Shown piece after piece: positions 1-64,000 of a stretch of DNA of 64,000 bases. The translations under genes were made by a program, and so were the position numbers. The notes below the pieces were generated by a model, which searched no databases, was not told the DNA's origin, and was given only the letters and a program-made list of their open reading frames with translations. Within the stretch, counting starts at the first letter, position 1; the number at the start of each line of letters is the position of its first letter. Where the stretch lies: NCBI RefSeq assembly GCF_037042905.1, contig NC_087250.1, positions 10,418,001 through 10,482,000 of the forward strand, read 5' to 3'. Source of the stretch: Lytechinus pictus (taxonomy: Eukaryota).

Positions 1-881
1 AAAGGGGTGTTTTTTTTTCAGTTTTGGACGCGGTCTGCGCATGGACTCGTTAAGGGTATCAAAAACACAGATTTTCAATAAAAAGGGTGGTTTTGAAAGA
101 CTGGTCAATGGTCAATCGCGGGGTCAAACGTATTTAGGGTATTTTTTTCTCTAAGCTTTTTTCAAAGACTCGCCAAACGTGTTTAAAGTATGTTTTTTTT
201 CACAAGCTTTTTCCCCAAGGTCATATTTTGGCGACAACTTGTTTGGGGGCCGAGAATGTGTAAATAAAGCCCGCGAAAAACTTGTTTAGGGGGCTATTTT
301 GCACACAGAGAAAAACTCGTTTAGGGGGTGTTTGGAAATTCCTTGGTCACGCGTGTGTACAGCAATATATTTGACTGGCCCCCCCATGGACAATTGCTCC
401 ACCGCTAATTTCTCTACAGATAGAGGGTGGGAGTAAGGGTGCTGTGGCAGGGTTTTGTTCAGGATCATATGGGGATTAGGATTTAAAAGTTAAGCTAAAA
501 TGCGAAGCTCGGGTTTATGTTTGGCTTAAAGGTAAAAGAATGTAGCTGCAGTCAACAGTTATTTCATGAGAAAGTCTTTAAAAATCAAGGATGATCGTAA
601 CCATATCACGGTAGATCTACATGTACCTGTAGATCTGGGGCCTGTTGAAGAAAGAGTTGCATTTAAACGCACATCAAAATATCAAACGCAAGTCCCGAAT
701 ACGGTTGCTTCATTGGCTGAAAATCAAGTTGCGCAAGATCATGGTGTGTGCTCTGCAAAGGCTGGGCTAATTTTAGCACTTGCATGTATTAGACTACCCT
801 ACTGGGTGCAGTGTATGCTTGCTCATGTCTGTGTTTTAAGGATATGCCTCTCGCATCAATATGAAATGTGCAAAGACTTAA

Positions 882-1479
882 AGGACAAGTCCACCCAACA
901 AAAAATTGATTTGAATAAAAAGAGAAAAATCCAACACTGAAAATTTCATCAAAATCGGATGTAAAATAAGAAAGTTATGGCATTTTAAAGTTTCGCTTAA
1001 TTTCACAGAACAGTTATATTCACATCCTAGTCAGTATGCCAATGGGGAAACTGGTGACGTCTTCCACTCACTATTCATTTTGTATTTTATTATATGAAAT
1101 ATGAGATATTCTTATTTTCTCCTCATTGTCAAGTGCAACAACAATAAATTCCTCCTGACGATGTGGAATAATTATTGTTAAATACTATATGGTTCAGTCA
1201 AGTTGGTCCTTATCGTCAAATATGTAAAAAATGAAATATTGTATAATTCAAACAATAAAAAACAAAAGAAATAGTGAGTGAGGGACATCATCAACTCTCT
1301 CATTGGCATGTCACTGAATTGTGCATACATGTATAACTGTTTTGTGAAAAATAAGCGAAACTTAAAAATGTCATAACTTTCTTATTTTACATCCGATTTT
1401 GATGAAATTTTCAGCGTTATGCTAGTTTGATTTTTCTCTTTTTATCCAAATCAACATTTTTCTGGGGGGGACTTGACCT
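882..1479. mobile_element. Non-autonomous TIR element with TTAA target duplication, AGG...CCT ends (Kolobok-like)
   Basis: ttaa|aggacaagtcc ... ggacttgacct|ttaa; long imperfect inverted arms. Confidence 0.75.
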
Positions 1480-1491
1480 TTAAAAGCTCAC

Positions 1492-1581
1492 CATTCTCTT
1501 CCGTTCCTGTGTGATCTTTTCAAGTTGTACAGATTTCAGATACTGGTGATAATCGTTGAACTCTTTCAGTGTACATTTGAC
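1492..1581 (-). CDS. FSIP2: FSIP2-like gene, coding exon 4 (VKCTLKEFNDYHQYLKSVQLEKITQERKRM); gene continues past the left edge
   Basis: cctacag acceptor and ATG|gtgagc donor; 90 nt; matches the FSIP2 segment V.CTL.E.N.Y.QYL. Confidence 0.9.
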
Positions 1582-1704
1582 CTGTAGGAACAAACAAAGG
1601 GGAACAAAAGTGCATCAACTTTTTTTCATCTGTCCAACTATCTAGTCATTTCATATAAATCCATCATTTTCAGCCTGCCAGAACATCAAGAGAAGCTGGT
1701 TTAA

Positions 1705-1943
1705 TGAGACTATCCAACCATCCATGCATGCATGAATCCATCCATTCGTCCATCCCTCCATCTCTCAATCTATCTATCCATCTCTCCATCCATCCATCTT
1801 CTCCCTCCCTCCATCCCTCTCTCCATCCATCCATCCATCCATTCATCAATTCTTGTCTATCTATCTATCTATCTATCTATCCATCCATCCATCTTCTTCC
1901 TCCCTCCCTCCATCCCTCTCTCCATTCATCCATCCATCAGTTC

Positions 1944-2029
<86 letters not shown>

Positions 2030-2075
2030 CATCCATCCATCCATCTATCCATTCATCCATATATCTCTATCTACT
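1705..2075. repeat. (CCAT)n/(CTAT)n microsatellite
   Basis: Visible directly; generates spurious SIYL ORFs. Confidence 0.95.
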
Positions 2076-2191
2076 GTATCAATTGATCCATGGATCTGTT
2101 TATCTACTTATATATATTTTTTTCAATGTTTCCCTCAATGTATCTCCCCATCTTACATTTCCTACGACCATCAATTAATCATTATGCTTAC

Positions 2192-2350
2192 CATGCCATC
2201 ATGCGTGATATACCCGGAATTGATGAGTCTGTCGTAGGTGACCTGTTTCGTGTAATGGCTCTTGAGGTGAGGGTCGTGAAGGCTCTTATACTCACAGCAC
2301 AACCCCGCAGCAACGGGATCAAAGTCAAGATTTTCTGGTGTTTGATGAAG
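2192..2350 (-). CDS. FSIP2: FSIP2-like gene, coding exon 3 (LHQTPENLDFDPVAAGLCCEYKSLHDPHLKSHYTKQVTYDRLINSGYITHDGM)
   Basis: tatttag acceptor and ATG|gtaagc donor; 159 nt, phase 0-0; contains the FSIP2 signature YKSLHDPHL...GYIT. Confidence 0.9.
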
Positions 2351-2365
2351 CTAAATACAAAATGG

Positions 2366-3323
2366 AACAAGTGGAATGCCTCTGGCCGTCTCACCTGCAT
2401 CACGCGATTCAATATAGCAGCAGTGCTGATTTTGAAAACTACTATAACTCGCACAAGATGTTCAGTGATACTTGGTTACTCTTATTTCCACGTTTTATGA
2501 ACTAGACCAATACACTTATAGAGATATGATGGCAATTAAAAAAATACCCCCAACGTGGCCAAAGTTCTTTGACCTTACATGACCTTTGACCTTGATCATG
2601 TGACCTGAAACTCGCACAGGATGTTCAGTGATACTTGATTACTATTATGTCCAAGTTTTATGAACTAGACCAACACACTTTCAAATTTATGGCTGTAATT
2701 CAACAAATACCCCAATTTGGCCAAAGTTCATTGACCCTAAATGACCTTTGACCTTGATCATGTGACCTGAAACTTGCACAGGATGTTCAGTAATACTTGA
2801 TTACTATCATGTCCAAGTTTCATGAATCAGATCCATAAACTTTCAAAGTTATGATGGTAATTCAACAGATACCCCCAATTCGGCCAAAGTTCAGTGACCC
2901 TAAATGACCTTTGACCTTGGTCATGTGACGTGAAACTCATGCAGGATGTTCAGTGATACTTGATTAACCTTATGTATAAGTTTCATGAACTAGGTCCATA
3001 TATTTTCTAAGTTATGATGACATTTCAAAAACTTAACCTTAGGTTAAGATTTTGATGTTGATTCCCCCAACATGGTCTAAGTTCATTGACCCTAAATGAC
3101 CTTTGACCTTAGTCATGTGACATGAAACTCAGGCAGGATGTTCAGTAATACTTGATTAACCTTATGGCCAAGTTTCATGAACTAGGTCCATATACTTTCT
3201 AAGTTATGCTGTCATTTCAAAAACTTAACCTCAGGTTAAGATTTGGTGTTGACGCCGCCGCCGCCGTCGCCGTCGGAAAAGCGGCGCCTATAGTCTCACT
3301 CTGCTATGCAGGTGAGACAAAAA
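2366..3323. mobile_element. Helentron/DINE-1-like non-autonomous element with internal ~163-bp tandem units
   Basis: Subterminal inverted repeat GTCTCACCTGCAT (2388-2400) / ATGCAGGTGAGAC (3306-3318); terminal hairpin; (GCC)n; units start at 2457, 2620, 2782, 2945, 3137. Confidence 0.7.
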
Positions 3324-3879
3324 TGATGAAAGAAGTTGATCAATGTGGCAAGCAACGTGTAGTGTCCATCAGTGGATAAATAATTCTGAGCGCGTCTGCA
3401 CCTGCGAATTAGCGGGATAATTTGTAAAATAGTGTGCTATTTTGCAAAAAAATCCCAAGTTGACTTGGGATTGCAATCTTGAGATTAATCCAGCGAACGA
3501 GCGCGATAATTGCGTCTCCATTAAGAATAATCTCAAGATTGTTCAGATCAGGATAATTTGCTGAATCAAAAATAGCGCGCTACCGGTAATGTGAAAACTC
3601 GGGCTGGTGCAGACGGCCCTATTGAGCAGAATGTTCTGGTACAGGTGTGTATATATACAAATACAGATTTTTTATTGATCTATTTTATTGTTTTTTGGGG
3701 GAGGGTAATCAACAATAACCCCCTCATATCTGTATACCAGTGTAAGATAAGGAAGCAGGCCTGCATGTACATTATATAGGTCTTAAAGTGGTTGATATCC
3801 AGTCTGTGGTGACAAAATGCATATCTTTATTACATCCGTTTCCGCCAAAGATTAATAGCAGACATACATACATACATAC

Positions 3880-4030
3880 CTTCTTACAAAGACCGGTAGT
3901 GAAGAGAACGATCTTGCCCTTAGGCGCCGGAACCATGGGGAGTTTACTATACATGGGTGTGTCCAACATCCAAGCAGGTAGAGGAGGCAGCGGTCCAGGA
4001 AGTTTCTCGTGACCCAGGTCAAAAGGTGTG
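3880..4030 (-). CDS. FSIP2: FSIP2-like gene, coding exon 2 (TPFDLGHEKLPGPLPPLPAWMLDTPMYSKLPMVPAPKGKIVLFTTGLCKK)
   Basis: ttttgtag acceptor and AAG|gtatgt donor; resembles the vertebrate FSIP2 N-terminal motif LLDLPLGVKLPVIPG..FYTT..EK (recalled, not searched). Confidence 0.85.
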
Positions 4031-4387
4031 CTACAAAATTAATACAAATAAATAAACTTTTGCAATTTGAAAGAAGCCTCAAGAAATCTCTCCTTATATC
4101 CACATTGGAAAACATTCCCATTGCATACATGTACATGCTTTTTTTTCATATTAAAACATTTTTTTTTTATATGAATATTTGTACAGTATCAGATTTCTGG
4201 TTCCTTTTATCCTCTATAATGCCATGTGATGTGATTGCATGTGAATAACAAAGATCAAGTTCAAGTTTGTGCTCAATTTTACTGATGGTATTTTGTTTTC
4301 AATTTTGACGCATAGTATGGATATGACTGCTTGGAGTATTTCAATAAACACTGACTGGAGTGGAGAAACACAACGAAGATTGTCAAA

Positions 4388-4997
4388 TGGACAAAATCAA
4401 GGATATCATTGACAGCTAAAAATCAACACGCTAGAAGAATTCTTCCAAGACGAAAATGCCGTTCAGACCACGGTTCAGCAGATAATGGAGAAAGAAATGT
4501 TTTCGATTTACAAGCAACATGGAGAAGCGCAAGTCCAGGCTTTCCGTCATGATTGAGGAAAAGCTTGGTCGTCTTCATGATTTGGAAATTTCAGTTGATA
4601 AGAAAACTTAGGAATTCCGTTCTGTGTAATAGAGTCCACGAATAAGTTGAAAAATGAAATGAATCGCGTCACCCGTGAAGCATCTTTGGATTTTTGGCAA
4701 TTCCTCCATATTCAGGTTACATATGTTCTGCTTCTTTGGTTATTCTATGTATTTTGTAGCTGTTGATACCGATATTTTTTTGTATTTTGTCATTCTTAAT
4801 TATCTCTTGTTTGTATTTTTATCATGTTTTTATATTGTACAATTTGAATATGGAAATAAATGAATTGAATTAAAAAAAGTGAATAACCTTGAAAAGTATT
4901 CTCGCAGAAACAATGCGTTCGAGTTCTAGGTATACCAGAATCACCAAATGAAAATACTGATCATGTTATTTGTGATCTTGCGAAGAGTATCGGAGTA
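4388..4997 (+). mobile_element. Degenerate LINE ORF1-like remnant interrupted by another LINE's 3' tail (about 4688-4878)
   Basis: NNLEKYSRRNN / RVLGIPESPNENTD motif typical of L1-type ORF1, with stops and frameshifts. Confidence 0.55.
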
Positions 4998-5177
4998 TAG
5001 TAGGGCCCGCTGGGAGAACAGTTTTCAGAACTGAAGTGGCTTCCCTCGGTAAATATACCTATATTATATTATTATTTGTTGGAAAATCAGGTGGTAGTTG
5101 AACTCACGTAACTACCTGTATTTTTTTTGGTGTCTCTTGCTCACAACGTACTGCCTAATTCTGCAACATTGGATAAT

Positions 5178-5459
5178 AATAATAGGTATATTTACCCAGG
5201 GTAGCCACTTCAGTTTAAAAAACTGTTCTACCAGCGGGCCCTGCTATTACTACCCCGGCTTTAGCTGAGCTGCCTAGGCACTCAAACATTCAAGGAATTT
5301 CTTCCTACCGGGTACCCATTCACCTCACCTGGGTTGAGTGCAGCACAACGTGGATGAGTTTCTTGCTGAAGGAAATTACATGTACGCCATGGCTGGGATT
5401 CGAACCCACGACCCTCTGTTTCAAAGTCAGAAGACTAGTCCACTGGACCACAGCGCTCC
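5178..5459 (-). mobile_element. tRNA-derived SINE
   Basis: Minus-strand A box TGGTCCAGTGG and B box GGTTCGAATCCC; conserved-looking core ACCCAGGTGAGGTGAATGGGTACC; (ATT)n tail. Confidence 0.8.
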
Positions 5460-5580
5460 ACAAGGATCTACATGTACAGCTTTGAAGTGAATGGGACTTA
5501 TCGTTTATATTTTCCAGGGCTCTTTCGAGCATTTCCGGGGGTGAAGTCGCCCTGAGCCTCCGTGTCATTTTTTTCCTTTA

Positions 5581-6174
5581 AGGTCAAGTCCACCCCAGGA
5601 AAATGCTGACTTGAATAAACAGAGAAATATCAAACTAGCATAGTGCTGAAAATTTCATCAAAATCGGATGTAATATATTAGAAAGTTAAAGTTATTTTAA
5701 AGTTTCTCTTATTTTTCACAAAACAGTGATGTGCACAACTAGGGATGATGTCCATCACTCACTATTTCTTTTGTTTTTTATTGTTTGAATCATACAATAT
5801 TTCATTTTTTATAGATTTGACAAAAAGGACTAACTTGACTGAACCATATACTAGTAGTATTAAACAATGCTTATTTCACATGTTCAGGGAGGAATTAATC
5901 GTTGTATCCCTTGACAATGAGGAGAAAATTAGAATATTTCATACTTCATATAATAAAATACAAAAGAAAAAGTGAGTGGATGACGTCATAGTCTCCTTCA
6001 TTTGCATACCAGCCTGGATGTGCATATATTAACTGTTTTGGGAAATTAAGCGAAACTTTAAAATGTCATCACTTTTTTATTTTCTATGGGATTTTGATGA
6101 AATTTTCAGTGTTATGCTTGTTGGATTTTTCTCTTTTTATTCAAATCAAATTTTTGTTGGGGTGAACTTGTCCT
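5581..6174. mobile_element. Second copy (opposite orientation) of the TTAA TIR element at 882
   Basis: aggtcaagtccacc ... ggtgaacttgtcct|ttaa. Confidence 0.75.
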
Positions 6175-6482
6175 TTAAATGCCTGGTCCCCGTTTGTGGA
6201 ATCCAGTCGAGAGAGCTATTCCACAACAAATTAAAGACTTACCTCATGAAGGAAGCATTTCCTAAATTGTGGGATTAGGCCCACTTGTTATTTTGACTAC
6301 CAACTTTAACTGATTGTATTTTTTTTTTCTTGTCAATTTGTTCAATTTCTGTGAATTTATTAATTCTTTTTTCTGTATTGTATAAATAGTTGATTGTGCG
6401 CCTTGAGTGTCATCGACAGATATGTGCGCTACACAAATCTTAAATTATTATTATTATTCATATTTTAAGAGTTCACACTCAC

Positions 6483-6586
6483 CTGAGAGCAAAGCTAAGA
6501 TTGCTTAGCTCCGGGTCGATGTCCATTTCGCTCGCCAGGATAGATTTGTAGAGCAAACTCTGGGCCATGGCACTCACCGCCGACAT
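6483..6586 (-). CDS. FSIP2: FSIP2-like gene, coding exon 1 (MSAVSAMAQSLLYKSILASEMDIDPELSNLSFAL)
   Basis: Acceptor tttcag precedes 6609; ATG at 6586; donor AG|gtgagt leaves phase 2, matching the phase-2 start of the exon at 4030. Confidence 0.65.
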
Positions 6587-8924
6587 CACTAGACTTTGAA
6601 CCAAACGATCTGAAATACATAATGGTAAAGGAATTAAAAATATAAAACTTCAGGCCCAATATTCCATTCTAAGTATTGATTGAAAAAAGTAAATTACGGT
6701 ACTTTGTATTTTACTTGGCTTTAACATGCTTACTGTTGTATTCAATTCATTTCCAAGTATTTTACTTTGACAAACCAAATTTCAGCACAGTAATTACTAC
6801 ATTGTGTTGTCATAGAGCCCAAGTCAAATAACTAAAAGAATTGGCTTGGTTTTAAGACGCGACAATGTACATGTAGAAATACTTTGCTTAAATCTGGCGT
6901 TGCGTGTCTTCTTTTAATAGAAATGCCCAGATACATGTATGCTCATAAAAGGGATACTGCACAGATTTGGGGGCTCTATCGATATAAAAAAACAAACATT
7001 TCTTTACAGGTGTACCTATTAATCCCTAAGTAAATGCATCTCGGGAATTAGCCAGGTAAGAAGAAACCCGGATTGTAGAGATAAAGGGCAAAGAGGAGTT
7101 AGTAAACTGTAGTAGTTGAAACACGTCCTCTGCGCTGTAATCCTGACTCTCCAAGAGAAGATTAGATCCCTTGGCTGGCCCGACTATGCAGCTTTGCCGA
7201 GTTGTGCACCCAAGCATGGATGAATGCACAGGGCTTGGGGGTTTGGGTCTATTGTCGTGTGCACACAGCCTCTAGCCCATAGTATACTCTATGCTGAGGA
7301 TTAGATCTTGGTGCAGGCCTGACTATGCAGCACTGCGCTCCTCATTGTTGAGCACTCACGCACTGATGAGAGCACAGGGATGGATGTTTCTACTCCATGA
7401 CAAGCCAGTGTGCTACACACACCCTCCAACCCATAGAGATGTATATACGGTAGTCTATAGATCTAGACTATCTCTGCTCCAACCCCATCCCTCGGTACTA
7501 GGGAACTTGAGCTATCGCGCATGCCCCGCCAGGCCAGTGGTACACATTTTACCACATCAGCTTACTATACAGTAGAAGAGTCTAAACCATAAAACAAAAA
7601 GGGGGGGGGGGGGTAAGAAAAAAGAGAGAAAAAAAGACCAACCCCCCTCGAAAAAAGGAAGGAACAAGAAACTCAGGCAAATTTTTAAAAAGGGTATATA
7701 GAGTCTCGATCTAGTCGGATAAGAAAATAAAAGTTACTACATCTAGATCTATAACTAGGCCTAGGTCTACAATGAAATTTAAGTTGAAAAGAAATGAAAG
7801 ACAAAGATCACCCAACAACAAAATATTTAGAGTACAAATTGATGTAGATTCTAGACTATGGAAAAGAAAATTTAGACGTCAATATGTAAAATATTGACTA
7901 TAGATCTAGATCTAATCTATATAAGAACATTAATAAAAAAGAAGCCCTCCCCCATAAAAAAAGGGGAAAGAGATCTACATCTCGGTAAACCAGGTTTGGT
8001 CAGGTTGAATACAATGCGAAAAAGACAGAAATTTAATGAGTTCAGTGCCACTGGTCTCCATCTGACTGACTCTGGATATGGATACAGCATCGCAATCATA
8101 ATAAATGCAACTTCATTGCACTCTGGTAAAGTTCTGTTTATTGCGAGCAAAAATTTCATTTATTAAAATGTTCTAGGCCTAGGCTAGGGCCTAGCATATT
8201 GCCATTGGTTATTTTGAATACTATATCACGACTAAGCCGATTATGTGAGATTATAATATCAGAGCAAAAAGTAGAGCCTGGGCCTTTATTATTTCAGTGA
8301 CAGTGTTCGCCCTAGACCAAAAGCTTTGGTCTCTGTTATGTTGGTTATTCCGCTGAACTCTGTTGGCTCCACTCACCAAATACAGAGACCGAAGTTCTAG
8401 CTCAATCTGTACAGCCAGGGACTCAATGGCCATATGTTTATGTATTAAGTTCGGATAAATCAGGGAAGTGAAGTTGCGCGACAGCCGAAGTAAGTCACTG
8501 TTTTTTCCCCTTTAAAGTTTATTTTCCCCCGTTTTGGTGCATTTCAGGCCAAAACGGAATGATTTCTATTTTGGTACAAATCTTTTTCAATATTTTTTAT
8601 GAAATAAAGACAAAAATCGATGAGCCCCGTCAGGGGATTTTGCATTGTTCACCCCCTAATGGTGGCTGCACGATAGCGAGCCGTCTGTGTACGAGGAAAA
8701 ATTAAAAAAAATGTTTAAAAACTCCTCGAAACAGACGGCTGCCAGCTGTATGTTCGCCCGTGACGACGTGACTAGACCTCCATTCCTGTACACCAGTTGA
8801 CGAAGGGTGGCTAGGCCGAAACCGCCCGGTCGAGTCCTCCTGCTTTCCCGCTTCGGAGTCTGGTTCCCCGTCTGGTTCAAATCAAAGAATAGTTTACTTT
8901 AATTATCATGTCAATTTAACTTAC

Positions 8925-9060
8925 CTCTATTTCAAGCTATGGCCTGTTTTAACCCTGGTACGTGATCGAAAGCTCTCTTACATCATTTATAGCTGGTTTC
9001 AGACAATAAACCTAATTATTATGTTGATTAGAAGTTGCTACTCGCCTTTCCCTGCCAAGA
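8925..9060 (-). other. Probable non-coding first exon of the FSIP2-like gene (upstream boundary approximate)
   Basis: Strong donor GAG|gtaagt at 8925; an in-frame TGA shortly before it implies 5'UTR; a CRE palindrome lies upstream. Confidence 0.35.
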
Positions 9061-9116
9061 TCACATCGCGAGTGCATGCCATTTGTTTACCTCGCAAATT
9101 ATAAGCACATGTACTG

Positions 9117-9124
9117 TGACGTCA
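9117..9124. promoter_or_regulatory. CRE palindrome TGACGTCA upstream of the putative FSIP2-like first exon
   Basis: Exact motif, plus TGACGTAA at about 9138. The motif is also common in local repeats, so function is unproven. Confidence 0.25.
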
Positions 9125-10551
9125 CGATGCATAAGGATGACGTAATAATATGATTTTCTCGAAGAAACTTTTTCATGAATATTCATGTGCTGTCGGGGGG
9201 GGGGGGGGGGTCGATCGAGGGCCAGCGTCTAAACTCTGCGAATCAATACAAAATATGGTGATGGTTTTGTGGGGGCGGGGACTGTTTAAAAAATAAACAT
9301 TAATACTTAAAGGGAGCGGGGTTTTCATAAAAGAAACATACAAAATGGAAAGTTATGGAGGTTCCTATATGACAAACCCGGCCCTTGCACACTGCAAAGA
9401 AAATCAAATGACTGTTGAAAAAAAAAGAGGAAGGGGGTGGGGGCGGGGTCATAGAATTGGAAGGTACACATAATATATGCCTATATAATCCGGCATAATT
9501 CATAATTCTGGGCTAAAAACCCCCCATCTCATTGTGCACACTCCAGAGTGAGAATAAGAATTAGTATGATACACGTAGATCCAATTCCATTTTCATATGA
9601 GGGGGTGGAAAATATTTTCACCCTCATTATCCCTGATTGCCCATACAAGCCGATTTTTCTGCGTTTTTAAGGGAAATTTATTCTTAAATAGTTTTAAAGT
9701 ACATCTTAACTTTATTCTTACACACAAGCCTCATAAAGCTTAATTACATAACGGAAGCGCGAAGCGCGAGGTCAATAAAAAAAATACATTTCATGTATTC
9801 AGACTTTAATAAATACTGAACATTCTAAGCAAGATTTTAAATCATGATCAAGATGGTTCGTTGTCATGACATCGTGACGTCACACTTCGGAGTCAAAAGA
9901 TGGCTTGGATGAGACCGATCAGAAAGTAGACTAAGGAGGTTAGACCAAGTGGCAATTTACCGATTCAAACTATCATCAACTGCATCTTAAAGCATGCTTC
10001 CAAAGCAACTTAGAATTCATAACAGTTTGCAGTGATTCTTTGTGCTGATGATCATTATAATATTCATTTCCTGTGTAGCGCATATCGCATATAGGCCTAA
10101 CATGTATATGCGCTTCAAACATAATTTTATTCGTCATGTTTAAGCTTAGTTCCTACTATGTATGTATTATCATCTGCAAGTGCACCCTAGTTTTTGTCTG
10201 TGTATGCTGTTTGCATTGTGAAAAAACACACACATACAAACATACAATTTAGGCGATTCTAACGAACTTGGATATGGGTTTAGCCCGGCAGGAAGTTCTA
10301 CAGTGCAGGAAAAAAAATCGAAGAATGAATTTCTGTCAGGTAAGCTCATTTACATCAGCAGCACAAAGTGTATCATTTTTTTCGGAGGAGAAATATGAGG
10401 CTACGACTCGGATTCGGATCCACGATCCTCTATTTGAAAGTCCACAAACTAATCCACAGAGCCATAATACACTTCATTGATACAACATTGACATAAGCAC
10501 TTTTTACATCGTGATTCTCGTCAATAGGGAGTTTTCGCAAGAAAACATTAA

Positions 10552-11789
10552 AGGGATGCTCCGGACTGAAAATATTCATATCTAAATGAATAGAGTAAAA
10601 TTCACAGAGCAAAATGCTGAAAATTTCATCAAAATCTGATAAAAAATATCGAAGTTGTTGAATTTTAAAGTTTAGCAATATATTTTGAAAACATTTATAT
10701 GCACGTCGCCATGAATATTCATTAGATGGACTGATGATGTCACACCAACCACTTTCCTTTTTTTACTTTTCTTCCCCATGTTATTACATGAATTCATAAC
10801 TGTTTCATTTGTGTCATACATGTGTGAAAATGTGTCTCCTTTAATAATGAAATAGGTTGCAGCAATGAATGCCTATAATGCACTTAATCAGTTGTTATTC
10901 CTGTACTTTGGTTCTTTGTACTTTGGTACTTTGGAAAAATTGTGAATAAACCTAATTTGATACAATAAAATACAAAAGAACAAGTGGGGATATATAACAT
11001 CATCAGTTTGCTCATTGAATATTTATGAAGACATGCCTAGAACTGTTTCACCGGAATAATGCAAATCCTAAAAATGCCATAACTTTATTATTCCTTGTCC
11101 GATTTTGATCAAATTTTTTGTGTTTTGTCTATCTCATTTTTTCTTAATTCTGTTCAAATCATAATTTTTTCACCCTGGATTACCCCCTTAAAGGGGAATC
11201 CAACCCAAATAAAAATTTGTTTTTATAAGGAAAAGAAAAATCAGACAAGTTGATAGGTGAAAGTTTGAACAATATTGGACAAACAACAAGAAAGTTATTA
11301 ATTTTTAAAAGTTTTAAATATTGGTAATCACTATACCCATTGAGACTTCAAATTGACCGCATATAGGATGTCATAGTGATGTAAGGCAAGGACTACTCTT
11401 CCATGTACTCCAATACATATTATGGCTAAAATGTCATTTTTCCCAAAAGTTTTATTTCAAATTAATATTTTTCTTTCATGAGGACATAAAACAATATACT
11501 ATCTGGGTTATATTTAGATTACTGTCCCAGGGGAATGGGTACTTAGGAGAAAACCACTAATCTCTGATAATAAAGTACATGGCCTATGGGAAAGTTGTCC
11601 TTGCCCCTTGTCATAATTTACTTATCCAGTTGCCAATTTGAAATCTCTACATAGTATTAGTGATCTCAATTTTAAAGCAGCTATAACTTTCTTATTGCTT
11701 GTCCGATTTCTTTCAAACTTTCACCATTCTGTTTAATTTATTTTTCTCCTTCCCAACACAACATTTAATGGCCAAGGCTGGATTCCCCT
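10552..11789. mobile_element. Two different TTAA TIR elements abutting at one shared TTAA (10552-11187 and 11192-11789)
   Basis: TTAA at 10548, 11188 and 11790; AGGG...CCC(T) termini. Confidence 0.7.
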
Positions 11790-12959
11790 TTAATTGTATT
11801 GAAATGCCCGTGAAATTACAAAGAACAGCTGAGAGGTCTTTGTCTAAACTTCTTGAACCAGAACAGCAGATTCGTCCTAAGTTTCGGAGCTGACGAAAAC
11901 AATTGCAAATAGGTCATTTTGTCCAGAAACCCAGGACAAACCAACAATAATCGAGAAAGAATTCTTGGTTTTGCTTTGTCGTGAAGGGCATTTGCCAATG
12001 CATTATCTAAACTCCTCAAAAAAAGTTTGGAAATCTGACTTTGATCGATAATGGAATCAAACACACCTCTGCACAAGCAAACACATAACAAACAAACAAA
12101 CATGCATGGGTATTTCAAACCATGTTATCTCACAGAACCATCACTACATAAACCACAACAAAACATACAAAATGAAGAAGCAGGGGCTTGATTTGAATGG
12201 ATTTTCATCTCTCTTGACACAGACAAAAGAATCATGTTCTGTATTGACCCTTCATGACTATTTATGCTCGTTTTGCAGCTTTTCAATTCAGACCTCATCC
12301 AACACTTTTGAATCCTGCTCTTTTCTTGATGGCATGATCATAACAAGCATGGTATCATTTTAAAGAGAATAAGATTATCTTTTGAATGATGTCAAATATG
12401 CATTGTGTACAATTGGGAATTGGGAGAAATTAATGGCCAAACTCAGATTTTCAAACTTTTTTTGAGTGGTTTATGTTGTTGATGGCGTCGTGCGTTGTGG
12501 TTCCAAGCGAAAACCCCCTAATGACAGCACTGCGACCATGGCGACAGTGATTTAAACTGTGTTGAGGTAATAAAGACAATTTGTTTAAATCAATACCTTA
12601 CTCAATGCACAAGCAAAACAGGTGTTTAATTATTGTTCATTCAAAATATCAAGGGTCGATTTAATTCAATGTCAAATGTAAAATCGTAATTAGAGCCAAT
12701 GCAGATTTTGACAGCTGTATTTAAATTTTACATTATGTGCCTACATTGTATCAAGCAGTAACTTCTAAGAGCTTCGTCAATATTGCATTAATGATCAATA
12801 AAACAGTCGTTTTAAGCAATTATTTCGATATTGTTTGTTTTTGTTTTATAAAGAGTTTATATCATTGAGTCAGCTGCGTTTATTAAGTATAGATTTCAAT
12901 TGAAATCTTTGCATTCCATTAGTATTCGTTGATGTATTTTCAACTTTATGACCCGAGGC

Positions 12960-13395
12960 AAAGAAAATGAACGAAAGAAAGAGAGAGAGAGAGAGAGAGA
13001 TGGAGAGAGGGAGAGAAAAAAATGTGAGGGAAACAGGAGAGACAAAGAAAGTGGGAAAAGGAGATGGTGGGGGAGAAAGTGAGGGATAGATAGGGGGAGG
13101 TAGAGATGTGAAAAGATGATAGAGAAGTAGGGAGGGAGGGAGAGAGAGGTGGATGAGGGATGGAGGGGGAGAGAGAGAGAAAATAAGTGATATTGTGAAA
13201 GAAAAGGAGAGACAAAAAACAAAGAGAAAGAGATAGGGGAGAGAAAGTGAGGGATATAGAGAGGTAGAGATGAGAAAAGATGAAAGAGAAGGAGAGAGGG
13301 GGAGAGAGAAGGGGGGAAGTGGATGAAGGATGGAGAGCCCATGGGGCAGAGGTGTGAAAAGGGAGGTAGAGAAGAAGAAGAAGAGAGAGGAGGGT
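12960..13395. repeat. GA-rich polypurine low-complexity tract
   Basis: Visible directly. Confidence 0.9.
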
Positions 13396-14834
13396 TCATA
13401 TTGGACTTTTTCCTTTAAATAGTGGTCATTGTCAGACATTATGATAAAAATAATACATTGCGGGCAAAGGAAAAGAGAAATTCAAAGTGGTGTCCCGCAA
13501 GGCTATTCTGAAAAAGAATAACAATAAAATAGACTGACGACAACAAAAAACTACAACAACACAACATCAGAAACCGTCTCAATTTACTGTCGATGGCATC
13601 TTTAGCTGAATGGCTTTACCATTCTGTCTGGAAAGGAACACTTTGATGACTTCAGAACAATGTAAACACAGGGACTAATTAGGCATGTCGGAATATTGAG
13701 TGATTTTTTTTCTACGCGGGTAGGATAACATGTTTACGGACATCGTACCGAGATCTTACGATTGCCGTAAACAAAATGTGCGGCCATACTTTACCTTCTA
13801 CAACGAGCTTGAAGGAATAGGCCTCTACGATTAAAGAGTTTATAAAATTTGTAGAACGAATCGAATCTCAGAGCTAGGGTAGGACCCGGATTCTGACACC
13901 GTAAAACCGTACGAAAAACGCATCGTGGTCGCAATTAATTTCAGGTAGATCATGATGTTAGGGAGTACGGTTGCTTAGACTTTCCCTCTCGTGGGCGAGC
14001 TTTTTCTTGGTGGGGGAGGGGGGGGGGGCATGGGACCAAAGTAGCCCCATGGCCATGTGAAGTGCGGCGAGTGAAGCACCCGCAAGATTTTCCCTGGGGG
14101 TTCTGCGTGTATTATTTTCTATAAGTAGCACCCCTATGAATTCTGGTAGGTGTTAAAAAATTGAGAAACGTAAGCAAAATGAACAATATTTTGTGGTGAA
14201 ACCTTTTTTTTCCTGCTTGTCAAATTTATATCAGATTTAAAATTTGTTCCCAGGGCCCTGAGCAGCCCCCCGAAATCTATTATCCAGAGAGAGGAAAGGT
14301 TTAAAAAAATCCAGGTCGAGACTATATTATTAGAAATGTTTGATCATGAAAAATTAATACATTACAAACACTGTATTGACTGTATTTTCTGATTCAAAGA
14401 GCGACCTCGTTTCAAAATTTAAAGCTAGTAAATGAACAGATGGAAAGGGAAAAGTAAACATTTTCGAAAAGTTCATCGTATTTCTTTTCAGATAAACAAA
14501 TGTCTGTTTTTTATTTCTTTACTGTTAATGATTATAAAAAACAACAACATGCATAATGAAACAGGTGCAAAGAACATTTAGAAAGCCAATATTACACGAA
14601 ATTGTTTGTATTCTTTTAGAAATAATGACGACTGTTTGAATTATCTATCGATGAAATTGTTAATAAATTTTAAGTACGAGCTTAATTGGCTCAGACATTG
14701 ACTTAATAAACACAAAACGTTTAAATCACTTAATGTCTGAACAATATGTGCAAGAAATAAACTAAGCAAACGAAATTTTGTTGATTGTTTGAAAGTAAAC
14801 TGAGTTTCTCAGGAGGATTGTGAGGCCGAATTGT

Positions 14835-14870
14835 TATAAAAGTGTCGGAGAACCAGCAGCAAGTCATAAG
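14835..14870 (+). promoter_or_regulatory. TATA box and putative initiator of the SRCR-LDLa-SMB gene
   Basis: TATAAAA at 14835-14841; TCA at 14864-14866 about 30 nt downstream; ATG at 14907. Confidence 0.55.
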
Positions 14871-14906
14871 CTGCAGTTTCTGTAGTTGAATCAAACTAAA
14901 GGAACA

Positions 14907-14991
14907 ATGCAGGCGACACGAGCATCCCTGTGGGGCTCACTCCTCCTGATAATAGGAGCGACTAATTTGCAGATATCCAACGCTCAAACTG
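14907..14991 (+). CDS. Exon 1: signal peptide [28 protein letters not shown]
   Basis: Basic N-terminus, hydrophobic core, SNA|Q cleavage-like site; donor G|gtaagt, phase 1. Confidence 0.85.
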
Positions 14992-17900
14992 GTAAGTCAT
15001 AACTTCCACGTAAATTGTGAGATAGCAATACATTTTCAATGTGATAGGGAAAAGAAGTACTGCGTTTTTAAAGAAGTCTACGTAAGAGAATTAACAAAAA
15101 CATACGTAGGAGTGCACTTGATTATTCTTAAAATAAGTGCCGAAATTTAGAAATCGAAGGATAAGGAAGTAACTTATTCACAAACTTGCATGTTAAAGGG
15201 ACTTACTTTATGATGGATCAGATTTTTAGGTTTAGATGTATACACTCGGTAGTTTTCGCCCCGCGAAGTAGAACGCGTTCAAAAACATAGAAAATGTATT
15301 GTCAAATGTTCTTTATGACAAAGAACAACCAAGCAATCTTTGTCAAAAAAAACGGTGAATCAGAGCAGCAGTTTCGTCCATAGACAGGACAAACGATCGA
15401 CATATTCGCATTTTCTTTTGACAGTTCCGAAACGTAGGACGATACTTCTGCTCCGGGTTGACCAATTTTCGATAAAGACTTCTCAGTGGTTCATAATCAT
15501 TTGGCAGACATTTTCAATACAATTACTGTGTTCTTTAATACATTCTGCGTCCCGTAACACAAAGGTTAGCGATTAATCGTTCGCTTGATTTTCACGATTG
15601 ATTGTACATTGTAGTCAATGAAATCAATCGTAGATAAATGGTCTACGATCATTGCTAAGTTTTGTCTTACGGGCCCCTGGGTCGCGATGCAAAAACTCCC
15701 TAATTACAATCTGATAAGAGAAGAAACGGTAAATTGCCACCTGGGCTTCACCAACGATTTGGTCTAATTGACATTATGTCATTTAATTTTAATTAAGGAT
15801 ATGTGTCTAACCATTTTGGATACTATATACTAGTTCGTCTGTATTGTTGGATGAAGAGTTTTCATTTGACAATGTAAAACATAACTGATTAGACAAAGTT
15901 GTAATAGCGTGCTTTCGATCTGCGACGGGCCTACGGGGAGCACTCGGTATACGGGGAAGTCAACAGACCGTGGCCGTACTCGAGTTGCGTTCCCGTCCTG
16001 TTCTAAACCCTTTTCGTTTGCGCTATCGACAAGTTGCGCTAACAACAAGTTGCTAAAACATTTTTGTAATTGCTTAAAATTGTTTAAAAAGTTCAAATAG
16101 TAGAGTGACGGGCTTAAACAACGTGTTTAAAATTTTTAACAGCTTTTTATATATAGACTAAACTGATTGTAGACCAAATGTTTAGCCTATATGTAGGCCT
16201 ATCGCCTGGTCTGAGATGAAAGCCCAATGGCTTGCAGACCAATGAATAAATTGAATATACCATGCTGTTCATAACTCTCGATGGTAGGCAGTTTTTGCAC
16301 CGTGACGAAGGAACACTTTCAAGAAAACAGAAAATGTATTGTCATATATCCTTCATGAGGAAGAGGTCTGTCGAAAATGAGTGAATCAAAGCGATAGTTT
16401 AGTCCTCTGGACAAACGACATATTTGCATGTTCTCATCTGCTCCAAAACTTGGGACGTAACTGCCGTTCTGGTTCACCGATTTTCGACAAAGACCTCCCG
16501 GCTGCTCATTGTCATTTGACGGGCATTTTCAAAACACTTACTGTTCTTGAATTCGTTTGTGTCGCGGTGCCCCTACTCTATGGACAACGTAGCGATAAAC
16601 AATAAAAGTAGGGCATATATCGACCACAGATGAATGACGATTCATTCGAGGAGATTGATACTCTGTCAGTAATGCCATTCTGTCATTTCCCTTTCATGAA
16701 ATCTCTTTTTCATCAAATCAAGAAAACATTCGGCTCGTTGGAGGGGAAAATGCCTACGAAGGTCGTATTGAGGTTCTACACGACGGCGGATGGGGAACGG
16801 TTTGTGACGACTCCTTCACAGACGTTGACGCACAGGTAGCTTGCCGCTCTCTGGGACTGACCGGGGGAGTCGCGCTCACACATGCACACTTCGGTCAAGG
16901 AAGTGGGCAGATTTGGATGGATAACCTAGCGTGCGATGGAACGGAGAACGCTCTTGACGAGTGTGGCCACAATGGATGGGGATCACACAACTGTGGGCAT
17001 CACGAAGACGCCGGCGTGGCATGCGAAGCACCAGCAGGTAGGTATATTATGTAAAGAAAGATTAAGATTTATCAATGGTGATGATAATAATAATAATAAT
17101 AATAATGATAATAATAATATTAACGATAATAATGATAATAATGATAATGATAATGGGGATAATAATAATAATAATAACAATAATAATAATGACTATTATT
17201 ATTATCATATTAATATGGTTAAAATGAATCTTTTTGTCTAGTATAGTTGTAGGGAAGGAACCCTTGAGAAAACAGTTCCCCAAAACGTTCTTTTCGTGCT
17301 CAAGGACCTTAACTGTTTTTTATAAAGCACTAAAACGCTTCCAAATAGCGGAAAAGCATATAACCCTTTTTTTCTAATAATGATATTTATTGTAATAATT
17401 ATAACAAAAATAACGATAATGATAATCACAATAATAATACCAGTGACGTCATATTTACTCATACAGGGTAGCCACTTCAGTTCCGGTAAATTCTTGTCCC
17501 AGTGGGCCTTGCTTACACTCTAAAAAAAACAGAGAGTCAAAATTTACCTAATATTGGGTAGAAAGGGAACATCCATGTTTGCTTGGTAATTTTCCCCTCA
17601 ATATTAGACAAAATTGCATGTTTGAAGGGTAAATTTCAACGCAACATTGCGTAAAATGTACAAAAATATTTGGCATTTTTTTACCTAACAAACACGCATG
17701 TTCCCATTTTACCCAATATTGGGTAAACCTTTTTTTTACAGTGTAACATGATAATAGGGAGTGTTCCCACAGCGAGTACGAACGATTGAGTACAGAGAAA
17801 ATGTATTGTCAATGCCATTCATGACAAAACAATTGAGAAAGAAAGAGAGAGACAGATAGATGGAGGGAGGGAGAGGGGAGAGAGAAGTGGGCATATTTTC

Positions 17901-20900
17901 GTATTTTATTATTAGGCCTATTCCTGTGACCCTCGAACTTGGAACCAATAATAAACCACCAGGTATTTTGAAATGTTTTAAGTACGTTTGGAATTGGATA
18001 AGCAGACTCGGGGGGGGGGGGGATCATAGGCATGCAACTTTAACACAAATTCAACACGGTTGAGTTCCGTCCGATGATTTTAAGTTCACCGATATCATTA
18101 TACAAGATACAAGATATTTATTTTGTCTTCGCAAACATTATTACAAAGAAATTTGTTTTCCACTGGTGTAATATACATTAGACATGCATGAACAACATCA
18201 AACAAAGAAACAAATAAGTTACACAGGTATGACGCAAATACAACAAAACATTTGCAAAAGTTTGAGTCATCCAGAATACTTATCATAATTATTAGCATTC
18301 AAATATTGTTATGCTTATTACTGACATTATTATTATTATCATTATCATTGTTGCCATCATCATCACTACTATTGCTTTTATTATATGGCAAATGTAGATA
18401 AACTCCTTGCCAAAGGACGCTAGTGCGTGTAGAATTCATGATTTATGTGGATAATAGGGAGTTTCGCAATATCAATAGGGACATGTTCTAGAACACAGTT
18501 GCCCGTATTCTGAAGTCGGGTTTAAGTTAAACTCAGGTTTAAAGTTGTGGTTTAAGTATGGGAAGCCAATAGTATCAAATTTGTTATTAAGTTGTATGTT
18601 TCTTATGTTTACTGTGCTCTTTCCTGATTCATCGATGGTGAAGCCAATAATCTTTTTATACTTCCTAAACAATTATGAATGATTTGAGAGCCAAATGAGC
18701 TGAAGTATGATATCTCTACTGTTAGTGATTTATGTAACAACTGGCTGTCCATACTATAACCACAACTTTAAACCTGAGTTTAAGTTAAACCCAACTTCAG
18801 AATACGGGCCAGTAAATCTATTGAAAATGAAAGTCAAATCACAATGGAGAGCTGAGAGGCCTTTGTCGAAAGTTGGTGGACCAGGACACCGATTCGTCCT
18901 AAGATAGGTTTGGGACGTACCGGACGAAATAATGTCGTTTGTCCAAAGTCCAGGATGACACCGCTGTTTAATTCATTCACAGATTTTCGACAAAGACTGC
19001 TTTGTCATGAGTGGCCGTTGACAACTTTCTCTTCTTTCCAGAAAGCGTCTGTGTAGTGGTTGCAAAACTCCCCAATGACACAAATTAAAACTAAAACTCT
19101 GTGTGTCTTAGGTATCCATTTGGAATTAGCAATTTTTGTATGTTGTCTTTCAATCAATCGGCACTTTTCGCATTTACTACGAGGAAACTCTCTACAACAC
19201 ACCAATTCTTTTGAAAATGCAAGTCATATCACAATGGAGAGCTGAAATGCTTTTGTCGCAAGCTGCTGGACCGGGACAGCATCGGAATCTCTTGACTATG
19301 GACAACGACATATTTGCAATTGTTCGTCCGGTGCAAATTTTCGGATGATCTGCTGTCCAAGTCCACCAACTTTCGACAAAAGCCTTTCAGCTCTCCATTG
19401 TGATTTTAAATGCATTTTAATTGTATTTTCAAAGGAATCGATGTGTTGTAGAGGGTTTCCCCGTAGTAAATGCGAAAACTACCTATTCACTTACGAGAGA
19501 CAATCTTCTTGTTTCATTCCAGCCGAACCTGACATTCGGCTTGTTGGAGGCACCAATGCTCTTGAAGGGCGCGTAGAGATCAAACACAACGGAGTATGGG
19601 GAACGGTCTGTGATGACTCCTTTTATGACAGTGACGCCGAAGTGGTCTGCCGTTCGTTGGGACTAAGTGGCGGGACGGTCCGATGCTGTGCAGCGTTCGG
19701 TCAAGGGAGCGGGCAGATTTGGCTGGATGATGTAACATGCAGCGGATACTCTGAAGACTCGCTTGGCGATTGCTATCACAGGGGATGGGGAAGCCACAAC
19801 TGCGCGCACAGCGAAGATGTGGGAGTCGTATGCGAATCAGGTATTTTCAGGTTTAATGACAGATCTTTGCAAATCGAATGGCGGTTCGCGGCGGTTTCCA
19901 ACCACCAAAGGCAAATCAGAACTTACGCATAATTGACGACGCTAATCTCGAGAGATATTTGTCACCATATCCGAAAGTGTGACCAGTGTTTCAACCACGA
20001 CCCTATGTATCAATATGTAACTTTTCCCATGTAGCTTGGAGTACTACAAGCGCACGCCACAACGCCCAGTTAGATGCTGAAGCCACGTACATGCAATGAC
20101 GTCATTGCGGCGCCATCTTTAGAGGTTCCAGGCATGATTACCTGCATCCGTTGATGATCTGATGAGAGGGAGTTTTCGAACCGTGACGCAGAACGCTTTC
20201 AAGAGCCTAGAAAATGTACTGTCAAGTGCCCACGTAACAAAGAACAGCCAAAAAGTCTTTGTCGAAAATTGGTGAATCAAAACAGCAATTTCGTTCTGTT
20301 GTTTTAATTGATTGAGTTTTGGGGGCGTTTTGTCCTGGACTGGCCAAACGACATATTTTCGATTTTTTCGACAGCTCCGAAACTTAGGTCGAAACTGCTT
20401 TCCGGTTCACCTATTTTCGACAATGGCCACCCAGCTACTAGTTGTCATATGGCGGCATTTTCAAAAGGCCTACATTTTCTATGTTTTTAAAAGCGTTTTG
20501 CGTCGCGGTGCGAAATCAAAATCTCAATGACAATGTCAGTGTCATCGGAATGAGAGCGCTAGCTATTATAATGAAATTATGACGTCATATGCGTAAGGTC
20601 TATTCTAGTATGCCGATTTTGGCAGGACTAACAAAAAGAGCATTGGTTTGTGACAATGGAAAATGACGTTAATGACACGCTTGATTAAAGAGGGGGAGAA
20701 CATGATCAACCAAGAGTGTGTACTCTCTCGTGGTAGAGATAACTAGTAGTAATGAAGAGAATGAATTAGCCTATAATCTTATTTTCCCAGAGAAACTAAA
20801 TTGCTTTGAGATAAAAAAAACAGGCCTCCTTATTTTGCTACTTGGTAATTGTGATATGAATGTATTCAGTATTGAATTAGTGTGCTATCATTCAAGTGGG

Positions 20901-23900
20901 GCTATCTTTGAAGACTACACTGCTCAGAAAGTTGCATTATGGGAAAGAACCTAGACAGATATGAGCTATTGTGTGCAATTTAACAGGGAAAAATTAATTC
21001 GCTTGCTCGTAAATTTTCAAGGGATACTCCAAGCTGAATATATTCATATCTAAATAAATAGGGTAAAATTCACAGAGGAAAATGCTTAACACTTCAACAA
21101 AATCGGATAACAAATAACGGAGTCATTTTAAAGTTTGCATTAATCCGGTGAAACAGTTCTAGGTATGCCTTCATGAATATTAGGTGGGCTGATGATGTCA
21201 CATTTGCACTTTCCCTTTTCTTATGTTATTGCATAAAATCATAATTGTTTCATTTTTTCATAAATGCGTATATGTTGTGTCTCCATTATGATGAAATAAG
21301 TTGCAGCAATAAATAACTAATGCACTTAATCAGTTATCAATCCAATCGTTTTAATTCTTGGTAGAACAATTTTGAATAAACATAATTTCATATAATAAAA
21401 TACAGGCCTAGAACTGTTTCACCGGAATAATGCAAATATTTAAAATTCAATAACTTTATTTGTTATCCGATTTTGATCAAATTTTCAGCATTTTGCTGTG
21501 AATTTTATCATATTTATATATATAAATGATTGATTTGATTTAATTATTTCCACGTAATAATCTTTTTTTTCTCAGCATCCGATTATTCATCCTACGATTA
21601 TTCATCCTACGATTACTCATCGTACGATTATTCATCCTACGATTATTCGTCCGATTACTCATCATACGATTATACTTCCGATTACTCATCCTACGATTAT
21701 TCGTCTGATTACTCATCCTACGATTATTCTTCTGATTATTCATCCTTCGATTATTCATCCTACGATTACTCATCCTACGATTATTCATCCTACGATTATT
21801 CATCCTACGATTATTCATCCTACGATTACTCATCCTACGATTATTCATCGTACGATTATTCATCCTACGATTACTCATCCTACGATTATTCATCCTACGA
21901 TTATTCATCCTACGATTATTCATCGTACGGTAAGAATGTCACAGCATTTTCAGAGCCTTATGAACCACCCCTAAATTTTTTTCAAGCCCCCCCCCCTGGA
22001 AATTACGTTGTTATGCTATTATGCATATCACTAGGCCTCTTTTACCAAATAAACAAAGATTCACGTTTCACTAACCTTTTTGGGAGGGGTTTGTGCCTTC
22101 ATTTGGTCTTTTTTTTTTGGGGGGGGGGAATCACCCAGTTTTGCGAGTAAGACTTTTTTTTTCAAAATATTGTTCATGAAAATCACCTTCACTTTTGGAG
22201 TGAAATTTTTTTATTTTTTTAAATTTGTTTATCGAATCCAAGCCACGGCGTGTTTTCTTTCCTTCAGCAATAAATTAACCCACATTGTGCCGAAGTGAAT
22301 GGGAATATGGTAGGAATTTGTTCCTTGAAACGCGGCGCGCGTAACAGCTGCTCTACTGTATAGCGCTTAGAGACTTCTGAAAAAGTAAGTGCACTGGCGG
22401 ATCCGGGGGGGGGGGCACAGCCGGCCTGTGCCCCTCTTTAACAGTGGAGACCTATATTTCGTGGAGGAAATGTCCTTAATTTTTGGTTGGAAACCTTTTT
22501 TTTTTTGCTTGTCAAATTTTTCCTCGGGATAATGCCCCCTCCCCCTTTGGAAAATCTTGGATCCGCCCCTGAGTAAGTATTAAGCGCTCTAGAAGCAAGT
22601 ATAGTTGTTATTATTAGTAGTATATAATAACGGGGAAATACAGAAGAAAATCCTAAAAAACTACAAAATGTAAAAATATATAATGAATGGGTGATAAAAC
22701 TTAAGAGAAACTATGATAATGAAGTTAAACCTAATATTAATAAAATTATAATAGTGGGAGAGAGAAGGTTGAGTTCCGACAGAGCGTTGCTTTTTATTAG
22801 ATCTCCTTCACTTTAATTTCGTGATGCACTGTAGGCCTATATATCTACTATTTGATATTTACATGTAGAATTCACGATTTATGCATAATAGGGTGTTTTC
22901 GCAATTTCAAAGGGGACATATTCTAGAACACAGTAAATCTATTGAAAGTGAAAGTCAAATCACAAAGGAGAGCTGAGAGGCCTTTGTCGAAAGTTGCTGG
23001 ACCTGGACAACATCGGAATTTCTTGACTCTAGACAACGACATATTTGCAGTTGTTCGTCCGGTGCAAATATTCGGATTATCTGCTGTCCAAGTCCACCAA
23101 CTTTCGACAAAAGCCCCGATCAGCTCGCTAATGTGATTTTAATTGCATTTTCAAAGGAATCGATGCGTTGTAGAGGGTTTTCCCGTAGTAAATGCGAAAA
23201 ATACTTTTTCACTTATACGACAAACAATCTTCTCGTTTCATTTCAGCCGAACCTGACATTCGGCTTGTTGGAGGCACCAATGCTCTTGAAGGGCGCGTAG
23301 AGATCAAACACAACGGAGTATGGGGAACGGTCTGTGATGACTCCTTTTATAACAGTGACGCCGAAGTGGTCTGCCGTTCGTTGGGACTAAGTGGCGGGAC
23401 GGTCCGATGCTGTGCAGCGTTCGGTCAAGGGAGCGGGCAGATTTGGCTGGATGATGTGACATGCAGCGGATACTCTGGAGACTCGCTTGGCGGTTGCTAT
23501 CACAGGGGATGGGGAAGCCACAACTGCGCGCACTATGAAGATGTGGGAGTCGTATGCGAACCAGGTAGGCCCCCTATTTACATCAAATTTTCAGGTTTAA
23601 TTACAGATCTTTGAGAATCGAATGGCGGTTCGCGGCGGTTTTCAACCACCATGAGCAAATCAGAACTCACGCATAATTGACGACGTTATCCTCGAGAGAT
23701 TGGAGAGAGTGTGTATGTGTGTGCGTGTGTTATGTTAGGGTGTGTGGGTGAGCGTGTAGTTGCGTGCGTGTGTGTGTGTCGGTGAGGGTAAGGGTTTGTA
23801 GGATTGATTTTGGACAGATATGTATCACTCAAATTATTTAGGTCTGGGACCGACCTAACCGTCACCATATCCCGATAGCGTGACCAGTGTTTCAACCACG

Positions 23901-26900
23901 ACCCTCTGTATCAATATGTAACTTTTCATATATAGCTTGGAATACATGCAGGCGCACGCCAGAACGCCCAGTTAAATGCTGAAGCATCTTAGAGCACCGT
24001 GACGCAAAACGCTTTCAAGAACCTAGAAAATGCTGTCAACTGCCCTCGTTACAAAGAGCAACCAAGAAGTCTTTGTCGAAAATTGGTGAAACAAAACAGC
24101 GGTTTCGTCCTGTTGTTATTGATTGGGTTTGGGGGGCGTTTCGTTCTTTACTCTAGCTGGCTAAACGGCATATTTTCAACGTCTTCGACAGCTCCGAAAC
24201 TTAGGATGAAACTGCTTTTCCGGTAGCCTATTTTCGACAATGACCTCCCAGCAATTAATTGTCATATGACGGCATTTTCAATAGGCCTAGATTTTCTATG
24301 TTCTTGAAAGCGTTATGCAACGCAGTGTGAAATGACAATGGCAATGTCATTGCCATCAGAAGGAGGGCGCTATGAAATGATGACGTCATATTCATCAGGT
24401 CTATTCTAGTACATGTATGATGATTTTGGGAGGACAAACACGGGGTATTAAAAAAGAGCATTGGTTTGTGACAATGGAACAATGACGTTAATAACACGCT
24501 AAAGAGGAAGCCAACATGACCAATAACGTATGTAGTCTCTCGTTATTATAAATAGATATATCAGACTACTAGTAGTAATAAAGATAATTAATTAGCCTAT
24601 AATTTATTTTTCTAGACAAACTAGATTGTTTTGAGATGAAAAACAGGCCTACTTATTTTGCCACTTGGTAATTGTGATATGAATGTATTTAGTACTGAAT
24701 TAGTGTGCTATCATTCGAGTGGGGCTATCTTTGAAGACTACACTGCTCCGAAAGGCGCATTATGGGAAAGAACCTACCCAGATATGAGCTCTTGTGTGCT
24801 ATTTAAAGTGATTGGTTAACATTGGCTTGAATTTCAAAAATTCTGAGCTAGAAGGTCACACTTGTCACCTGTGTCTGTGATATGTTACAAAAATGAAGCC
24901 CAGAAAAAATTGCGTTCGAAAATAATTATTTAGTGCTTCAAAAATTGAAATATAAAGTGACCGAAAACACCACCTTAATATCATCCCATACACTTATGTG
25001 TACTAGGCGTCTATAAGACGCCTATTTACAAAATCGGGGTTTGCCTTGTAGTTTTAGCTTTTCATTCTCAATAATGGTTGTTTTCAGGGTTTATTAGTTC
25101 TAATACATGCACTTGTACACATGTTTCATCTTGGTTTGAGAATTTTTTTAATCGGCTGCTCACAAAGTTAAACAATACCTTTAACAAGGAAAAATTAATT
25201 CGCTTGCTCGTGAATTTTAAAGGGATACTCCAAGCTGAATATATTCATATCTAAATAGGGTAAAATTCACAAAGCAAAATGCTTAAAATTTCATCAAAAT
25301 CAGATAACAAATAACGAAGTTATTGAATTTTAAATTTTGCATTATTCCGGTAAAACAGATCTAGGCATGCCTTCATGAATATTCATTAGGTGGGCTGATG
25401 ATGTCACATTCACACTTTCCCTTTTCTTATGTTATTGCATAAAATCATGATTGTTTCATAATTTTCATAAATGTGTATTTGTTTTGTCTCCATCATGATG
25501 AAATAAGTTGCAGCAATAAATAACTAATGCACTTAATCAGTTATCAATCCATTCGTTTGAATTCTTGGTAGAAATATTTTGAACATAGTTTCATATAATA
25601 AAAAAAGGCCTAGAACTGTTTCACCGGAATAATGCAAATATTTTAAATTCAATAACTTTATTTGTTATCCGATTTTGATCAAATTTCAGCATTTTGCTCT
25701 GTGAATTTTATCATATTCATTGAGATATAAATATTTGATTTGATTGAATTATTTCCACATTTCCATACCAAAAGTATATACAAGTGTAATAATCTTTTTT
25801 TCTCAGCATGTGATTATTCATCGTATGATTATTCATCGTACGATTACTCATCGTACGATTACTCATCCGATTACTCATCCTACGATTATTCATCCTACGA
25901 TTACTCATCCTACGATTATTCGTCCGATTACTCATCCTACGATTACTCATCCTATGATTACTCATCCTACGATTATTCGTCCTACGATTACTCATCCTAC
26001 GATTACTCATCCTATGATTATTCATCGTACGATTATTCATCCTCCGATTACTCATCCTACGATTACTCATCCTACGATTACTCATCCTACGATTATTCAT
26101 CATATGGTAAGAATGTCACAACATTTTCAGGGCCTAATGAAATAAATCCACATTTATCTTTAAAATGTGCGCTGGATCATAACAACTAACCTCATGTAAT
26201 TTATTCTGTCAGTTTTGACCTATGGGGGTTAAATAGGCAAGAAATTGAGGTCTTAAGCAAGTATTATCTTCTAATGGGAATGCATTCAAAGGTCCTTCTT
26301 GTGTATAATTTTATGCTGATTCCAAATATATTAGTCTTAATGACCCTATTTAACCGCTTGTGGTCATTTTGGTCATTTATGTCCCTCAAAATGACCAATA
26401 ATACAAGTTCAATTTATCTAAAAGTACTTTGAATGTTACCAACCAGAATCGCTACGAGGGTATGTTGTGACAACTAACACTGGTGTATTAATCCTTTGAA
26501 TTGAACATCTCAAAAGTATTTTGACCTCATGTCACTTATTCAATCAGTTTTGACCTATGAGGGTCATCTTGGGTACTTTAGACATAACTGACCATTCGCG
26601 CAATTTTGCATAATAAACTGCAAATCGACAAGAATTTGAGGTCTTCAGCGTGTATCTTCTAAATGGGAATGCATTTAAAGGTCCTTCTTGTGTAGAATTT
26701 TATGCTGATTCCAAATATATCAGTCTTAATGACCCTATATAACCGCTTATGGTCATTTTGGTCATTTATGTCCCTCAAAATGACCAATAATACAAGTTCA
26801 ATTTATCCAAAAATACTTCAAATGATACCAGAATCGTTAGAAGGGGGGCGTGCTTTGACACCAAGCATTTGTTTATTAATTCTTTAATTTAATTTCATTA

Positions 26901-29900
26901 CATTTACTTTATTTCTTTGTATAACATGTTGTAAATTTTCTTGTATTGCATTGTATCACTTTAAGCACAAATTCTTAGATACCACTTTGATTTTTATCTC
27001 ATCTAAAATATATTATTGATTACATGTATTTATATTTTTAATGTCAGGACCATGATGAAAAACAGTTTTTTAACTGATCCTGAATAACTACATTTGAATA
27101 AATGAATAAATAAATTGAACATCACAAGAGTATTTTGACCGCATGTAACTTACTCCATCAGTTTTGACCTCTGAGGGCCATTTTGGGCACTGTAGAAATA
27201 ACTGACCATTCGCGCAGTTTTGCATGTCTTCATGAACGAACAAACTGATGATCTCTTATCGCCATTTGTTTTTTTCGTATTTTATTATATGAAATTATGT
27301 TCATTCAAATTTTGCACTCCAAGAATCAATAAAACGGATTAGCAATTGATTTAATGCATTGTACATGTATATTCACCATGTTCACTGCTGCAACTGATTG
27401 TATTGCAAGGGAGACAATGGAGACACATGTATGAAAATATGAAATAATTATGATTTCAATTTGTAATAACATGAGAAAAGGAAAATTTGGGACATCAAAT
27501 CATCAACCCACCTGATGAATATTCAAAAGGTTGTGCACACAACTGTTTTCACAAAATATTGTTCAACTTTGAAATTGAATAACTTCATTATTTGGTATCC
27601 GAATTTTATGACATTTTCAGGAGTTTGCTTAGTGAATTTGCTTTATGTATTTAGATGATAATTATTTTCATCCCGGAGTACCCTTTTTAAGTTCAGTATA
27701 ATTAATTTATTCATTTTATATCTAAAACAATGAGTATATAAAGCACACATCAAAATAATATTCTAATGTGATTTATAGAATATTATAAATATGAAAAAAA
27801 ATAAGATAATACAAGTAACATAAATCTGAGTACGATTAGGCTTATATATTAACATAATAAATGAAAACTAAGGCCTTAAACTTAAACGAATATTTGCCTT
27901 TTATAAATAAATTTCGGTTTATACAATATTGTCTCTGTATCATCGGGTTAAAGGGACTTTGATCATACACTGCAAAAACTCCGGTGTTGATTTCCTACCA
28001 GCCCGGAATCTATGTATGCCCACGCCAGAGAAGTATTTAAACAACACCAGTTGGGAATCAAACCGAGGCTGCTTTTAACACTAATTGGTATTGTATTAAC
28101 ACCTATCTGATGTTAGACCAAAACTCAACTGGTGTTATTGTTTAACATTTCTCTGGTGTGGATATAGATTCAAGACTGGTGGTTAATCAACACATGAGTT
28201 TTTGCAGTGTAATAACTGCACCTGACACTTTTCTAGATGAAGTACATTGTAAATCCAGGGATTTACACAAAGGTTAGCGTGCTAGACTTACCACTTGGTA
28301 ATGGACCAACCTGGGATGGCCGAGGGCACGACATTTGCTCCGGCGACAAGTAATCCGGGCTTTATTTCCTCCAAGATATAGGGTTAGGGTTATGGTTGCA
28401 ATAGGGTTTTATGTTGTTAGCTTATAGATTTAGAATACGGTATAGCGTTAAATCCAGCCGAGGATTGAGTTAGTAATTTCGGTAGTGTGTGGACTTTACA
28501 GTCAGACGGCAGGTCCCAAGAAAGTGGCTTCTTTCATCCAAGTGATATTTATGACTTGAGATGTTTTGCATATTTAATGAGCTTGATGCGGACCAAAACA
28601 CCTCTTTTCATTCGGTCATTGCTGCTCTAATTGGGCATCGAATTTCATGAATTTGGTATCATTGTAAAGAAGAAGAATCATTCTTTTAGGTCATGTGTTT
28701 GAATTTATTCAAAGATTTTGTAATATTGGTTGAAATTTTTATCTAAAATATGCTACAAAATGATTATTTTCACCTGACAAAAGCTGATATTTTCACACTT
28801 TATTTTAGTTTGAGCCCAAATGATTTTAGATCATGACAAAGCTGAATATTTATGCTTTAAAATGGAATAGATTTCAAAATAAGAATTGGTTTAATCGGGT
28901 CAAGATCACACTTTTCATTGGCCAAGTACATAAAGCATAAAGCAGCTTTAAAACAAGAATACTGCACTCTGATTGGTCAAAGAGACCACACACTGGCAAA
29001 TTCCAACGGCTCCAGTGCCCGGGTTCATGGGAAGGTCACACTTCCCATGTGGTAATCTCCTCAAATACCCCGCGCCTGTTGTTCTGTGAATCTTATCCAG
29101 CCAATCAGAACTCTGGATTTCATGCAAGTAAAACAATTCAGAAATCTCGTCTTGTACCTTGGTGGGAAAAGTGTGATCTTGACCCGATTAAATGGTGCTG
29201 CAAATCAAGAGTGGCATTGTGAGAAAGTACAGAAGTTCAGCTTTATGGTGATATAGATATCATTGAGGCTCAAAATAAAAAGTTTTGCACAATTTGCAAA
29301 AGAAAACAGAGAAAGATAATTCAGTTTGAGGCACATTTTCAGGTCAGAAATTTACTTATTTAACAAAATATGGTATACAAAATAAATGACCAATATGAAA
29401 GAGTAACATTTACTCTATCTGATGGTGCAATAATATTTCATTTAACTTGAGATTAAAACAGGTAAATTCTTAGAGAAAGAAAATCTCACGAATCACGAGA
29501 TTTTGCAAGAAGAAGGATTCAGCCACGTGATGATTTGGATGAATCTGGCCTTTTTGCTCATTAGCATATGGACCTGCGGTCTGACTGTTTACAGCGGAGC
29601 AAAATTTTCATGGAACCAACCGGTGAAGGGGACAATTTGTGCTGATCGCGAATTCCCATTTCTGTTTGGTCTCTCTCTCTCTCTCTCTTAGGTTGTCGAT
29701 CCGATCAGTTCCAATGCTACGACGGTCAATGTATACCAGGTTCTTGGATATGTGATAATGACAACGACTGTAGATATGGCGAGGACGAATACAATTGTGG
29801 TGGTAAGACCTCAAAAAAAGTTCCAAGTTTCTGTTTCATTTGTGTCATGAAAAAAAATGGAACAAACCTAAATATCGATCTGTTATCAAGTTTCTACAGC

Positions 29901-32900
29901 TGGGAGGCATGGCCCTAGTCTGCAGGCACAGACCCTGATTGGAACTTTGATCGACAAGCGTGTCTCCACGCTAAAACTAGCACATACAACACTTGCTGTA
30001 GAGGGCCTTCAGCAGAGACTCCAACCCCTAGCACCTTCTGATCTGGAGATTCTCCCGCCTGGATCCCCAAGCAAACTGGAGACTCCAACTTGATTAGCGC
30101 GAAGCGCACATCACGAGCGCGAAGTCCTTTGTTGCCGGGGTGTAGGGCCCACTTAAGGGCCCTGGAAGCTCTAGGATCCTAGATGCTCTACCAAGCTATC
30201 TCAGGCTAATTTTCAATATATGATGGCTCTAAGTAAATAACAATTCAATTAATCAAATCATACATTTTGGTTTTATAAAACTTCTTTTCATATATCATTA
30301 TTCATGCATGCATATGAAACTGATAAGCATCTATAAAACCATACATTTTTGCGATATCATTATTCGTATCAACCAGTAAAGACATAATAAATACTACCTC
30401 ACCTTAAATTGACATTTCCATATCCATCTTGTCTCATCTGGGGCCTGTTTTTTAAAGGACTTACACGTAACTTTGCCACAATGGCAACTACCATGGTAAA
30501 AGGACTCATCCGCCAATCATAATCAAGGTTTCCATGGTAGTTGCCCTAATCATGATAATGGCAAAGTTACAACAGTTGCAAGTCCTTTATGAAACGGACC
30601 CATGATGATGATCTCTGGAGTAAAATTGCTTAAAGTTGGTTATCAGCAATTTTACTGATTCTCTAATTATTTCACTTGGTATTCCTAAAAAACCAAAATG
30701 AAGGAATTTCCTCACTTTTTACATTCTAATTATATATAGTCATCAATTCATGTCATGTTATCAATTTTTTAATTGGTATAATATATGCAACGTAATAGGA
30801 GGGCCTATAGGAGGGATGATGCTATCTAGATAGCTCGCGCCCGCTAAATAACGAGATTGCGCACAGCTTTGACGCTCTAGTTACCTTGAAATCTGCTTAG
30901 ATATGAAAATTCAATTGTAGTTTTTAAAAAAAGGCGTTTGGGCGGGAGAAAGATCATTTTTAGGGGAAGAAAAATACATCTTAAGTGGGAGAAACAGAGC
31001 CTGGGCGGGAGATATTAAATCTCAAGTGGGAGAACGGGAGAGTTGGAGTCTCTGCTTCAGTACACAAGGCATGAGTAGGCTGCAATTCAGACCCTTTATT
31101 CGAGTGAAGGGTTTGCACAGCAGACTAGCATGGCCCCAGCTGAGACTTGGAACTCTTTGATTAGGGTAACCCCCGTAACCCATCCAATTTCTTGGAACGA
31201 TTTGCGACATTATCACCGTGAGACCAAGGAGGAGTCAAAACAATGGGAGCATCCCACGTCATCAACCCCAACGAAGGCCGACACAAGTTCGTCCATATTT
31301 CATTATAGACTTTAATGATTCAGGAACCTGTAGAATAAGACTAAATATTGGACACAATGCTGTGTTCTAAGAAATATAAAAGATTTCATTGACCAAATTT
31401 TGTTTTCACATCATAATCCGTTTTATGTGTTAGGCTCAAAACTTTTCAGTCGCCCCTCGTGTTTCGTTTTAGTTCAGCAGGGTAGCCCCATCAGCAATTG
31501 GGATACTAATTGGGGTAATAATAATAATAACATTGCGCCTCAGAATAGAGTGTTTCTAGATAGAGGGCGCTATACAAATGCCTATTATTATTATCATTAT
31601 GGGGCCCTGCAAAAAGACATAGAGGTACAAATATTGAGAAATAAACAGAAGATGCTTGAATATAATTTAATTTCGAATACAAAATAGTTTAATTGATAAG
31701 GATTAATATCATTTCGGTCTTTTGTCTTTTCAAAAACAGATTACACAACGAGTTCCCCCTGGAGACCGTGGACTACCGAGTCTAATAGTAAGTATAGATC
31801 AACGAACGTCGAGGGCAGCGAAACTGCAAAATTTTGATGCCCTCCACGTTCGTTGCTAAAGAAGACAATTTTTTTACTTAAGATTTATATTCTACACCAT
31901 TATTATTATTATCATTATTCATGCTTATATATGTAAAAGGAGATGCTCGCCATGCCGAAAAAATTGGTTTTAATAAAAGCATACATAAAAAAGAAAATAC
32001 CCGGGGGAAAATATTGGTCAAGGTCTACTGAATCCATCACAGATAAAGAGATATATGAATATTCATACTTAATGTATGCCGTCATTTGAGACCAGCTCTC
32101 CTATCTTACATGTGATGCACATTTCATAAATTTTTTTTTCGAGAAGCATGAACAAAAACATTTTGTCGAAGCTATAGAAGGTAGTTTGGAATGATGTGAT
32201 AGATGATTTTTCTAGGCCTTTACAAATAAAATGATAAAATTAACTTCATATTTTTTTATATTTATTAATCAGAAATTTGCATTTTGGGAAATGAATATTA
32301 TACGACATAAGGAGGAACTAATCGTCGCTTTACAAATAAATTGCTTTATTATTCTTTAGGTGATTTTCATCAAATTTCCTCCAGTTTTTCCCACTTTTCA
32401 AGTACCAACTTATCGACAGGGTGAATTTCCTCTTTAAAGACAATATTTATCCGTGGCGAAAAATGAACCAGTCATTTTTCATTTCATTGCTTCCCACTTG
32501 ATGAAAAAGGAAGTTAAATTTGTTTATATACGAGATCCAACGATAAAACATTTTTTTTAAGGTCAGTGTTTGTTTTGTAATCAATAAATATCTCAGGATT
32601 CTATGAAAGAAAATAATAACACCTAACAGCCTTGTGGAACACTTCTCAGCCTTATTACACTTTAAGATGAATTGGTCACTATTAAGTAAATGTAGTGGCG
32701 CATGCTGTTGAACATGAAACTTAACTTCTCTTTCTATACATTATTTCCATTAAAATTTTAGATTTGCCACCATGGACAACAGGGTCATCCGGTATGTAAA
32801 CAAAGTTCATGTGATATAATACTTCAGTTATTTTAATTGTTGATCATTGATCATCAAGGTTGCTTTTGCATATCCGTCGCTCGAGTTATAAGATGAATAT

Positions 32901-35900
32901 TTTAAGTGAATATTTATCCTCAGTCGAAGTATACCATCCATTAGCACTATGTGGATTAACCTTCAGATAACCTTACTATGTATTGAAATCATCGTTGGCT
33001 GGAGGACAGGAAGATAAAACCCCTTATTATGACCGTTCGGATCCCCCAAACAATAAATTAAATATCGTTTGGTTTGTATTCATCATAGTCTAAGGATTAC
33101 AGCAGAAAAGATGTGGTGACATTGCACAGCCTTGCGGAAGACCTCTCCTTTTATCTTCCACATGAAACTTGAATTTAATATGGTCAAGATATGAAATATC
33201 TTAGGTCACAGATGGTTTTAAACGTAAGAGCAGAACGCATGCAAGAACACAGTAAATGTATTGACACTGCAAGGTCGCGAGGTCTTTGTCAAGAATTGTC
33301 GAACCGGAAAAGCAGTTTCGTCCTGAGTTTTGGAGGTGACAAAAATTTGTCCAGATTCCTGAACATAACAGCTGTTTTCACGGTATCATGACATCATGAC
33401 ATCCAGCGACATTTGCTCTGGTCTTAATATCTCAGAGAGCATAGGGTTAGATTTAGGATTGTAATTATAGTTTTTTGTTCAGAATAATACAAAGCTAGGG
33501 ACTAGGTTTATTCAGGTTTGAGGGTTAGGTGTCATGTTTGGCTTAACGTGCATATTTTCCATCGGAGCGATTGTCGCCGGAGCAAATGTCATGGAACCAT
33601 TTTGATTCACCTAGTTTTCGACAAAGACTTCAAGGTTTTTGTTTTGTGATGAAGGAAATTTGACAATGTATTTTCTTTGTTCGTGAATCCGTCATGCGTT
33701 GTGGAGCGAAAAGTACCTAATTAAAATCCCCTTTCTGACTTGTAAAAGTCTCTGTCTGCCCGGTTGCAAATCTTTAGTGAGGTGTTGGCGAGCTAGGAAT
33801 ATCACCGTCTGGCATGAGGCTAAATGGGAAGTAGGCGAAATGGATGTATACCAATCGACAATTTACTTTTCTCTTTTCTCTCTCTTTCTCTTAGCTTGTG
33901 GATCCGATCAGTTCCAATGCTACAACGGTAATTGTATTCCAGGCTCCTGGCAATGTGATTATATCAACGATTGCTCATATAACGAGGACGAACAAAATTG
34001 TGGTGGTACGATCTCTTATGATTACTCTATATAAATATAAAGAAATACATAAATAAATAAATAAATATATATATATGTATTATATATATATATATGTATA
34101 TACATGTACATATACATACATATATATACATATATATATATAGGTATATAGTATAGTAATAGGGTGGAGCGAGTTGCTTAGATTTTAGTTGTACAGACTG
34201 TTTCCCCCTGAGGGTTCATCAGCAACAATATATAGGTATATATACCTATATATAGGTATATATATATTCATACATACATATACATATGTATATGTAATAT
34301 ATATATATATATGTCGTTTGATTTCAGCAGGTTAGCCCCATCATTAATTGAGATACTATTGTACACGGGGGCCCTGCATAACATAAAAACACATAGAAAC
34401 ACAAATATATAGAAATTTAGAGATGATACTGGAATATAGTTTAGTTTCGAATACAATATAATTTAAGTGATAAGGATTTATGTCATTTTTTTCTTCTTTT
34501 TTTTGTAGAATACACGACATATTCATGGCCACCCTGGGAACCGGAGCCTACCGAGTCTTATGGTAAGTATAAATAAACGAACGTTGAGGGCAGCAAGACT
34601 GCAAATTTTTGACGCCATCTACGTTCGTTGGTAAGATGAAGACTATTACACGTAAAGTTGGAGACTCACCATGCCGATAAATTAGTTTTAATAAATAACA
34701 AAACAGATTTACTGTATAGAGGAAAATAAAGGTGATGGTTTTATGAACCCATTACGGAATGGAGAGATGAATTTTTATTATGCTTGACGTCATGTGCGAC
34801 AACCTCTCCTATATTACATGGGATGCACATTTCATGAATTCCACTTTTTTGTTTTCATGAAACATGAATACAAAAAAAATTGTTGAAGCTGTAGAAGGTA
34901 GTTTGGAATGATGACTTGTGTCGGGTGATTTATCTAGGCCTTTACAAATGAAATGAGCTTCATATTTTTTAAAGTGTATTTATTTATTAGAAATGTTCAT
35001 TTTATGGAATTAATACTATACACGAAATAAGGAGGAGCTGATCGTCGCTTTTTAAATTAATTGTTGTATTATTCTTTAGGTGATTTTCATACAAAAAATA
35101 TTATAAAATCTCATGCATTCCCGTTTTTAAGTTAATAGCTCAATTATTGTTCGCTACTGCTCCTGCACCTACACTGAACCCACATATACAATAATATTGT
35201 GTACAATTATTACGAGGCCGCCGCCATTATCAAGTTTAGTCGCTCACGATGGCGGTCTCCAGCATTCATTTCAATTACCATTTTGTTAAATGAATAATAC
35301 AGTTCGTTGGTATTTATTTTCATTGCTTATATTACTCTTTAGTGTACTGTTGATTTGTTCTGTAAAACCTTTCTATGTGTTATGTTCCGGGGTTAAGATG
35401 TACACCCATCCTGCTGTTATTATTATTTATTATTATTATTATTATTATCATTATCGTTATTGTTATTCATGTACAGAAGTACATATAATATTTTCCTTCC
35501 TCGATGGAGTTATCCAACGAATAGCATTTTGCCCGAAGCGCACAGCGCTGAGGGAAAATATTCTCCCGAGAAGAATATACAACTTCGGAGCAGTGTCGCC
35601 AGGTTCATGCTGAAGAAAATGCCCAAATCCCCAGATTTCCAAATAAATTCAGATAAAAGTCGGGACTGTTACTGCCCCAAAAATAGTTTATGGACTGTGT
35701 GTTCTCCTACACTGAACATGATAACAAATGGCCTTTTCACACGTGAATCTTGAATCATCATTGTAATGATGATCCGCCATTCGTCTTTATAATCATCGGA
35801 CCTTTCACACGCTCACTCGAACACTGATTTGAATTCGAATTCCCGAGCGAAGGCGGTATGTGTCCTTGGTGACATGTCAATCAAAGCACTGCATCGCAAA

Positions 35901-38900
35901 TACAATGCACTTCCTTTTATTTCCGTGATACAATGCTTAAAAGTTCACGTAATTAAGCTCCGCCCTATGATGTTTTGGAGGTCAAGCTTTTCACACGTAC
36001 AATTCGTATCGTAATTTGCGTTAATCTTAACTGGAATTAACCTCCGGAGTAGAATTTGAATTCGTGATTGTGATTAGCGTTCGTGATTCTAATAATGTTC
36101 TAATATGGTTTCACACGTGCTAAAAATACGTCATTGGCTTTATTTTCCACTGCATGGAATCATCAATTTTTTTTACCGTGTGAAAGGGTGGAATATAAGT
36201 GTTGCCAATCTCAAATGACAAAAAAATCAAAGACTGCAAATTCCGGATTCAGGTTCGCGAAATATGTTTTTGAGCTGTCGGTGGAAACACTGATTCTCTC
36301 TTTTTGGTTTAACTTTTAAAGGTTGCATGCCCGACGAATTCAGATGTTCCAATGGTTCTTGTATACCTCATTATTGGATTTGTGATCATTTCACCGATTG
36401 TCCCAACGACGAAGATGAGGAGGATTGCGGTGAGTTTGAGTTGGTTTACTACTATCTTTATTTTTTGTTAATTTAGAGAAAAACAATAGTGTTAATCTTG
36501 GTATAGGGTACTCAGCCGAGCAAGGAGTTTCACTCACCTGCGTATGCTCGAGGCAGCATAATATATTCAGCTAACTGACCCTATTCTCTGCCGCCAGATG
36601 TTCGAAAGAACCTTTGCGTTATTTTAGTTACTTTGCTTCAATTTACGGCTGTATTAAAATCCTATGTCTACCTTGACAGCTAATCACAGCTCGTCTATTA
36701 ATTTGTTTTCTCCTCCATTGATATTAGTCATAATACATTTTTGAAATATATTTAATGTGTATAAATAGTGACGATGGTTACTTTTTGAGGAACGTGTCAC
36801 ACATGAATTTGGTGTAATACCATATAATATACAGCAAACAGCGTTGTAAAAAGTTTAAATAGCTTTTTTTGCGTGAATGCTTTATCATTCTTTTTTATGA
36901 AAGATTGAAATATATACCATTTACACATATACGTATCCATGTCTTGCAAAAATAGACCCTCTTTCCCAATTTTGGCAACCTACTTACCCTTTCCATTAGG
37001 ATGTATGTTTAATGCCCTGGAAAGCGAGGGGGTAATGCGTACACTGCAAAAACTCCGGTGTTGATTTATTACCAGCCCGGAATCTATATATGTCCACACC
37101 AGAGGAGTGTTAAACAACACCAGTTTCGTTTTGGTCTAAGACCAGATAGGTGTTTATACAACACTAATTAGTATTGAAACAGCATCGGTTTGATTCCAAA
37201 CTGGTGTTGTTTCAATACTTCTCCGGTGTGGACACATATAGATTTCGGGCTGGTGTTAAATCAACACCGGAGTTTTTGCAGTGTATATTATTTACCATAC
37301 TAGGCAGCACTCCTCCCCCACCCCCGCTCCGGAAATCAGGATGGTACTCTTAAATATAGAAATTTAATTAAAATAACCTTCATTTTTCGAGCGGATGCTT
37401 TTTTGTTGTCAATTTCTTTCCCAAGCCAGCACACCCTCTTCAAAAAATGTTCCCGGCATTACCCTGTGGCAGTGCCCCCCACCTTTTTCCAAGACATGCC
37501 GCTATTTCCCAAACGACATTTATTTATTTATTTATTTATTCATTTATCTATTTATTTATTTATTCATTTATCTACTCATTTATTTATTCATTTATTCATT
37601 TAATTATTTATTCATTCGTGTTTTCTTTATAAAAAGCAGGGTAGTCCCTTCTTTACAAGGGAGCCCTGCTATCATTAAAATTCGAACATCATACAATCAT
37701 AATTATAACAAAACAATTAAAATACACAATACAAAAATAATATATATACATAAAACAATGGGAGGAATAAGGCCCATACATATGACAAACGTAGTGTAGG
37801 TAAGGTTATGTCGTCCAAAATACATGTTTTATGTCAATTTCTTTCTTTCCATCATAAAAGACAGAAAATAGTAGGGGGACATTTGATATGGTGCCCCCTA
37901 CTATTTTGGGTAGGGGGGACACGTCCCCCTGTCCCCCCCTGGAATTTCCGCCCATGCTGGTAACAAATTGAATAGTTTGCTGCTGGAAAGGACTGTTTTT
38001 TATACTCGGTTCTTGGTTTTGCGAGATACATGTTGGTAGAGTAGGCGGCTGTAGGCCTACACCTTTTTAAGATCTGGGACCGGCAACACAAAGGTTATTG
38101 ATTAATCTCTAAATGAAATAGCCTATCAAGATCATCGTTGCATGCGCGTTTTGCTTAGTAGACCGACCAGGAACCAATCAGAATGTTTCTTTCAAATTAG
38201 CGATTAATCGTTCATCTGTAAGCCACGGGGCTCTGAATTTTTCAATAAAGAAATATTCAAATAAATTCAATTAAACATTAATTTTCTTCCGATTGACATG
38301 TCATCCATTTTTCATGCAGAATATACAAATCAATAATACATCATTAATATAGTACAAAAAACAATGAATATAAAATACAGTAGGCCTATGCAAATTATGT
38401 ACATGGAAATAGGCGTAAAAACCCCGAAAGCAAGTGCTTGTGTCGGGATTCGCCTGTAAAAGTATAATTATGTCTAAACAACAATTTTGAAAAAATAAAA
38501 ATTCCAATGGTTCGCGGCATGGGTTAATAAGGGCCAACTTAATGTAAAAGACGTAAATAAACTAGACAACTTTGAGGTTACGTGTAACTGTCTTTAATAA
38601 CCATGGCCAAGAGACCAAGACTAGGTGGCGCGCTTACACTTTGCGCTTGCAACATCGAATCATCATTATAATGCTAGCGTCGATTTTTGTTTTTGTCCAT
38701 AGATTACCCCACACCAAACCCTGCAGGCTATTTCGAATGCCCAGAAGGCACTATCATACCTAGCAGCGACCAATGCAACGGATACGTGGACTGCTCAGAT
38801 CACTCTGACGAAGCGTTTTGTGGACCGAGTAAGATTTTTATTTTATACAGGAGTTTCTGCATTTTATTCATAAATCAATAACAAGTGAAAAAAAACCTTT

Positions 38901-41900
38901 ATACAATAACAATGACATAAATGAGTACATTTTTTGTGTGACAATCGAAAATATAAATAATGTATAAGACTGAAAACTACATGAATGAAGCATGTAAAAT
39001 AATAAGTTGGGTAAACATGCAGGGGCCAGCTATAATAAGCAGTTACACTGCTTGAAACAATAGCAGACGTAAGGACGGTACATATCCTTAATAGGTTAGA
39101 GATATATATTTCGATAAAATGATGTCACGAAGTAAAAAGTATGAAAGTTTAGATTTTCTTGTGGGGAGAGATAAGATAAGATTTACAATAGGGCATTTTC
39201 GCAATCACTACATAGACGCTTTCTATAACGCAGAGAATATGTTGTCAAAAGCCCTGGCCCGTATTCTGAAGTCGGGTTTAACTTAAACTCAGGTTTAAAG
39301 TTGTGGTTTAAGTATGGGAAGCCAAAAGTATCAAATTTTTTATTAAGTTGTATGTTTCTTATGTTTACTGAGCTCTTTCCTGATTCATCGATGGTGAAGA
39401 CAATCATCTATTTATACTTCCTACACAATTATGAATGATTTGAGAGCCGAATGAGCTGAAGTATGATATCTCTACTGTTAGTGATTATGTAACAATTGGC
39501 TGTCCATACTTAAACCACAACTTTAAACCTGAGTTTAAGTTAAACCCGACTTCAGAATACGGGCCCCTGTGTCGCCCAAGACTCTGACTGAACAAACGAC
39601 ATGATTATGTGCGGTATTTTGTCCGGTCCGAATATGAAGACGATGTGCTGTCCCGGTCCAACAACTTTCGACAAAGACCTCTGATCTGTCTATTGTGATT
39701 TGACGGGCATTTTCAATAGATTCTGAACGATACAGAAAGATTCTAAGAAAGGGGATGTTAAACCCCGGGGGGCCACTTACATTGACGAGTGAATACCATG
39801 CGCGACCAAAAAAACACGTAAAAAGGATGTCTTTTTCAAGATAGGGCACGTTACGTACGTAACTTGATAAGGGTGTCAAAACACAAAAATAATGAAAAAA
39901 GGGTATCTATTCCGCTATGAAAGGTACGTGTTTAGGGTCAAATTTTCGGGGATGATAAAACAAAATTAAAATGCTTCATAAAGGATGCCCTTTTTGCCCC
40001 AACACTACATGTGTAGGGTCCGATTTGCGAGAGGTGTGGAAGGTGGAGCCGTAGGCCTACTAAACCAAATGGTGTGTAAAGGTAAAACAATAAAATATCG
40101 CTGTACTTGTTTAGGGGTTAATTTCAGAGAATACTTGCCAAGAGTATCGTTTTGTTTCCAATACTTGATAGGGTAGGGTTTCAGACGCCAATACTTGTTA
40201 AGGGGTGCATTTTCAGAATATGAAAAATACGTGTTTAGGGTGCTTTTCGAGACCCCATGGTCGTGCATGGTATCCACTCGTCAATGGAAGTGGCCCGGGA
40301 TGTTAAAATAGGCTATTTAGTGCATTCAGTCATTACGTAACATTCAAGAAGGGAATATGTCTCTTACCATGCTAGGATTTGGTTTGGTTTTATTTACCGC
40401 ATAAAAATCACAATAAAATACATTTCACAAGATATTAGATTAAATATAAATATATAAACATGCACATAAAAATATACGGATGGATCACTCTATTCAGAGC
40501 CATTGATATAATGGCTGTGTTCTTCCTAGAGGTCCAGTCAAGGTAATCAAAGTAACGAAGTTAATCCTAGTGATATAATTGGTTGTGCAGCCCACTATTA
40601 TTATCATTATTATTAATAATATCATTATCATTATTATTTTTATATGTTATAATTCTAATATTGTTGTTATCATTATTATCATCATCATCATAATTATTAG
40701 TATTATATCATGCGTTATTATACCGTTTTAAAGCAAGTGAAAACATTTTGAAATCTTTTGGAAATAATATTGAAAACATTTTCAGCATACTGGGTCCCTT
40801 TATCGACTTTATGATGGTGTACATGATTCAGTCTTTAAAAAGTGGATTATTTTTATTGAAAATATCTGAACAATGGTTTTATTTTACATGCTGATGGGGG
40901 TAATTTAAATTTACATTTTCTCAGCTTGCCAATGGTATGAAGAATTCGAATGCGCGGATGGCATGTGCATTTCGAGCGACCAGTTCTGCGATGGCGTCAA
41001 CGACTGCCCATTATATGGCGAGGACGAGTGGTATTGCGGTAAGCATTGAAGTCCCTCTAAAGTGGGTTATTTCCGATTCGTCTAGTTCCAATTCGTCCAA
41101 TTGCCAACTTGTCTACTATGATTTGGTCTACCATCAGTTCGTCCACTATCCACATGGTCTAATTGCCAATTCGTCGACTCATCGTTTCGTCTAATAATCA
41201 GTTGGTCCAATAGTCATTTAGTCCATATACCACTTGGTCTAATTGGACTAAGTGTTCATTGTGGAAGATGAATTAAAATAAAATTGATATTATACCAACT
41301 AGTTATGAGACGAAATGGTCATAGTCGAAATGGTGATTAGACGAAGTGATGATTGGACCAAATGGTTATTGGATCAAACTGTTGTTAGACGAAATGTTGA
41401 TGGACGGAATGGCACTATACTAAATGAAAGAAGACCATGTGGTGGGTGGACGAGTTGGCAATTTACCCTCTAAAGTTTTGTGACGTCGTTGGATTAAAGT
41501 CCATTACGACGTTTTCAAAACCCTTTGCGACGTTACTTAAAACCCATTATAACGTTATTAAAAGCCAATTAGAAAGAAAAATTCGATGTAAACATACTTG
41601 ATGAGGAGAGTTGTCTGAAACACAGAACTTTGCTTCTTATTGACATATCTTTATGAATTGCATTAGAGAAACAGAAAATTGTCGAAAAAAAAAACAACAG
41701 GAGTTAAAGAATCTATTTTAGTCATGTAAAAGTCTTTTTGAACAAGGTCTGTTGTGAATCAGAAACAGGGAAATAAAAATTATGCACATAATAATCTCAA
41801 TGTATTTCAATCAGTAGGCCTATATTCGGCGTGCATCGAATCGAAGTAAGTGCAGTTTGAACAATGAATGCTGACGAAAACAAGGCTTCAAATAATTAAT

Positions 41901-44719
41901 TCTTTCGATTGAGTTACAAATGTGACTGCTTGCTTTTACACAGGAACGGATTATTCATATTTTGATTCCTGGGCCGATTATGATTCCTGGTCCTATTGCA
42001 TAAAAGTTACCAATATGGCAACTTTGCCATGCAATGGTAACTTGCATGGAATCCTTGATTTTGGTTGGCTGTTGATCAGTGTTACCATGGTAGTTACCAT
42101 AGGACATGTAGGATGGCAAAGTTACCACAATAGTAACTCTTATGCAGCAGGGCCCATGCAAGTCCGACAACTGACCTTCCTACTCCTGGCCATCCGAGCA
42201 TGTATAGAATCAAATAACCATGGTTTCCAAGTTGAAAAATAAATGCTGACTAAAACAAAGCTTCAAACAATTCATTCTTTCGATTGAGTTTCGATGTGAC
42301 TGCTTGCCCTTATACCCAGATTTCGATTATGGTTCCTGGTCCTATTATGATTCCTGGTCCTATTATGATTCCTGGTCCGACTACTGGCCTTCGTACTCCT
42401 ACTGGCCCTCCGAGCCTGACAGTGGTACTTGCATGAATATGTGTTCCTGCGGCGAGACTGGCGACGGCGGGATCGACCAATGTAGATCTGGAGACTGCTA
42501 CTGCGATGACATCTGCAAACGTTTCGGCGACTGTTGCTTAGATAAGGACTACTACTGCCCAGTGCAAGGTATTTCACCTACATTAATTTGTTATTACAGT
42601 GTGTCCCACAAAAAAAGAGGAAACCGGGAGGTTATTTTTTTACAACATAACCAAAAGATTTTATGTCTGTCATTCAGAACATCATAGACTTCAACCTCTC
42701 CTCTTCATTTTGATACCAACAAAGTATGATATGAGTAGTTTAGGCAAAGATAAGCAAGAAGAGTTTGAAAAGTTAACGTCGAAACCATGTTGTGCAAGAA
42801 AATGAGTCGATATTTGTTTAGGACGCACAGACCCGGGGGGCGTTTCATGAAAGGACTTGTCGGACGTTTTATCCGACAAGTCCCATTTTATCCGACAGTT
42901 ACCATAGTAACAGTACCTCTCAGCCAATCAACATCAGAGAAAGATGTCAGATCTGACAACTTGTCGGATGAAAATGTTGATGAAACACTCCCCTGGCGTA
43001 GAAAAGGAATGGCTCGTTAGCATGTATCTTGTATTCTTTGTAGTTTTCTTTCACTAATCTCTTAATGAGAGATGATGCAGATACAAGTGTGAGTTTCCGC
43101 GCAAGTTGTTTCCAGCAGGCTTCAGAATTTATTGTTTTTACTCCGCAGTGCGTGATCAATTCAGTAAATGTTTGGTCTCGAAAAAAAAAAAAAGTAATAT
43201 TCTTACAGTTGTTGATGTTAAATTTATGATTGAGACATATCCAATTATTGCGATATAACCTTACTTCACAGGCGGGATTTTTGTGTGGGACGCACTGTAT
43301 TGGTCTAAATCAAACGTTAATCGCGCTAAGGATAACGTAATAACTTGCTGTCTCCATAATCGATACATGATAACAATGCATTTTGCGACCATAATTCAAC
43401 GTTGAACTCAGGTGTCCCCCTCCCACTCTCATTACTTTCCTCAAGTGATATTGTCCTATCAATTTGTTTTTACATTTTTCCTGAGCGCGGGGGGGGGGGG
43501 TTAAAATTTGTTTATGCGTTATAGAAGTATGTTTTATTATCATTATTATTATCATCTGTGATTCGGCCAATACTATACTTCCTTAATTAACTTTTGATTG
43601 CGTTGAGCGTTAACTAAAATCGAAATGGCGTTTTAAAAAGGGAATTTATTATCAATATCGTTCTCACAATTATTGTTTTTAACATTTTGACCTATTTTTT
43701 GGTTGATTTATTTTGATTTAGAATCAGGACTAGATGGCGGCCTATACTACATTGAGAAAGTCCAAGAGTTACCGGTAAGTGTTTTGTGTTAGACCACCTC
43801 TAAACAGACCTCTGCATGGCGTAATGGGAGAGAGGGCAAAGAGCCCCCCCCCCCCCCCTAAAACACCAAAAACACAGAAAAAATATAGAAAGTAAAAATA
43901 GAAATAAATGAAGAAAAAAAAAAGTTGCTCTACCAAAAATGAGAAAAAGTAAAGTAAGACGGGCGAAATATAACACTGTCTTCTAAATCTATTGTCAAAT
44001 TCTTTTCTTTGTATGTAGAGGGACAACAATTTAATAGCATCATATATATCAATACGATGTACAAAGTCGAGACAAGTAATTTCAAGGAGGGTCAACATAC
44101 AGTAGTGCTAAAAAGTTAGTGAACCCTATAAATGCACCCCTTCATGCTGAGTGTTGAGTGAAGACAACAACACTACAATGTCTGATGAGCCATGAGAAAT
44201 AGAAACAAACTTTATTGAATGTAATATTTTATCACCTGACATCACAATTAAATATCTAATACATGGCAGAACTAGAACACTTGAAATATGTTCATTTTCT
44301 GATGGTGCTCACTAATGTTTTAGCACCACTCTATATGAGCTGATTCGAATACAAAGAAAAAATGCAAACAAGCATAACACTGAAAATTCCATCAAAATCG
44401 GATGTAAAATAAGAAAGTTATAATATTTACAGTTTCGCTTCATTTCACAATTTCTTATCCTGTCGATATAAGTAAATAAGGAAACAGTTGTATGATGATA
44501 CCATTCAATTACTTTTGTTATTGTTTATGAAAAAAAAATCAGGTTCACGTCCGACGACGACGCGCAGCTGAGGGACAAAAGCGCCGAGCTCGCCGATCAG
44601 GCCCTAAAGAGGTCGACCAGGAAAGAGCCCGAAGACGAGAGGACCAAGCAAAGCGCCTTGAGGGACGCCGAGCTCGCGCTGCGGAGAAGGCAAGACGAGT
44701 GCGACAAGCCGAAGCCTAA
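14907..44719 (+). CDS. 17-exon gene for a secreted mosaic protein: 3xSRCR, 2 DYSSY repeat blocks, 5xLDLa, SMB-like domain, Arg-rich tail (956 aa predicted)
   Basis: All 17 exons have GT-AG boundaries and join in frame; summed length is 2871 nt; signal peptide present; no hydrophobic TM segment. Confidence 0.8.
16723..17037 (+). CDS. Exon 2: SRCR domain 1 (6 Cys, group A pattern)
   Basis: [28 protein letters not shown]...[17 protein letters not shown]; 315 nt, phase 1-1; missed by the ORF track. Confidence 0.95.
17080..17210. repeat. (AAT)n microsatellite
   Basis: Visible directly. Confidence 0.9.
18499..18809. mobile_element. Palindromic MITE with CAG target duplication (Harbinger-like)
   Basis: TIR gcccgtattctgaagt; empty site in the duplicate at about 22931; second copy at 39256-39565. 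Confidence 0.8.
19523..19840 (+). CDS. Exon 3: SRCR domain 2
   Basis: [44 protein letters not shown]; ttccag acceptor, CAG|gtattt donor; 318 nt. Confidence 0.93.
21576..21929 (+). CDS. Exon 4: coding tandem repeat, 24 DYSSY/DYSS units
   Basis: ttttctcag acceptor and G|gtaaga donor; 354 nt, phase 1-1; 15/12-nt units vary mostly at third codon positions in this frame. Confidence 0.88.
23247..23564 (+). CDS. Exon 5: SRCR domain 3 (duplicate of exon 3)
   Basis: 8 nt differences from exon 3 over 318 nt; tttcag acceptor, CAG|gtaggc donor. Confidence 0.95.
24807..25180. mobile_element. TTAA-flanked insertion (Kolobok-like) specific to duplicate copy 2
   Basis: Single TTAA at the paralogous site near 20980; two TTAA here. 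Confidence 0.8.
25807..26106 (+). CDS. Exon 6: coding tandem repeat, 20 DYSSY/DYSS units
   Basis: Same splice sites as exon 4; 300 nt, phase 1-1; begins ACDYSSY. Confidence 0.88.
27969..28209. mobile_element. MITE with CACTGCAAAAACTC TIRs and TA flanks
   Basis: Near-perfect hairpin; further copies at 37042-37283 and split at 58211-62243. Confidence 0.85.
28499..29587. mobile_element. ~1.1-kb non-autonomous TIR element
   Basis: cagtcagacggcaggtcc ... ggacctgcggtctgactg; TTTA on both sides. Confidence 0.7.
29692..29802 (+). CDS. Exon 7: LDLa module 1 ([35 protein letters not shown])
   Basis: 6-Cys LDL-receptor class A pattern; (CT)n-tag acceptor, gtaaga donor; 111 nt. Confidence 0.93.
31740..31787 (+). 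CDS. Exon 8: 48-nt linker micro-exon ([16 protein letters not shown])
   Basis: Pyrimidine tract plus acag acceptor, A|gtaagt donor, phase 1-1; paralogous to exon 11. Confidence 0.75.
32762..32791 (+). CDS. Exon 9: 30-nt linker micro-exon ([10 protein letters not shown])
   Basis: ttttag acceptor, G|gtatgt donor, phase 1-1; repeats the PWTT motif of exon 8. Confidence 0.6.
33895..34005 (+). CDS. Exon 10: LDLa module 2 ([35 protein letters not shown])
   Basis: 6-Cys LDLa; paralog of exon 7; 111 nt, phase 1-1. Confidence 0.93.
34509..34562 (+). CDS. Exon 11: 54-nt linker micro-exon ([18 protein letters not shown])
   Basis: ttttgtag acceptor, G|gtaagt donor, phase 1-1. Confidence 0.78.
36322..36429 (+). 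CDS. Exon 12: LDLa module 3 ([35 protein letters not shown])
   Basis: 6-Cys LDLa; taaag acceptor, G|gtgagt donor; 108 nt. Confidence 0.92.
37042..37283. mobile_element. MITE with CACTGCAAAAACTC TIRs and TA flanks
   Basis: Long inverted arms. Confidence 0.85.
38703..38828 (+). CDS. Exon 13: 4-Cys LDLa-like module 4 ([42 protein letters not shown])
   Basis: DCSDHSDE motif; catag acceptor, A|gtaaga donor; 126 nt. Confidence 0.85.
39256..39565. mobile_element. Palindromic MITE, same family as 18499
   Basis: gcccgtattctgaagtcggg ... cccgacttcagaatacgggc; CTG flanks. Confidence 0.8.
39763..40299. mobile_element. TIR element with 8-9 bp target duplication (G)ATGTTAAA (Mutator/hAT-like)
   Basis: ggccacttacattgacgagtg ... 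cactcgtcaatggaagtggcc; a related fragment lies at 1-385. Confidence 0.75.
40925..41038 (+). CDS. Exon 14: LDLa module 5 ([37 protein letters not shown])
   Basis: 6-Cys LDLa; ctcag acceptor, G|gtaagc donor; 114 nt. Confidence 0.92.
41944..42202 (+). pseudogene. Disrupted partial duplicate of the 5' part of exon 15 ([16 protein letters not shown]...), interrupted by a MITE
   Basis: Upstream intron 41864-41943 matches 42241-42319; after the MITE, tccgacaactga replaces tccgactactgg (Trp to stop). Confidence 0.65.
41988..42155. mobile_element. Small MITE inside the pseudo-exon
   Basis: tgcataaaagttac ... gtaactcttatgca inverted ends; related to 30441-30601. Confidence 0.7.
42320..42568 (+). CDS. 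Exon 15: YYDSWS repeats plus somatomedin-B-like domain (10 Cys)
   Basis: [24 protein letters not shown] signature; cccag acceptor, AAG|gtattt donor; 249 nt, phase 1-1. Confidence 0.9.
42597..43297. mobile_element. Tc1/mariner-type MITE (TA flanks) with a nested small MITE at about 42833-42995
   Basis: ta|cagtgtgtcccaca ... tgtgggacgcactg|ta. Confidence 0.75.
43722..43774 (+). CDS. Exon 16: [18 protein letters not shown] (phase 1 to 0)
   Basis: tttag acceptor, CCG|gtaagt donor; 53 nt. Confidence 0.72.
44099..44332. mobile_element. Tc1/mariner-type MITE
   Basis: cagtagtgctaaaaagttagtga ... tcactaatgttttagcaccact. Confidence 0.55.
44543..44719 (+). CDS. Exon 17: terminal Arg-rich tail [58 protein letters not shown]
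   Basis: atcag acceptor; GC-rich island ends at TAA 44717-44719; frame set by the phase-0 end of exon 16. Confidence 0.7.
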   Translation, partial: VHVRRRRAAEGQKRRARRSGPKEVDQERARRREDQAKRLEGRRARAAEKARRVRQAEA

Positions 44720-45272
44720 TATCCCAGTGTGGAAAGATGCATCAGCATGCTAGATGATTAACGTTCACATCAAAATGAAATTACAGTTACTCATAATTAC
44801 ATCACACAGTTACATCACACAATTCTACAATTACAGTTACACTTCAGTACATCATTCATGTGTATACTCCCCAACTTAAGATTTTGTAAGCATGTTTTTG
44901 TCCTTGCTCAGACTGCCTGTCCTTAAAAGACGTAACAATGTTCGTGTATGTAATAATCTCTACCAAAAATTCCAGATCACTCAATTATCTACATATTCAT
45001 ATTGCTTTTATAAATACGATAATTCATAACGCGGGGGCAATAGATTTTGATTAAAGAAAGTAATGTACAAGACAACAAATTAAAACAATTACTGATATGT
45101 ATCGATTTGTTGCATCAATCACATTGTAAATAGAAATATAATATATAATTCTTAATGATACCTTGTCGGTAATTTCATGGTAAAATAATTTTATTCCTCT
45201 TTTCAAGAAAGGAGTAAATCCATTGCGCTGCTGTGCGGGCATTGGTCTCCGTTTCTTTGTTCTTGTTAATTG

Positions 45273-45301
45273 AATAAATTATTGTGAACGAGAAAAATAA
45301 A
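45273..45301 (+). terminator. Candidate polyadenylation signals (AATAAA at 45273 and 45296)
   Basis: Canonical hexamers about 550 nt after the stop, followed by GT/T-rich sequence. Confidence 0.35.
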
Positions 45302-45334
45302 CCATTCGTAAATGTTCGTTTGTTGTAAGGTGAG

Positions 45335-46832
45335 GCGAGGTCAACCTTATGCAAAAGTACGTTTATATAATGAATGTGTGTGTGTGTGAGTGTGTAATAG
45401 AAACAGACAAAAAGTAAGGGAGTGAGTGTATGTGAGAGAGTGAGAGAGAGAGTGGGGGGAGATTGGGTTTGTGTGGGGGGTGTGATAGAAACAGAGACAG
45501 AAAGTGAGAGAGTGGGTGTGTGTGTGAAAGAGAGAGGGGGAGGGAGTTCGTGTGTGTTTGATAAAGGTAGAGAGAGCGCGAGGTCAACCTTAAGCAAAAG
45601 TACGTGTATTATGAATGTGTGTGTGTGAGATAGAAACAGAGACAAAGAGGGAGGGAGATCGAGAGTGTATATGAGAGAGAGAGAGAGAGGGGAGTAAACG
45701 GAGAGATTGTGTGTGGGGCACTAGCGTACCTACGGGGGGGGCAGAGGGGGCAGTCTGCCCCCCTGACGAGCCACAACCCATGCAAAGGACGTATCCATGC
45801 CCCCCCCTGACGAGCTTGAAGACCTTTTTTTTCTATTTTTTTTTTTGCTTGTCAAATTTTTTTCTGGTACGAAATCCTTCATTTGTGATTGAAGACTTTT
45901 TTTTTTTTTTTTTTTTTTGGCTTGTCAATTTTTTTTGGCGGACGGTTTTGCCCCCCCCCCTGTGAAAAATCCCAGGTACGCCACTGGTGTGGGGTATGTG
46001 TGTGTGTGATATAAACAGAGACAGAAAGTAATGGAGTGATAGGGTGTGTGTGGGAGTGTGAAAGAGAGAAGTGGGGAGTTCGTGTGTGTTTGATAAAGGT
46101 AGAGAGAGCGAGGTCAACCTTAAGCAAAAGTACGTGTATTATGAATGTGCGCGTGTGTGTGTGTGTGTGATAGAAACAGAGACGAAGAATAAGGGAGGGA
46201 GATCGAGATTGTATATGAGAGAGAGAGAGAGGAGGGAACGGAGAGTTAGGATTTGTGTCATGTGATAGAAACAGAGACAGAGAGGGAGGGAGTGCGTGTG
46301 TGTGAAAGTGAGAGGGGAGGGAGAGAGTGTGTGTTTGATAACGGTAGAGAGGGACAGTAAGTGGGTGTGTGTGAGACACATAAGGGGGTTTGTGTGGGAG
46401 ACATCCGTGTATAATGAATGTGTGTGATAAAAACAGAGACAGAAATTATTGGAGTGATAGGGTGTGTGTGGGAGTGTGAAAGAGAGAAGTGGGAAGTTCG
46501 TGTGTGCTTGATAAAGGTAGAGAGAGCGAGGTCAACCTTAGGTTAAAGTACGTGTATTATGAATGTGTGCGTGTGTGTGTGTGTGTGTGATAGAAACAGA
46601 GACGAAGAATAAGGGGGGGGGATCGAGAGTGTATATGAGAGAGAGAGAGAGGAGGGAACGGAGAGATTGGGTTTGTGTGTGATAGAAACAGAGAAGAAAG
46701 GGAGGGAGGGAGTGTGTGTGGAGGGTGTGTGTGTGTGAGAGAGAGAGAGAGAGGGGGAGTGTGTGTTTGATAAAGGTAGAGAGGAACAGTAAGTGGGTGT
46801 GTGTGAGACACATAAGGGGGTTAGTGTGGGAG
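45335..46832. repeat. Compound GT/GA minisatellite with recurring gaggtcaaccttaagcaaaagtacgt units; MITE inserted at about 45719-45986
   Basis: Visible directly. Confidence 0.85.
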
Positions 46833-49698
46833 ATATTGTACCATTTAGCTGTGTGTAGTATGTAGCTGTATGTTCAACATGATCAATGATCACGATGATG
46901 CATACTTCTGATTTTTGTCAAACAATCTCTGTTATATTTGTGTTACATATTATATTGTTAAGCAGAAGCGATGATTAAATTAAATCAAATTAGATGAGAA
47001 GAGTCATATAGAAAATGTTTTACCGCCCTTATTTGTTGCCATTGCTACACGGTGCTAGAAAATGCCTATTTAGATGCCATTAACAATAAAAGTCCATACA
47101 CTTTTATAGATATTTGAACCTTTTGTTCTGTATTTGGAACTTTTTTAAGGTTTTCAAAGACTAAGAAAAGGGTTCTAAACAGTCCTTTAGAAATATTTTC
47201 GGTTCTAAAAGGAACCTTTTAATGTTCTTTATACCTCTCATTGGGGTTCTTAATGCTGTATATATCCTACCATTTTTGTATAGGGACCTTTATACCACCT
47301 ATAGTTTTTTCCCTTTTACTTGAAGAGCCCACTTTATATAACCTTAAAAGGATTCATTGCTGAACCCTAATGTTCTAAAGTACTCTGTTTAGGACCCCTT
47401 TTTGCTTATTTGAAGAAATGTTAAATGTTCCAAATACGAGGCGAAGGAAGGTTCTAATAAAGTTTCTTGTTTCTTTCTAAGAGTTTACCGTTAGAGGGGG
47501 CGGCTCCCGCGTGGCTGCACCTTCCTTCAGTGTATTCCGCACACATGAATATTGCCTTTCTTTGTTGACGGTTTATGATGAAAAGAATATGACTTTGACC
47601 AGCATCCACGTCTCCATAGCGCGATGGCGGCCTTTTCACCAATTACAGTTGATAAATTCTGGAGATAAGGCGTCGATAGAGAATTGGTAGAGGTAACTTC
47701 ACATTAGAGTGAATGTGTATTTGAAACGAATGGAAGCGAAATTAATAACACGTTTACCCTGTCGTGTGATCCGTTACGATTGGCCTTCCATAGCCGTGAC
47801 ACAACATTTCCTCGGGCGGCAACTGCTCCGGGCTTTGTTGCGTCTAGGATATAGGGTGTGGGTTGCATAATATTATATGTTAGATTAAAGGCCCCCTCAC
47901 ACCTAACCGAATTGCCGTAAATATGCCTTGCGATGGCTGGCGAAAGGCATTTTCAAACAAATCGTTTTCAATAGTAACTAATAGTAAATCATATTTACCC
48001 TTCGTGTTTGGGTTCGTACATTCTTTGAACTAACAGCTGCAATTATTCAAATTCGCGCAGACATTTTGAACATGTAAACAATTTCCCGACGAATTGAAAA
48101 ATCGTTGGTCATCTGTACTGTTTGAATTCGCATCTCTTATTTAGTCTGCGGTAATCGTTTGTTTTTGTCGCGCAAAGTCCCTCTTCGGGCTTTGCCAAAG
48201 TTAATTGTTACGTAATTAGTGTCATTTTAATCTTTATTGCTGCGTCATGGTTGCCATGCATATTTGCGCATAATGATAATAATAATAATCATAAGAGTTG
48301 CGCGCGCTTTATCAATAATTGTCATTGTTTGAGTATTAACGTTTTGCATGCGGTACACGGAAAAGGGCTGCGTCCAGTTCAGTTTTGCAGAAAGCAACAG
48401 AAAGCCATATTTGAATGTTATCTGCATGAACCGCTTAATCTACAAAATAATTCTGCTGATCATTATTAATCGACAATCATCTATCAAATAGTTTTTTAAA
48501 TCGTATTTGAAACTCGTCCTGTCATCGTTGTTCGCCGTATCAGCATATTGGAAACTCCTCTTAAATAGAGGCAGCCACAGTTAAAGAGGAATAATTGAGG
48601 GAATTGTATATTACAATTTATATCCTACATAGAGTAAATCCTGTATAGTGATTGGTTTAAGTAGCATCATGTGACCTAATATATTTCAACTATGATGTTG
48701 CGTGACGTCAGACCTCGATATATCATACAGATATTGCCTACCTAGAGTTTGAATATAACATTTCCTCTCCCCGACGGAGTTATATTTTTCCCAAGGGATT
48801 ATATTTTGCCCGAAGCGTTCAGCGCTGAGGGAAAATATTATCCCGAATATAGCTTCGAATATAGCTTCGGAGGGGAGTTGAAATGTTATTTATTAAAACG
48901 ATAGACCAGGCAATATTTGTTATATTATATAGTCTATGTGGAATCGCCATCAGAAATTGCATTCATCATCTGGCTCAAACCTGAAATTCTTGCTACAGCT
49001 CTAATCCATCTACGTCATAATAGATTTTTTTTTTTAAATACATCAAGCGCGTACTTCATGCAATTGACGCGTTAACATTAGCGCGTTCATCAAAAACTAC
49101 CTTGTTACGCAACTTGTATGCAGCGAGTGACGTCACCTTAGTGAATATAACGCCGCAATTGACAATACAACGCAGTATATTCCCTGAGGTGACGTCAAAA
49201 CCTAGAATATAACAAATGCGATCCTCGCAGTTATGGTCACGTGGTGGTGTATTGACCTATCACTGATTCGAATCTACATAACCTATGTAATATTTTTGGA
49301 TATATCGAGGTCTGACGTCATTATTTCGCAAAACTGGATATCGAGCTAAACTCTCGGGCGCACCGGCCAGCGCGCTCTCTCTCCCGGGCAAGTCCAGCTA
49401 TGCGTCGGCGCAGGCACTAATCTGCGTTCCGCTGAGCGCGGTGGCTCGGAGAAAAGTAGGTTATTCAACTCAACTAACCGGACTTTGCAAGCTCAACGCA
49501 TAGATTTTGGTTGTAAATTATAAAAAGTAGGATATAAAACAAATATACCAGGCGTTTCATTCGAAAGCATAGTGGGAATTATTAATCCTCGGTTGGACTG
49601 GCAAAACTACTATATTTCCCTCGGGGCTTCGCCCCTCGGATAAGTAATTCCACTATACTTTATCAAAGCCTGATATATTTGTTTAATATGAAATGGAT

Positions 49699-49739
49699 TT
49701 ACGGTATATCCACACGACGTCCAGTAGACCTGTTACCGG
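49699..49739 (-). CDS. Possible short terminal exon of the minus-strand LDLa gene (SGNRSTGRRVDIP*)
   Basis: tttccgtgcag acceptor; phase-1 reading reaches TAA; no homology support. Confidence 0.25.
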
Positions 49740-50703
49740 CTGCACGGAAACGCTAATAGAGCGTTTTCGCTCCATGACACACGACAAACTCAAGAACAAT
49801 GAAAAAGTATTGTCGAATGCAATTGAAAGAAAGAAGTCTTTCTCATAATTCTGAATCAAAACAACAATTTCGTCCTGGACTCGGGATAAATGACATTTTT
49901 GCCATTTTTCGTCAGCTCCGAAACTTAGGACGAAATTGCTGTTCCGGTTCACCAATTTTCGACACAGATCTCCCTGCTGTTCTTTGTTATTCGAAGAACA
50001 TGTTAAATATTTTTACAGTGATCTTGAATCCATTGCGCGTCGCGAGTGAAAACCTGCTCAAAAAGGCACCTGTTACGAATCAATGTTGCCGCGATACCAT
50101 ATAGGGATTTTTCGCAACCGCTAAAGAGACGCATTCGGGAACGTAGAGAATCTATTGTCAAAAGCCCTTCATGACAAAACAGTTCTTGTCGAAAATCAGT
50201 GAATCATGATTCTGGACATGCAGGCAACAAACTTGCAAGCTTTCTTCAACTCCGAATCTCAAGACGATCTGCTATCCCGGTTGTGTTTTTTGGGGGGTCA
50301 TTACTTGTGCACCAGACACGAGAGAGCAGAGGGAATGACGTTAAAGGTTTTTTTTTTGAGACTTTGAACCACATGACAAATCTTGGACTTTTTCAAATTG
50401 CCAAAATTTTTAATTTGAAAATTATTTGAAACTCGAACCTGCGCCATAAACTCGACTGCAGGAATGACTTGTTGATTGATCCACACCAATTGAGCTGATC
50501 GAGGGGTCGGAAATAAGCATATCTCCCGACGTTTCGTGTTCATTAATATGTATGAGGCGTAGTCTGATTAAATAAAACCTTTTATATCGTCATTCACACT
50601 GCCTATCGGGTCGGAAGCACAAGTACTGACGAAAAAATATCCAATAAGAAAAAAAGAAGGCCATTCGCAAAAACAAAAACAAAAACCAAAGGCCTATACT
50701 CAC

Positions 50704-50814
50704 AACAATTTAGTTCATCTGCTCGGTTAATGCAATGCGGGAACCCATCGCAAACGTACAGTTGTGCCACGCACATACCGTTGCATAGCACATAGTTAGG
50801 ATAGCTCTCGCATT
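50704..50814 (-). CDS. Second LDLa exon of the minus-strand gene (CESYPNYVLCNGMCVAQLYVCDGFPHCINRADELNC)
   Basis: ttctaaag acceptor, T|gtgagt donor; 111 nt, phase 1-1; 6 Cys. Confidence 0.85.
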
Positions 50815-50934
50815 CTTTAGAAGAATAGAATAAAGAACAAAGAAGACATTATGTACATGTACATCAATATTATCAGTACATCGGAGAGGGAAGTTCAGTT
50901 TAGCTGGAAATTCCAGTTCTGCTGTCGATCTTAA

Positions 50935-52342
50935 AGCCCCCTCACACCTGACCGAATGTGGGCGGACGAAGGGTGACGAATGGGAAAAATGAACAAAATG
51001 CACGCGAATTCAACGAATCCGAATAAAATTTCAGTCAAATCATGCGATCATTAACTCTCTTCAAATCTTATCAACGAACGGTAAGCGAAGAATAAATATG
51101 ACATGCGAAGGATATCGATTTTTCGGTTAACCTCTTTGAGAAAATTGCGGCCGAAGGCCAGCGAAGAGTTGATATAACCCAATAAGACGAACGAACAGTG
51201 AGCAATGGTTTGATATGGCATGCGATTAGAAACGAAGACGAGGGAATAGATCGGGCAATCTTGTTCGTTGTGTCATCGTGTTGCTTCGTTACGGGTTCTT
51301 TCGAGATCGGTCCACTTTGGCAAAAGCGCGATGAGGGACTATGCGCGACAATAAAACACGAACGATAAACTAACGATTACCGCAGACTAAATAAGAGATG
51401 CGAATTCAAACAGATGACCAACGATTTCTCAATTCGTCAGGAAATTTTAAACATGTTCAAAATTTCCGCACGAATTTGAATAATTGCAGCTGTTAGTTCA
51501 GAAGGTGTACGAACCCAAACACGAAGGGTAAATATGATTTACTATCAGTTACCATTGAAAGCGATTTCTTAAAAATGCCTTTCGCCAGCCATCGCAAGGT
51601 ATATTTCAGGCAATTCGGTTAGGTGTGAGGGGGCCTTTAAAGCCCCCTCACACCTGACCGAATGTAGGCGGACGAAGGGTGACGAATAGGAAAATGAACG
51701 AAATGCACGCGAATTCAACGAAATTCAAATAAAATTTTCGTTAGATCATGCGATCAGTAACTATTGTCAAATTTTATCAACGAACGATAAGCGAAGGATA
51801 AATATGACATTCAAAGGATATCGATTTTCGGTTCACCTCTTTGAGAAAATTACTGCCGAAGGCGAGCGAAGGGTTGATATAACCCAATAAGACGAAGGAA
51901 CAGTGACCAATGGATTGATATGGCGTGCGATTAGAAACGAAGACGAGGGAATAGATCGGGCAATCTTGTTCGTTGTGTCATCGTGTCGCTTCGTTACGGG
52001 TTCTTTCGAGATCGGTCCACTTTGGCAAAAGCGCGAAGAGGGACTATGCGCGACAAAAACACACGAACGATAAACGAACGATTACCGCAGACTAAATAAG
52101 AGATGCGAATTCAAACAGATGACCAACGATTTTTCATTTCGTCGGGAAATTTTAAACATGTTCAAAATTTCCGCACGAATTTGAATAATTGCAGCTGTTG
52201 GTTGAGAAGATGTACGAACCCAAACACGAAGGGTAAATATGATTTACCATTAGTTACCATTGAAAACGATTTTGTAAAACATGCCTTTCGCCAGCCATCG
52301 CAAGGCATATTTCAGGCAATTCGGCTAGGTGTGAGGGGGCCT
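50935..52342. mobile_element. Head-to-tail dimer of a ~702-bp TTAA TIR element (50935-51636 and 51641-52342)
   Basis: TIR agccccctcacacct / aggtgtgagggggcct; shared TTAA at 51637-51640; inverted partial copy from 47889. Confidence 0.85.
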
Positions 52343-52777
52343 TTATATCGATTGGCAATGGTTCGAACTTCCTAATGTGGTTAATACGCGATAATTTATA
52401 GAACAAAGTTTAGTTACAATAAATCAGGGTTGCTTGAAATTGATCATTTCATTATACCTTGTGCTTTTCGTGTAGAGAAGGTACCATTTTGATTGATCAC
52501 TAAACAGTTGTGTTACGGAGCTCTGATGCACTATTACAACCCCACACAGTTAAAACACTGTTTGAAATTGTATACACCGTTGTTTACTAATTATAAAACT
52601 TAAAGTTGTTTAACAATTTAAACACCATGCTTGATTTATTGATAATTAATTATTTAAAAATTAAACGTTGTGGTTTTAGACTTTAAACACTTAATCAAAC
52701 TGTTTAAACAACGACTGTAAGTTTCATATAGTAAACAGCGTTGTGCAGTTTGTACAGGATATGACGTAGAGGCTTAC

Positions 52778-52894
52778 TTCCGGTTTCGCAATATAATTCG
52801 TCTTCGCCCGCTAGACAATCGTCGATGTTATCACACAGCTTGGTTATTGGCAAGCACTTACGGTTCCAACAAGCGAATTCATCGTATCGACATA
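52778..52894 (-). CDS. LDLa exon of a convergent minus-strand gene (CRYDEFACWNRKCLPITKLCDNIDDCLAGEDELYCETG)
   Basis: ttattgcag acceptor, A|gtaagc donor; 117 nt, phase 1-1; not in the ORF track. Confidence 0.88.
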
Positions 52895-53450
52895 CTGCAA
52901 TAAAAATGAAAAGAAAAGTGTTTTTAAACCCCGGGGAGTAGTAAAATAAATAGATAAATAGATATTACGTTCTACAACCAGAAAAACAAAGAAGAAAACA
53001 AAAGTTTGAGAACAATTATGTATAAATATTCAAATCAACTCTTTAACTCTGAACTCTTTTGTTTTCGCTCTTCTTCCGCCTTATCTCGTCTTCTGTCCGA
53101 TCCCATTTTTCTTTTGTTTCTACTTTAAAAAATCTTAGAGGGGGCAGTCACCCCCAACGTCCTCAGGGACCTGGGAAAGATTTTTTTCAGTGGGGATGCT
53201 GAAATCTCTACTCAAAGGGGGGGGGGAGAACACATCCAGGTTTATATATTATTCAATTTTCATGTACATGATGTATATGCCTATATACAGAATTTGGTAT
53301 TTATATATATATATTGTGATGATTTTCACTAAATCTAATGCAATTTGTAATGATGAGTAATTTTTATATAATTACTTTGATGAAACTGGATATAATGCTT
53401 ATGACCTGAACTCAGAAAGAGATCCTTCAAGACAGAGCTTTGGAAATATA

Positions 53451-55039
53451 CACAACAAAAAAAGTAAGTCCCCCTTAAACAAACATCCATAATTTCCGAA
53501 CCACTGGGAGTTTTTAATATATTTTTACATGAGCGTGTAGGGAATTTTATAAGCTACCCTCTTCTGTTACGGGCGTATTTTACGTCATGCTTCAGTGAGC
53601 ACCGGCAGAATGCAAAATTGTCACTTTTTAAAAATCACAAGCAAAATATCATGACTTTGATTCCAGTTTATTGGAACGAATTCCACATTCTCATCATGAA
53701 AAATAGTCAGAAGGCTTGTAAAAGGTACTTTCTAAATAACGATACAACTTTTTTTTGCTAAATTTTACGGTTGAATAAATACAGTCAAAATTCGTTGGAA
53801 TTTTTACACATTTCTATCGATGGAAATGATCGAATATGATGACAATTATTTTTGGGAAGAGTATCTTCAACAATATTCATCATTTCACGGCTAAATGAAA
53901 ATTTAACGAAAACAAAAAATACGATTTTCAATTATCATTGGCAAGTAATGTTTCAAGTTGGTAACTGAAATTGTCTTTTTTCAACCTTTTATGTTATGTT
54001 CATGACCAATTAACATGCTTCAAAGATTCAAAGGCAGTTAATTAAACATTCACGCTTGAATGAACATGTGGAATGTAATTAGCTCTTTTTGACGTTATTG
54101 GAAAAAAATGTCATTGCTAACTATGGATATCTGTCACAAACCTTCTTGCATAGTTAATTTAATTGAATTTTATCAAAATCCCGATATCTAATGCTTCAGT
54201 GAGCACACAATATTCGAGAATAATGCAAATGAGAAGAAAGTTCAAGGCATTGACCCCACTCTGTGCCGTATCGAATGGTTATTTGAGTGTGCGGGCCCTT
54301 TGGATAGTATCACTCGGAAGCCATGTGCGAAGTTTCATGAGAAAACTATTGGCAGAAGTAACAAAAATCGACTATGAAACAAACCCTTATTTCACTTTTG
54401 TTGAAATTCTGACTTCCTCTCTCATAGACATTGTGTACACTATGAGTTCATATGTTTAGGAATAAGTAACCCCTTATTCCATGTGGTGGAACTTTTTTTC
54501 AAAGCTGTCTTTAGCAGTATCATTTGGCTAATTTTCCTAATAATTTCTCAGTATCAGTTGAATTTATAGACAAATCAGTGGTGGATCCAGAATTTGAAAG
54601 TGGGGAGGGTGCCGAGAAATTAGGGGGAGGGGAGCCACTAACATTTTCCAATTTTAACATGTTTTAACAGGTTACAGAGGATACTACCATAAACCCTCTA
54701 TGAGATGATACGTCACAAATAAAATGTGCTCACTCAAGCATGAACATACATTTTTCAAAATTTTGTGTGGAGTGGCTCAATGATAGATAGTAAAACAAAA
54801 AACAATCCTTGCCCAACTTTGTATTTACACAATCTGAAAAACGACTCTTGTGACTTTCAAAATGGTCATTTTTAATTCAATCTTTGATTACTCATGCATG
54901 ACCCAACCGATCAATCTCATTTCCCCCCAGGAGTTGTTTAGTGAGTGTAAAAAACCACCTACGAAATATTATATCTCAAAATTATTCCGTTCGAAAGTTA
55001 CAGCATTTTGATTTAGGGGGGACTTACTTTTTTGTTGTG
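53451..55039. mobile_element. 1.6-kb non-autonomous TIR element with TA flanks
   Basis: ta|cacaacaaaaaaagtaagtccccc ... gggggacttactttttttgttgtg|ta. Confidence 0.8.
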
Positions 55040-55596
55040 TATAGTTCTCCAGATTTACAGGTATCGTTATCTTTGTTTTTAACTTCTTCCTGAGTGATCA
55101 GATGAATAATATTTAACTTAATGGAAGATGAAAATAAATAAGATTTTGTGGCGTAAACATTTAAACGTTGAAACAAAGGTATTGACAAACTGTATTTATA
55201 CATTGAAAATGATATTTAGTGGTTTAAGGTCTAACGAATGTACGTCTAGTTGCGTAATTATACACTCCCGGTATTAGCAATGGGTTTTTAGCAAAGTTTT
55301 GGACTAAAATATCGAATCATCTTCATAATCTTAGCATTCCTTTTCTGCGATGTAATTTGATACTCATCAACTGAGATTAATATTTCAGAATTACTTGTGA
55401 TATGCAAATTAAAGCATTGGAAAATAAGATCAAAATTAAAGGATTTGCTCTACACCTATATGATTCTGGGATTTTTTATATAACAAATTAAAGATTTCAT
55501 GGCATCTGTGGGCAACTGCCCCGCCCCAGTCCACTCTGTAAGGGCATGCGATAAGCTTTGTTATTCGTTATGACCAATCAACAATATAATGTATAA

Positions 55597-56262
55597 CCGG
55601 CCAGGTGCCGCTGATCATTCTTGACCGGCGCCGACCTAGATTTGGTTGGCAATAGGCCCTTCTTCATTATTCTACCGGCGCCTATTTATTGGAACCAGGG
55701 GAAGCTGATTATTCTTGACCGGCGCCGATTTAAATTTAGGTGGCGCTGGTTATTCTTGATCGGCGCCGGTTAAGAAAAAGGCAGCGCCGATTTGTCTTGA
55801 CCGACGCCGATTTAGAACAAGTAGTGCTGATTATTTTTACCGACGTCACGTAAGATTCAGGCAGCGGCAATTCATAATCGACTGGTGCCGATTTAGAACC
55901 AGGAGGCGCAGATTTTTAATCAGGTGGCGCTGAATATTCTTGACCGGCCCCGATTTAGATATAGGTGGCGCTGATTATCCTTGATCGGCGCCGGTTAAGA
56001 ACTCAGGCAGCGCCGATTTATCTTTACTGGCGCCGATTATTCTTGTCCGGTGCCGATTTAGATTTAGGGGGCGCTGATTATCCTTGATCAGCGCCGGTTA
56101 AGACTCTGGCAGTGCCGATTTTTCTTGACTGGCGCCGATTTATAACCAAATGGCGCTGATTATTCTTGTCCGGCGCCGATTTAGATTAAGGTGGCGCTGA
56201 TTATTCTTGATTGGCGCCAGTTATATGCAGGCAGCGCACTGCTGAATATTTTTAACCGGCGA
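55597..56262. repeat. Minisatellite of alternating ~21-bp GGCGCC/GGCGCT subunits
   Basis: ggcgccgatttaga / ggcgctgattattcttgacc motifs recur. Confidence 0.85.
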
Positions 56263-57349
56263 AGTTGTTGGGAAAAGGGTAGTTAAAAGAAAAGATAAGG
56301 AAGATGATATGATTGTGCTTTGCTGGGGGAAAGTCTTTCCTTTACTGTTGCTAATATTATATCAGTGTATAATTTTTTTAAGCGGCGCCTTTTCTTTTCT
56401 TTCCTTTATTTTTTTAAGCGACGCCTTTTCTTTATTTTACTTCACTTTTTTTTTTGAGCGGCGCCGAAGGCGCAGCTCAAATATTAGGGGGGGGCGTGCG
56501 CCCCCTGTGCCCCCCTCGAACCGCCACTGTACAAAACGTCGTTCATTTTCATTACATTTCTGTCATTTATCATACCTACCAGATTTCCAGGAGGTGCTGC
56601 CTATGGAAAACAACATACGCAGTACCCCCAAATTTTGGGGGTGCTTCACCCCTAGCACCCCCGCTTCCCAGGGCCATGGGGCAGGGCGAAAAAGACAATG
56701 AAATTCGATTTCTATTGTTTGACTTGTAATTATTGTTTATACCAAAGGTTTATACACAACACGGGCGGTCGGGCGCGCGCACTCTTGATTCGACAACCAC
56801 ACCCATGTCCCTCCCTGCTATCAAGTAGTGTGTAAACTATGGTTATCACGTATCGCGTGCGACCACGTCTGTATCGGAGTCGAGTGCCGGAGCTTGATTG
56901 AGTCGCGTTATAGGAGGGATGTTATTGAAATATGTGAAAGACTATGTAAATGATTTGCGATTGTCGGATGTGATAATTATGTACATTATAACATATTTGA
57001 ACAAATACAGGGGGCTGATTTCGTGGGGGTGCTGCCTATGGAAAAAATACACGCAGCACCCCCAGGAAAAATTCTGAAGCACCCCCATCACCCCGGCTTC
57101 CCAGGTCCATGAACGTCCTGTAGCGCTGCCCCGAACAAGTGGCTCTGGGTGGCGTTTCATGAAGAATTATTATAATAATAAACATGATAATGCATGATTT
57201 CTACTTTTAGCCAATCAGATTAACGATTTCAGTAGCTTTTAACTGTTATGGTAAATTCATTATTAAAACAAGTTTTATAAAACAGGCCCTGGAAGATATT
57301 TTGCTTAGTGTTACAGCGATTTTCTAATGGTGGATTATTAAACGAAAAT

Positions 57350-57850
57350 AACAATAATAATCCGCTTTATTTAGCGCTTAATACATCGGAACGACGTTTT
57401 TAAGGACTTTACAGATCGTTACCCCGGTCATTGGATTCAATCAGTCATTCCCACACATAATTAATTCATGCTAATCCTCCACTCCCTGGGGAGTATTCCA
57501 GTCAGTCGCCGTTGGGGCGCACACAGTACTGGACAAGCTATGACTTTAACATTTTACCGCGGGTACCCATTTAGCACCTGGGAGCTGTTTCATAAAGCTG
57601 TTCTTAAATTAGGAGCGACTTTAAGAACGACTGGCGAACCTTTCTTATGCGCTTAACCATCGCCAATGAATATACCATTTACCACAATAAAGGATCACCA
57701 GTCGTTCTTTAAGTTGCTCTTAACTTACGATCAGCTTTATGAAACACCCACCTGGGTCGAGAGTGGCAAAGTGTGGATTAACGCCTTGCTAAAGGACGCT
57801 AGACATACCGCGGTGGGATTCGAACGCATGACCCACTACACATCGGCTCT
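57350..57850 (-). mobile_element. Degenerate tRNA-derived SINE split by a MITE (about 57579-57750)
   Basis: B box at about 57815-57825; the SINE core gggtacccatttagcacctgg|gtcgagagtg is interrupted by a hairpin element. Confidence 0.65.
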
Positions 57851-58277
57851 TCAACGAGGTTTAGGGGGCATCCTATGTGGCTGCGATTAGACAACGATCT
57901 TTGACATCGTACAGGGTCGAGACCGTAAAATATCGTACAATGCATGCGTGCATCTGGACTGGTCGTATGATGATGAGTCTTGCGCTGATTGAGGGCTACT
58001 TACGATCTCACCAGTTTGGCGCATTAATTAATAAATCGTATACCCCTATACCCTACAAAAATCATTAATCCCCGCGAACTATTACGATCGTCGAATGATA
58101 TCCTAAGAAGATCGTATCATGATTATGCGGTCGATCAAACGGGCACCGTATGAGGCATGACGAGGATCATAGACCCAAATACAATTACGCCCTTAACAAT
58201 TATGTTCGCACACTGCAAAAACTCCGGTGTTGATTTAACACCAGCCAAGAATCTATATATGTCCACACCAGAGAAGT

Positions 58278-61200
58278 TTGCTTGTTTGTTTGTATTTATT
58301 TCCATATAAAACAAAATTATATACATAATCAAATTACAAGAAGAAAAAGAAAAATCGTCAAATGAAATATGGAGGATTGCCCATTTCAGCGGCATTAATA
58401 TAATGCCGCTGTTCTTCCATGTGGTCCTTTGCAACGTAAACATGGTAAATACGTATTATAAAAAAAACCACAATACTTAATCAGATACATTACAAGAAAA
58501 AAAATGCAAACACTAAAACTAACTTACGGTTAAAAAATATCCCATTGTGAAAATGCCCCCCTCCCCTTTAACCCACCCTACTATTGATTACCTAAAAGCC
58601 CAATTTAGTCTGTTATTACACCGGTTACTATCGTATGGCAGTGAATAAGGGATTGCGGATTTCAAATATCAAAATAGACAAAAAAATTATGAACGTGTTT
58701 ATTAAATATATTAAGTGTGTCCAGCTGGCGTAGCTTGAGTGGTAGTTTATTGTACAAGACAGATCCACGATATAAGAATGTAAGTTTACATTGATTTGTT
58801 CTTGGTTTAGGAAGCGTTAGGTTTGAATTTGATCTTAGTCCATAGTGCTTTTCGTTAAAAACAAATTTATCAGTCATATAATCGGGCGTTAACTTATGGA
58901 ATGTTTTAAATAATAATGCGTACATGTGTCTCCTACGACGAGACTTTAGAGTTTCCCACTTCAACATATGGTGAATGTGATGAACTGATTTATGTTCATA
59001 GGGGTTGACTCGAAGAATAATTCTTCCCGCTCTATTCTGGAGCTTCTGGATTTGATGAAGATAATTTGTATTGGTTCTTTGCCAAACAGTGTCCGCATAA
59101 TCGAAATGGGGTAAAATCACAGAAGAATAAATCAATTTGAGATTTGACTCGTTAATAAAATATCTCATTCTCCTTAGAAAACCAATAATTTTCCCAATCT
59201 TTTTGTTCAGTTGCTCTATATGAATATTCCATTTAAGTTCAGGGTCCAAATTTAATCCAAGATATTTGAAATTCGTCACTTGATTTAGTCTAGCTGAGTT
59301 TAACTTGATATTGAGAGTATGACGTTTAGAAAACATACTCTTTGTTCCAATTAACATACACACTGTTTTACTAGAGTTTATCATGAGTCTATTTATATTC
59401 ATCCAAGACTGGAGGTTACCTAACTCTTCATTTAATACAGATTGAATGTCATCAACATCATTATGGGAATAATACAGAACCGTATCATCGGCATAGAAAT
59501 GCAACTTACACTTTGTAAAGAACAATGGTAAATCGTTAATGAAAATCAAGAACAACAGCGGGCCTATTATTGACCCCTGAGGCACTCCATAATCAATTGA
59601 AGTTACAATACGCCTATTTATGAGATAGTCCTGGAACCATTTCAATGTTGTTCCATGAATGCCAATATGAGAGAGTTTTTTTAATAAGGACATGGTGGTC
59701 GACAGTATCAAATGCCTTATGTAAATCTACAAAGACACATCCAGTATATTTCCCTCGATCCAGCACTTTAAGCCACTCATCAGTCACCTTGATTAGAGCA
59801 GTAGTTGTGGAGTGCTTCGCCCTGAAGCCCGATTGTTCGTTTACTAGTAAATCATTGTCATTCAAGTAACGGAGTAATTGTTTTTGAACAACCTTCTATA
59901 AAAGTTTCGAGACACAACAATAATGATATGGGCCTGTAATTATCCGGTTCACATTTATCGCCTTTCTTGTGCAGTGGTATAATTTTGGCAATTTTCCATT
60001 GGGAGGGAACAATACCATCTCATATTGATTTATTAATTAGATATGCAATTATTTGATAAATTTCAGTTGCACAAGTTTTTAATACATAAGAACTGATTCC
60101 ATCCAGCCCGACTGATTTCTTATTCTTAAGACTGTATATTTCTTTCAATACGACCGTTTCGGAAACTGTCGATAGTTTAAAATTGATTTCAAAACGACTA
60201 GGCAATAGGTTTCCCATACCATTATTTGCAACATTACACATTTGTGAGATATTAGCATCATTACCTGCATGTTAAACATTGGCAACACTGGCAAAATGAC
60301 TATTAAAATGATTTGCAGTTTCAAAAGTATCATGAGTCAAACTCGAAATAGATGACAGGGAAGTTTTGTTGGGTAGGAGAGATTTAAGAGTTGGCCAAGT
60401 TTGGTTTCTGTCTTTAGTTTCAGTCAGCTTATCGCAAAAATATTTTCTTTTAAGTTTTCTGTTTTCATATGTAACTTTATTTTTCAACTGTTTATAGTTT
60501 TTCCAATATAGATCACTGTTATTAATCTTTGCCTTTTGTTTCATTTTATCTCGTTTCTTCATCAATTCAAAAATATGTTCGTTCAACCAAGGGGAGTGTT
60601 TTTTTCTCACTCGCTTAGTTTTGATTGGCATGTATTTATTAACTACATCCAACAGAATTTCCTGCCATCTATCGACAGCGTCATCCACACTGTCCATTTC
60701 TTTTACAATAGACCAGTCAATGTCCTCGATTTCAGCTTTAAAAGCATTTAAATCTATACCTTTTGACTTACGAAATGTGACGAACTTAGACTTAGAGGCG
60801 TTATCATTTGATTGATGAGCATTCAAAATTAAGAAACTCATGGAGTGGTCACTAAGACCGTTATGAATTACACCATAAGAATGTACATTTTCTCGACAGT
60901 TCGTTATAATATGATCAACAAGTGTTGAAGAATCTTTGCATATTCTTGTGTATTCGGAAGTATTTATTTGTTTCAGACCATAAACAGCATTTAGTTGGTT
61001 GTATCGTTTACATCCACTTGTCGGTGGTTGTTTTAAGATATCAAAATTAATATCTCCCATAAGAACGATAGGTGTATTAAATCCATCAAGAAATGTTAAC
61101 ATAGTTTCATAGTAATCAAGCGTATCACATGTGGAGCTAGGAGGGCGATACCATGTGGCAAATATGAACGGTTTATCTCTTTTTAAATCAATTTGTAGTG

Positions 61201-62064
61201 ACAAAGTTTCTATCTTATATGGGGAAGCAGGCTTCAATTGATGAAAAATTAAACTATTGTGAACATAGATAGCTACCCCGCCACCTTTTCTGTCACGATC
61301 ATTTCGAACAATAGAATATTGAGGTATATAGATCTCTGCATCATTGATACTATCGTCTAATCTTGTTTCATTCAGAGCTAATAAATGAATATCATTACTG
61401 CACAAAATTGATTTTATTTCGTCAAAATGTTTGAAAAGACTGACGACGTTCAGATGTAGGCATTTTATTCCACTCTTAGAAAGCTGGTCGTATTTCAGCC
61501 CCAAATTATGGACAATATTCCCATCTAATTCTTTATTTGGATTATAAGATACACTTGTAGAAATTTTACTTTCACCATAAAACGGTAAATGTTTCATTGC
61601 ACACTGTGGACATTCCCAATTCAAGAACATTTCTGTGTTATCATCGTATAATTTAACTGGCACCAGAGCACATGATACGTGAATCAAATTTTTACATTGC
61701 GTACATAAAAGGCCCCTTTCATTTGATTTTACAGACTTCCTACATAATCCGCATGGATATTTCCTTACCATTAAAACAATTCTTATCAAATTTAGCTTAA
61801 AAGAAGTGGAGTTCCCAAGATAAATAAATTAGCAAAAACTACGTAAACAGGTTAGATATACAATTTACAAATGTCGAAAATTGACAGTCAATAGAAAAAA
61901 AAATGTTAAAATTAAAAAAAAAGCAATGGGTTTGTTTTCGTTAGAATGATACACCACATACGATGCCATCACAATTCACAAATCATAAATTCATCAACGG
62001 AAAAGATGTTTCTCACACCTTTTTAAAATCCTCGACGGACTTGATCAATTTCTTACTGGTTTCC
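58278..62064 (-). mobile_element. Near full-length CR1/L2-group LINE: PHD finger + APE endonuclease + reverse transcriptase, frameshifted
   Basis: C4HC3 PHD; HLNVVSL/NETRLD/GDIN/SDH endonuclease motifs; QSGFR, DLHKAFDTV, GVPQGS and YADD RT motifs; (CAAA)n-like tail. Confidence 0.92.
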
Positions 62065-62289
62065 AAGTATTGAAACAACACCAGTTTGGAATCAAACCGA
62101 TGCTGTTTTGATACTAATTGGTGTTGTATAAACACCTATCTGGTGTTAGACCAAAACGAAGCTGGTGTTGTTTAACACTTCTCTGGTGTGGACATATATA
62201 GATTCCGGGCTGGTGTTAAATCAACACCGGAGTTTTTGCAGTGTACGCATTACCCCCTCGCTTTCCAGGGCATTAAACATACATCCTAT

Positions 62290-64000
62290 TTATATCAGTA
62301 ACTAAGGATCTAGAACCTCTTGACAAGAACAGATTGCCTGCATACTTGCCTTCAAATTCAAAATGCCCAGGAGTTCAACAATATGAAGTATACAATGCCC
62401 TTCGAAAGATAAAGAGCAATAAAGCAGGTTTGAAGGAAGACCTTCCACCTCGCATTTTACGTGAATTTGCTTATGAATTTAGTAAACCTGTAACAAATAT
62501 CTTAAATGCATCTTTTAATTTAGGTATTGTACCATGGCAGTGGAAAAAAAAAGTCAAATTGTTCCTCTCCCAAAGTCACAACCCCCTACTATTACTCAAC
62601 TACGCCCAATTGCTCTAACAAGCCGTCTCTCTAAAATAGCAGAATCCTTTATTGTTAAATGGCTTTTGGAAGATGTTTCTCAATGTATTGATTTAAACCA
62701 ATGTGGCAACATTCCTGGATTATCAACATCGCATTATCTCATCAAATTATTACACCGTATTTTAGAAAATTGTGAGAAACCCAAATCTATATCAACTATT
62801 ATTTGTACTGATTTTTCCAAAGCGTTTGACAAGTTGGACCATAATATTTTGGTTAGAAAATTAATTGATTTTAGAGTTAGACCGTTTATTATTGATTGGA
62901 TCATTAGTTTTTTAGAACAAAGATCTCAGTGCGTAAAATATCAGAATAACTTTTCAGAATATGTAACCACCCACGCCGGAGTGCCCCAAGGCACAAAATT
63001 AGGACCCATTTTATTTTTGATTATGTTTAATGATGCTTGTCAAGAACAATTGTTGCCTTATTTCAAATACGTTGATGATCTCACGTTACTTGAGAACAGA
63101 AACTTACAAAAACTATCAATTTTCCAAAATGTATTAGATGATTTATTAGAATGGACAGACAGTAATCATATGACACTAAATCCTAGTAAGTGTATGGCAA
63201 TGAACATAACATTTATGAAAAATGCACCCTTATGTGAGTCTTTGCATATCGGCTAATCAGAACTGCCTTGTGTTGATACCTTAAAGATTTTAGGAGTTTA
63301 TATCCAACATAATTTAAAATGGGACTTCCATATAAATGAAATGTTAAAAAGTGCAATAAAAAGCTCTATATGTTTAGATTAGTGAAAAAATATAAATTAC
63401 CAATTTCTGACTTAATACAAATATATATCGGATACATCCGCCCTGTTTTAGAATATTGTGTGCCTGTGTTTATTAATCGAAGTTTAACTTTAGATCATGT
63501 ACAGAAACTAGAAAGAATCCAGAAAAGAGTTTGTAAAATTATCTTAGGCAAAAGTTATTCAACTTATGAAGATGCTTTAAAACGATGCAAACTGGTTACA
63601 CTAAAAGATAGACGTGAGCAATTATTATGCTCTGATTTTGCAGTATCTGTAAGCAAAAATCCACATTGTAAAAACTGGTTACCGGAAAGGAACGTTGTTG
63701 GCATGACTTTACGCAATAAACAAAAGTATATGCAATACAAATGCAGGACCTCCCGTTTTAAACATAGTGCAATACCGTATTTTATTGATCTTCTTAATAA
63801 CTCGTAAAGTGTATATTTTCATTGTAATTTCAATGTATACTGGGATTTTTTTAATGTACCATTAGTTTTATCGTCATTACATAATTGTTTTATGCTACAT
63901 GTGCAATTGTTATACCTTTGTAAATACATACATTTCAGCGTTTTAGCTGCAGTATGTGTATGACTGTTTTTACTGGAAATAAATAAACCATGAAATGAAT
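62290..64000 (+). mobile_element. 5'-truncated non-LTR retrotransposon (RT with YVDD), disrupted
   Basis: LRPIALT, DFSKAFD, GVPQGTKLGP and YVDD motifs; frameshift and stop; AATAAA plus short tail at the window end. Confidence 0.9.

Follow-up and report, generated by a model that had tools for sequence, protein, structure and literature searches.

The 64,000 nt window analysed here, from the sea urchin Lytechinus pictus, contains a real and intact gene known to databases only from an uncharacterised "DMBT1-like" prediction. The gene arose through the shuffling of phase 1-1 exons and their duplication in tandem. Its product has the domain order signal peptide, SRCR1, SRCR2, (DYSSY)n, SRCR3, (DYSSY)n, five LDLa modules, an SMB-like domain, the exon 16 segment and an Arg-rich tail, and is, judging by its sequence, a secreted protein. 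We tentatively read it as a lineage-restricted member of the echinoid SRCR expansion, which would be a multivalent extracellular binder or agglutinin, dependent on Ca2+ and resembling DMBT1/SALSA.

Gene structure and database models

The gene occupies positions 14907-44719 of the + strand (Table 1), where 17 exons encode 956 aa in 2871 nt with zero internal stops, the ATG lying at 14907 and the stop codon at 44717-44719. Canonical AG acceptors/GT donors are present at all 17 exons and the frame is open across 30 kb; the linkage of the exons is based on splice logic and on the computational RefSeq models of orthologues. Exon count, length, start and end are all as proposed in an earlier note on this DNA. 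Exons 2-15 are phase 1-1, whilst the 53-nt exon 16 moves the phase from 1 to 0, so that the final exon is read in the RRRR/basic frame. Exon 5 belongs to a second copy of the SRCR2-DYSSY1 unit, duplicated in tandem over ~3.7 kb with 81–88% identity including the introns. The short linker exon 9 is required for the 956-aa total, and the putative polyadenylation hexamers listed in Table 1 are the first such downstream of the stop. An additional phase 1-1 candidate (41944..42036, + strand, 31 aa) was kept outside the 17-exon model and is probably a pseudo-exon; it partly copies the 5′ end of exon 15 and the intron upstream of that exon, and is missing from all five Lytechinus RefSeq models spanning the region.

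Table 1 Exons and flanking signals of the SRCR-DYSSY-LDLa gene, in window positions.
Feature	Position	Strand	Evidence or remark
Exon 1, start codon and signal peptide	14907..14991	+	28 codons + 1 base
Exon 2, SRCR1, 6 Cys	16723..17037	+	Pfam SRCR E 5e-31; splice sites
Exon 3, SRCR2, 8 Cys including adjacent CC pair	19523..19840	+	Pfam SRCR E 2e-30
Exon 4, (DYSSY)n array 1	21576..21929	+	TRF 15-nt period, 24.1 copies
Exon 5, SRCR3	23247..23564	+	Pfam SRCR E 1.1e-28
Exon 6, (DYSSY)n array 2	25807..26106	+	TRF 15-nt period, 19.7 copies
Exon 7, LDLa1	29692..29802	+	Pfam Ldl_recept_a E 1.8e-12
Exon 8, Trp/Thr/Ser linker 1a, WxxW motif	31740..31787	+	Matches linker in L. variegatus P0002
Exon 9, linker 1b, 30 nt, LPPWTT...	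32762..32791	+	Counterpart of second half of longer L. variegatus linker
Exon 10, LDLa2	33895..34005	+	Pfam E 6.4e-12
Exon 11, linker 2, WPPW, Thr/Glu/Pro-rich	34509..34562	+	78% identity with P0002
Exon 12, LDLa3	36322..36429	+	Pfam E 1.6e-11
Exon 13, LDLa4, 4-Cys variant	38703..38828	+	Pfam E 4.7e-09, profile positions 7-37 only
Exon 14, LDLa5	40925..41038	+	Pfam E 2.1e-06
Exon 15, WSYYDS repeats (18-nt period, TRF) then 10-Cys SMB-like domain	42320..42568	+	
Exon 16, 53 nt, phase 1 to 0	43722..43774	+	94-100% identity with Lytechinus models
Exon 17, Arg-rich tail, 58 aa, RRRR near start	44543..44719	+	95% identity with L. variegatus
TATA-box-like TATAAA	14835..14840	+	~70 nt upstream of ATG; pattern scan; putative promoter element
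Putative polyadenylation-signal hexamers	45050..45301	+	ATTAAA 45050, 45079; AATAAA 45273, 45296; pattern scan

The architecture had not been recognised in the earlier note, but it was already in RefSeq, as three full-length, collinear L. variegatus predictions (P0002, P0004 and P0005) auto-named "DMBT1-like". These models carry one extra SRCR-DYSSY unit, with four vs. three SRCR domains and three vs. two DYSSY arrays. Every domain exon shares 79–100% amino-acid identity between the two species: the SRCR domains share 92–94% and the LDLa modules 79–95%, with 53–78% in the linkers between the latter. Within L. pictus, exon 1 is 100% identical to model P0006, whilst repeat length varies among sequences. 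The source names in the protein cluster were 'DMBT1-like' or 'uncharacterized' only, and the gene is unnamed in the literature searched.

Secretion and binding modules

The protein has a mass of ~105 kDa and a pI of 4.05, its 956 aa include 118 Tyr, 115 Asp and 150 Ser, and its net charge is −136 without the tail vs. +14 in the tail. The most hydrophobic 19-aa Kyte-Doolittle window is the exon 1 signal peptide (1.28), the best window beyond it reaches 1.14, and no TM segment was detected; the scan was run on a 16-exon version of the protein, the remaining exon contributing a polar linker of 10 aa. The C-terminus is charged, not hydrophobic, and in the hydropathy scan the protein has the profile of a classical secreted protein. 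A signal peptide without a TM segment, three SRCR and five LDLa modules in the order given above, acidic Tyr/Ser repeats between the binding modules and a polybasic tail behind RRRR had all been described in the earlier note and are borne out.

Pfam SRCR (PF00530) matched three of three exons over profile positions 1-100 of 100, scoring 107.4, 105.5 and 99.9 bits where the cutoff is 26.1, and the relatives of SRCR2 in the PDB are CD163, neurotrypsin, MSR1, DMBT1 and MARCO. All three domains carry the acidic motifs VCDD, LDD (MDN in SRCR1), SHNC and xED, in columns conserved with CD163. By motif rather than by an alignment with DMBT1, these are putative counterparts of the DMBT1 residues named in Reichhardt 2020. 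According to that work, heparin, hydroxyapatite and a bacterial protein bind to SRCR cation sites in a Ca2+-dependent manner, and the sites are conserved superfamily-wide (PMC7043408). Ldl_recept_a (PF00057) matched five of five exons (28.3–47.7 bits, cutoff 24.1); LDLa4 has 4 Cys in place of 6, and the modules are joined by Trp/Thr-rich linkers.

Repeat arrays and C-terminal region

The two (DYSSY)n arrays total 218 aa, or 23% of the protein, and contain 80 Tyr (~37%) with a net charge of −44. Array 1 (exon 4) contributes 118 aa, 43 Tyr and a charge of −24, array 2 (exon 6) 100 aa, 37 Tyr and −20, and the clean DYSSY units in frame number 19 + 17 = 36, plus shortened variants. Exon 6 opens with an odd Cys codon, which is non-conserved. 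No Pfam family matched array 1, and protein searches found neither the DYSSY array nor the SMB-plus-tail module outside Lytechinus.

The cysteine knot of exon 15 is probably a divergent, 10-Cys SMB-like domain, as supported by its relatives and by a conserved 8-Cys pattern. In a 16-sequence alignment, 8 Cys columns show at least 90% conservation or no variation at all, and Pfam SMB is found in 13 of the 15 non-Lytechinus phmmer matches, the nearest of which are a fish PRG4-like and a sea star SMB protein; similarly, the 29 PDB matches, weak as they are (E 3-9, non-significant), all concern SMB-containing ENPP1, ENPP2 or EndoU chains. The SMB domain proposed beforehand is upheld in its cysteine pattern and relatives, but not in its profile score, as Somatomedin_B (PF01033) aligned over positions 3-37 of 40 with 13.1 bits (E 0.13), below the gathering score of 23.1. 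Two AF2 models cover this part at low confidence (mean pLDDT 45.0 and 49.6).

The tail comprises 58 aa with 19 R and 4 K. Its last ~36 residues form a helix in the AF2 model of the orthologous P0007 (pLDDT 70-90), whilst the first 26 are invariant in five of five Lytechinus sequences, as is RRRR. RX[KR]R motifs were matched three times, in the tail only; because 19 Arg in 58 residues predicts RX[KR]R by composition, RRRR is a candidate furin-type cleavage site only.

Possible function

As a multivalent binder, the protein would hold polyanionic ligands via cations at the acidic SRCR sites, and would offer basic ligands the Ca2+-caged acidic pockets of its LDLa modules. The DYSSY arrays would form extended polyanionic spacers, probably disordered, like the SID spacers of DMBT1, and probably carry extensive Tyr sulfation or Ser modification. 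At the C-terminus, the basic helix may bind polyanions, be they sulfated glycans of the matrix or cell surface, the protein's own DYSSY arrays or its LDLa pockets, and cleavage at the conserved RRRR by a convertase of the furin type could free the tail. The variation in unit number between species, together with that in repeat length within L. pictus, fits a fast-evolving recognition gene. A structural matrix protein could, however, make equally good use of the same domain set, and an array of ~37% Tyr is unlike the DMBT1 spacers and would be expected of a peroxidase cross-linking or adhesive substrate.

Less likely is the proposal of the earlier note that the gene encodes a cross-linkable, self-assembling material. 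In such a reading, the Tyr-rich acidic arrays would be substrates for peroxidase dityrosine links or for DOPA chemistry, and would condense into an envelope, hyaline, adhesive or clot matrix, either through Arg-Tyr and charge pairing with the Arg-rich tail or with the help of seawater Ca2+/Mg2+, whilst the LDLa, SRCR and SMB modules would dock partner proteins. The concentration of 80 of 118 Tyr and of 36 clean units within two arrays agrees with such a material, as do the opposite charges of arrays and tail (−44 vs. +14) and the precedent of SFE1 and SFE9, cortical-granule proteins with tyrosines that are cross-linked by ovoperoxidase, an enzyme tethered by proteoliaisin (PMC3528131). A single tail of +14 against ~−136, however, allows no charge-balanced coacervation, the repeat makes up only 23% of a protein whose remainder consists of globular binding modules, and the names in its protein cluster are limited to 'DMBT1-like' or 'uncharacterized'. 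That furin-type motifs follow from the Arg content of the tail also weighs on the proposal. The DYSSY array and C-terminal module were, moreover, found only in Lytechinus, whereas the known envelope proteins are shared with Strongylocentrotus.

An acidic matrix protein associated with biominerals, its Asp/Ser/Tyr arrays and Ca2+ modules binding the calcite or amorphous calcium carbonate of the test, spines or teeth, is improbable. The pI of 4.05 and the 115 Asp and 150 Ser would suit this role, hydroxyapatite is bound by DMBT1 SRCR cation sites (PMC7043408) and rapidly evolving repetitive proteins occur in echinoderm skeletal proteomes (PMC5460417), but the Pfam scans yielded no C-type lectin or other spicule-matrix domain, and no link to a skeletal proteome was found among the literature entries listed. 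Least probable is that the exons are no single functional gene but two genes, or domain exons lined up by chance or in decay: RefSeq breaks the L. pictus locus into two partial models (N-terminal 422 aa, C-terminal 178 aa) and reads some exons out of frame in the paralogous P0001, but canonical sites at 17 of 17 exons, compatible phases, the open frame over 30 kb, the same order in three full-length L. variegatus models, the cross-species identity of each domain exon and a 5′ end with TATA box and signal peptide all argue for one functional gene.

Comparison with known systems

The N-terminal SYDY(S/P) array of a prokaryotic surface protein (P0003, DUF11/DUF7507-type) resembles the DYSSY arrays in composition, with no homology. 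Similarly, sandcastle-worm Pc3 and dentin phosphophoryn, which are short acidic Ser/Tyr repeat-type proteins, are like the urchin arrays by composition alone. Complement factor I, enteropeptidase and TMPRSS-type mosaics combine SRCR and LDLa in one extracellular protein, but the urchin protein is without their protease domain, FIMAC and TM anchor. Vitronectin and PRG4/lubricin join an SMB-type Cys knot to an acidic or mucin-like region and to a basic one, the latter heparin-binding and convertase-cleavable; the urchin SMB-like domain differs in being C-terminal, with 10 Cys and an insert, and sub-threshold in Pfam, and hemopexin repeats are absent. SFE1, SFE9 and proteoliaisin of the fertilization envelope are likewise secreted echinoid proteins, and carry LDLa arrays. 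SRCR and SMB-like domains are not known to be part of them, and they differ also in that the specific modules of the urchin gene are found only in Lytechinus.

The vertebrate mucosal agglutinin DMBT1/SALSA/gp340 is similarly secreted, with tandem SRCR domains, Ser-rich low-complexity spacers, acidic cation-site motifs in the SRCR domains and a variable copy number of the SRCR-spacer unit. The urchin protein has this tandem-SRCR-plus-spacer arrangement, its DYSSY arrays lying between SRCR2 and SRCR3 and after SRCR3. DMBT1 spacers are short and Ser/Thr/Pro-rich, however, whereas the urchin spacers are Asp/Tyr/Ser pentapeptides of 100-118 aa, and the LDLa, SMB-like and basic-tail modules are additions. 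We rejected DMBT1 orthology, because CUB and ZP domains are absent (no Pfam match in 14 exon translations) and the C-terminus is SMB-like plus basic tail; the precomputed Pfam annotation of the full-length orthologue P0002 contains only SRCR, SRCR_2 and Ldl_recept_a. The two proteins are analogous instead. Of the Cys in CD163-type SRCR domains, two, towards the start and mid-domain, are missing from those of the urchin; an adjacent CC pair is present instead in SRCR2 and SRCR3.

Among echinoid SRCR proteins already described, literature and protein searches found none that has DYSSY arrays, an SMB-like domain or a tail like this one. Sea urchin SRCR genes are described as a greatly expanded, innate-immune-related family (PMC10250714), and 69 'DMBT1' unigenes are reported for the toxopneustid Tripneustes (bioRxiv 10.1101/284224). 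With this echinoid multigene family of coelomocytes and pigment cells, the gene shares single-exon SRCR modules, lineage specificity and a variable number of units.

Gene model and genomic surroundings

The window is AT-rich (31-44% GC in 2-kb windows), and stop-to-stop open-reading frames placed SRCR-like, LDLa-like and repeat-coding blocks on the + strand at 14.9-44.7 kb. In a splice-site scan each domain block, in phase 1-1, proved to lie between an AG acceptor with its polypyrimidine stretch and a GT donor, whilst the small exons were first pointed to by comparison with P0002, the full-length L. variegatus model. Joining all 17 exons, every one with AG/GT borders, gave 2871 nt with no internal stop, which reproduces the 956-aa protein of the earlier note. 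Exon 16 (53 nt) runs from phase 1 to phase 0, and because of this shift the last exon is read in a strongly basic frame starting RRRR, a frame common to three L. variegatus models and to the C-terminal L. pictus model P0007.

A second open frame over the tail exon (44544-44753, + strand, 70 codons) was rejected as coding; as 4409 of 5000 codon shuffles (88%) also stay open, we attribute it to composition, with no signal. Also rejected was an in-frame, phase 1-1 pseudo-exon at 41944-42036 (+ strand), which consists of a partial copy of the exon 15 acceptor region and first repeats; it was excluded from the model because it partially duplicates the 5' end of exon 15 and is missing from all orthologous models.

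The upstream 14.8 kb contains no Pfam-recognisable exon, and Rfam and tRNA scans found no Rfam family or tRNA in the 64-kb window. Downstream lie two LDLa exons of a convergent gene, followed out to the window end by non-LTR retrotransposon frames; these encode two reverse transcriptase segments, the second a fragment, together with an endonuclease/exonuclease/phosphatase domain that has a PHD finger. An interspersed, palindromic, MITE-like element of ~260-300 bp occurs in several introns of the gene, with one copy directly upstream of SRCR2 and one of SRCR3.

Coordinates of features in and around the gene (window positions)
Feature	Position	Strand	Detail	Basis
TATAAA	14835	+		pattern scan
Exon 1	ATG 14907	+	hydrophobic leader; GTAAGT donor after 85 nt	sequence
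Small exons	31740-31787; 34509-34562; 43722-43774	+		tblastn and inspection
30-nt exon	32762-32791	+		motif scan of introns
Poly(A)-signal hexamers	from 45050	+		pattern scan
Interspersed element copies	15452-15540; 16405-16552; 18810-18888; 19165-19478; 22896-23200; 39595-39722			both-strand self-match
CT/GA-rich low-complexity DNA	45175-46917		just 3' of gene; 418-bp unit twice at 46001-46833, 88% match	
LDLa exons of convergent gene	50606-50848; 52707-52964	-	E 2.7e-06; 8.6e-09	Pfam
Non-LTR retrotransposon ORFs	58665-61828; 62277-63804	-; +		Pfam

Domains, composition and repeat arrays

Three SRCR domains (E 5e-31, 2e-30 and 1.1e-28) scored above the Pfam gathering score, as did all five LDLa modules (E from 1.8e-12 to 2.1e-6), whilst the repeat exons, the SMB exon and the tail had no Pfam match at E <= 0.1. 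The whole protein (~105 kDa, pI 4.05) contains 118 Tyr, 150 Ser, 115 Asp and 61 Cys. The two DYSSY arrays, one between SRCR2 and SRCR3 and the other between SRCR3 and LDLa1, are 37% Tyr: array 1 spans 118 aa with 43 Tyr and a net charge of -24, array 2 spans 100 aa with 37 Tyr and a net charge of -20, and they comprise 19 and 17 DYSSY units respectively together with shortened variants, the unit being a 15-nt repeat in the DNA. The 58-residue tail holds 19 Arg and 4 Lys (net +14), and the mature protein minus the tail carries a net charge of -136. Beyond the signal peptide the highest 19-aa Kyte-Doolittle window is 1.14, and a pattern scan of the protein found the RX[KR]R motif confined to the tail. 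WxxW motifs and runs of Thr/Ser occur in the linkers joining LDLa1, LDLa2 and LDLa3, and we take them to be possible C-mannosylation and O-glycosylation sites. A TGT codon at 25809-25811 (+ strand), at the start of array 2, leaves the protein with an odd Cys count (61); the position is Tyr or Asn in the L. variegatus models and Ser in array 1, and this Cys may be polymorphic or may have a free thiol.

The Cys-rich domain of exon 15 had a weak match to Somatomedin_B, over profile positions 3-37 of 40, at 13.1 bits and E 0.13. An exhaustive phmmer search of 1.84 billion representatives with the SMB exon returned 17 proteins at E <= 0.001. Two are from Lytechinus, and of the 15 others Pfam SMB domains are present in 13; among named proteins the closest come from Patiria miniata (an SMB-domain protein) and from fish (PRG4-like and mucin-like proteins). 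The 29 PDB matches were not significant (E 3-9), all being SMB-containing ENPP1, ENPP2 or EndoU chains. A 16-sequence alignment shows eight columns of invariant or almost invariant Cys, and the Lytechinus domain has two additional Cys sited in an insert. Judged by its sequence, the domain is SMB-like, a divergent member which does not reach the Pfam threshold for formal membership. AlphaFold2 gave a mean pLDDT of 49.6 for this domain (16-row alignment) and 45.0 for P0007, in which the sole confident part is a tail helix (pLDDT 70-90 across ~36 residues); the ESM Atlas yielded no usable match to the C-terminal region.

Relatives and annotation in Lytechinus

Two Lytechinus proteins were retrieved when the SMB exon served as query in a word-indexed search. 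P0002 (L. variegatus XP_041467340, 1187 aa) is named 'deleted in malignant brain tumors 1 protein-like' and has its parts in an order identical to the L. pictus gene, plus one extra SRCR-DYSSY unit, the third of its kind. Between the two species, identity reaches 92-94% in the SRCR domains, 79-95% in LDLa, 53-78% in the linkers, 84-87% in the SMB exon, 94-100% in exon 16 and 95% in the tail, where residues 1-26 of the tail exon, including RRRR, are invariant in all five sequences compared. As Pfam scans find neither CUB nor ZP, two defining features of DMBT1, in the 'DMBT1-like' product, that name denotes resemblance, not membership.

In L. pictus, segment-wise comparison matched the window to two partial models: P0006 (XP_054757269, 422 aa), with 100% identity in the signal peptide and SRCR1 and 99% in SRCR2, and P0007 (XP_054757710, 178 aa), with 100% in LDLa5 and exon 16 and 98% in the tail. 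These matches indicate that the locus is annotated in two pieces only, P0006 and P0007 evidently being the two ends of one intact 956-aa gene. A further L. pictus model, P0001, is a paralogue or second copy; relative to the window it shows two frame switches inside the tail exon, and its LDLa1 and LDLa4 are read out of frame. The gene is thus already in RefSeq, as automatic predictions only, and the L. pictus annotation of this family is fragmentary. In the literature we found neither the gene nor its accessions, LOC ids or DYSSY string, and supplementary tables of transcriptome or proteome papers could carry it under other ids.

A unit of ~3.7 kb, made up of an SRCR exon, an intron and a DYSSY exon, occurs in tandem duplicate with 81-88% identity, introns included. 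Repeat lengths also vary: array 1 is longer in P0006 than in the window, and the WSYYDS repeat of exon 15 has three copies in the window against two in P0007. Generic SRCR and LDLa modules are widespread among proteins. With array 1 as query, only two Lytechinus proteins and P0003, a prokaryotic protein, were returned among longer proteins when the best 8000 candidates by shared words were scored, and across 5.8 billion proteins no relative of the DYSSY array was found beyond Lytechinus and this one compositionally similar surface protein. When proteins of 652-2078 aa were searched with the C-terminal 151 residues of P0002, P0002 itself was the sole match. Within the scope of these searches the array and the C-terminal module are confined to Lytechinus. 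P0003 (694 aa) is of prokaryotic cell-surface type, with DUF11/DUF7507 domains, a C-terminal hydrophobic anchor and, at its N-terminus, a long SYDY(S/P) array alike in composition to the Lytechinus repeat; the likeness of the two arrays looks convergent. The gene is a clean case of a lineage-restricted mosaic, built from exons of phase 1-1 together with an SRCR-spacer unit that duplicates.

Proposed function

The gene predicts a secreted, extremely acidic protein with many binding modules, two long Tyr/Ser/Asp arrays and a conserved basic tail. By analogy, we favour a DMBT1-like multivalent extracellular binder, a member of the echinoid SRCR expansion, at slightly less than an even chance. PMC7043408 describes surface cations of SRCR domains, held via conserved Asp/Glu/Asn, through which polyanionic ligands are bound. 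Putative cation-site motifs are found in all three SRCR domains of the L. pictus protein and would engage such ligands, with the arrays standing in for the inter-SRCR spacers of DMBT1. LDLa modules hold Ca2+ in a cage and bind basic ligand residues. Every array unit places Tyr beside Asp, a context which favours tyrosine sulfation. The tail fits heparin-binding-type basic clusters and furin-type motifs, and could tether the protein to sulfated matrix, its own arrays or LDLa pockets until cleavage.

The earlier note had instead proposed a self-assembling, cross-linkable extracellular material, which we consider rather unlikely. Its chemistry is plausible, since ovoperoxidase cross-links the tyrosines of SFE1 and SFE9 (PMC3528131), but the charge balance is poor, globular modules make up most of the protein, and nothing ties the gene to eggs, adhesive glands or clots. 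More improbable still is a new extracellular 'tyrosine polymer', an encoded material unique to Lytechinus-type urchins that assembles and cross-links. Here the arrays would form Tyr/Asp brushes, densely sulfated or peroxidase-reactive, which would condense either by Arg-Tyr and charge pairing with the Arg-rich helix on adjacent molecules or with divalent cations of seawater; dityrosine links would then lock the condensate, with convertase cleavage at RRRR as the switch. Much less likely is a bolder variant in which the Asp-Tyr arrays provide the tyrosine scaffold on which a peroxidase makes iodotyrosines. PMC10250714 leaves open where the tyrosine for sea urchin thyroid-hormone synthesis comes from; the limitation of the arrays to Lytechinus speaks against this variant. 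Two further rivals rank as minor, namely a role in biomineralisation and the locus being an artefact instead of a gene.

These results correct the annotation: a single intact 956-aa L. pictus gene stands where RefSeq has two partial models. As just another immune-type SRCR gene it would be of modest interest; should the arrays be sulfated, halogenated or cross-linked, they would represent an extracellular polyanion or material chemistry of a new kind, and the interest rests mostly on the unprecedented tyrosine array and the fate of its tyrosines, in a species that is genetically tractable. The protein falls among the secreted mosaics of the SRCR superfamily.

Follow-up and report, generated by a model that had tools for sequence, protein, structure and literature searches.

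The 64,000-nt stretch of Lytechinus pictus DNA analyzed here (the window) holds a 14-exon gene on the + strand at 14907-44719, in which two arrays of DYSSY-type peptide repeats form exons 4 and 6 (Table 1). GT-AG boundaries are found at 13 of 13 introns, exons 2-12 are each divisible by 3 and in phase 1, and splicing yields an open frame of 912 aa that contains 0 internal stops. The N-terminus is hydrophobic, the SRCR and LDLa domains are all of extracellular types, and the product is a putatively secreted mosaic protein comprising a putative signal peptide, one SRCR domain, two SRCR-DYSSY modules of 24 and 20 units, five LDLa domains, a Tyr/Trp-rich stretch, a somatomedin-B (SMB)-like module and an Arg-rich tail. 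Over aligned columns the gene is 98.8%, 99.4% and 97.7% identical to the L. pictus RefSeq proteins P0006, P0007 and P0002, which are automatic predictions and use the same junctions; the first 30 aa (exon 1) are identical in P0006, and the donor-side junction DYSSY/G/CRSDQF of exon 6 is present in P0002. On the window exons and the Lytechinus variegatus model P0001, Pfam found SRCR and Ldl_recept_a only, with no CUB or zona pellucida domain. Exon 12 carries a repeat of 18-nt period at 42326-42378 (Tandem Repeats Finder), and its Cys-rich module scored below the cut-off against Pfam Somatomedin_B (E 0.43; 11.4 bits versus 23.1), a profile with no match in P0156, P0181 or P0007. The best PDB matches to a profile of four orthologous C-termini were SMB-domain proteins, all marginal (EndoU E 0.011, ENPP2 0.078, ENPP1 0.29 and vitronectin 1.8).

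Table 1. Exons of the SRCR-DYSSY gene and the two copies of its duplicated segment, in window positions.
Feature	Position	Strand	Evidence
Exon 1, start codon and hydrophobic signal-peptide-like N-terminus (judged by eye)	14907..14991	+	tblastn of P0001/P0002; phase-1 GT donor
Exon 2, SRCR domain 1, 315 nt, phase 1-1	16723..17037	+	Pfam SRCR E 1.1e-30; AG/GT sites
SRCR-exon + DYSSY-exon segment, copy 1	19156..21964		direct-repeat families
Exon 3, SRCR domain 2, 318 nt, phase 1-1	19523..19840	+	Pfam SRCR E 1.2e-29; AG/GT sites
Exon 4, DYSSY array 1, 354 nt, phase 1-1	21576..21929	+	splice sites; junction residues identical in P0006
SRCR-exon + DYSSY-exon segment, copy 2	22887..26141		direct-repeat families
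Exon 5, SRCR domain 3, 318 nt, phase 1-1	23247..23564	+	Pfam SRCR E 2.9e-28
Exon 6, DYSSY array 2, 300 nt, phase 1-1, first full codon Cys (TGT)	25807..26106	+	splice sites
Exon 7, LDL-receptor class A (LDLa) domain 1	29692..29802	+	Pfam Ldl_recept_a E 2.7e-12; splice sites
Exon 8, LDLa domain 2	33895..34005	+	Pfam E 6.7e-12; splice sites
Exon 9, LDLa domain 3	36322..36429	+	Pfam E 2.6e-11; splice sites
Exon 10, LDLa domain 4	38703..38828	+	Pfam E 1.6e-08; splice sites
Exon 11, LDLa domain 5	40925..41038	+	Pfam E 8.2e-07; splice sites
Exon 12, Tyr/Trp/Ser/Asp-rich stretch (YYDSWS x3), then 10-Cys somatomedin-B-like module	42320..42568	+	sequence; Tandem Repeats Finder
Exon 13, conserved GLYYIE motif	43722..43774	+	tblastn of P0001/P0002; splice sites
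Exon 14, Arg-rich tail (RRRR, RRARR) and TAA stop	44543..44719	+	tblastn of P0001/P0002

The two SRCR-array segments are recovered as direct-repeat families D1, D3-D5, D7, D9, D11 and D13-D19, spaced 3.7-4.2 kb apart at 82-97% identity, with exon 5 a 97% copy of exon 3 (family D3). The preliminary description of this DNA had placed the arrays as coding exons after each of two duplicated SRCR exons, and splice sites, phase, Pfam and the RefSeq models all agree with that placement. Tandem Repeats Finder reports period-15 arrays at 21580-21929 (24.1 copies, 84% matches, score 497) and 25812-26101 (19.7 copies, 87% matches, score 412), each preceded by a polypyrimidine tract and AG and followed by a GTAAGA donor, with boundaries that coincide exactly with 21576/21929 and 25807/26106, within exons of 354 and 300 nt that are both divisible by 3. 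Translation in phase 1 resolves array 1 into 24 units (19 DYSSY, 3 DYSS, 1 DYTS and 1 DYSSF) with 43 Tyr, and array 2 into 20 units (17 DYSSY, 2 DYSS and 1 DYSSS) with 37 Tyr. The resulting 44 units and 80 Tyr reproduce exactly the 24 and 20 units and about 80 Tyr first counted, and the length variants are whole codons, as had been noted: 38 units span 15 nt each, and the other 6 span 12 nt. Head-to-tail units in the range of 10-100 nt, inside exons of the open 912-aa frame, make the arrays coding minisatellites. Exons 4 and 6 are phase 1-1 coding exons whose inclusion looks constitutive; in the L. pictus model P0002, however, SRCR1 is spliced straight onto one array, and exons 3-6, in part or as a whole, may therefore be cassettes.

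Three of the six frames are open across each array, so openness by itself cannot choose the reading frame, and the DYSSY frame was chosen on splice phase, codon-position bias and the RefSeq models. Within it, the units show 7 of the 9 kinds of synonymous change that could occur and 3 of the 36 non-synonymous kinds (40 versus 3 occurrences; Fisher p 8.2e-5), whereas the remaining two forward frames show no synonymous bias (p 0.41 and 1). Because the unit variants are synonymous in the DYSSY frame only, selection is acting on the peptide; the earlier observation that substitutions are mostly synonymous holds, since 40 of the 43 changes relative to the consensus unit leave the peptide unaltered, and the argument first made for selection on the DYSSY peptide is supported. 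We consider it highly probable that the arrays are real coding spacers under peptide selection. The peptide is composed of Asp, Ser and Tyr (about 20%, 41% and 37%) with 0 basic residues, array 2 opens with a single Cys, and the peptide is predicted to lack a fixed structure (AlphaFold2 mean pLDDT 45.3, without secondary structure). Copy number, suspected at the outset to be polymorphic, is indeed variable: the window carries 24 units in array 1 where P0006 carries 36, the two sharing marker units (DYTS, for example), and arrays in the L. variegatus models run from 6 to 35 units (36 being the maximum across models), always changing length in frame, with assembly error possible for any single array in these comparisons. 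Five 5-aa indels within the arrays separate the L. variegatus models P0001 and P0005. As a coding minisatellite, each array gains and loses whole 15- or 12-nt units under selection that preserves D-Y-S-S-Y in the peptide.

The Lytechinus RefSeq models represent the same gene or its orthologue, sharing domain order, the DYSSY unit and exon junctions, and in the literature searched no paper was found that describes these arrays or models. The L. variegatus models P0001, P0004 and P0005 each have three SRCR-DYSSY modules (35/22/12 or 34/24/6 units), whereas the window gene has two (24/20); up to about 130 Tyr would be available for sulfation in L. variegatus. More distantly, the Strongylocentrotus purpuratus counterpart P0156 matches the C-terminal 395 aa at 44% identity (E 1.7e-83, 99% coverage). 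The S. purpuratus gene LOC105442945 (at least isoforms X5, X20, X22 and X38) shares the signal peptide, SRCR, a long Tyr/Ser/acid array, five LDLa domains, the Cys-rich module, the Arg-rich tail and the [D/E]-Y dipeptide, but has a single SRCR with a single array, built from a 14-aa unit, EYWSDYSSFSDYPS, that includes Trp, Phe and Pro. In this array of about 309 aa, 62 of 71 Tyr have Asp or Glu at -1 and 63 have an adjacent acid, whereas an acid stands at -1 in 0 of 22 Phe and 0 of 21 Trp; an acid therefore precedes Tyr specifically, while any of Tyr, Phe and Trp can occupy the second aromatic position. Persistence of [D/E]-Y despite a different unit favors tyrosine sulfation over dityrosine cross-linking as judged from sequence, and we propose that the [D/E]-Tyr dipeptide, a sulfotransferase context, may be the feature under selection.

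The arrays belong to known kinds, namely SRCR/spacer exon arrays of the DMBT1 type and, with sulfation here putative, sulfotyrosine-rich acidic domains. The SID spacers of DMBT1 are short and rich in Ser, Thr and Pro, unlike the spacers of the window gene, which are Tyr/Ser/Asp minisatellites of 100-118 aa. According to the available portions of PMC5435793 and PMC4851238, SRCR domains of human DMBT1 (SALSA, gp340) alternate with SIDs, are tandem duplicated and are polymorphic in number, from 8 to 13. The window gene resembles this arrangement in encoding a putatively secreted protein and in having tandem SRCR domains, each in its own exon (Pfam E 1e-28 to 1e-30), a 3.7-4.2 kb duplication, and spacer exons after two of the three; its C-terminus, however, consists of five LDLa domains, the SMB-like module and a basic tail in place of the CUB-SRCR-CUB and zona pellucida domains of the DMBT1 family. 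The gene is not a DMBT1 orthologue; the name given to it in RefSeq stems from likeness in the SRCR domains alone. Sulfotyrosine-rich acidic N-terminal regions occur in class II/III small leucine-rich repeat proteins (fibromodulin, osteoadherin and lumican), where about 3-12 Tyr lie outside any tandem repeat; the window arrays, with 37-43 Tyr each, are not homologous to these regions.

Tyr following Asp or Glu is the preferred context of the Golgi tyrosylprotein sulfotransferase. Table 2 of PMC7310474 further lists acidic residues within +/-5 and in many cases at -1, residues that induce turns, a scarcity of basic or hydrophobic residues, clustered Tyr, and the lack of a nearby disulfide Cys or N-glycan sequon. 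Across both arrays an acid adjoins 78 of 80 Tyr (Asp at -1 in 44 and at +1 in 34), Ser and Asp are turn-inducing, the Tyr are clustered, and P0001 and P0156 contain no N-x-S/T sequon. The arrays agree with the sequence context set out in that table, the weak point being about 2.1 acidic residues within +/-5 (means 2.05-2.14), fewer than in textbook sulfation sites; sulfation predictors are described as unreliable in the available part of the same source. We tentatively put forward tyrosine sulfation as the relevant chemistry of the arrays, and hold with equal reserve the full statement that they are coding minisatellite spacers under peptide selection, acidic and carrying sulfated tyrosines. 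The arrays would act as long, extended, acidic spacers separating SRCR domains, much as SIDs do in DMBT1, and sulfation would make of each a heparin-like polyanion, for which basic ligands, cations or the Arg-rich tail of the protein itself are possible partners.

Much of the same composition would suit an acidic Ser-rich spacer whose role is independent of Tyr modification, being O-glycosylated, Ser-phosphorylated or Ca2+/mineral-binding in the manner of DMBT1 SID/mucin-like linkers or acidic matrix proteins, with Tyr giving just stiffness or aromatic contacts, for instance with the Arg-rich tail. The 41% Ser, 20% Asp and 0 basic residues fit this account, as do length variation among alleles and species, which is expected of a spacer, and a placement between SRCR exons that is that of DMBT1 SIDs (PMC5435793, available portion). 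Yet a pure spacer has no need for 37% Tyr kept with just 3 non-synonymous variants in 44 units, nor for a [D/E]-Y dipeptide that survives a complete change of unit between genera, and the Ser contexts are not kept (S-S-Y-D in Lytechinus versus S-D, S-E and S-F-S in S. purpuratus, read by eye against known kinase motifs). We judge this account rather unlikely.

Cross-linking of the protein into a hardened matrix, comparable to the fertilization envelope, with the arrays as substrates of an extracellular peroxidase (dityrosine) or tyrosinase (DOPA), is in our view unlikely. A disordered segment of a putatively secreted protein with about 37% Tyr would serve such a role, and the protein has five LDLa domains, which are typical of fertilization-envelope proteins; SFE1, SFE9 and proteoliaisin are LDLa-rich and are not known to contain SRCR. 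These three are secreted echinoid proteins with tyrosines cross-linked by ovoperoxidase (PMC3528131, in the part available), the enzyme that in sea urchins joins tyrosines of the cortical-granule proteins SFE1 and SFE9 (PMC3528131 and PMC2114886, available portions), and in the literature searched they showed no link to the present gene in either sequence or expression. Cross-linking requires no adjacent acid, however, and an acid adjoins nearly every Tyr of the two window arrays, as it does 63 of 71 in the S. purpuratus array, where the second aromatic position can be Phe or Trp, incapable of forming dityrosine.

The range of 6 to 36 units among models might also reflect a near-neutral minisatellite expansion tolerated in a linker, or cassette exons that are usually skipped, without specific function. 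Such exons would be easily lost from the transcript, as their symmetric 1-1 phase keeps the frame on skipping; cassette use in the gene family is seen in P0002 and in many S. purpuratus isoforms, and unequal exchange alone is able to hold units alike. Homogenization, though, leaves unexplained both why the existing variants sit at third codon positions of one frame and why Tyr-acid-Ser arrays are kept in this place in three species, which makes a functionless array quite improbable.

Run X1, which we infer to be RNA because its contigs are bounded by exon edges, includes a 470-nt contig matching 16722-17034 only (exon 2) with 0 differences, a contig on 19522-19782 (exon 3), another departing from the genome at 23561 (exon 5), and an 87-nt contig identical to 25811-25897, inside array 2; its depth of 1.76 in bin 16600-17043 comes from the single exon contig alone. 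Junction reads across 21576, 21929, 25807 and 26106 are absent among the 15 of 250 joints listed, and two raw-read RNA runs have zero depth on 16600-17043 and 23260-23703, bins almost wholly made up of SRCR exons 2 and 5. That the arrays are non-coding intronic minisatellites wrongly included in gene models, as the weak coding evidence of three open frames in six and the joints listed would allow, is extremely improbable given canonical splice sites flanking both arrays, a phase agreeing with that of the flanking SRCR exons, codon-position bias, the same layout in models of two further species, and an exact 87-nt contig in run X1, where the remaining contigs stop at exon edges.

Modification of the kind proposed would make the arrays a natural extreme of tyrosine sulfation, or of tyrosine cross-linking, and a genetically length-variable polyanionic spacer made from amino acids and not from glycosaminoglycan. 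Sulfation from end to end would turn them into a protein-only heparin mimic with some 40-80 sulfotyrosines per molecule, its length tuned by minisatellite gain and loss, possibly pairing with its own Arg-rich tail into an extracellular condensate or glue; we regard this extension as unlikely. Were it true, the density of sulfation would surpass that of any described sulfotyrosine domain roughly tenfold, and Tyr/Arg contacts might build a material around SRCR and LDLa binding modules. The complete replacement of the unit between two genera with [D/E]-Tyr surviving offers a clean comparative handle on the residue that matters, and the question is testable in L. pictus, a species amenable to laboratory breeding and editing. 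Even without modification, the locus illustrates exon-level modular evolution at two scales, with SRCR-plus-spacer modules duplicating as 4-kb units and spacers lengthening and shortening by 15-nt units.

The L. pictus RefSeq annotation appears to split the locus into three partial models, the first array having 36 units there, where the window resolves one gene. Short runs of YDYSSY-type repeats also occur in a bacterial DUF11 surface protein (P0003) and a He_PIG-domain protein (P0029), with 6 and 7 DYSSY words, but there they stand in another domain context, with mixed units (YDYPSY, YDNTSY) and without SRCR, and the likeness is compositional convergence, not homology.

The window yields a single uninterrupted gene for a mosaic protein of secreted type. 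In it, a disordered Asp/Ser/Tyr segment of 100-118 aa comes after each of two SRCR domains; this segment is maintained by selection, and its length is free to vary. Stop-to-stop frames of the + strand contain SRCR domains on three exons (Pfam E 1e-28 to 1e-30) and LDL-receptor class A (LDLa) domains on five (Pfam E 3e-12 to 8e-07), and 14 exons were placed with Lytechinus RefSeq proteins as a guide; all 13 introns are GT-AG, and exons 2-12 are each a multiple of 3 in length and in phase 1. The spliced product of 912 aa has no internal stops, carries 114 Tyr and 61 Cys, and over aligned columns is identical at 98.8%, 99.4% and 97.7% to the L. pictus RefSeq proteins P0006, P0007 and P0002, and at 91.6% to P0001 from L. 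variegatus. The SRCR exon and the repeat exon behind it form a tandem duplication of two copies (SRCR exon 3 with array 1, SRCR exon 5 with array 2) at a spacing of 3.7-4.2 kb, with 97% identity between the SRCR exons and 82-97% between introns; in L. variegatus the module occurs three times. The exons of LDLa domains 1 and 2, flanks included, also form a direct repeat, and thus the LDLa part also grew via tandem exon duplication. RefSeq seems to divide the L. pictus locus among three partial models: P0006 stops within or beyond array 1 and finishes in unrelated residues, in P0002 SRCR1 runs directly into a single array and two LDLa exons are translated in the wrong frame (tblastn frame switch at 29670-29826), and P0007 is the 3' end of the gene only.

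Features placed in the window, with the evidence or description for each
Feature	Position	Strand	Evidence or description
Gene, 14 exons	14907-44719	+	
(ATA/GAT)n microsatellite	17084-17190		intronic, ~50 nt 3' of the exon 2 donor
Exon 4 (array 1)	21576-21929	+	354 nt
Array 1 repeat	21580-21929	+	Tandem Repeats Finder: period 15, 24.1 copies, 84% matches, score 497
Exon 6 (array 2)	25807-26106	+	300 nt
Array 2 repeat	25812-26101	+	Tandem Repeats Finder: period 15, 19.7 copies, 87% matches, score 412
First two LDLa exons and flanks	29674-29797; 33877-34000		82% direct repeat, 4203 nt apart
Exon 12 repeat	42326-42378		Tandem Repeats Finder: 18-nt unit, 2.9 copies, 97% matches
C-terminal module	42430-42568; 43722-43774; 44543-44719		conserved Diadema to Lytechinus
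Intronic interspersed repeats	18376-18819; 21040-21497; 24592-25479; 28144-29900		
Non-coding tandem repeat	2446-3252		163/192-nt units
Non-coding tandem repeat	46001-46833		418-nt unit x2 (88%)
Non-coding tandem repeat	55922-56218		41/103-nt GC-rich units
Reverse-transcriptase open frame	62519-63253	+	Pfam RVT_1, E 1.8e-28

The borders proposed for the two array exons in the preliminary description proved exact, given a T-rich tract with CAG 5' of each array, GTAAGA 3' of each, and junctions in the RefSeq models that coincide with them (acceptor 21576 in P0006, donor 26106 in P0002). A 12-residue junction peptide at the former is present in P0006, DYSSY/G/CRSDQF from the latter into the first LDLa exon is present in P0002, and a 15-residue peptide from donor 21929 into the next SRCR has a counterpart in L. 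variegatus. After the first two bases the frame reads S(DYSSY...) in array 1 and C(DYSSY...) in array 2. The unit count likewise agrees with what had been claimed, both in total and in the division into whole-codon length variants: array 1 holds 24 units (19 DYSSY, three DYSS, one DYTS, one DYSSF) with 43 Tyr and array 2 holds 20 (17 DYSSY, two DYSS, one DYSSS) with 37, which sums to 44 units and 80 Tyr, 38 units being of 15 nt and six of 12 nt. The sequence is unusual: Ser makes up ~41%, Tyr 37% and Asp 20%, basic residues are absent, and L. variegatus proteins contain up to ~130 Tyr each. Array 1 alone gave a mean pLDDT of 45.3 and no secondary structure in AlphaFold2, a prediction consistent with disorder. 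The first full codon of array 2 (25809-25811) is TGT (Cys), where array 1 has TCC (Ser) and L. variegatus Tyr or Asn; this Cys at the SRCR/array 2 boundary is possibly unpaired. All 44 Asp codons are GAT, never GAC (21581-21928, 25812-26105), while other synonymous sites vary freely; chance, repeat homogenisation or constraint at the DNA or RNA level could be the cause.

A protein search with array 1 gave three matches at E <= 0.001 among 8000 scored candidates, namely the L. variegatus 'DMBT1-like' protein P0001 (1187 aa), L. pictus LOC129263387 (P0002, 505 aa) and the unrelated bacterial surface protein P0003, to which a cluster look-up added the L. variegatus isoforms P0004 and P0005 and L. 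pictus P0006 and P0007. Scanning 1,835,955,588 representatives with phmmer returned 381 hits at E <= 0.001 (46 at 1e-10, four at 1e-30). Among the 150 best of these, none of the 147 other than P0001-P0003 exceeded 5.5% Cys, so none is SRCR-rich, and in the 25 inspected, DYSSY words occurred only in P0003 (six) and P0029 (seven), in bacterial DUF11 and He_PIG contexts. The non-Lytechinus hits were set aside as compositional look-alikes, and ESM Atlas look-alikes of array 1 (scores <=0.87, bacterial low-complexity clusters) were uninformative. Among the hits checked in this library, (DYSSY)n beside SRCR appears limited to Lytechinus.

The gene itself extends further. The C-terminal 395 aa of P0005 matched the S. 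purpuratus orthologue, the LOC105442945 protein (P0156), at E 1.7e-83 with 44% identity and 99% coverage; the same search returned Diadema MAM/SRCR/LDLa proteins that share the C-terminal module only. P0156 has one SRCR, a 309-aa array, five LDLa and the same Cys-rich module and Arg-rich tail. Its array is built of 14-aa units, EYWSDYSSFSDYPS (10 copies), EYWSEYSSFSDYPS (six) and close variants, in which 62 of 71 Tyr have Asp or Glu at -1 and none of the 22 Phe or 21 Trp has an acid there. In the window arrays, Asp stands at -1 for 44 of 80 Tyr and at +1 for 34. As the repeat unit has been fully replaced between genera and acid-Tyr has been kept, the conserved element is [D/E]-Y-x-S, with an extra aromatic position filled by Tyr in Lytechinus and by Phe or Trp in Strongylocentrotus.

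The function of the arrays we can only infer from sequence. We propose that the DYSSY segments would be extended acidic spacers, placed like the SIDs of DMBT1, which are spacers between its SRCR domains (PMC5435793). The RefSeq name 'DMBT1-like' reflects SRCR similarity only, and membership of the DMBT1 family proper was rejected, the urchin gene having neither CUB nor ZP domains; the likeness lies in SRCR/spacer exon logic and variation in module number. As to chemistry, we tentatively favour tyrosine O-sulfation, since the arrays share the context features listed in Table 2 of PMC7310474 (acid beside Tyr, often at -1; turn-inducing Ser and Asp; clustered Tyr; no basic residues, sequon or disulfide Cys) and Tyr specifically follows an acid across genera. 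Against it counts the low number of acids near each Tyr, only ~2 in the +/-5 positions. The fibromodulin sulfotyrosine domain is a heparin mimic (PMC7310474); the urchin arrays resemble such sulfotyrosine-rich SLRP termini in context and differ in scale and origin. A spacer acting via Ser glycosylation, Ser phosphorylation or cation binding is a more doubtful reading. Cross-linking of the arrays by peroxidase-made dityrosine, a chemistry well known in sea-urchin eggs (PMC3528131, PMC2114886), seems unlikely, as it leaves unexplained both the placement of acids beside Tyr and the Phe and Trp of S. purpuratus. In the literature searched, we found no account of DYSSY arrays or of S. purpuratus LOC105442945, nor any relevant work on tyrosylprotein sulfotransferase in sea urchins; supplementary tables of proteome or transcriptome studies may list the accessions. 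A Tripneustes study counts 69 'DMBT1' unigenes in passages that do not describe the urchin SRCR-DYSSY gene (bioRxiv 10.1101/284224).

Substitutions within units had been described as mostly synonymous and taken as a sign of selection on the peptide, and both points were borne out. Single-base departures from the consensus unit GAT TAT TCA TCC TAC fall into 10 kinds and occur 43 times; in the DYSSY frame, seven kinds (40 occurrences) are synonymous and three (three occurrences) are not. Since units get copied and occurrences are therefore non-independent, the test rests on kinds: 7 of 9 possible synonymous changes are seen and 3 of 36 non-synonymous ones (Fisher p 8.2e-5), and the other two forward frames, where kinds split 1/9 and 3/7, show no such excess (p 0.41 and 1). 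Copy number varies, as had been suspected. In the window, array 1 comprises 24 units, and the same exon in P0006, also from L. pictus, has 36; marker units follow one order in both (alternating DYSS and DYSSY, a DYTS, and a single unit with Phe, which is DYSSF in the window and DFSSY in P0006). The L. variegatus models differ too (35/22/12, 34/24/6 and 34/24/at least 9 units per array), though assembly collapse could contribute to any single count. P0001 and P0005 are separated by nine substitutions, five 5-aa indels within arrays and one 2-aa indel elsewhere, and isoforms P0004 and P0005 solely by a 29-aa in-frame piece of array 3; the frame is kept in every array length difference among the window, P0006 and the L. 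variegatus models. Isoforms in S. purpuratus are distinguished by the presence or absence of a Tyr-rich micro-segment (12 aa) and an LDLa cassette (37 aa), which indicates that modules of this gene family are used as cassettes. We judge it improbable that the arrays are a neutral expansion which is tolerated, or cassettes that are skipped in most cases, and that they are not coding at all is scarcely credible. Three of the six frames are open across each array, and openness by itself is thus no proof of coding. A minus-strand gene over the arrays was rejected, the one open minus frame (RRMNN...) being unsupported and codon-position bias fitting the DYSSY frame only.

RNA evidence for the arrays is weak. 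Each of 20 listed sequencing runs, none recorded as RNA, contained 0.05-0.15 of 956 sampled window words, and none reached half. The raw-read RNA runs X21 and X24 left bins 16600-17043 and 23260-23703 uncovered (zero depth). As both bins are almost wholly made up of SRCR exons 2 and 5, the gene is unseen in these samples, and the runs are uninformative on the arrays. Run X1, of unrecorded kind, hints at cDNA-like behaviour: a 470-nt contig matches only 16722-17034, with no differences, and supplies the entire depth of its 444-nt bin (313 x 2.5 / 444 = 1.76), a 261-nt contig starts at 19522, a 122-nt contig departs from the genome at 23561, and an 87-nt contig is identical to 25811-25897 within array 2. 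Offsets of 1 nt and 3 nt between contigs and exon edges can be interpreted as the same letters (G, CAG) on both splice sides. None of 15 listed read joints, of 250, fell at the four array borders. Coverage of the intronic interspersed repeats is very deep in every one of the four runs, the RNA runs among them (summed contig depth up to ~170,000, raw reads up to ~430x). These repeats dominate the alignments to the window, and many loose read ends mark their borders, e.g., at 18501, 21497 and 25184; they are presumably abundant transcribed transposable elements.

Beyond the arrays, exon 12 contains a second in-frame coding repeat, which spells YYDSWS. Three copies in the window versus two in P0002 and P0007 make another whole-codon length change, here in a part of the protein composed of Tyr, Trp, Ser and Asp, and a search with the exon-12 peptide matched only the two Lytechinus proteins among 14 candidates. 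The C-terminal module comprises a 10-Cys segment with a somatomedin-B (SMB)-like core, an invariant GLYYI motif and an Arg-rich tail whose clusters RRRR and RRARR resemble furin-type sites. Pfam did not recognise this module, and its profile matched SMB-domain proteins in the PDB at marginal E-values. The (ATA/GAT)n microsatellite, outside the gene model, would spell poly-Asn/Asp if read in its open frame, and the reverse-transcriptase frame is likely a non-LTR retrotransposon fragment.

Follow-up and report, generated by a model that had tools for sequence, protein, structure and literature searches.

Does a pair of tandem repeats in a locus of the sea urchin Lytechinus pictus encode protein, and if so, what might a peptide so rich in tyrosine do? 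The window is a stretch of 64,000 nucleotides from contig NC_087250.1. Tandem Repeats Finder (TRF) places array 1 at positions 21580–21929 (period 15, 24.1 copies, score 497) and array 2 at positions 25812–26101 (period 15, 19.7 copies, score 412). When parsed in the Asp-Tyr frame, the arrays contain 24 and 20 units, 44 in total, with 43 and 37 Tyr residues (80 in total). This agrees exactly with the original observation of 24 + 20 DYSSY-type units and about 80 Tyr. Array 1 has 19 DYSSY units, three DYSS, one DYTS and one DYSSF; array 2 has 17 DYSSY, two DYSS and one DYSSS. The unit length is 15 nt in 38 units and 12 nt in six. Thus each length variant is a whole codon, as had been proposed. 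In both arrays variant units are found toward one end and a homogeneous run toward the other. The peptides are 99–117 residues each and almost purely Asp, Tyr and Ser (44, 80 and 89 residues in the two together, with no Lys or Arg), without basic or hydrophobic residues. The array 2 exon opens with Ala-Cys.

The arrays are exons 4 and 6 of a predicted 17 exon gene on the + strand, positions 14907–44719. The frame is intact and encodes 956 amino acids, and all 16 of its 16 introns have GT-AG borders. The exons are given below, with the evidence for each in parentheses; P0001 is a full L. variegatus RefSeq model and P0002 an L. pictus model.

14907–14991, + strand: exon 1, start codon and signal-peptide-like N-terminus, 28 codons + 1 base (tblastn P0001/P0002, GT donor, most hydrophobic 19-aa window)
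16723–17037, + strand: exon 2, SRCR domain 1, 6 Cys, phase 1-1 (Pfam PF00530 E 1.1e-30, AG/GT borders)
19523–19840, + strand: exon 3, SRCR domain 2, 8 Cys including a vicinal Cys-Cys, phase 1-1 (Pfam PF00530 E 1.2e-29)
21576–21929, + strand: exon 4, array 1, 354 nt, 24 units, 43 Tyr, phase 1-1 (TRF, unit parse, splice borders)
23247–23564, + strand: exon 5, SRCR domain 3, differs from its paralogue exon 3 at 8 of 318 nt (Pfam PF00530 E 2.9e-28)
25807–26106, + strand: exon 6, array 2, 300 nt, 20 units, 37 Tyr, phase 1-1 (TRF, unit parse, splice borders)
29692–29802, + strand: exon 7, LDLa module 1, alternative in-phase donor 3 nt upstream (Pfam PF00057 E 2.7e-12)
31740–31787, + strand: exon 8, linker mini-exon, 16 residues, phase 1-1 (tblastn with P0001 linker, AG/GT borders)
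32762–32791, + strand: exon 9, linker mini-exon, 10 residues, phase 1-1 (phase and splice sites; tblastn weak, E 0.049)
33895–34005, + strand: exon 10, LDLa module 2 (Pfam PF00057 E 6.7e-12)
34509–34562, + strand: exon 11, linker mini-exon, 18 residues, phase 1-1 (tblastn with P0001 linker, splice borders)
36322–36429, + strand: exon 12, LDLa module 3 (Pfam PF00057 E 2.6e-11)
38703–38828, + strand: exon 13, short linker and LDLa module 4 (Pfam PF00057 E 5.4e-09)
40925–41038, + strand: exon 14, LDLa module 5 (Pfam PF00057 E 8.2e-07)
42320–42568, + strand: exon 15, YYDSWS coding repeat followed by a divergent SMB-like Cys domain (TRF, HMMER relatives)
43722–43774, + strand: exon 16, short connecting exon, phase 0 at end (tblastn P0001/P0002, splice borders)
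44543–44719, + strand: exon 17, Arg-rich basic tail and TAA stop (tblastn P0001/P0002, splice border)

The domain order is therefore a signal-like N-terminus, one SRCR domain, two [SRCR + array] pairs, five LDLa modules accompanied by their own linker mini-exons, a putative divergent SMB-like domain and an Arg-rich tail. The predicted protein has a pI of 4.05, and hydrophobicity windows show the signal-like N-terminus to be its sole hydrophobic segment. The exon 17 tail has 23 Lys + Arg among 58 residues and displays three R-x-K/R-R motifs. A single-sequence AlphaFold model is poor throughout (mean pLDDT 37.9), thus the missing structure in the array says little.

The three SRCR domains match Pfam PF00530 with 98–106 bits (E 1e-28 to 1e-30; cut-off 26.1), which places them in the SRCR superfamily. 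Their PDB matches include CD163, DMBT1, MARCO and others. The available part of PMC3100851 defines SRCR group B by eight Cys, including a C1-C4 pair, with the domain on a single exon. Each SRCR domain here is found on a single exon, which is a group B trait, but group B membership was rejected: SRCR1 has only 6 Cys, and SRCR2 and SRCR3 have 8 Cys without the C1-C4 pair. The C1 position is Leu or Glu and the C4 position is Leu. The extra pair of SRCR2 and SRCR3 consists of two neighboring Cys at a site where CD163 has no Cys.

The five LDLa modules match Pfam PF00057 with 29.6–47.1 bits (cut-off 24.1). Exon 15 falls below the cut-off of Pfam SMB PF01033 (11.4 bits vs 23.1, E 0.43). Its HMMER relatives (E 6e-22 to 6e-7) are true SMB proteins in the four of four checked, and its Cys spacing, C-x-C-D-x2-C-x5-C-C-x-D-x4-C, fits SMB by eye. 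The domain is best called divergent SMB-like, a putative assignment. Orthology to DMBT1 was considered and rejected. P0001 displays only the SRCR and LDLa Pfam families, with no CUB or ZP, and the SMB-like and basic-tail C-terminus of the window model also contradicts it. The present protein, unlike DMBT1, has no CUB, ZP or group B Cys1-Cys4 pair; its additional modules are of the LDLa and SMB-like types. "DMBT1-like", the RefSeq name, reflects SRCR similarity and nothing more.

Both arrays display the marks of a coding minisatellite, i.e. head-to-tail units, a unit length that is a multiple of 3 and a spliced open frame. The array 1 exon is bordered by an acceptor AG at 21574–75 and a donor GT at 21930–31, and the array 2 exon by AG at 25805–06 and GT at 26107–08. 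Each has intron phase 1-1, which bears out the proposal of coding exons that continue the frame of the duplicated SRCR exons. An open frame by itself is no proof of coding, as both arrays can also be read without a stop in a second + frame (HPTII...) and in one − frame. The DYSSY frame alone has the third-position pattern described below together with an in-phase join to the flanking SRCR exons.

Forty-three cells depart from the column majority, and 40 of these are at the third codon position. By codon, 39 of 42 departures from the consensus codons are synonymous; the three nonsynonymous changes are S>T, Y>F and Y>S. Among distinct variant codon types 7 of 10 are synonymous, compared with 9 of 45 possible single-base changes (binomial p = 8.6e-4). 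The Asp codon is GAT in 44 of 44 units, and only 2 of 82 Tyr-codon positions have lost Tyr, with silent sites free to vary. The concentration of variation at third positions shows selection on the array peptide, which had been predicted from mostly synonymous substitutions.

The arrays might instead be unexpressed, either as intronic minisatellites wrongly taken in by gene predictors or as part of a silent gene. The RefSeq models of L. pictus do cover the locus in fragments, and in P0002 one LDLa exon is read out of frame. This explanation is nevertheless extremely improbable. Satellite DNA in an intron would hardly show the third-position pattern, flawless AG/GT borders that agree in phase with the neighboring exons in both array copies, an intact 956 aa frame, and in-frame arrays retained by a second species. 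On the sequence evidence, the arrays appear to be true protein-coding linker exons of a predicted secreted mosaic protein in Lytechinus. Loss of either array exon by skipping preserves the frame, and skipping in transcripts is possible. No spliced fragments of the array exons were found among short database proteins.

The SRCR and array exons form a cassette that is present twice. Self-blastn shows the following segments, with no strand assigned, together with a dispersed element near the first array.

19165–21965, no strand: duplicated segment copy 1 (SRCR exon, intron, array exon; self-blastn)
22896–26141, no strand: duplicated segment copy 2 (self-blastn)
21402–21528, no strand: dispersed intronic repeat of about 130 bp just upstream of array 1 (own-genome DNA search)

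The two copies have 80%–88% identity in blocks, their flanking introns are 85%–91% identical, and the similarity stops 35 nt past the array exons. The cassette originated through tandem segmental duplication. It had been anticipated that an array would follow each duplicated SRCR domain, and the arrays do follow SRCR2 and SRCR3 but not SRCR1. As the inter-domain linkers are on their own phase-1 exons, domain and linker cassettes can duplicate with the frame intact, as in DMBT1. The dispersed repeat of about 130 bp also occurs upstream of array 2 and gave at least 44 listed matches, with 1237 first-look candidates, in the own-genome search. It was rejected as the source of the arrays, since a DYSSY-type repeat follows in none of the eight other copies inspected.

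The array exons are already present in automatically predicted RefSeq protein models, and those of L. pictus and L. variegatus have the same arrays in the same places. The non-repeat parts are identical to L. pictus models at 238 of 239 and 177 of 178 residues (99.6% and 99.4%). The L. variegatus models (named "DMBT1-like") have three arrays each, with 34–35, 22–24 and 12 units (the last has 6 in isoform X2) and up to 130 Tyr. The DYSSY unit is retained in all three, with about 9% protein divergence elsewhere. Copy number had been expected to vary. In array 1, the 24 units of the window contrast with 36 in L. pictus model P0025, and outside of the repeat the two are 99.6% identical. As this compares two assemblies, part of the length difference may be assembly error in repeats. 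Frame-breaking unit lengths, which had been named as contrary evidence, are found in none of the models compared; the differences are always whole units of 4 or 5 residues. No orthologue outside of Lytechinus was found in the sequence searches, which leaves no argument from deep conservation.

The wide differences in unit number among close sequences suggest that exact array length is not critical. This would suit merely tolerated spacers, i.e. a minisatellite that expanded in a linker exon, where no particular modification matters and selection just purges stops, frameshifts and sticky or charged residues. The gene's remaining linkers, which are short and unlike in sequence, are likewise on their own exons, and for the DMBT1 SIDs no ligand binding is known according to the available part of PMC3100851. 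Such a role is unlikely, as the invariant Asp and nearly invariant Tyr beside freely varying silent sites, and the DYSSY kept in all three L. variegatus arrays, are tighter than a generic spacer demands. Were the arrays plain spacers, the locus would be a tidy, ordinary case of a coding minisatellite.

The nearest analogues appear to be the DMBT1 SRCR-SID cassette for architecture and the sulfotyrosine-rich SLRP extensions for chemistry. DMBT1/SALSA/gp340, like the present protein, has tandem SRCR domains with low-complexity linkers between them. Glycans are thought to keep its Ser/Thr-rich SIDs extended, and alleles differ in how many SRCR-SID units they have (PMC3100851, in part). The SIDs are 20–24 residues long and O-glycosylated, whereas the linkers here are (DYSSY)n of 99–117 residues and are themselves minisatellites. 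Class II/III SLRPs (fibromodulin, osteoadherin) are secreted and have Tyr clusters beside acidic residues, as here. According to the available text of PMC7310474, their sulfotyrosine-rich acidic regions mimic heparin/GAG and bind to collagen and basic clusters. These regions are short, irregular and terminal with a handful of Tyr, whereas the present arrays are internal and perfectly periodic, with 37–43 Tyr each and predicted sulfation. Mucin-type VNTR exons resemble the arrays in several ways: the units stand head to tail, keep to lengths divisible by 3 and are not fixed in number, the product is extracellular and of low complexity, and variant units gather toward one end while the opposite end is homogeneous. 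However, mucin repeats are Pro/Thr/Ser-rich. The array design is an unusual, lineage-restricted version of a known cassette; neither the Asp-Tyr-Ser-Ser-Tyr repeat nor three array-specific motifs were found in the literature searched.

The array may best be read as an extended acidic spacer, most likely multiply tyrosine-sulfated. The chance of this is about even, with the non-folding nature, the spacer role and all modifications deduced from the sequence. Dityrosine, DOPA, phosphoserine and sulfotyrosine formation, calcium binding and cross-linking, as first proposed, are likewise predictions. Asp is at −1 of 44 of the 80 array Tyr and at +1 of 34. The same genome encodes an orthologue of tyrosylprotein sulfotransferase (TPST; Pfam PF13469, 194.5 bits; E 1.4e-95 to human TPST1). 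The array Tyr thus have what a TPST substrate requires in sequence, i.e. a secretory-type N-terminus, acidic neighbors, a −1 residue that is not basic and a TPST gene. It is the Asp adjoining Tyr, the secretory route and the TPST gene that make sulfation the most likely modification. On the other side, each array Tyr has only two Asp within ±5, and many known sulfation sites have more than two acidic residues in that span. According to the available part of PMC6272617, acidic residues within ±5 favor sulfation; the −1 residue may be neutral or acidic, but a basic residue there prevents the modification.

By this account each array is a symmetrical phase 1-1 exon set behind an SRCR exon; the two exons were duplicated together as a tandem segment, and the arrays lengthen or shorten by whole units in the manner of a minisatellite. 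The product would most likely be an unfolded, strongly acidic spacer that keeps SRCR domains apart, a role like that of the Ser/Thr-rich SID linkers in DMBT1. TPST would sulfate many of the array Tyr, with or without Ser modification, and the arrays might become polyanionic, glycosaminoglycan-like rods comparable to the fibromodulin and osteoadherin extensions.

The same 80 Tyr, in exposed low-complexity stretches, could be linked to neighboring molecules by a secreted peroxidase. The arrays would then be substrates for dityrosine cross-linking in a structural matrix such as the fertilization envelope, a clot or a cuticle-like layer. The protein carries five LDLa modules, and several fertilization-envelope proteins are LDLa-rich; SRCR domains, to our knowledge, are no feature of such proteins. 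As described in the available parts of PMC2114886 and PMC2113521, the fertilization envelope of sea urchin eggs is hardened by ovoperoxidase dityrosine bonds in Ca2+-dependent protein complexes. Dityrosine chemistry, however, needs no invariant Asp next to Tyr, and sulfation would block the phenol group, which makes this role quite unlikely.

Asp and phosphoserine might also let the arrays bind Ca2+ or mineral, in the manner of phosphophoryn, and aid control of calcite formation or calcium storage. The Asp/Ser-rich composition without basic residues and the acidic pI of the whole protein are in line with this. DYSS resembles DSS with an inserted Tyr, and phosphophoryn has (Asp-Ser-Ser)n repeats. 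Mineral binding is very unlikely, however, since Tyr and Asp are the best conserved residues yet Tyr would have no obvious role, and the arrays contain no Ser-x-Glu kinase motif. The SRCR/LDLa/SMB set is, as far as we know, unlike that of urchin skeletal matrix proteins. DMBT1 SRCR domains do bind hydroxyapatite via cation sites (PMC7043408, in part).

By our reading of the alignments, all three SRCR domains display a matching spacing of the SALSA cation-site residues (Asp-Asp, Asp-Asp/Asn, Asn, Glu), which SALSA uses to bind polyanions (PMC7043408, available part). If the sulfated-spacer reading is extended, the arrays could be built-in ligands as well as spacers, driving a self-assembling, calcium-triggered extracellular gel or agglutinin. 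SRCR domains that retain a DMBT1-type Ca2+-dependent polyanion site would bind the arrays of neighboring molecules. The Arg-rich C-terminal tail, similar to the basic clusters that sulfotyrosine domains bind, would also hold them. Valency would be set by minisatellite length and cassette number, and release may occur through furin-type removal of the basic tail. The chance of such assembly is slight.

The locus is a clear example of linker exons. With sulfate on as many as 80 Tyr, or about 130 in L. variegatus, the arrays would outrank every known sulfotyrosine polymer in density. Modified as the repeats suggest, they would carry sulfotyrosine (or cross-linkable Tyr) per molecule far above any described protein. 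The number of sites would be encoded by a repeat that easily changes length, a natural test of how binding, gelation and adhesion are tuned, and the five-residue unit would be a simple design for polyanionic biomaterials. L. pictus is genetically tractable, so knock-outs and length variants are feasible.

TRF also shows a second small coding repeat in exon 15, YYDSWS, with an 18-nt period at positions 42326–42378. The only non-urchin match in the protein search is a bacterial wall protein, P0003 (E 8e-18), which resembles the arrays in having about 170 residues of (YDYPS/YDYSS)n after a signal-like N-terminus. Homology was rejected, as P0003 is a DUF11-type bacterial surface protein and the likeness is compositional and convergent. 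A graphite-binding phage-display peptide, IMVTESSDYSSY, has the exact heptapeptide SSDYSSY, which the literature search returned in 11 papers, in common with the arrays; unlike them, it is, according to the available part of its source, a synthetic 12-mer selected on graphite. The match is a coincidence that gives a mere hint that YSSY sticks to surfaces.

Array 1 (exon 4, positions 21576–21929) and array 2 (exon 6, positions 25807–26106) are both on the + strand, and their sequences match the original prediction of 24 and 20 units with about 80 Tyr residues. Each stretch is preceded by a polypyrimidine tract and AG and is followed by GTAAG. Tandem Repeats Finder gives a 15-nt period for both, with 24.1 copies (score 497) in array 1 and 19.7 copies (score 412) in array 2. 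The frame from position 21578 reads S(DYSSY...)n in array 1 and that from position 25809 reads C(DYSSY...)n in array 2. The unit types of the two arrays together are DYSSY (36), DYSS (5), DYTS (1), DYSSF (1) and DYSSS (1). Length variants had been predicted to be whole codons and this is the case: 38 units are 15 nt long, six are 12 nt long and there are no other lengths. The residue totals are 80 Tyr (43 + 37), 44 Asp and 89 Ser; basic and aliphatic residues are absent. Every Tyr has an Asp neighbor, at position −1 in 44 and at +1 in 34, with the array ends making up two. Array 2 opens with a Cys (TGT, positions 25809–25811), and the same place is occupied by Ser in array 1 and by Asn or Tyr in the L. 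variegatus arrays. This Cys would be an unpaired residue at the SRCR-array junction.

Each array can be read through without a stop in three of the six frames, thus openness is not proof of coding. The 44 units were aligned column by column and the majority base of each column was taken as the reference. In the DYSSY frame, 40 of the 43 variant cells occupy third positions; in each of the other two phases just one variable column would fall at a third position. Seven of the 10 distinct variant codon types are silent, versus nine of the 45 single-base changes that the consensus unit could undergo (binomial p = 8.6e-4, each type counted once), and substitutions are mostly synonymous, as had been proposed. 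The Asp codon GAT is invariant in all 44 units. Both array exons are phase 1-1, in phase with the SRCR exons that flank them, and 17 exons with canonical AG/GT borders join into an uninterrupted 956-codon frame from the ATG at 14907 to the TAA at 44717–44719. The third-position variation, together with the phase 1-1 fit of the exons within this intact frame, settles at the sequence level that the array frame is coding. A search of short database proteins with the SRCR-array join of the L. pictus model P0025 (residues 150–270) gave 563 matches at E ≤ 1e-20 among 2127 candidates. Among the 120 matches listed none is above 70% identity and coverage is mostly about 75% (50%–97%); judged by identity and coverage alone, these look like ordinary SRCR domains.

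By Pfam, the gene product contains three SRCR domains (E 1e-28 to 1e-30), with a single exon for each, together with five LDLa modules. Other features of the gene are as follows.

Further features of the array gene (window positions)
31740–31787, + strand, linker mini-exon between LDLa exons (tblastn with L. variegatus linkers)
32762–32791, + strand, linker mini-exon between LDLa exons (same search)
34509–34562, + strand, linker mini-exon between LDLa exons (same search)
42326–42378, + strand, second coding minisatellite, YYDSWS, at the start of exon 15 (Tandem Repeats Finder: 18-nt unit, 2.9 copies, 97% matches)
44543–44719, + strand, Arg-rich tail in the last exon (17)

The three linker mini-exons are 30–54 nt in length and phase 1-1, and their products are rich in Thr, Trp, Pro and Glu; each linker that separates LDLa modules is encoded by a mini-exon to itself. 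Two of the three display W-x-x-W (WRPW and WPPW), the C-mannosylation consensus, beside Thr-Thr-Glu-Ser stretches resembling sites of O-glycosylation. In exon 15 the YYDSWS repeat is followed by a Cys-rich domain. Pfam gives somatomedin B (SMB) for this domain with a score that falls short of the family cut-off (E 0.43). A HMMER search of 1.84 billion representatives with this exon gave 21 matches, of which the close ones are two Lytechinus proteins only; four of the four relatives checked are true SMB proteins. The whole product has a pI of 4.05 and is very acidic outside the C-terminal tail, where 23 of 58 residues are Lys or Arg and there are three furin-like R-x-K/R-R motifs. The basic tail might act as a pro-piece that is removed by cleavage, or might pair internally with the acidic arrays. 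Since the N-terminus is the sole hydrophobic stretch, the product looks secreted and soluble. AlphaFold2 modeling of P0025 with no alignment gave a mean pLDDT of 37.9, with the SRCR domains also poorly modeled, and is therefore uninformative on disorder.

A word-based search with array 1 gave three matches among 8000 scored candidates. Two are from Lytechinus, including an uncharacterized L. pictus protein of 505 aa, and one is a bacterial surface protein with a (YDYPS)n region, a resemblance that is convergent. Among cluster members there are a further two isoforms from L. variegatus, as well as two fragments from L. pictus. Outside the repeats, the window is identical to the L. pictus models P0025 and P0026 at 238 of 239 and 177 of 178 positions respectively, and to the L. 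variegatus models at 87%–92%. These identities point to L. pictus, or an extremely close relative, as the origin of the window. In the L. variegatus models there are four SRCR domains with three arrays, one cassette beyond the gene in the window. The L. pictus RefSeq annotation divides the locus into partial models, apparently at least three; one of these, P0002 (XP_054757274.1), is frame-shifted across the first LDLa exon (compared over 29692–29850) and skips SRCR2 and SRCR3. The array exons are already in automatic RefSeq models and their annotation is not itself new. The C-terminal 188 aa of P0001, the full L. variegatus model, found only itself. The protein searches gave no relative beyond Lytechinus, which is weak evidence that the gene may be lineage-restricted. 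The best score in the Protein Atlas search was 0.87, to bacterial low-complexity clusters, and is uninformative. In the searched literature DYSSYDY, YSSYDYS, YDYSSYD and six accession or LOC identifiers appear in no paper, and no connection to envelope or adhesive proteins was found.

The original prediction placed a duplicated SRCR before each array, and self-comparison bears this out: the segment 19165–21965 (SRCR exon 3, intron and array 1) is repeated at 22896–26141, with introns 80%–91% identical. The SRCR exons at 19523–19840 and 23247–23564 differ at 8 of 318 nt (97.5% identity) versus 85%–91% identity for the introns, and they have six non-identical codons, five of which change the amino acid. 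The pattern suggests gene conversion or diversifying selection, with a count too small for a test. SRCR2 and SRCR3 also display an adjacent Cys-Cys pair (RCCAAFG), which is kept in L. variegatus; SRCR1 and CD163 are without the pair at this position.

A dispersed repeat of ~130 bp is found upstream of each array. It was rejected as the array source, as eight of eight other copies have no DYSSY-type satellite after them. No DYSSY array beyond the two in the window was detected in the L. pictus genome: the DNA search found just the dispersed intronic repeat elsewhere, and protein matches outside the window are at most 37% identical. Four such loci (L013, L014, L018 and L019) were rejected on inspection as unrelated simple repeats. 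The repeat at L013 (G000:C19:5170071-5173265) is open as (HPNYD/HPNYE)n for about 130 residues, with several frames open.

Copy number had been predicted to be polymorphic. Array 1 has 24 units in the window versus 36 in P0025, with a landmark DYTS unit common to both, and the YYDSWS repeat of exon 15 has one unit more in the window than in the L. pictus model P0026. In two near-identical L. variegatus gene models the arrays have 35 or 34, 22 or 24, and 12 units, and array 3 of isoform X2 is missing 29 internal residues (6 units). Counts therefore differ, always by whole units, but the comparison is of predicted proteins from different assemblies and not of genotypes. Within the arrays variant units are found toward the 5′ end, with a uniform run of DYSSY toward the 3′ end.

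The arrays are located where the Ser/Thr-rich linkers (SIDs) are found in DMBT1. As described in PMC3100851, the glycans of DMBT1 are thought to keep the SIDs extended between globular SRCR domains, and the SRCR-SID number is polymorphic. Because of this shared position the arrays would be read first as spacers between SRCR domains. The linker of this SRCR cassette is a Tyr/Asp/Ser coding minisatellite. The chemistry differs from that of SIDs, with no basic or aliphatic residues and an Asp beside every Tyr. The arrays are less probably a plain spacer, since Asp and Tyr are tightly conserved. Tyrosylprotein sulfotransferase (TPST) is described as accepting Tyr near acidic residues with a non-basic −1 residue (PMC6272617), and a TPST orthologue is encoded in the L. 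pictus genome. In fibromodulin and osteoadherin, acidic regions rich in sulfotyrosine are presented as mimicking heparin and binding basic clusters (PMC7310474). Multiple Tyr sulfation of the arrays by TPST is the preferred reading because of the Asp-flanked Tyr residues, the orthologue and this parallel. Dityrosine cross-linking through the Tyr residues would be a less likely alternative, as would phosphoserine or Ca binding.

The SRCR cation sites of SALSA (DMBT1), given as D1019, D1020, D1058, D1059, N1081 and E1086, bind heparin and hydroxyapatite according to PMC7043408. Each urchin SRCR domain has, with matching spacing, an Asp-Asp pair, a second such pair (in SRCR1 Asp-Asn), an Asn and a Glu. 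This mapping is by spacing and not by direct alignment with SALSA, and these candidate residues fall in conserved columns of the CD163 alignments. A sulfated array might be a ligand for the SRCR domains and basic tail of its own protein, and Ca-dependent self-assembly by this route would then be possible, which is speculation.

Elsewhere the window contains the following.

Other features of the window
50606–50848, − strand, LDLa-encoding open frame (Pfam E 2.7e-06)
52707–52964, − strand, LDLa-encoding open frame (Pfam E 8.6e-09)
58665–61828, − strand, retrotransposon remains with reverse transcriptase, endonuclease/exonuclease/phosphatase domain and PHD finger
62519–63253, + strand, retrotransposon remains, second reverse-transcriptase fragment
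46001–46833, non-coding long-period tandem repeat (Tandem Repeats Finder)
2446–3252, non-coding long-period tandem repeat (same program)
55925–56218, non-coding long-period tandem repeat (same program)

The two LDLa frames are probably exons of a neighboring convergent gene. The long-period repeats are, in the order listed, 418 bp × 2 within a TG/GA-rich tract, 163/192 bp × 2–3.5, and arrays of 103/41 bp.

Follow-up and report, generated by a model that had tools for sequence, protein, structure and literature searches.

In this analysis, we sought to determine why a very acidic, putatively secreted protein of the sea urchin Lytechinus pictus ends in a short peptide crowded with Arg, and what the furin-type motifs in that peptide might do. 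The window (the whole 64,000-nucleotide stretch of DNA that was analysed) contains a 16-exon gene whose spliced translation, free of internal stops, gives a 946-residue, putatively secreted protein with SRCR, DYSSY-repeat, LDLa and somatomedin-B (SMB)-like parts; this host protein matches L. pictus RefSeq models. The Arg-rich peptide, spliced in frame, forms the C-terminus of this protein and accounts for half of its basic residues. From the analysis as a whole we tentatively favour, at somewhat less than even confidence, the reading that this tail is a putative convertase-removable cationic tether on a very acidic secreted scavenger-type protein. The gene is laid out as follows.

14907..14991, forward strand: first coding exon, signal-peptide-like by eye, with the same start as P0006
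Within 16723..26106, forward strand: three SRCR exons, starting at 16723, 19523 and 23247, by homology to P0003 and P0006
21576-21929 and 25807-26106, forward strand: two DYSSY-repeat exons, by homology to P0003 and P0006
Within 29692..41038, forward strand: five LDLa exons, starting at 29692, 33895, 36322, 38703 and 40925, by translation and by the five LDLa modules of the ortholog P0003
Within 29692..41038, forward strand: two short Thr/Pro/Trp linker exons, starting at 31740 and 34509, from the spliced translation
42320..42568, forward strand: exon encoding a repeat rich in Tyr, Trp, Ser and Asp and a Cys domain resembling somatomedin B, from transcript contigs and Pfam
43722..43774, forward strand: 53-nt linker exon, entered in phase 1 and left in phase 0, from contigs; it sets the frame of the tail
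44543..44719, forward strand: coding part of the terminal exon, the 58-residue basic tail followed by TAA, from a phase-0 acceptor, contigs and orthologs
44720..45293, forward strand: 3' UTR with AATAAA at 45273; the X17 and X18 contigs end at 45293 and 45292

Of the LDLa exons, only the last falls in the region that was compared with transcript contigs. The Cys domain is named SMB-like only, because its Pfam Somatomedin_B match (E 0.32) misses the cut-off. The signal-peptide-like start and the extracellular Cys domains, as read from sequence, suggest that the host passes through the secretory pathway. In RefSeq the L. pictus gene is split into pieces and its tail carries no annotation, and the L. 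variegatus models (XP_041467340.1, XP_041466862.1 and XP_041466863.1) are labelled 'DMBT1-like'. DMBT1 is defined by CUB and C-terminal ZP domains as well as by SRCR domains. A Pfam scan of P0003 (L. variegatus) at E up to 1 returned only three SRCR-type families and Ldl_recept_a, with no CUB or ZP domain; P0003 has four SRCR stretches, compared with three SRCR exons in the window, and these SRCR domains are the sole basis of the label.

The reading frame of the tail is fixed by transcripts. The initial annotation had allowed that cDNA might show this exon read in another frame or not spliced to exon 16, which is probably the 53-nt linker exon; spliced contigs of runs X17 and X18, which belong to a single study, show neither. 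Both contain the GT..AG joints 42568>43722 and 43774>44543 (X17 at a depth of 254, X18 as one 1789-nt record without gaps), and since the phase is 1 on leaving the upstream domain exon and 0 on leaving the 53-nt exon, the Arg frame is the frame that is read. In raw RNA from runs X21 and X22, sampled at about 6 reads in every 100, depth was near zero over the exons and was seen only at repeats, which is uninformative on function. The L. variegatus proteins P0003, P0004 and P0005 and the L. pictus protein P0007 (XP_054757710.1) likewise end in the Arg-frame tail. L. pictus and L. variegatus tails are identical at 55 of 58 residues and stop in the same place, and across the RefSeq models of the gene, which in L. 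pictus also include XP_054757269.1 and XP_054757274.1, the tail is identical at 55-57 of 58 residues in the same frame. One L. pictus model, P0002, has a frame shift within the tail exon.

Translation reproduced the composition first reported for the tail (58 residues, 19 Arg, 4 Lys, 9 acidic, about +14), the acidic residues being 7 Glu and 2 Asp and the net charge +14, and placed its RRRR and two RARR motifs at residues 4-7, 15-18 and 28-31. The basic tail is real, because the mature protein has 47 basic residues among its 919 and 23 of them fall in the last 58 (hypergeometric p 1e-17). Its C-terminal position, also proposed initially, in this very acidic, putatively secreted protein is borne out by splicing, frame and orthologs, and no second copy of it was found within the window.

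In the model, residues 1-21 of the tail are polybasic and unstructured, and a charged helix of 36 residues comes next; the following features lie within the tail.

44552..44563, forward strand: candidate convertase site 1, RRRR followed by AA, the same in all five intact-tail proteins and in a low-confidence unstructured part of the model
44579..44596, forward strand: candidate convertase site 2, KRRARR followed by Ser and then Gly or Val, from contigs and RefSeq
44624..44635, forward strand: third RARR, which lies in the predicted helix and makes a poor site; the next two residues are RE in the window and LE in L. variegatus
44569..44677, forward strand: imperfect internal repeat, 44569-44593 against 44659-44677, with 19 bases matching and an in-frame gap of 6 bases
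44606..44713, forward strand: predicted single alpha-helix, tail residues 22-57, corresponding to helix 142-177 of P0007 in AlphaFold

The proposal that the tail lies behind furin-type sites stands in part. Three R-X-[K/R]-R cores are present, with P1 at residues 7, 18 and 31, where shuffles give 2.1 on average (p 0.35). RRRR occurs once where 0.5 is expected (p 0.33); the number of furin motifs is no evidence by itself, because it is what chance gives for this composition, although RARR occurring twice has p 0.036. What holds is the context of sites 1 and 2. Furin cleaves before a small P1' residue, with Ser preferred, within a 20-residue motif (PMC3281273). P1' is Ala at site 1 and Ser at site 2, while at site 3 it is Arg or Leu and so is not small. 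Sites 1 and 2 both lie within residues 1-18 (9 basic, 1 acidic), outside the helix, which fits the 20-residue motif. Residues 1-21 have no predicted secondary structure and low pLDDT, which argues only weakly for disorder when the model is built from a single sequence. A cut at candidate site 1 would take off 51 residues. The other 1129 residues of P0003 contain zero R-X-[KR]-R motifs and just one dibasic pair.

Conservation of RRRR had been suggested as a check, and the site is identical in all five intact tails, which come from two close species of Lytechinus. The P-side residues of sites 1 and 2 are invariant in the same five tails, and all four observed changes lie outside them; one concerns the residue after the site-2 Ser, which is Gly in the window and X18 and Val in the X17 allele (44601 G>T), P0007 and L. 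variegatus. Deep conservation of the sites is not demonstrable, because only these two close species carry the tail. The internal repeat noted earlier is indeed present, at residues 10-17 and 40-45, but is statistically weak: the DNA self-alignment has p 0.028 in codon shuffles, and the longest exact amino-acid repeat in the tail is 4 (p 0.46).

Relatives were found only within the genus. Word-index searches, a method that is weak for long proteins, returned only two Lytechinus clusters for the tail (2 matches among 2089 candidates), for the SMB-like exon (2 among 30) and for P0007 (2 among 2339). A metagenome scan gave 302 pattern matches and 0 confirmed, the Atlas gave no usable match for linker plus tail, a PDB sequence search gave 7 matches at E 0.32-4.4 with none below E 0.3, and Pfam has no family for the tail. 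The gene and protein accessions are named in no paper that we found, no title or abstract opening among those surveyed deals with this protein, and neither DMBT1 nor the locus tag of the gene occurs in the main text of PMC11688612.

These observations bear on an alternative in which the tail is lineage-specific and loosely constrained, without a dedicated job, its Arg richness and furin motifs being by-products; a variant holds that the stretch was once read in the +1 frame and was possibly captured as a last exon. We consider this account unlikely. The lack of relatives outside Lytechinus in the word-index searches and the chance-level motif count are in its favour, and loose constraint also fits the X17 allele, in which both nucleotide differences (2/2) alter the residue, and the known changes, of which 3/4 swap Arg. 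Nor is the tail significantly better conserved than its host: identity between the species is 293/313 in the SRCR domains and 158/184 in the LDLa domains (Fisher p 1.0 and 0.10, respectively, against the tail). GC content at the three codon positions is 0.86/0.60/0.45 for the Arg frame versus 0.60/0.45/0.84 for the +1 frame, the latter being the profile typical of a GC3-rich gene; no stop interrupts the +1 frame for 69 codons, and CGA makes up 10 of the 19 Arg codons. Against this, the +1 peptide has 0 matches among 1.84 billion representatives and none in Pfam or the Atlas, and the +1 GC3 run stops at the Arg-frame stop (49/57 before, 4/12 after; p 5e-4). Codon choice is closer to that of the gene's other exons in the Arg frame (log-likelihood +0.7 versus -5.8), the single-base route to Leu32 of L. 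variegatus, as deduced from the protein, would create a stop in the +1 frame, and a confident helix is predicted from the Arg frame. A wrong-frame artefact, which the GC pattern also suggested, is rejected as the current product by the spliced contigs, the orthologs, the matchless +1 peptide and the codon fit.

The helix itself is predicted by AlphaFold with a pLDDT of about 93 over P0007 residues 151-170. It is rich in acid-base pairs at i+3/i+4 spacing (20 possible ion pairs across the whole tail) and carries a weak Ala/Leu/Val heptad. This invites a reading in which the helix is a short chain-assembling coiled coil, a C-terminal assembly propeptide freed after assembly by the upstream sites. 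In its favour, a single 36-residue helix is predicted, and heptad core positions are small and hydrophobic at 6/8 in the window (p 0.048) and 7/8 in L. variegatus (p 0.008), a post hoc count made up mostly of Ala. The Ala core is itself an objection, as are the Arg that both species have at one core position and L. pictus also at a second, the helix net charge of +4 to +6 and the many i+3/i+4 ion pairs, which better suit a lone helix; we regard the coiled coil as improbable. A complex prediction with three copies of L. variegatus tail residues 1148-1187 scored 0.05 with no folded controls, and counts neither for nor against the coiled coil.

The tail was originally suggested to neutralise the acidic repeats during storage. 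As a full account this falls short: neutralisation is weak, because +14 faces -136 in the body of the protein, and the two DYSSY exons alone reach -44, even leaving aside Tyr sulfation and Ser phosphorylation, both of them conjectural. In a narrower form, the basic tail would fold onto or bridge the acidic parts of its own chain in storage, with the LDLa calcium cages and DYSSY repeats as targets, and would then be cut to unmask them. Opposite charges do lie within one chain, LDLa modules bind neighbouring Lys/Arg pairs (PMC3304490), of which the tail is full, and a similar proposal for echinoderm IGF tails and LDLa repeats appears in PMC8286064. Yet +14 covers roughly one tenth of the -136 and one third of the charge on the DYSSY exons. 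Strong LDLa binding is tied to a Trp plus DxDxD motif (PMC3304490), which only 1/5 modules here has (the rest are three DxxxD and one NxxxD), whereas a RAP-like LDLa ligand calls for two or more such modules. We find this self-binding rather unlikely. A related idea, to which we give little credence, is that the basic helix binds the DYSSY repeats, possibly sulfated or phosphorylated, or the first LDLa module of other copies and so condenses the protein, possibly for storage or as an extracellular gel, with furin cutting deciding whether it is condensed or soluble; such a self-ligand would be an invention of this genus, perhaps derived from sequence formerly read in another frame.

It was also suggested that cuts free cationic, possibly antimicrobial peptides; these, or signalling peptides, would be an 11-mer and a 40-mer. 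The 11-mer (net +4) and the 40-mer (net +6) are cationic, and the host has SRCR domains, a family tied to urchin immunity through another SRCR gene (PMC11688612). The composition does not bear the proposal out. Residues 19-58 contain 14 basic and 8 acidic residues, bulky hydrophobic residues make up 0% of the 11-mer and 7% of the 40-mer (27% counting Ala), there is no Trp, Phe or Cys, and the tail C-terminus has no Gly-Lys/Arg amidation pattern. For urchin antimicrobial peptides, PMC4805251 gives a hydrophobic share of 29-42% and the presence of Trp and Cys. The centrocins and strongylocins described there are likewise cationic with secreted precursors that are cut, as is putative here, but theirs are small dedicated precursors, while the tail here is predicted to form a polyampholyte helix. 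The scarcity of bulky hydrophobic residues (7%) makes an antimicrobial role unlikely, and we hold the whole peptide-release account to be very improbable.

We return to the removable tether, which builds on the prediction that an exposed polybasic segment containing two furin-type sites precedes a charged helix. In its favour are the frame and terminal position of the tail, its retention in two species at an identity that resembles the SRCR domains and is no lower than in the LDLa domains, the invariant P-side residues of sites 1 and 2, the lack of R-X-[KR]-R in the rest of P0003, and the placement and P1' residues of the two sites. The chance-level motif count, the conservation not significantly above that of the other domains, the Arg swaps and the restriction to two close species tell against it. 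A furin-like convertase of the late secretory pathway may cut a fraction or all of the molecules, at RRRR or KRRARR. Tail-bearing molecules would stick electrostatically to polyanions, candidates being sulfated matrix or cell-surface glycans, microbial surfaces and the acidic segments of neighbouring copies; cut molecules would be fully acidic and would diffuse. The tail would thus work like the heparin-binding tail of SOD3 and the IGF E-domain, while being homologous to neither. According to PMC12774472, the basic C-terminal RKKRRR of SOD3 binds heparan sulfate and furin removes this tail before secretion, moving the protein from matrix to fluid. The urchin protein, putatively secreted like SOD3, also has a short basic C-terminal tail whose basic cluster overlaps a furin site, a candidate one here, and loss of the tail ahead of secretion would alter where the protein resides. 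No sequence similarity was found (Pfam, the 2089 tail candidates, PDB), and the urchin tail is longer (58 residues) and has two to three candidate sites, with most of the tail, including a +6 helix, lying beyond them. As described in PMC8286064, the vertebrate IGF E-domain is removed by furin, and echinoderm IGFs have Arg/Lys-rich C-terminal extensions without obvious convertase sites. These too are poorly conserved, charged, Arg-rich extensions of secreted proteins; in contrast to them, the urchin tail has an unrelated host and two good candidate sites, and LDLa repeats sit in the same chain.

Altogether, a sticky basic tail that can be clipped off is a known design, and the urchin protein that may carry it is new; if true, the tether would be a new example of a known mechanism and no new mechanism. 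Only self-assembly driven by the tail together with the acidic Tyr/Ser repeats of the same protein would make it more surprising. L. pictus is emerging as a genetic model among urchins, and with one short exon and two adjacent candidate sites the idea is easy to test. If the cleavage is real, the protein would show cleanly, in an invertebrate, how a detachable basic tail decides between retention and diffusion of a secreted protein of immune or matrix type.

The tail considered here, a 58-residue Arg-rich C-terminal peptide (44543-44719, plus strand), is encoded by the final coding exon of a gene with 16 exons (14907-44719), which translates into 946 residues with 0 internal stops. The host protein runs from a signal-like start through two SRCR domains, a DYSSY repeat, a third SRCR and a second DYSSY repeat to five LDLa modules interspersed with two short linkers, then a Tyr/Trp-rich repeat next to an SMB-like domain (a weak label, its Pfam E of 0.32 falling short of the cut-off), a linker from a 53-nt exon, and finally the tail. 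Introns 1 to 14 are in phase 1, and the final intron is in phase 0. Assembled contigs cover the last four exons of this model, and the earlier exons rest on splice signals and orthologs. The nearest records are RefSeq models from L. pictus and L. variegatus, in which the tail is already present, unannotated. DMBT1 is defined by CUB and ZP domains besides SRCR, and a Pfam scan of the host protein found neither, despite its DMBT1-like RefSeq label. Among the main texts of open-access papers, none names the gene's RefSeq accessions, and listings on the topic hold nothing on the host protein.

The SRCR and DYSSY exon pair occurs three times in L. variegatus versus twice in the window gene, and the L. 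variegatus DYSSY repeats are longer, in three blocks. A Tyr-Asp-Ser-Trp-Ser-Tyr repeat (42320-42400, plus strand) varies in length: the contig from sequencing run X17 and the L. pictus model P0007 (XP_054757710.1) are one 18-nt unit shorter than the window, which the contig from run X18 matches. The differently numbered L. variegatus models P0003 and P0004/P0005 have identical tails and differ slightly in the last LDLa, SMB-like domain and linker, pointing to either two nearly identical copies of the gene or two haplotypes. Other elements lie downstream in the window:

52770-52900, 50690-50830 and 48440-48560, minus strand: putative neighbouring gene with two LDLa-like exons
58662-61828, minus strand, and 62277-63807, plus strand: two broken LINE-type elements with endonuclease and reverse-transcriptase-like frames, named by eye

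A possible last exon of the putative minus-strand gene, near 48.5 kb, encodes KRS and then an acidic stretch, and one LINE-type element has a Cys-rich, PHD-like start (also named by eye).

That the exon is spliced as the C-terminus in the Arg frame, as the initial annotation proposed, is settled because spliced contigs carry joints into 44543. X17 (depth 254) and X18 (a single gap-free 1789-nt record), runs of one study with no recorded library type, share joints 41038>42320, 42568>43722 and 43774>44543, with GT..AG recorded for the last two; these joints represent spliced molecules, and both contigs terminate near 45293. The other two of the four runs compared (X21 and X22, raw RNA) have almost zero depth over the exons. 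P0007 and three L. variegatus proteins share the tail and its stop; a second L. pictus model, P0002, enters the exon in the Arg frame and then shifts, which we attribute to model or assembly error. Base composition by codon position gives a GC of 0.86/0.60/0.45 in the Arg frame and 0.60/0.45/0.84 in the +1 frame, and CGA supplies 10 of the 19 Arg codons, a pattern expected from a shifted reading. The high GC3 of the +1 frame stops at the Arg-frame stop codon (49/57 before vs 4/12 after, p 5e-4), and codon choice in the Arg frame agrees better with the gene's other exons. The +1 peptide has 0 matches among 1.84 billion representatives and none in Pfam or the Atlas. Judged from the protein, L. 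variegatus Leu32, if reached by a single-base change, would place a stop in the +1 frame. Spliced contigs, orthologs, the missing +1 match, the GC3 break and codon choice together rule out the +1 frame as a current product; an ancient frame switch may have occurred, and no outgroup was found to judge by.

Skipping of the 53-nt exon (43722-43774, plus strand) is predicted to bring the last exon into phase 1, with a stop after ~9 residues and a tail-less protein; no such joint is among the 15 of 102 joints listed, and minor isoforms may exist beyond those 15. In this region (43722-43774 and 44543), a second in-frame acceptor 6 nt downstream agrees with the shorter linker of P0003. A partial copy of the SMB-like exon start (41944-42000, plus strand), with its own acceptor and truncated by a high-copy repeat (~42000-42155), is bypassed by both contigs; it is probably a dead duplicated exon and may have entered the earlier exon count.

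Retranslation reproduced the annotated composition exactly (19 Arg, 4 Lys, 9 acidic, net +14), along with RRRR at residues 4-7 and RARR at 15-18 and 28-31. The basic character of the tail is real, since its 58 residues, out of 919, hold 23 of the 47 basic ones (p 1e-17). The proposed internal repeat is marginal, holding at the DNA level (p 0.028) and not at the protein level (p 0.46). Between the two species the tail is 55/58 identical, differing significantly from neither SRCR (293/313) nor LDLa (158/184), and the P-side residues of the first two candidate sites are invariant. Low-sensitivity searches found no relatives beyond the two Lytechinus clusters. The X17 allele has two base changes, each of which replaces an amino acid (G20V, R43Q), and Arg is involved in 3 of 4 known tail changes, which argues against strong constraint; that the tail is loose or exapted is unlikely in our estimation.

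Furin motifs are not enriched for such a composition (3 seen vs 2.1 expected, p 0.35); motifs followed by two uncharged non-Pro residues number 2 vs 0.41 expected (p 0.05). Outside the tail, the 1129 residues of P0003 contain 0 R-X-[KR]-R and a single dibasic pair. AlphaFold, run on P0007 with no alignment and poor overall (mean pLDDT 49), predicts a single confident helix at tail residues 22-57, with residues 1-21 unstructured at low to middling confidence. Both good candidate sites are predicted to be open, within residues 1-18 (9 basic, 1 acidic): RRRR followed by AA, and KRRARR followed by Ser and then Val (X17, P0007, L. variegatus) or Gly (window, X18). PMC3281273 gives Ser as the preferred P1' residue and includes flexible flanks in the furin motif. 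The third RARR is a poor site because it lies inside the helix and precedes RE or LE. A coiled coil would make use of the helix part of the tail (14 basic, 8 acidic residues), but its heptad is weak and rich in Ala, and we regard that reading as improbable. Released antimicrobial peptides, also suggested initially, are very improbable, as the candidate products are far less hydrophobic than the antimicrobial peptides of urchins (PMC4805251).

Neutralisation of the acidic repeats in cis, another initial proposal, is not supported as a full account because +14 is too small against a body of 24 basic and 160 acidic residues and DYSSY exons (21576-21929 and 25807-26106, plus strand; 117 and 99 residues) with 44 acidic (Asp) and 0 basic. 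These repeats may be modified by Tyr sulfation, Ser phosphorylation or dityrosine cross-linking; judging from the repeat, the first two would enlarge the charge gap. LDLa modules bind paired basic residues (PMC3304490), so the tail could be a self-ligand propeptide such as a built-in LDLa blocker; only one of five LDLa modules has the full Trp and DxDxD motif, however, and we consider this unlikely.

The best-fitting reading, tentatively held and a little short of an even chance, is that the tail is a clip-off cationic tether. Such a role is described for the C-terminal RKKRRR of SOD3 in PMC12774472, to which we liken the urchin tail as a proposal and with no homology; Arg-rich C-terminal extensions of IGF precursors, echinoderm included, are comparable in Arg richness (PMC8286064). 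The tail is a real feature of the gene, and its function is a proposal, in which the candidate sites would be cut in some chains, uncut chains would bind polyanions through the basic tail, and cut chains would be free.
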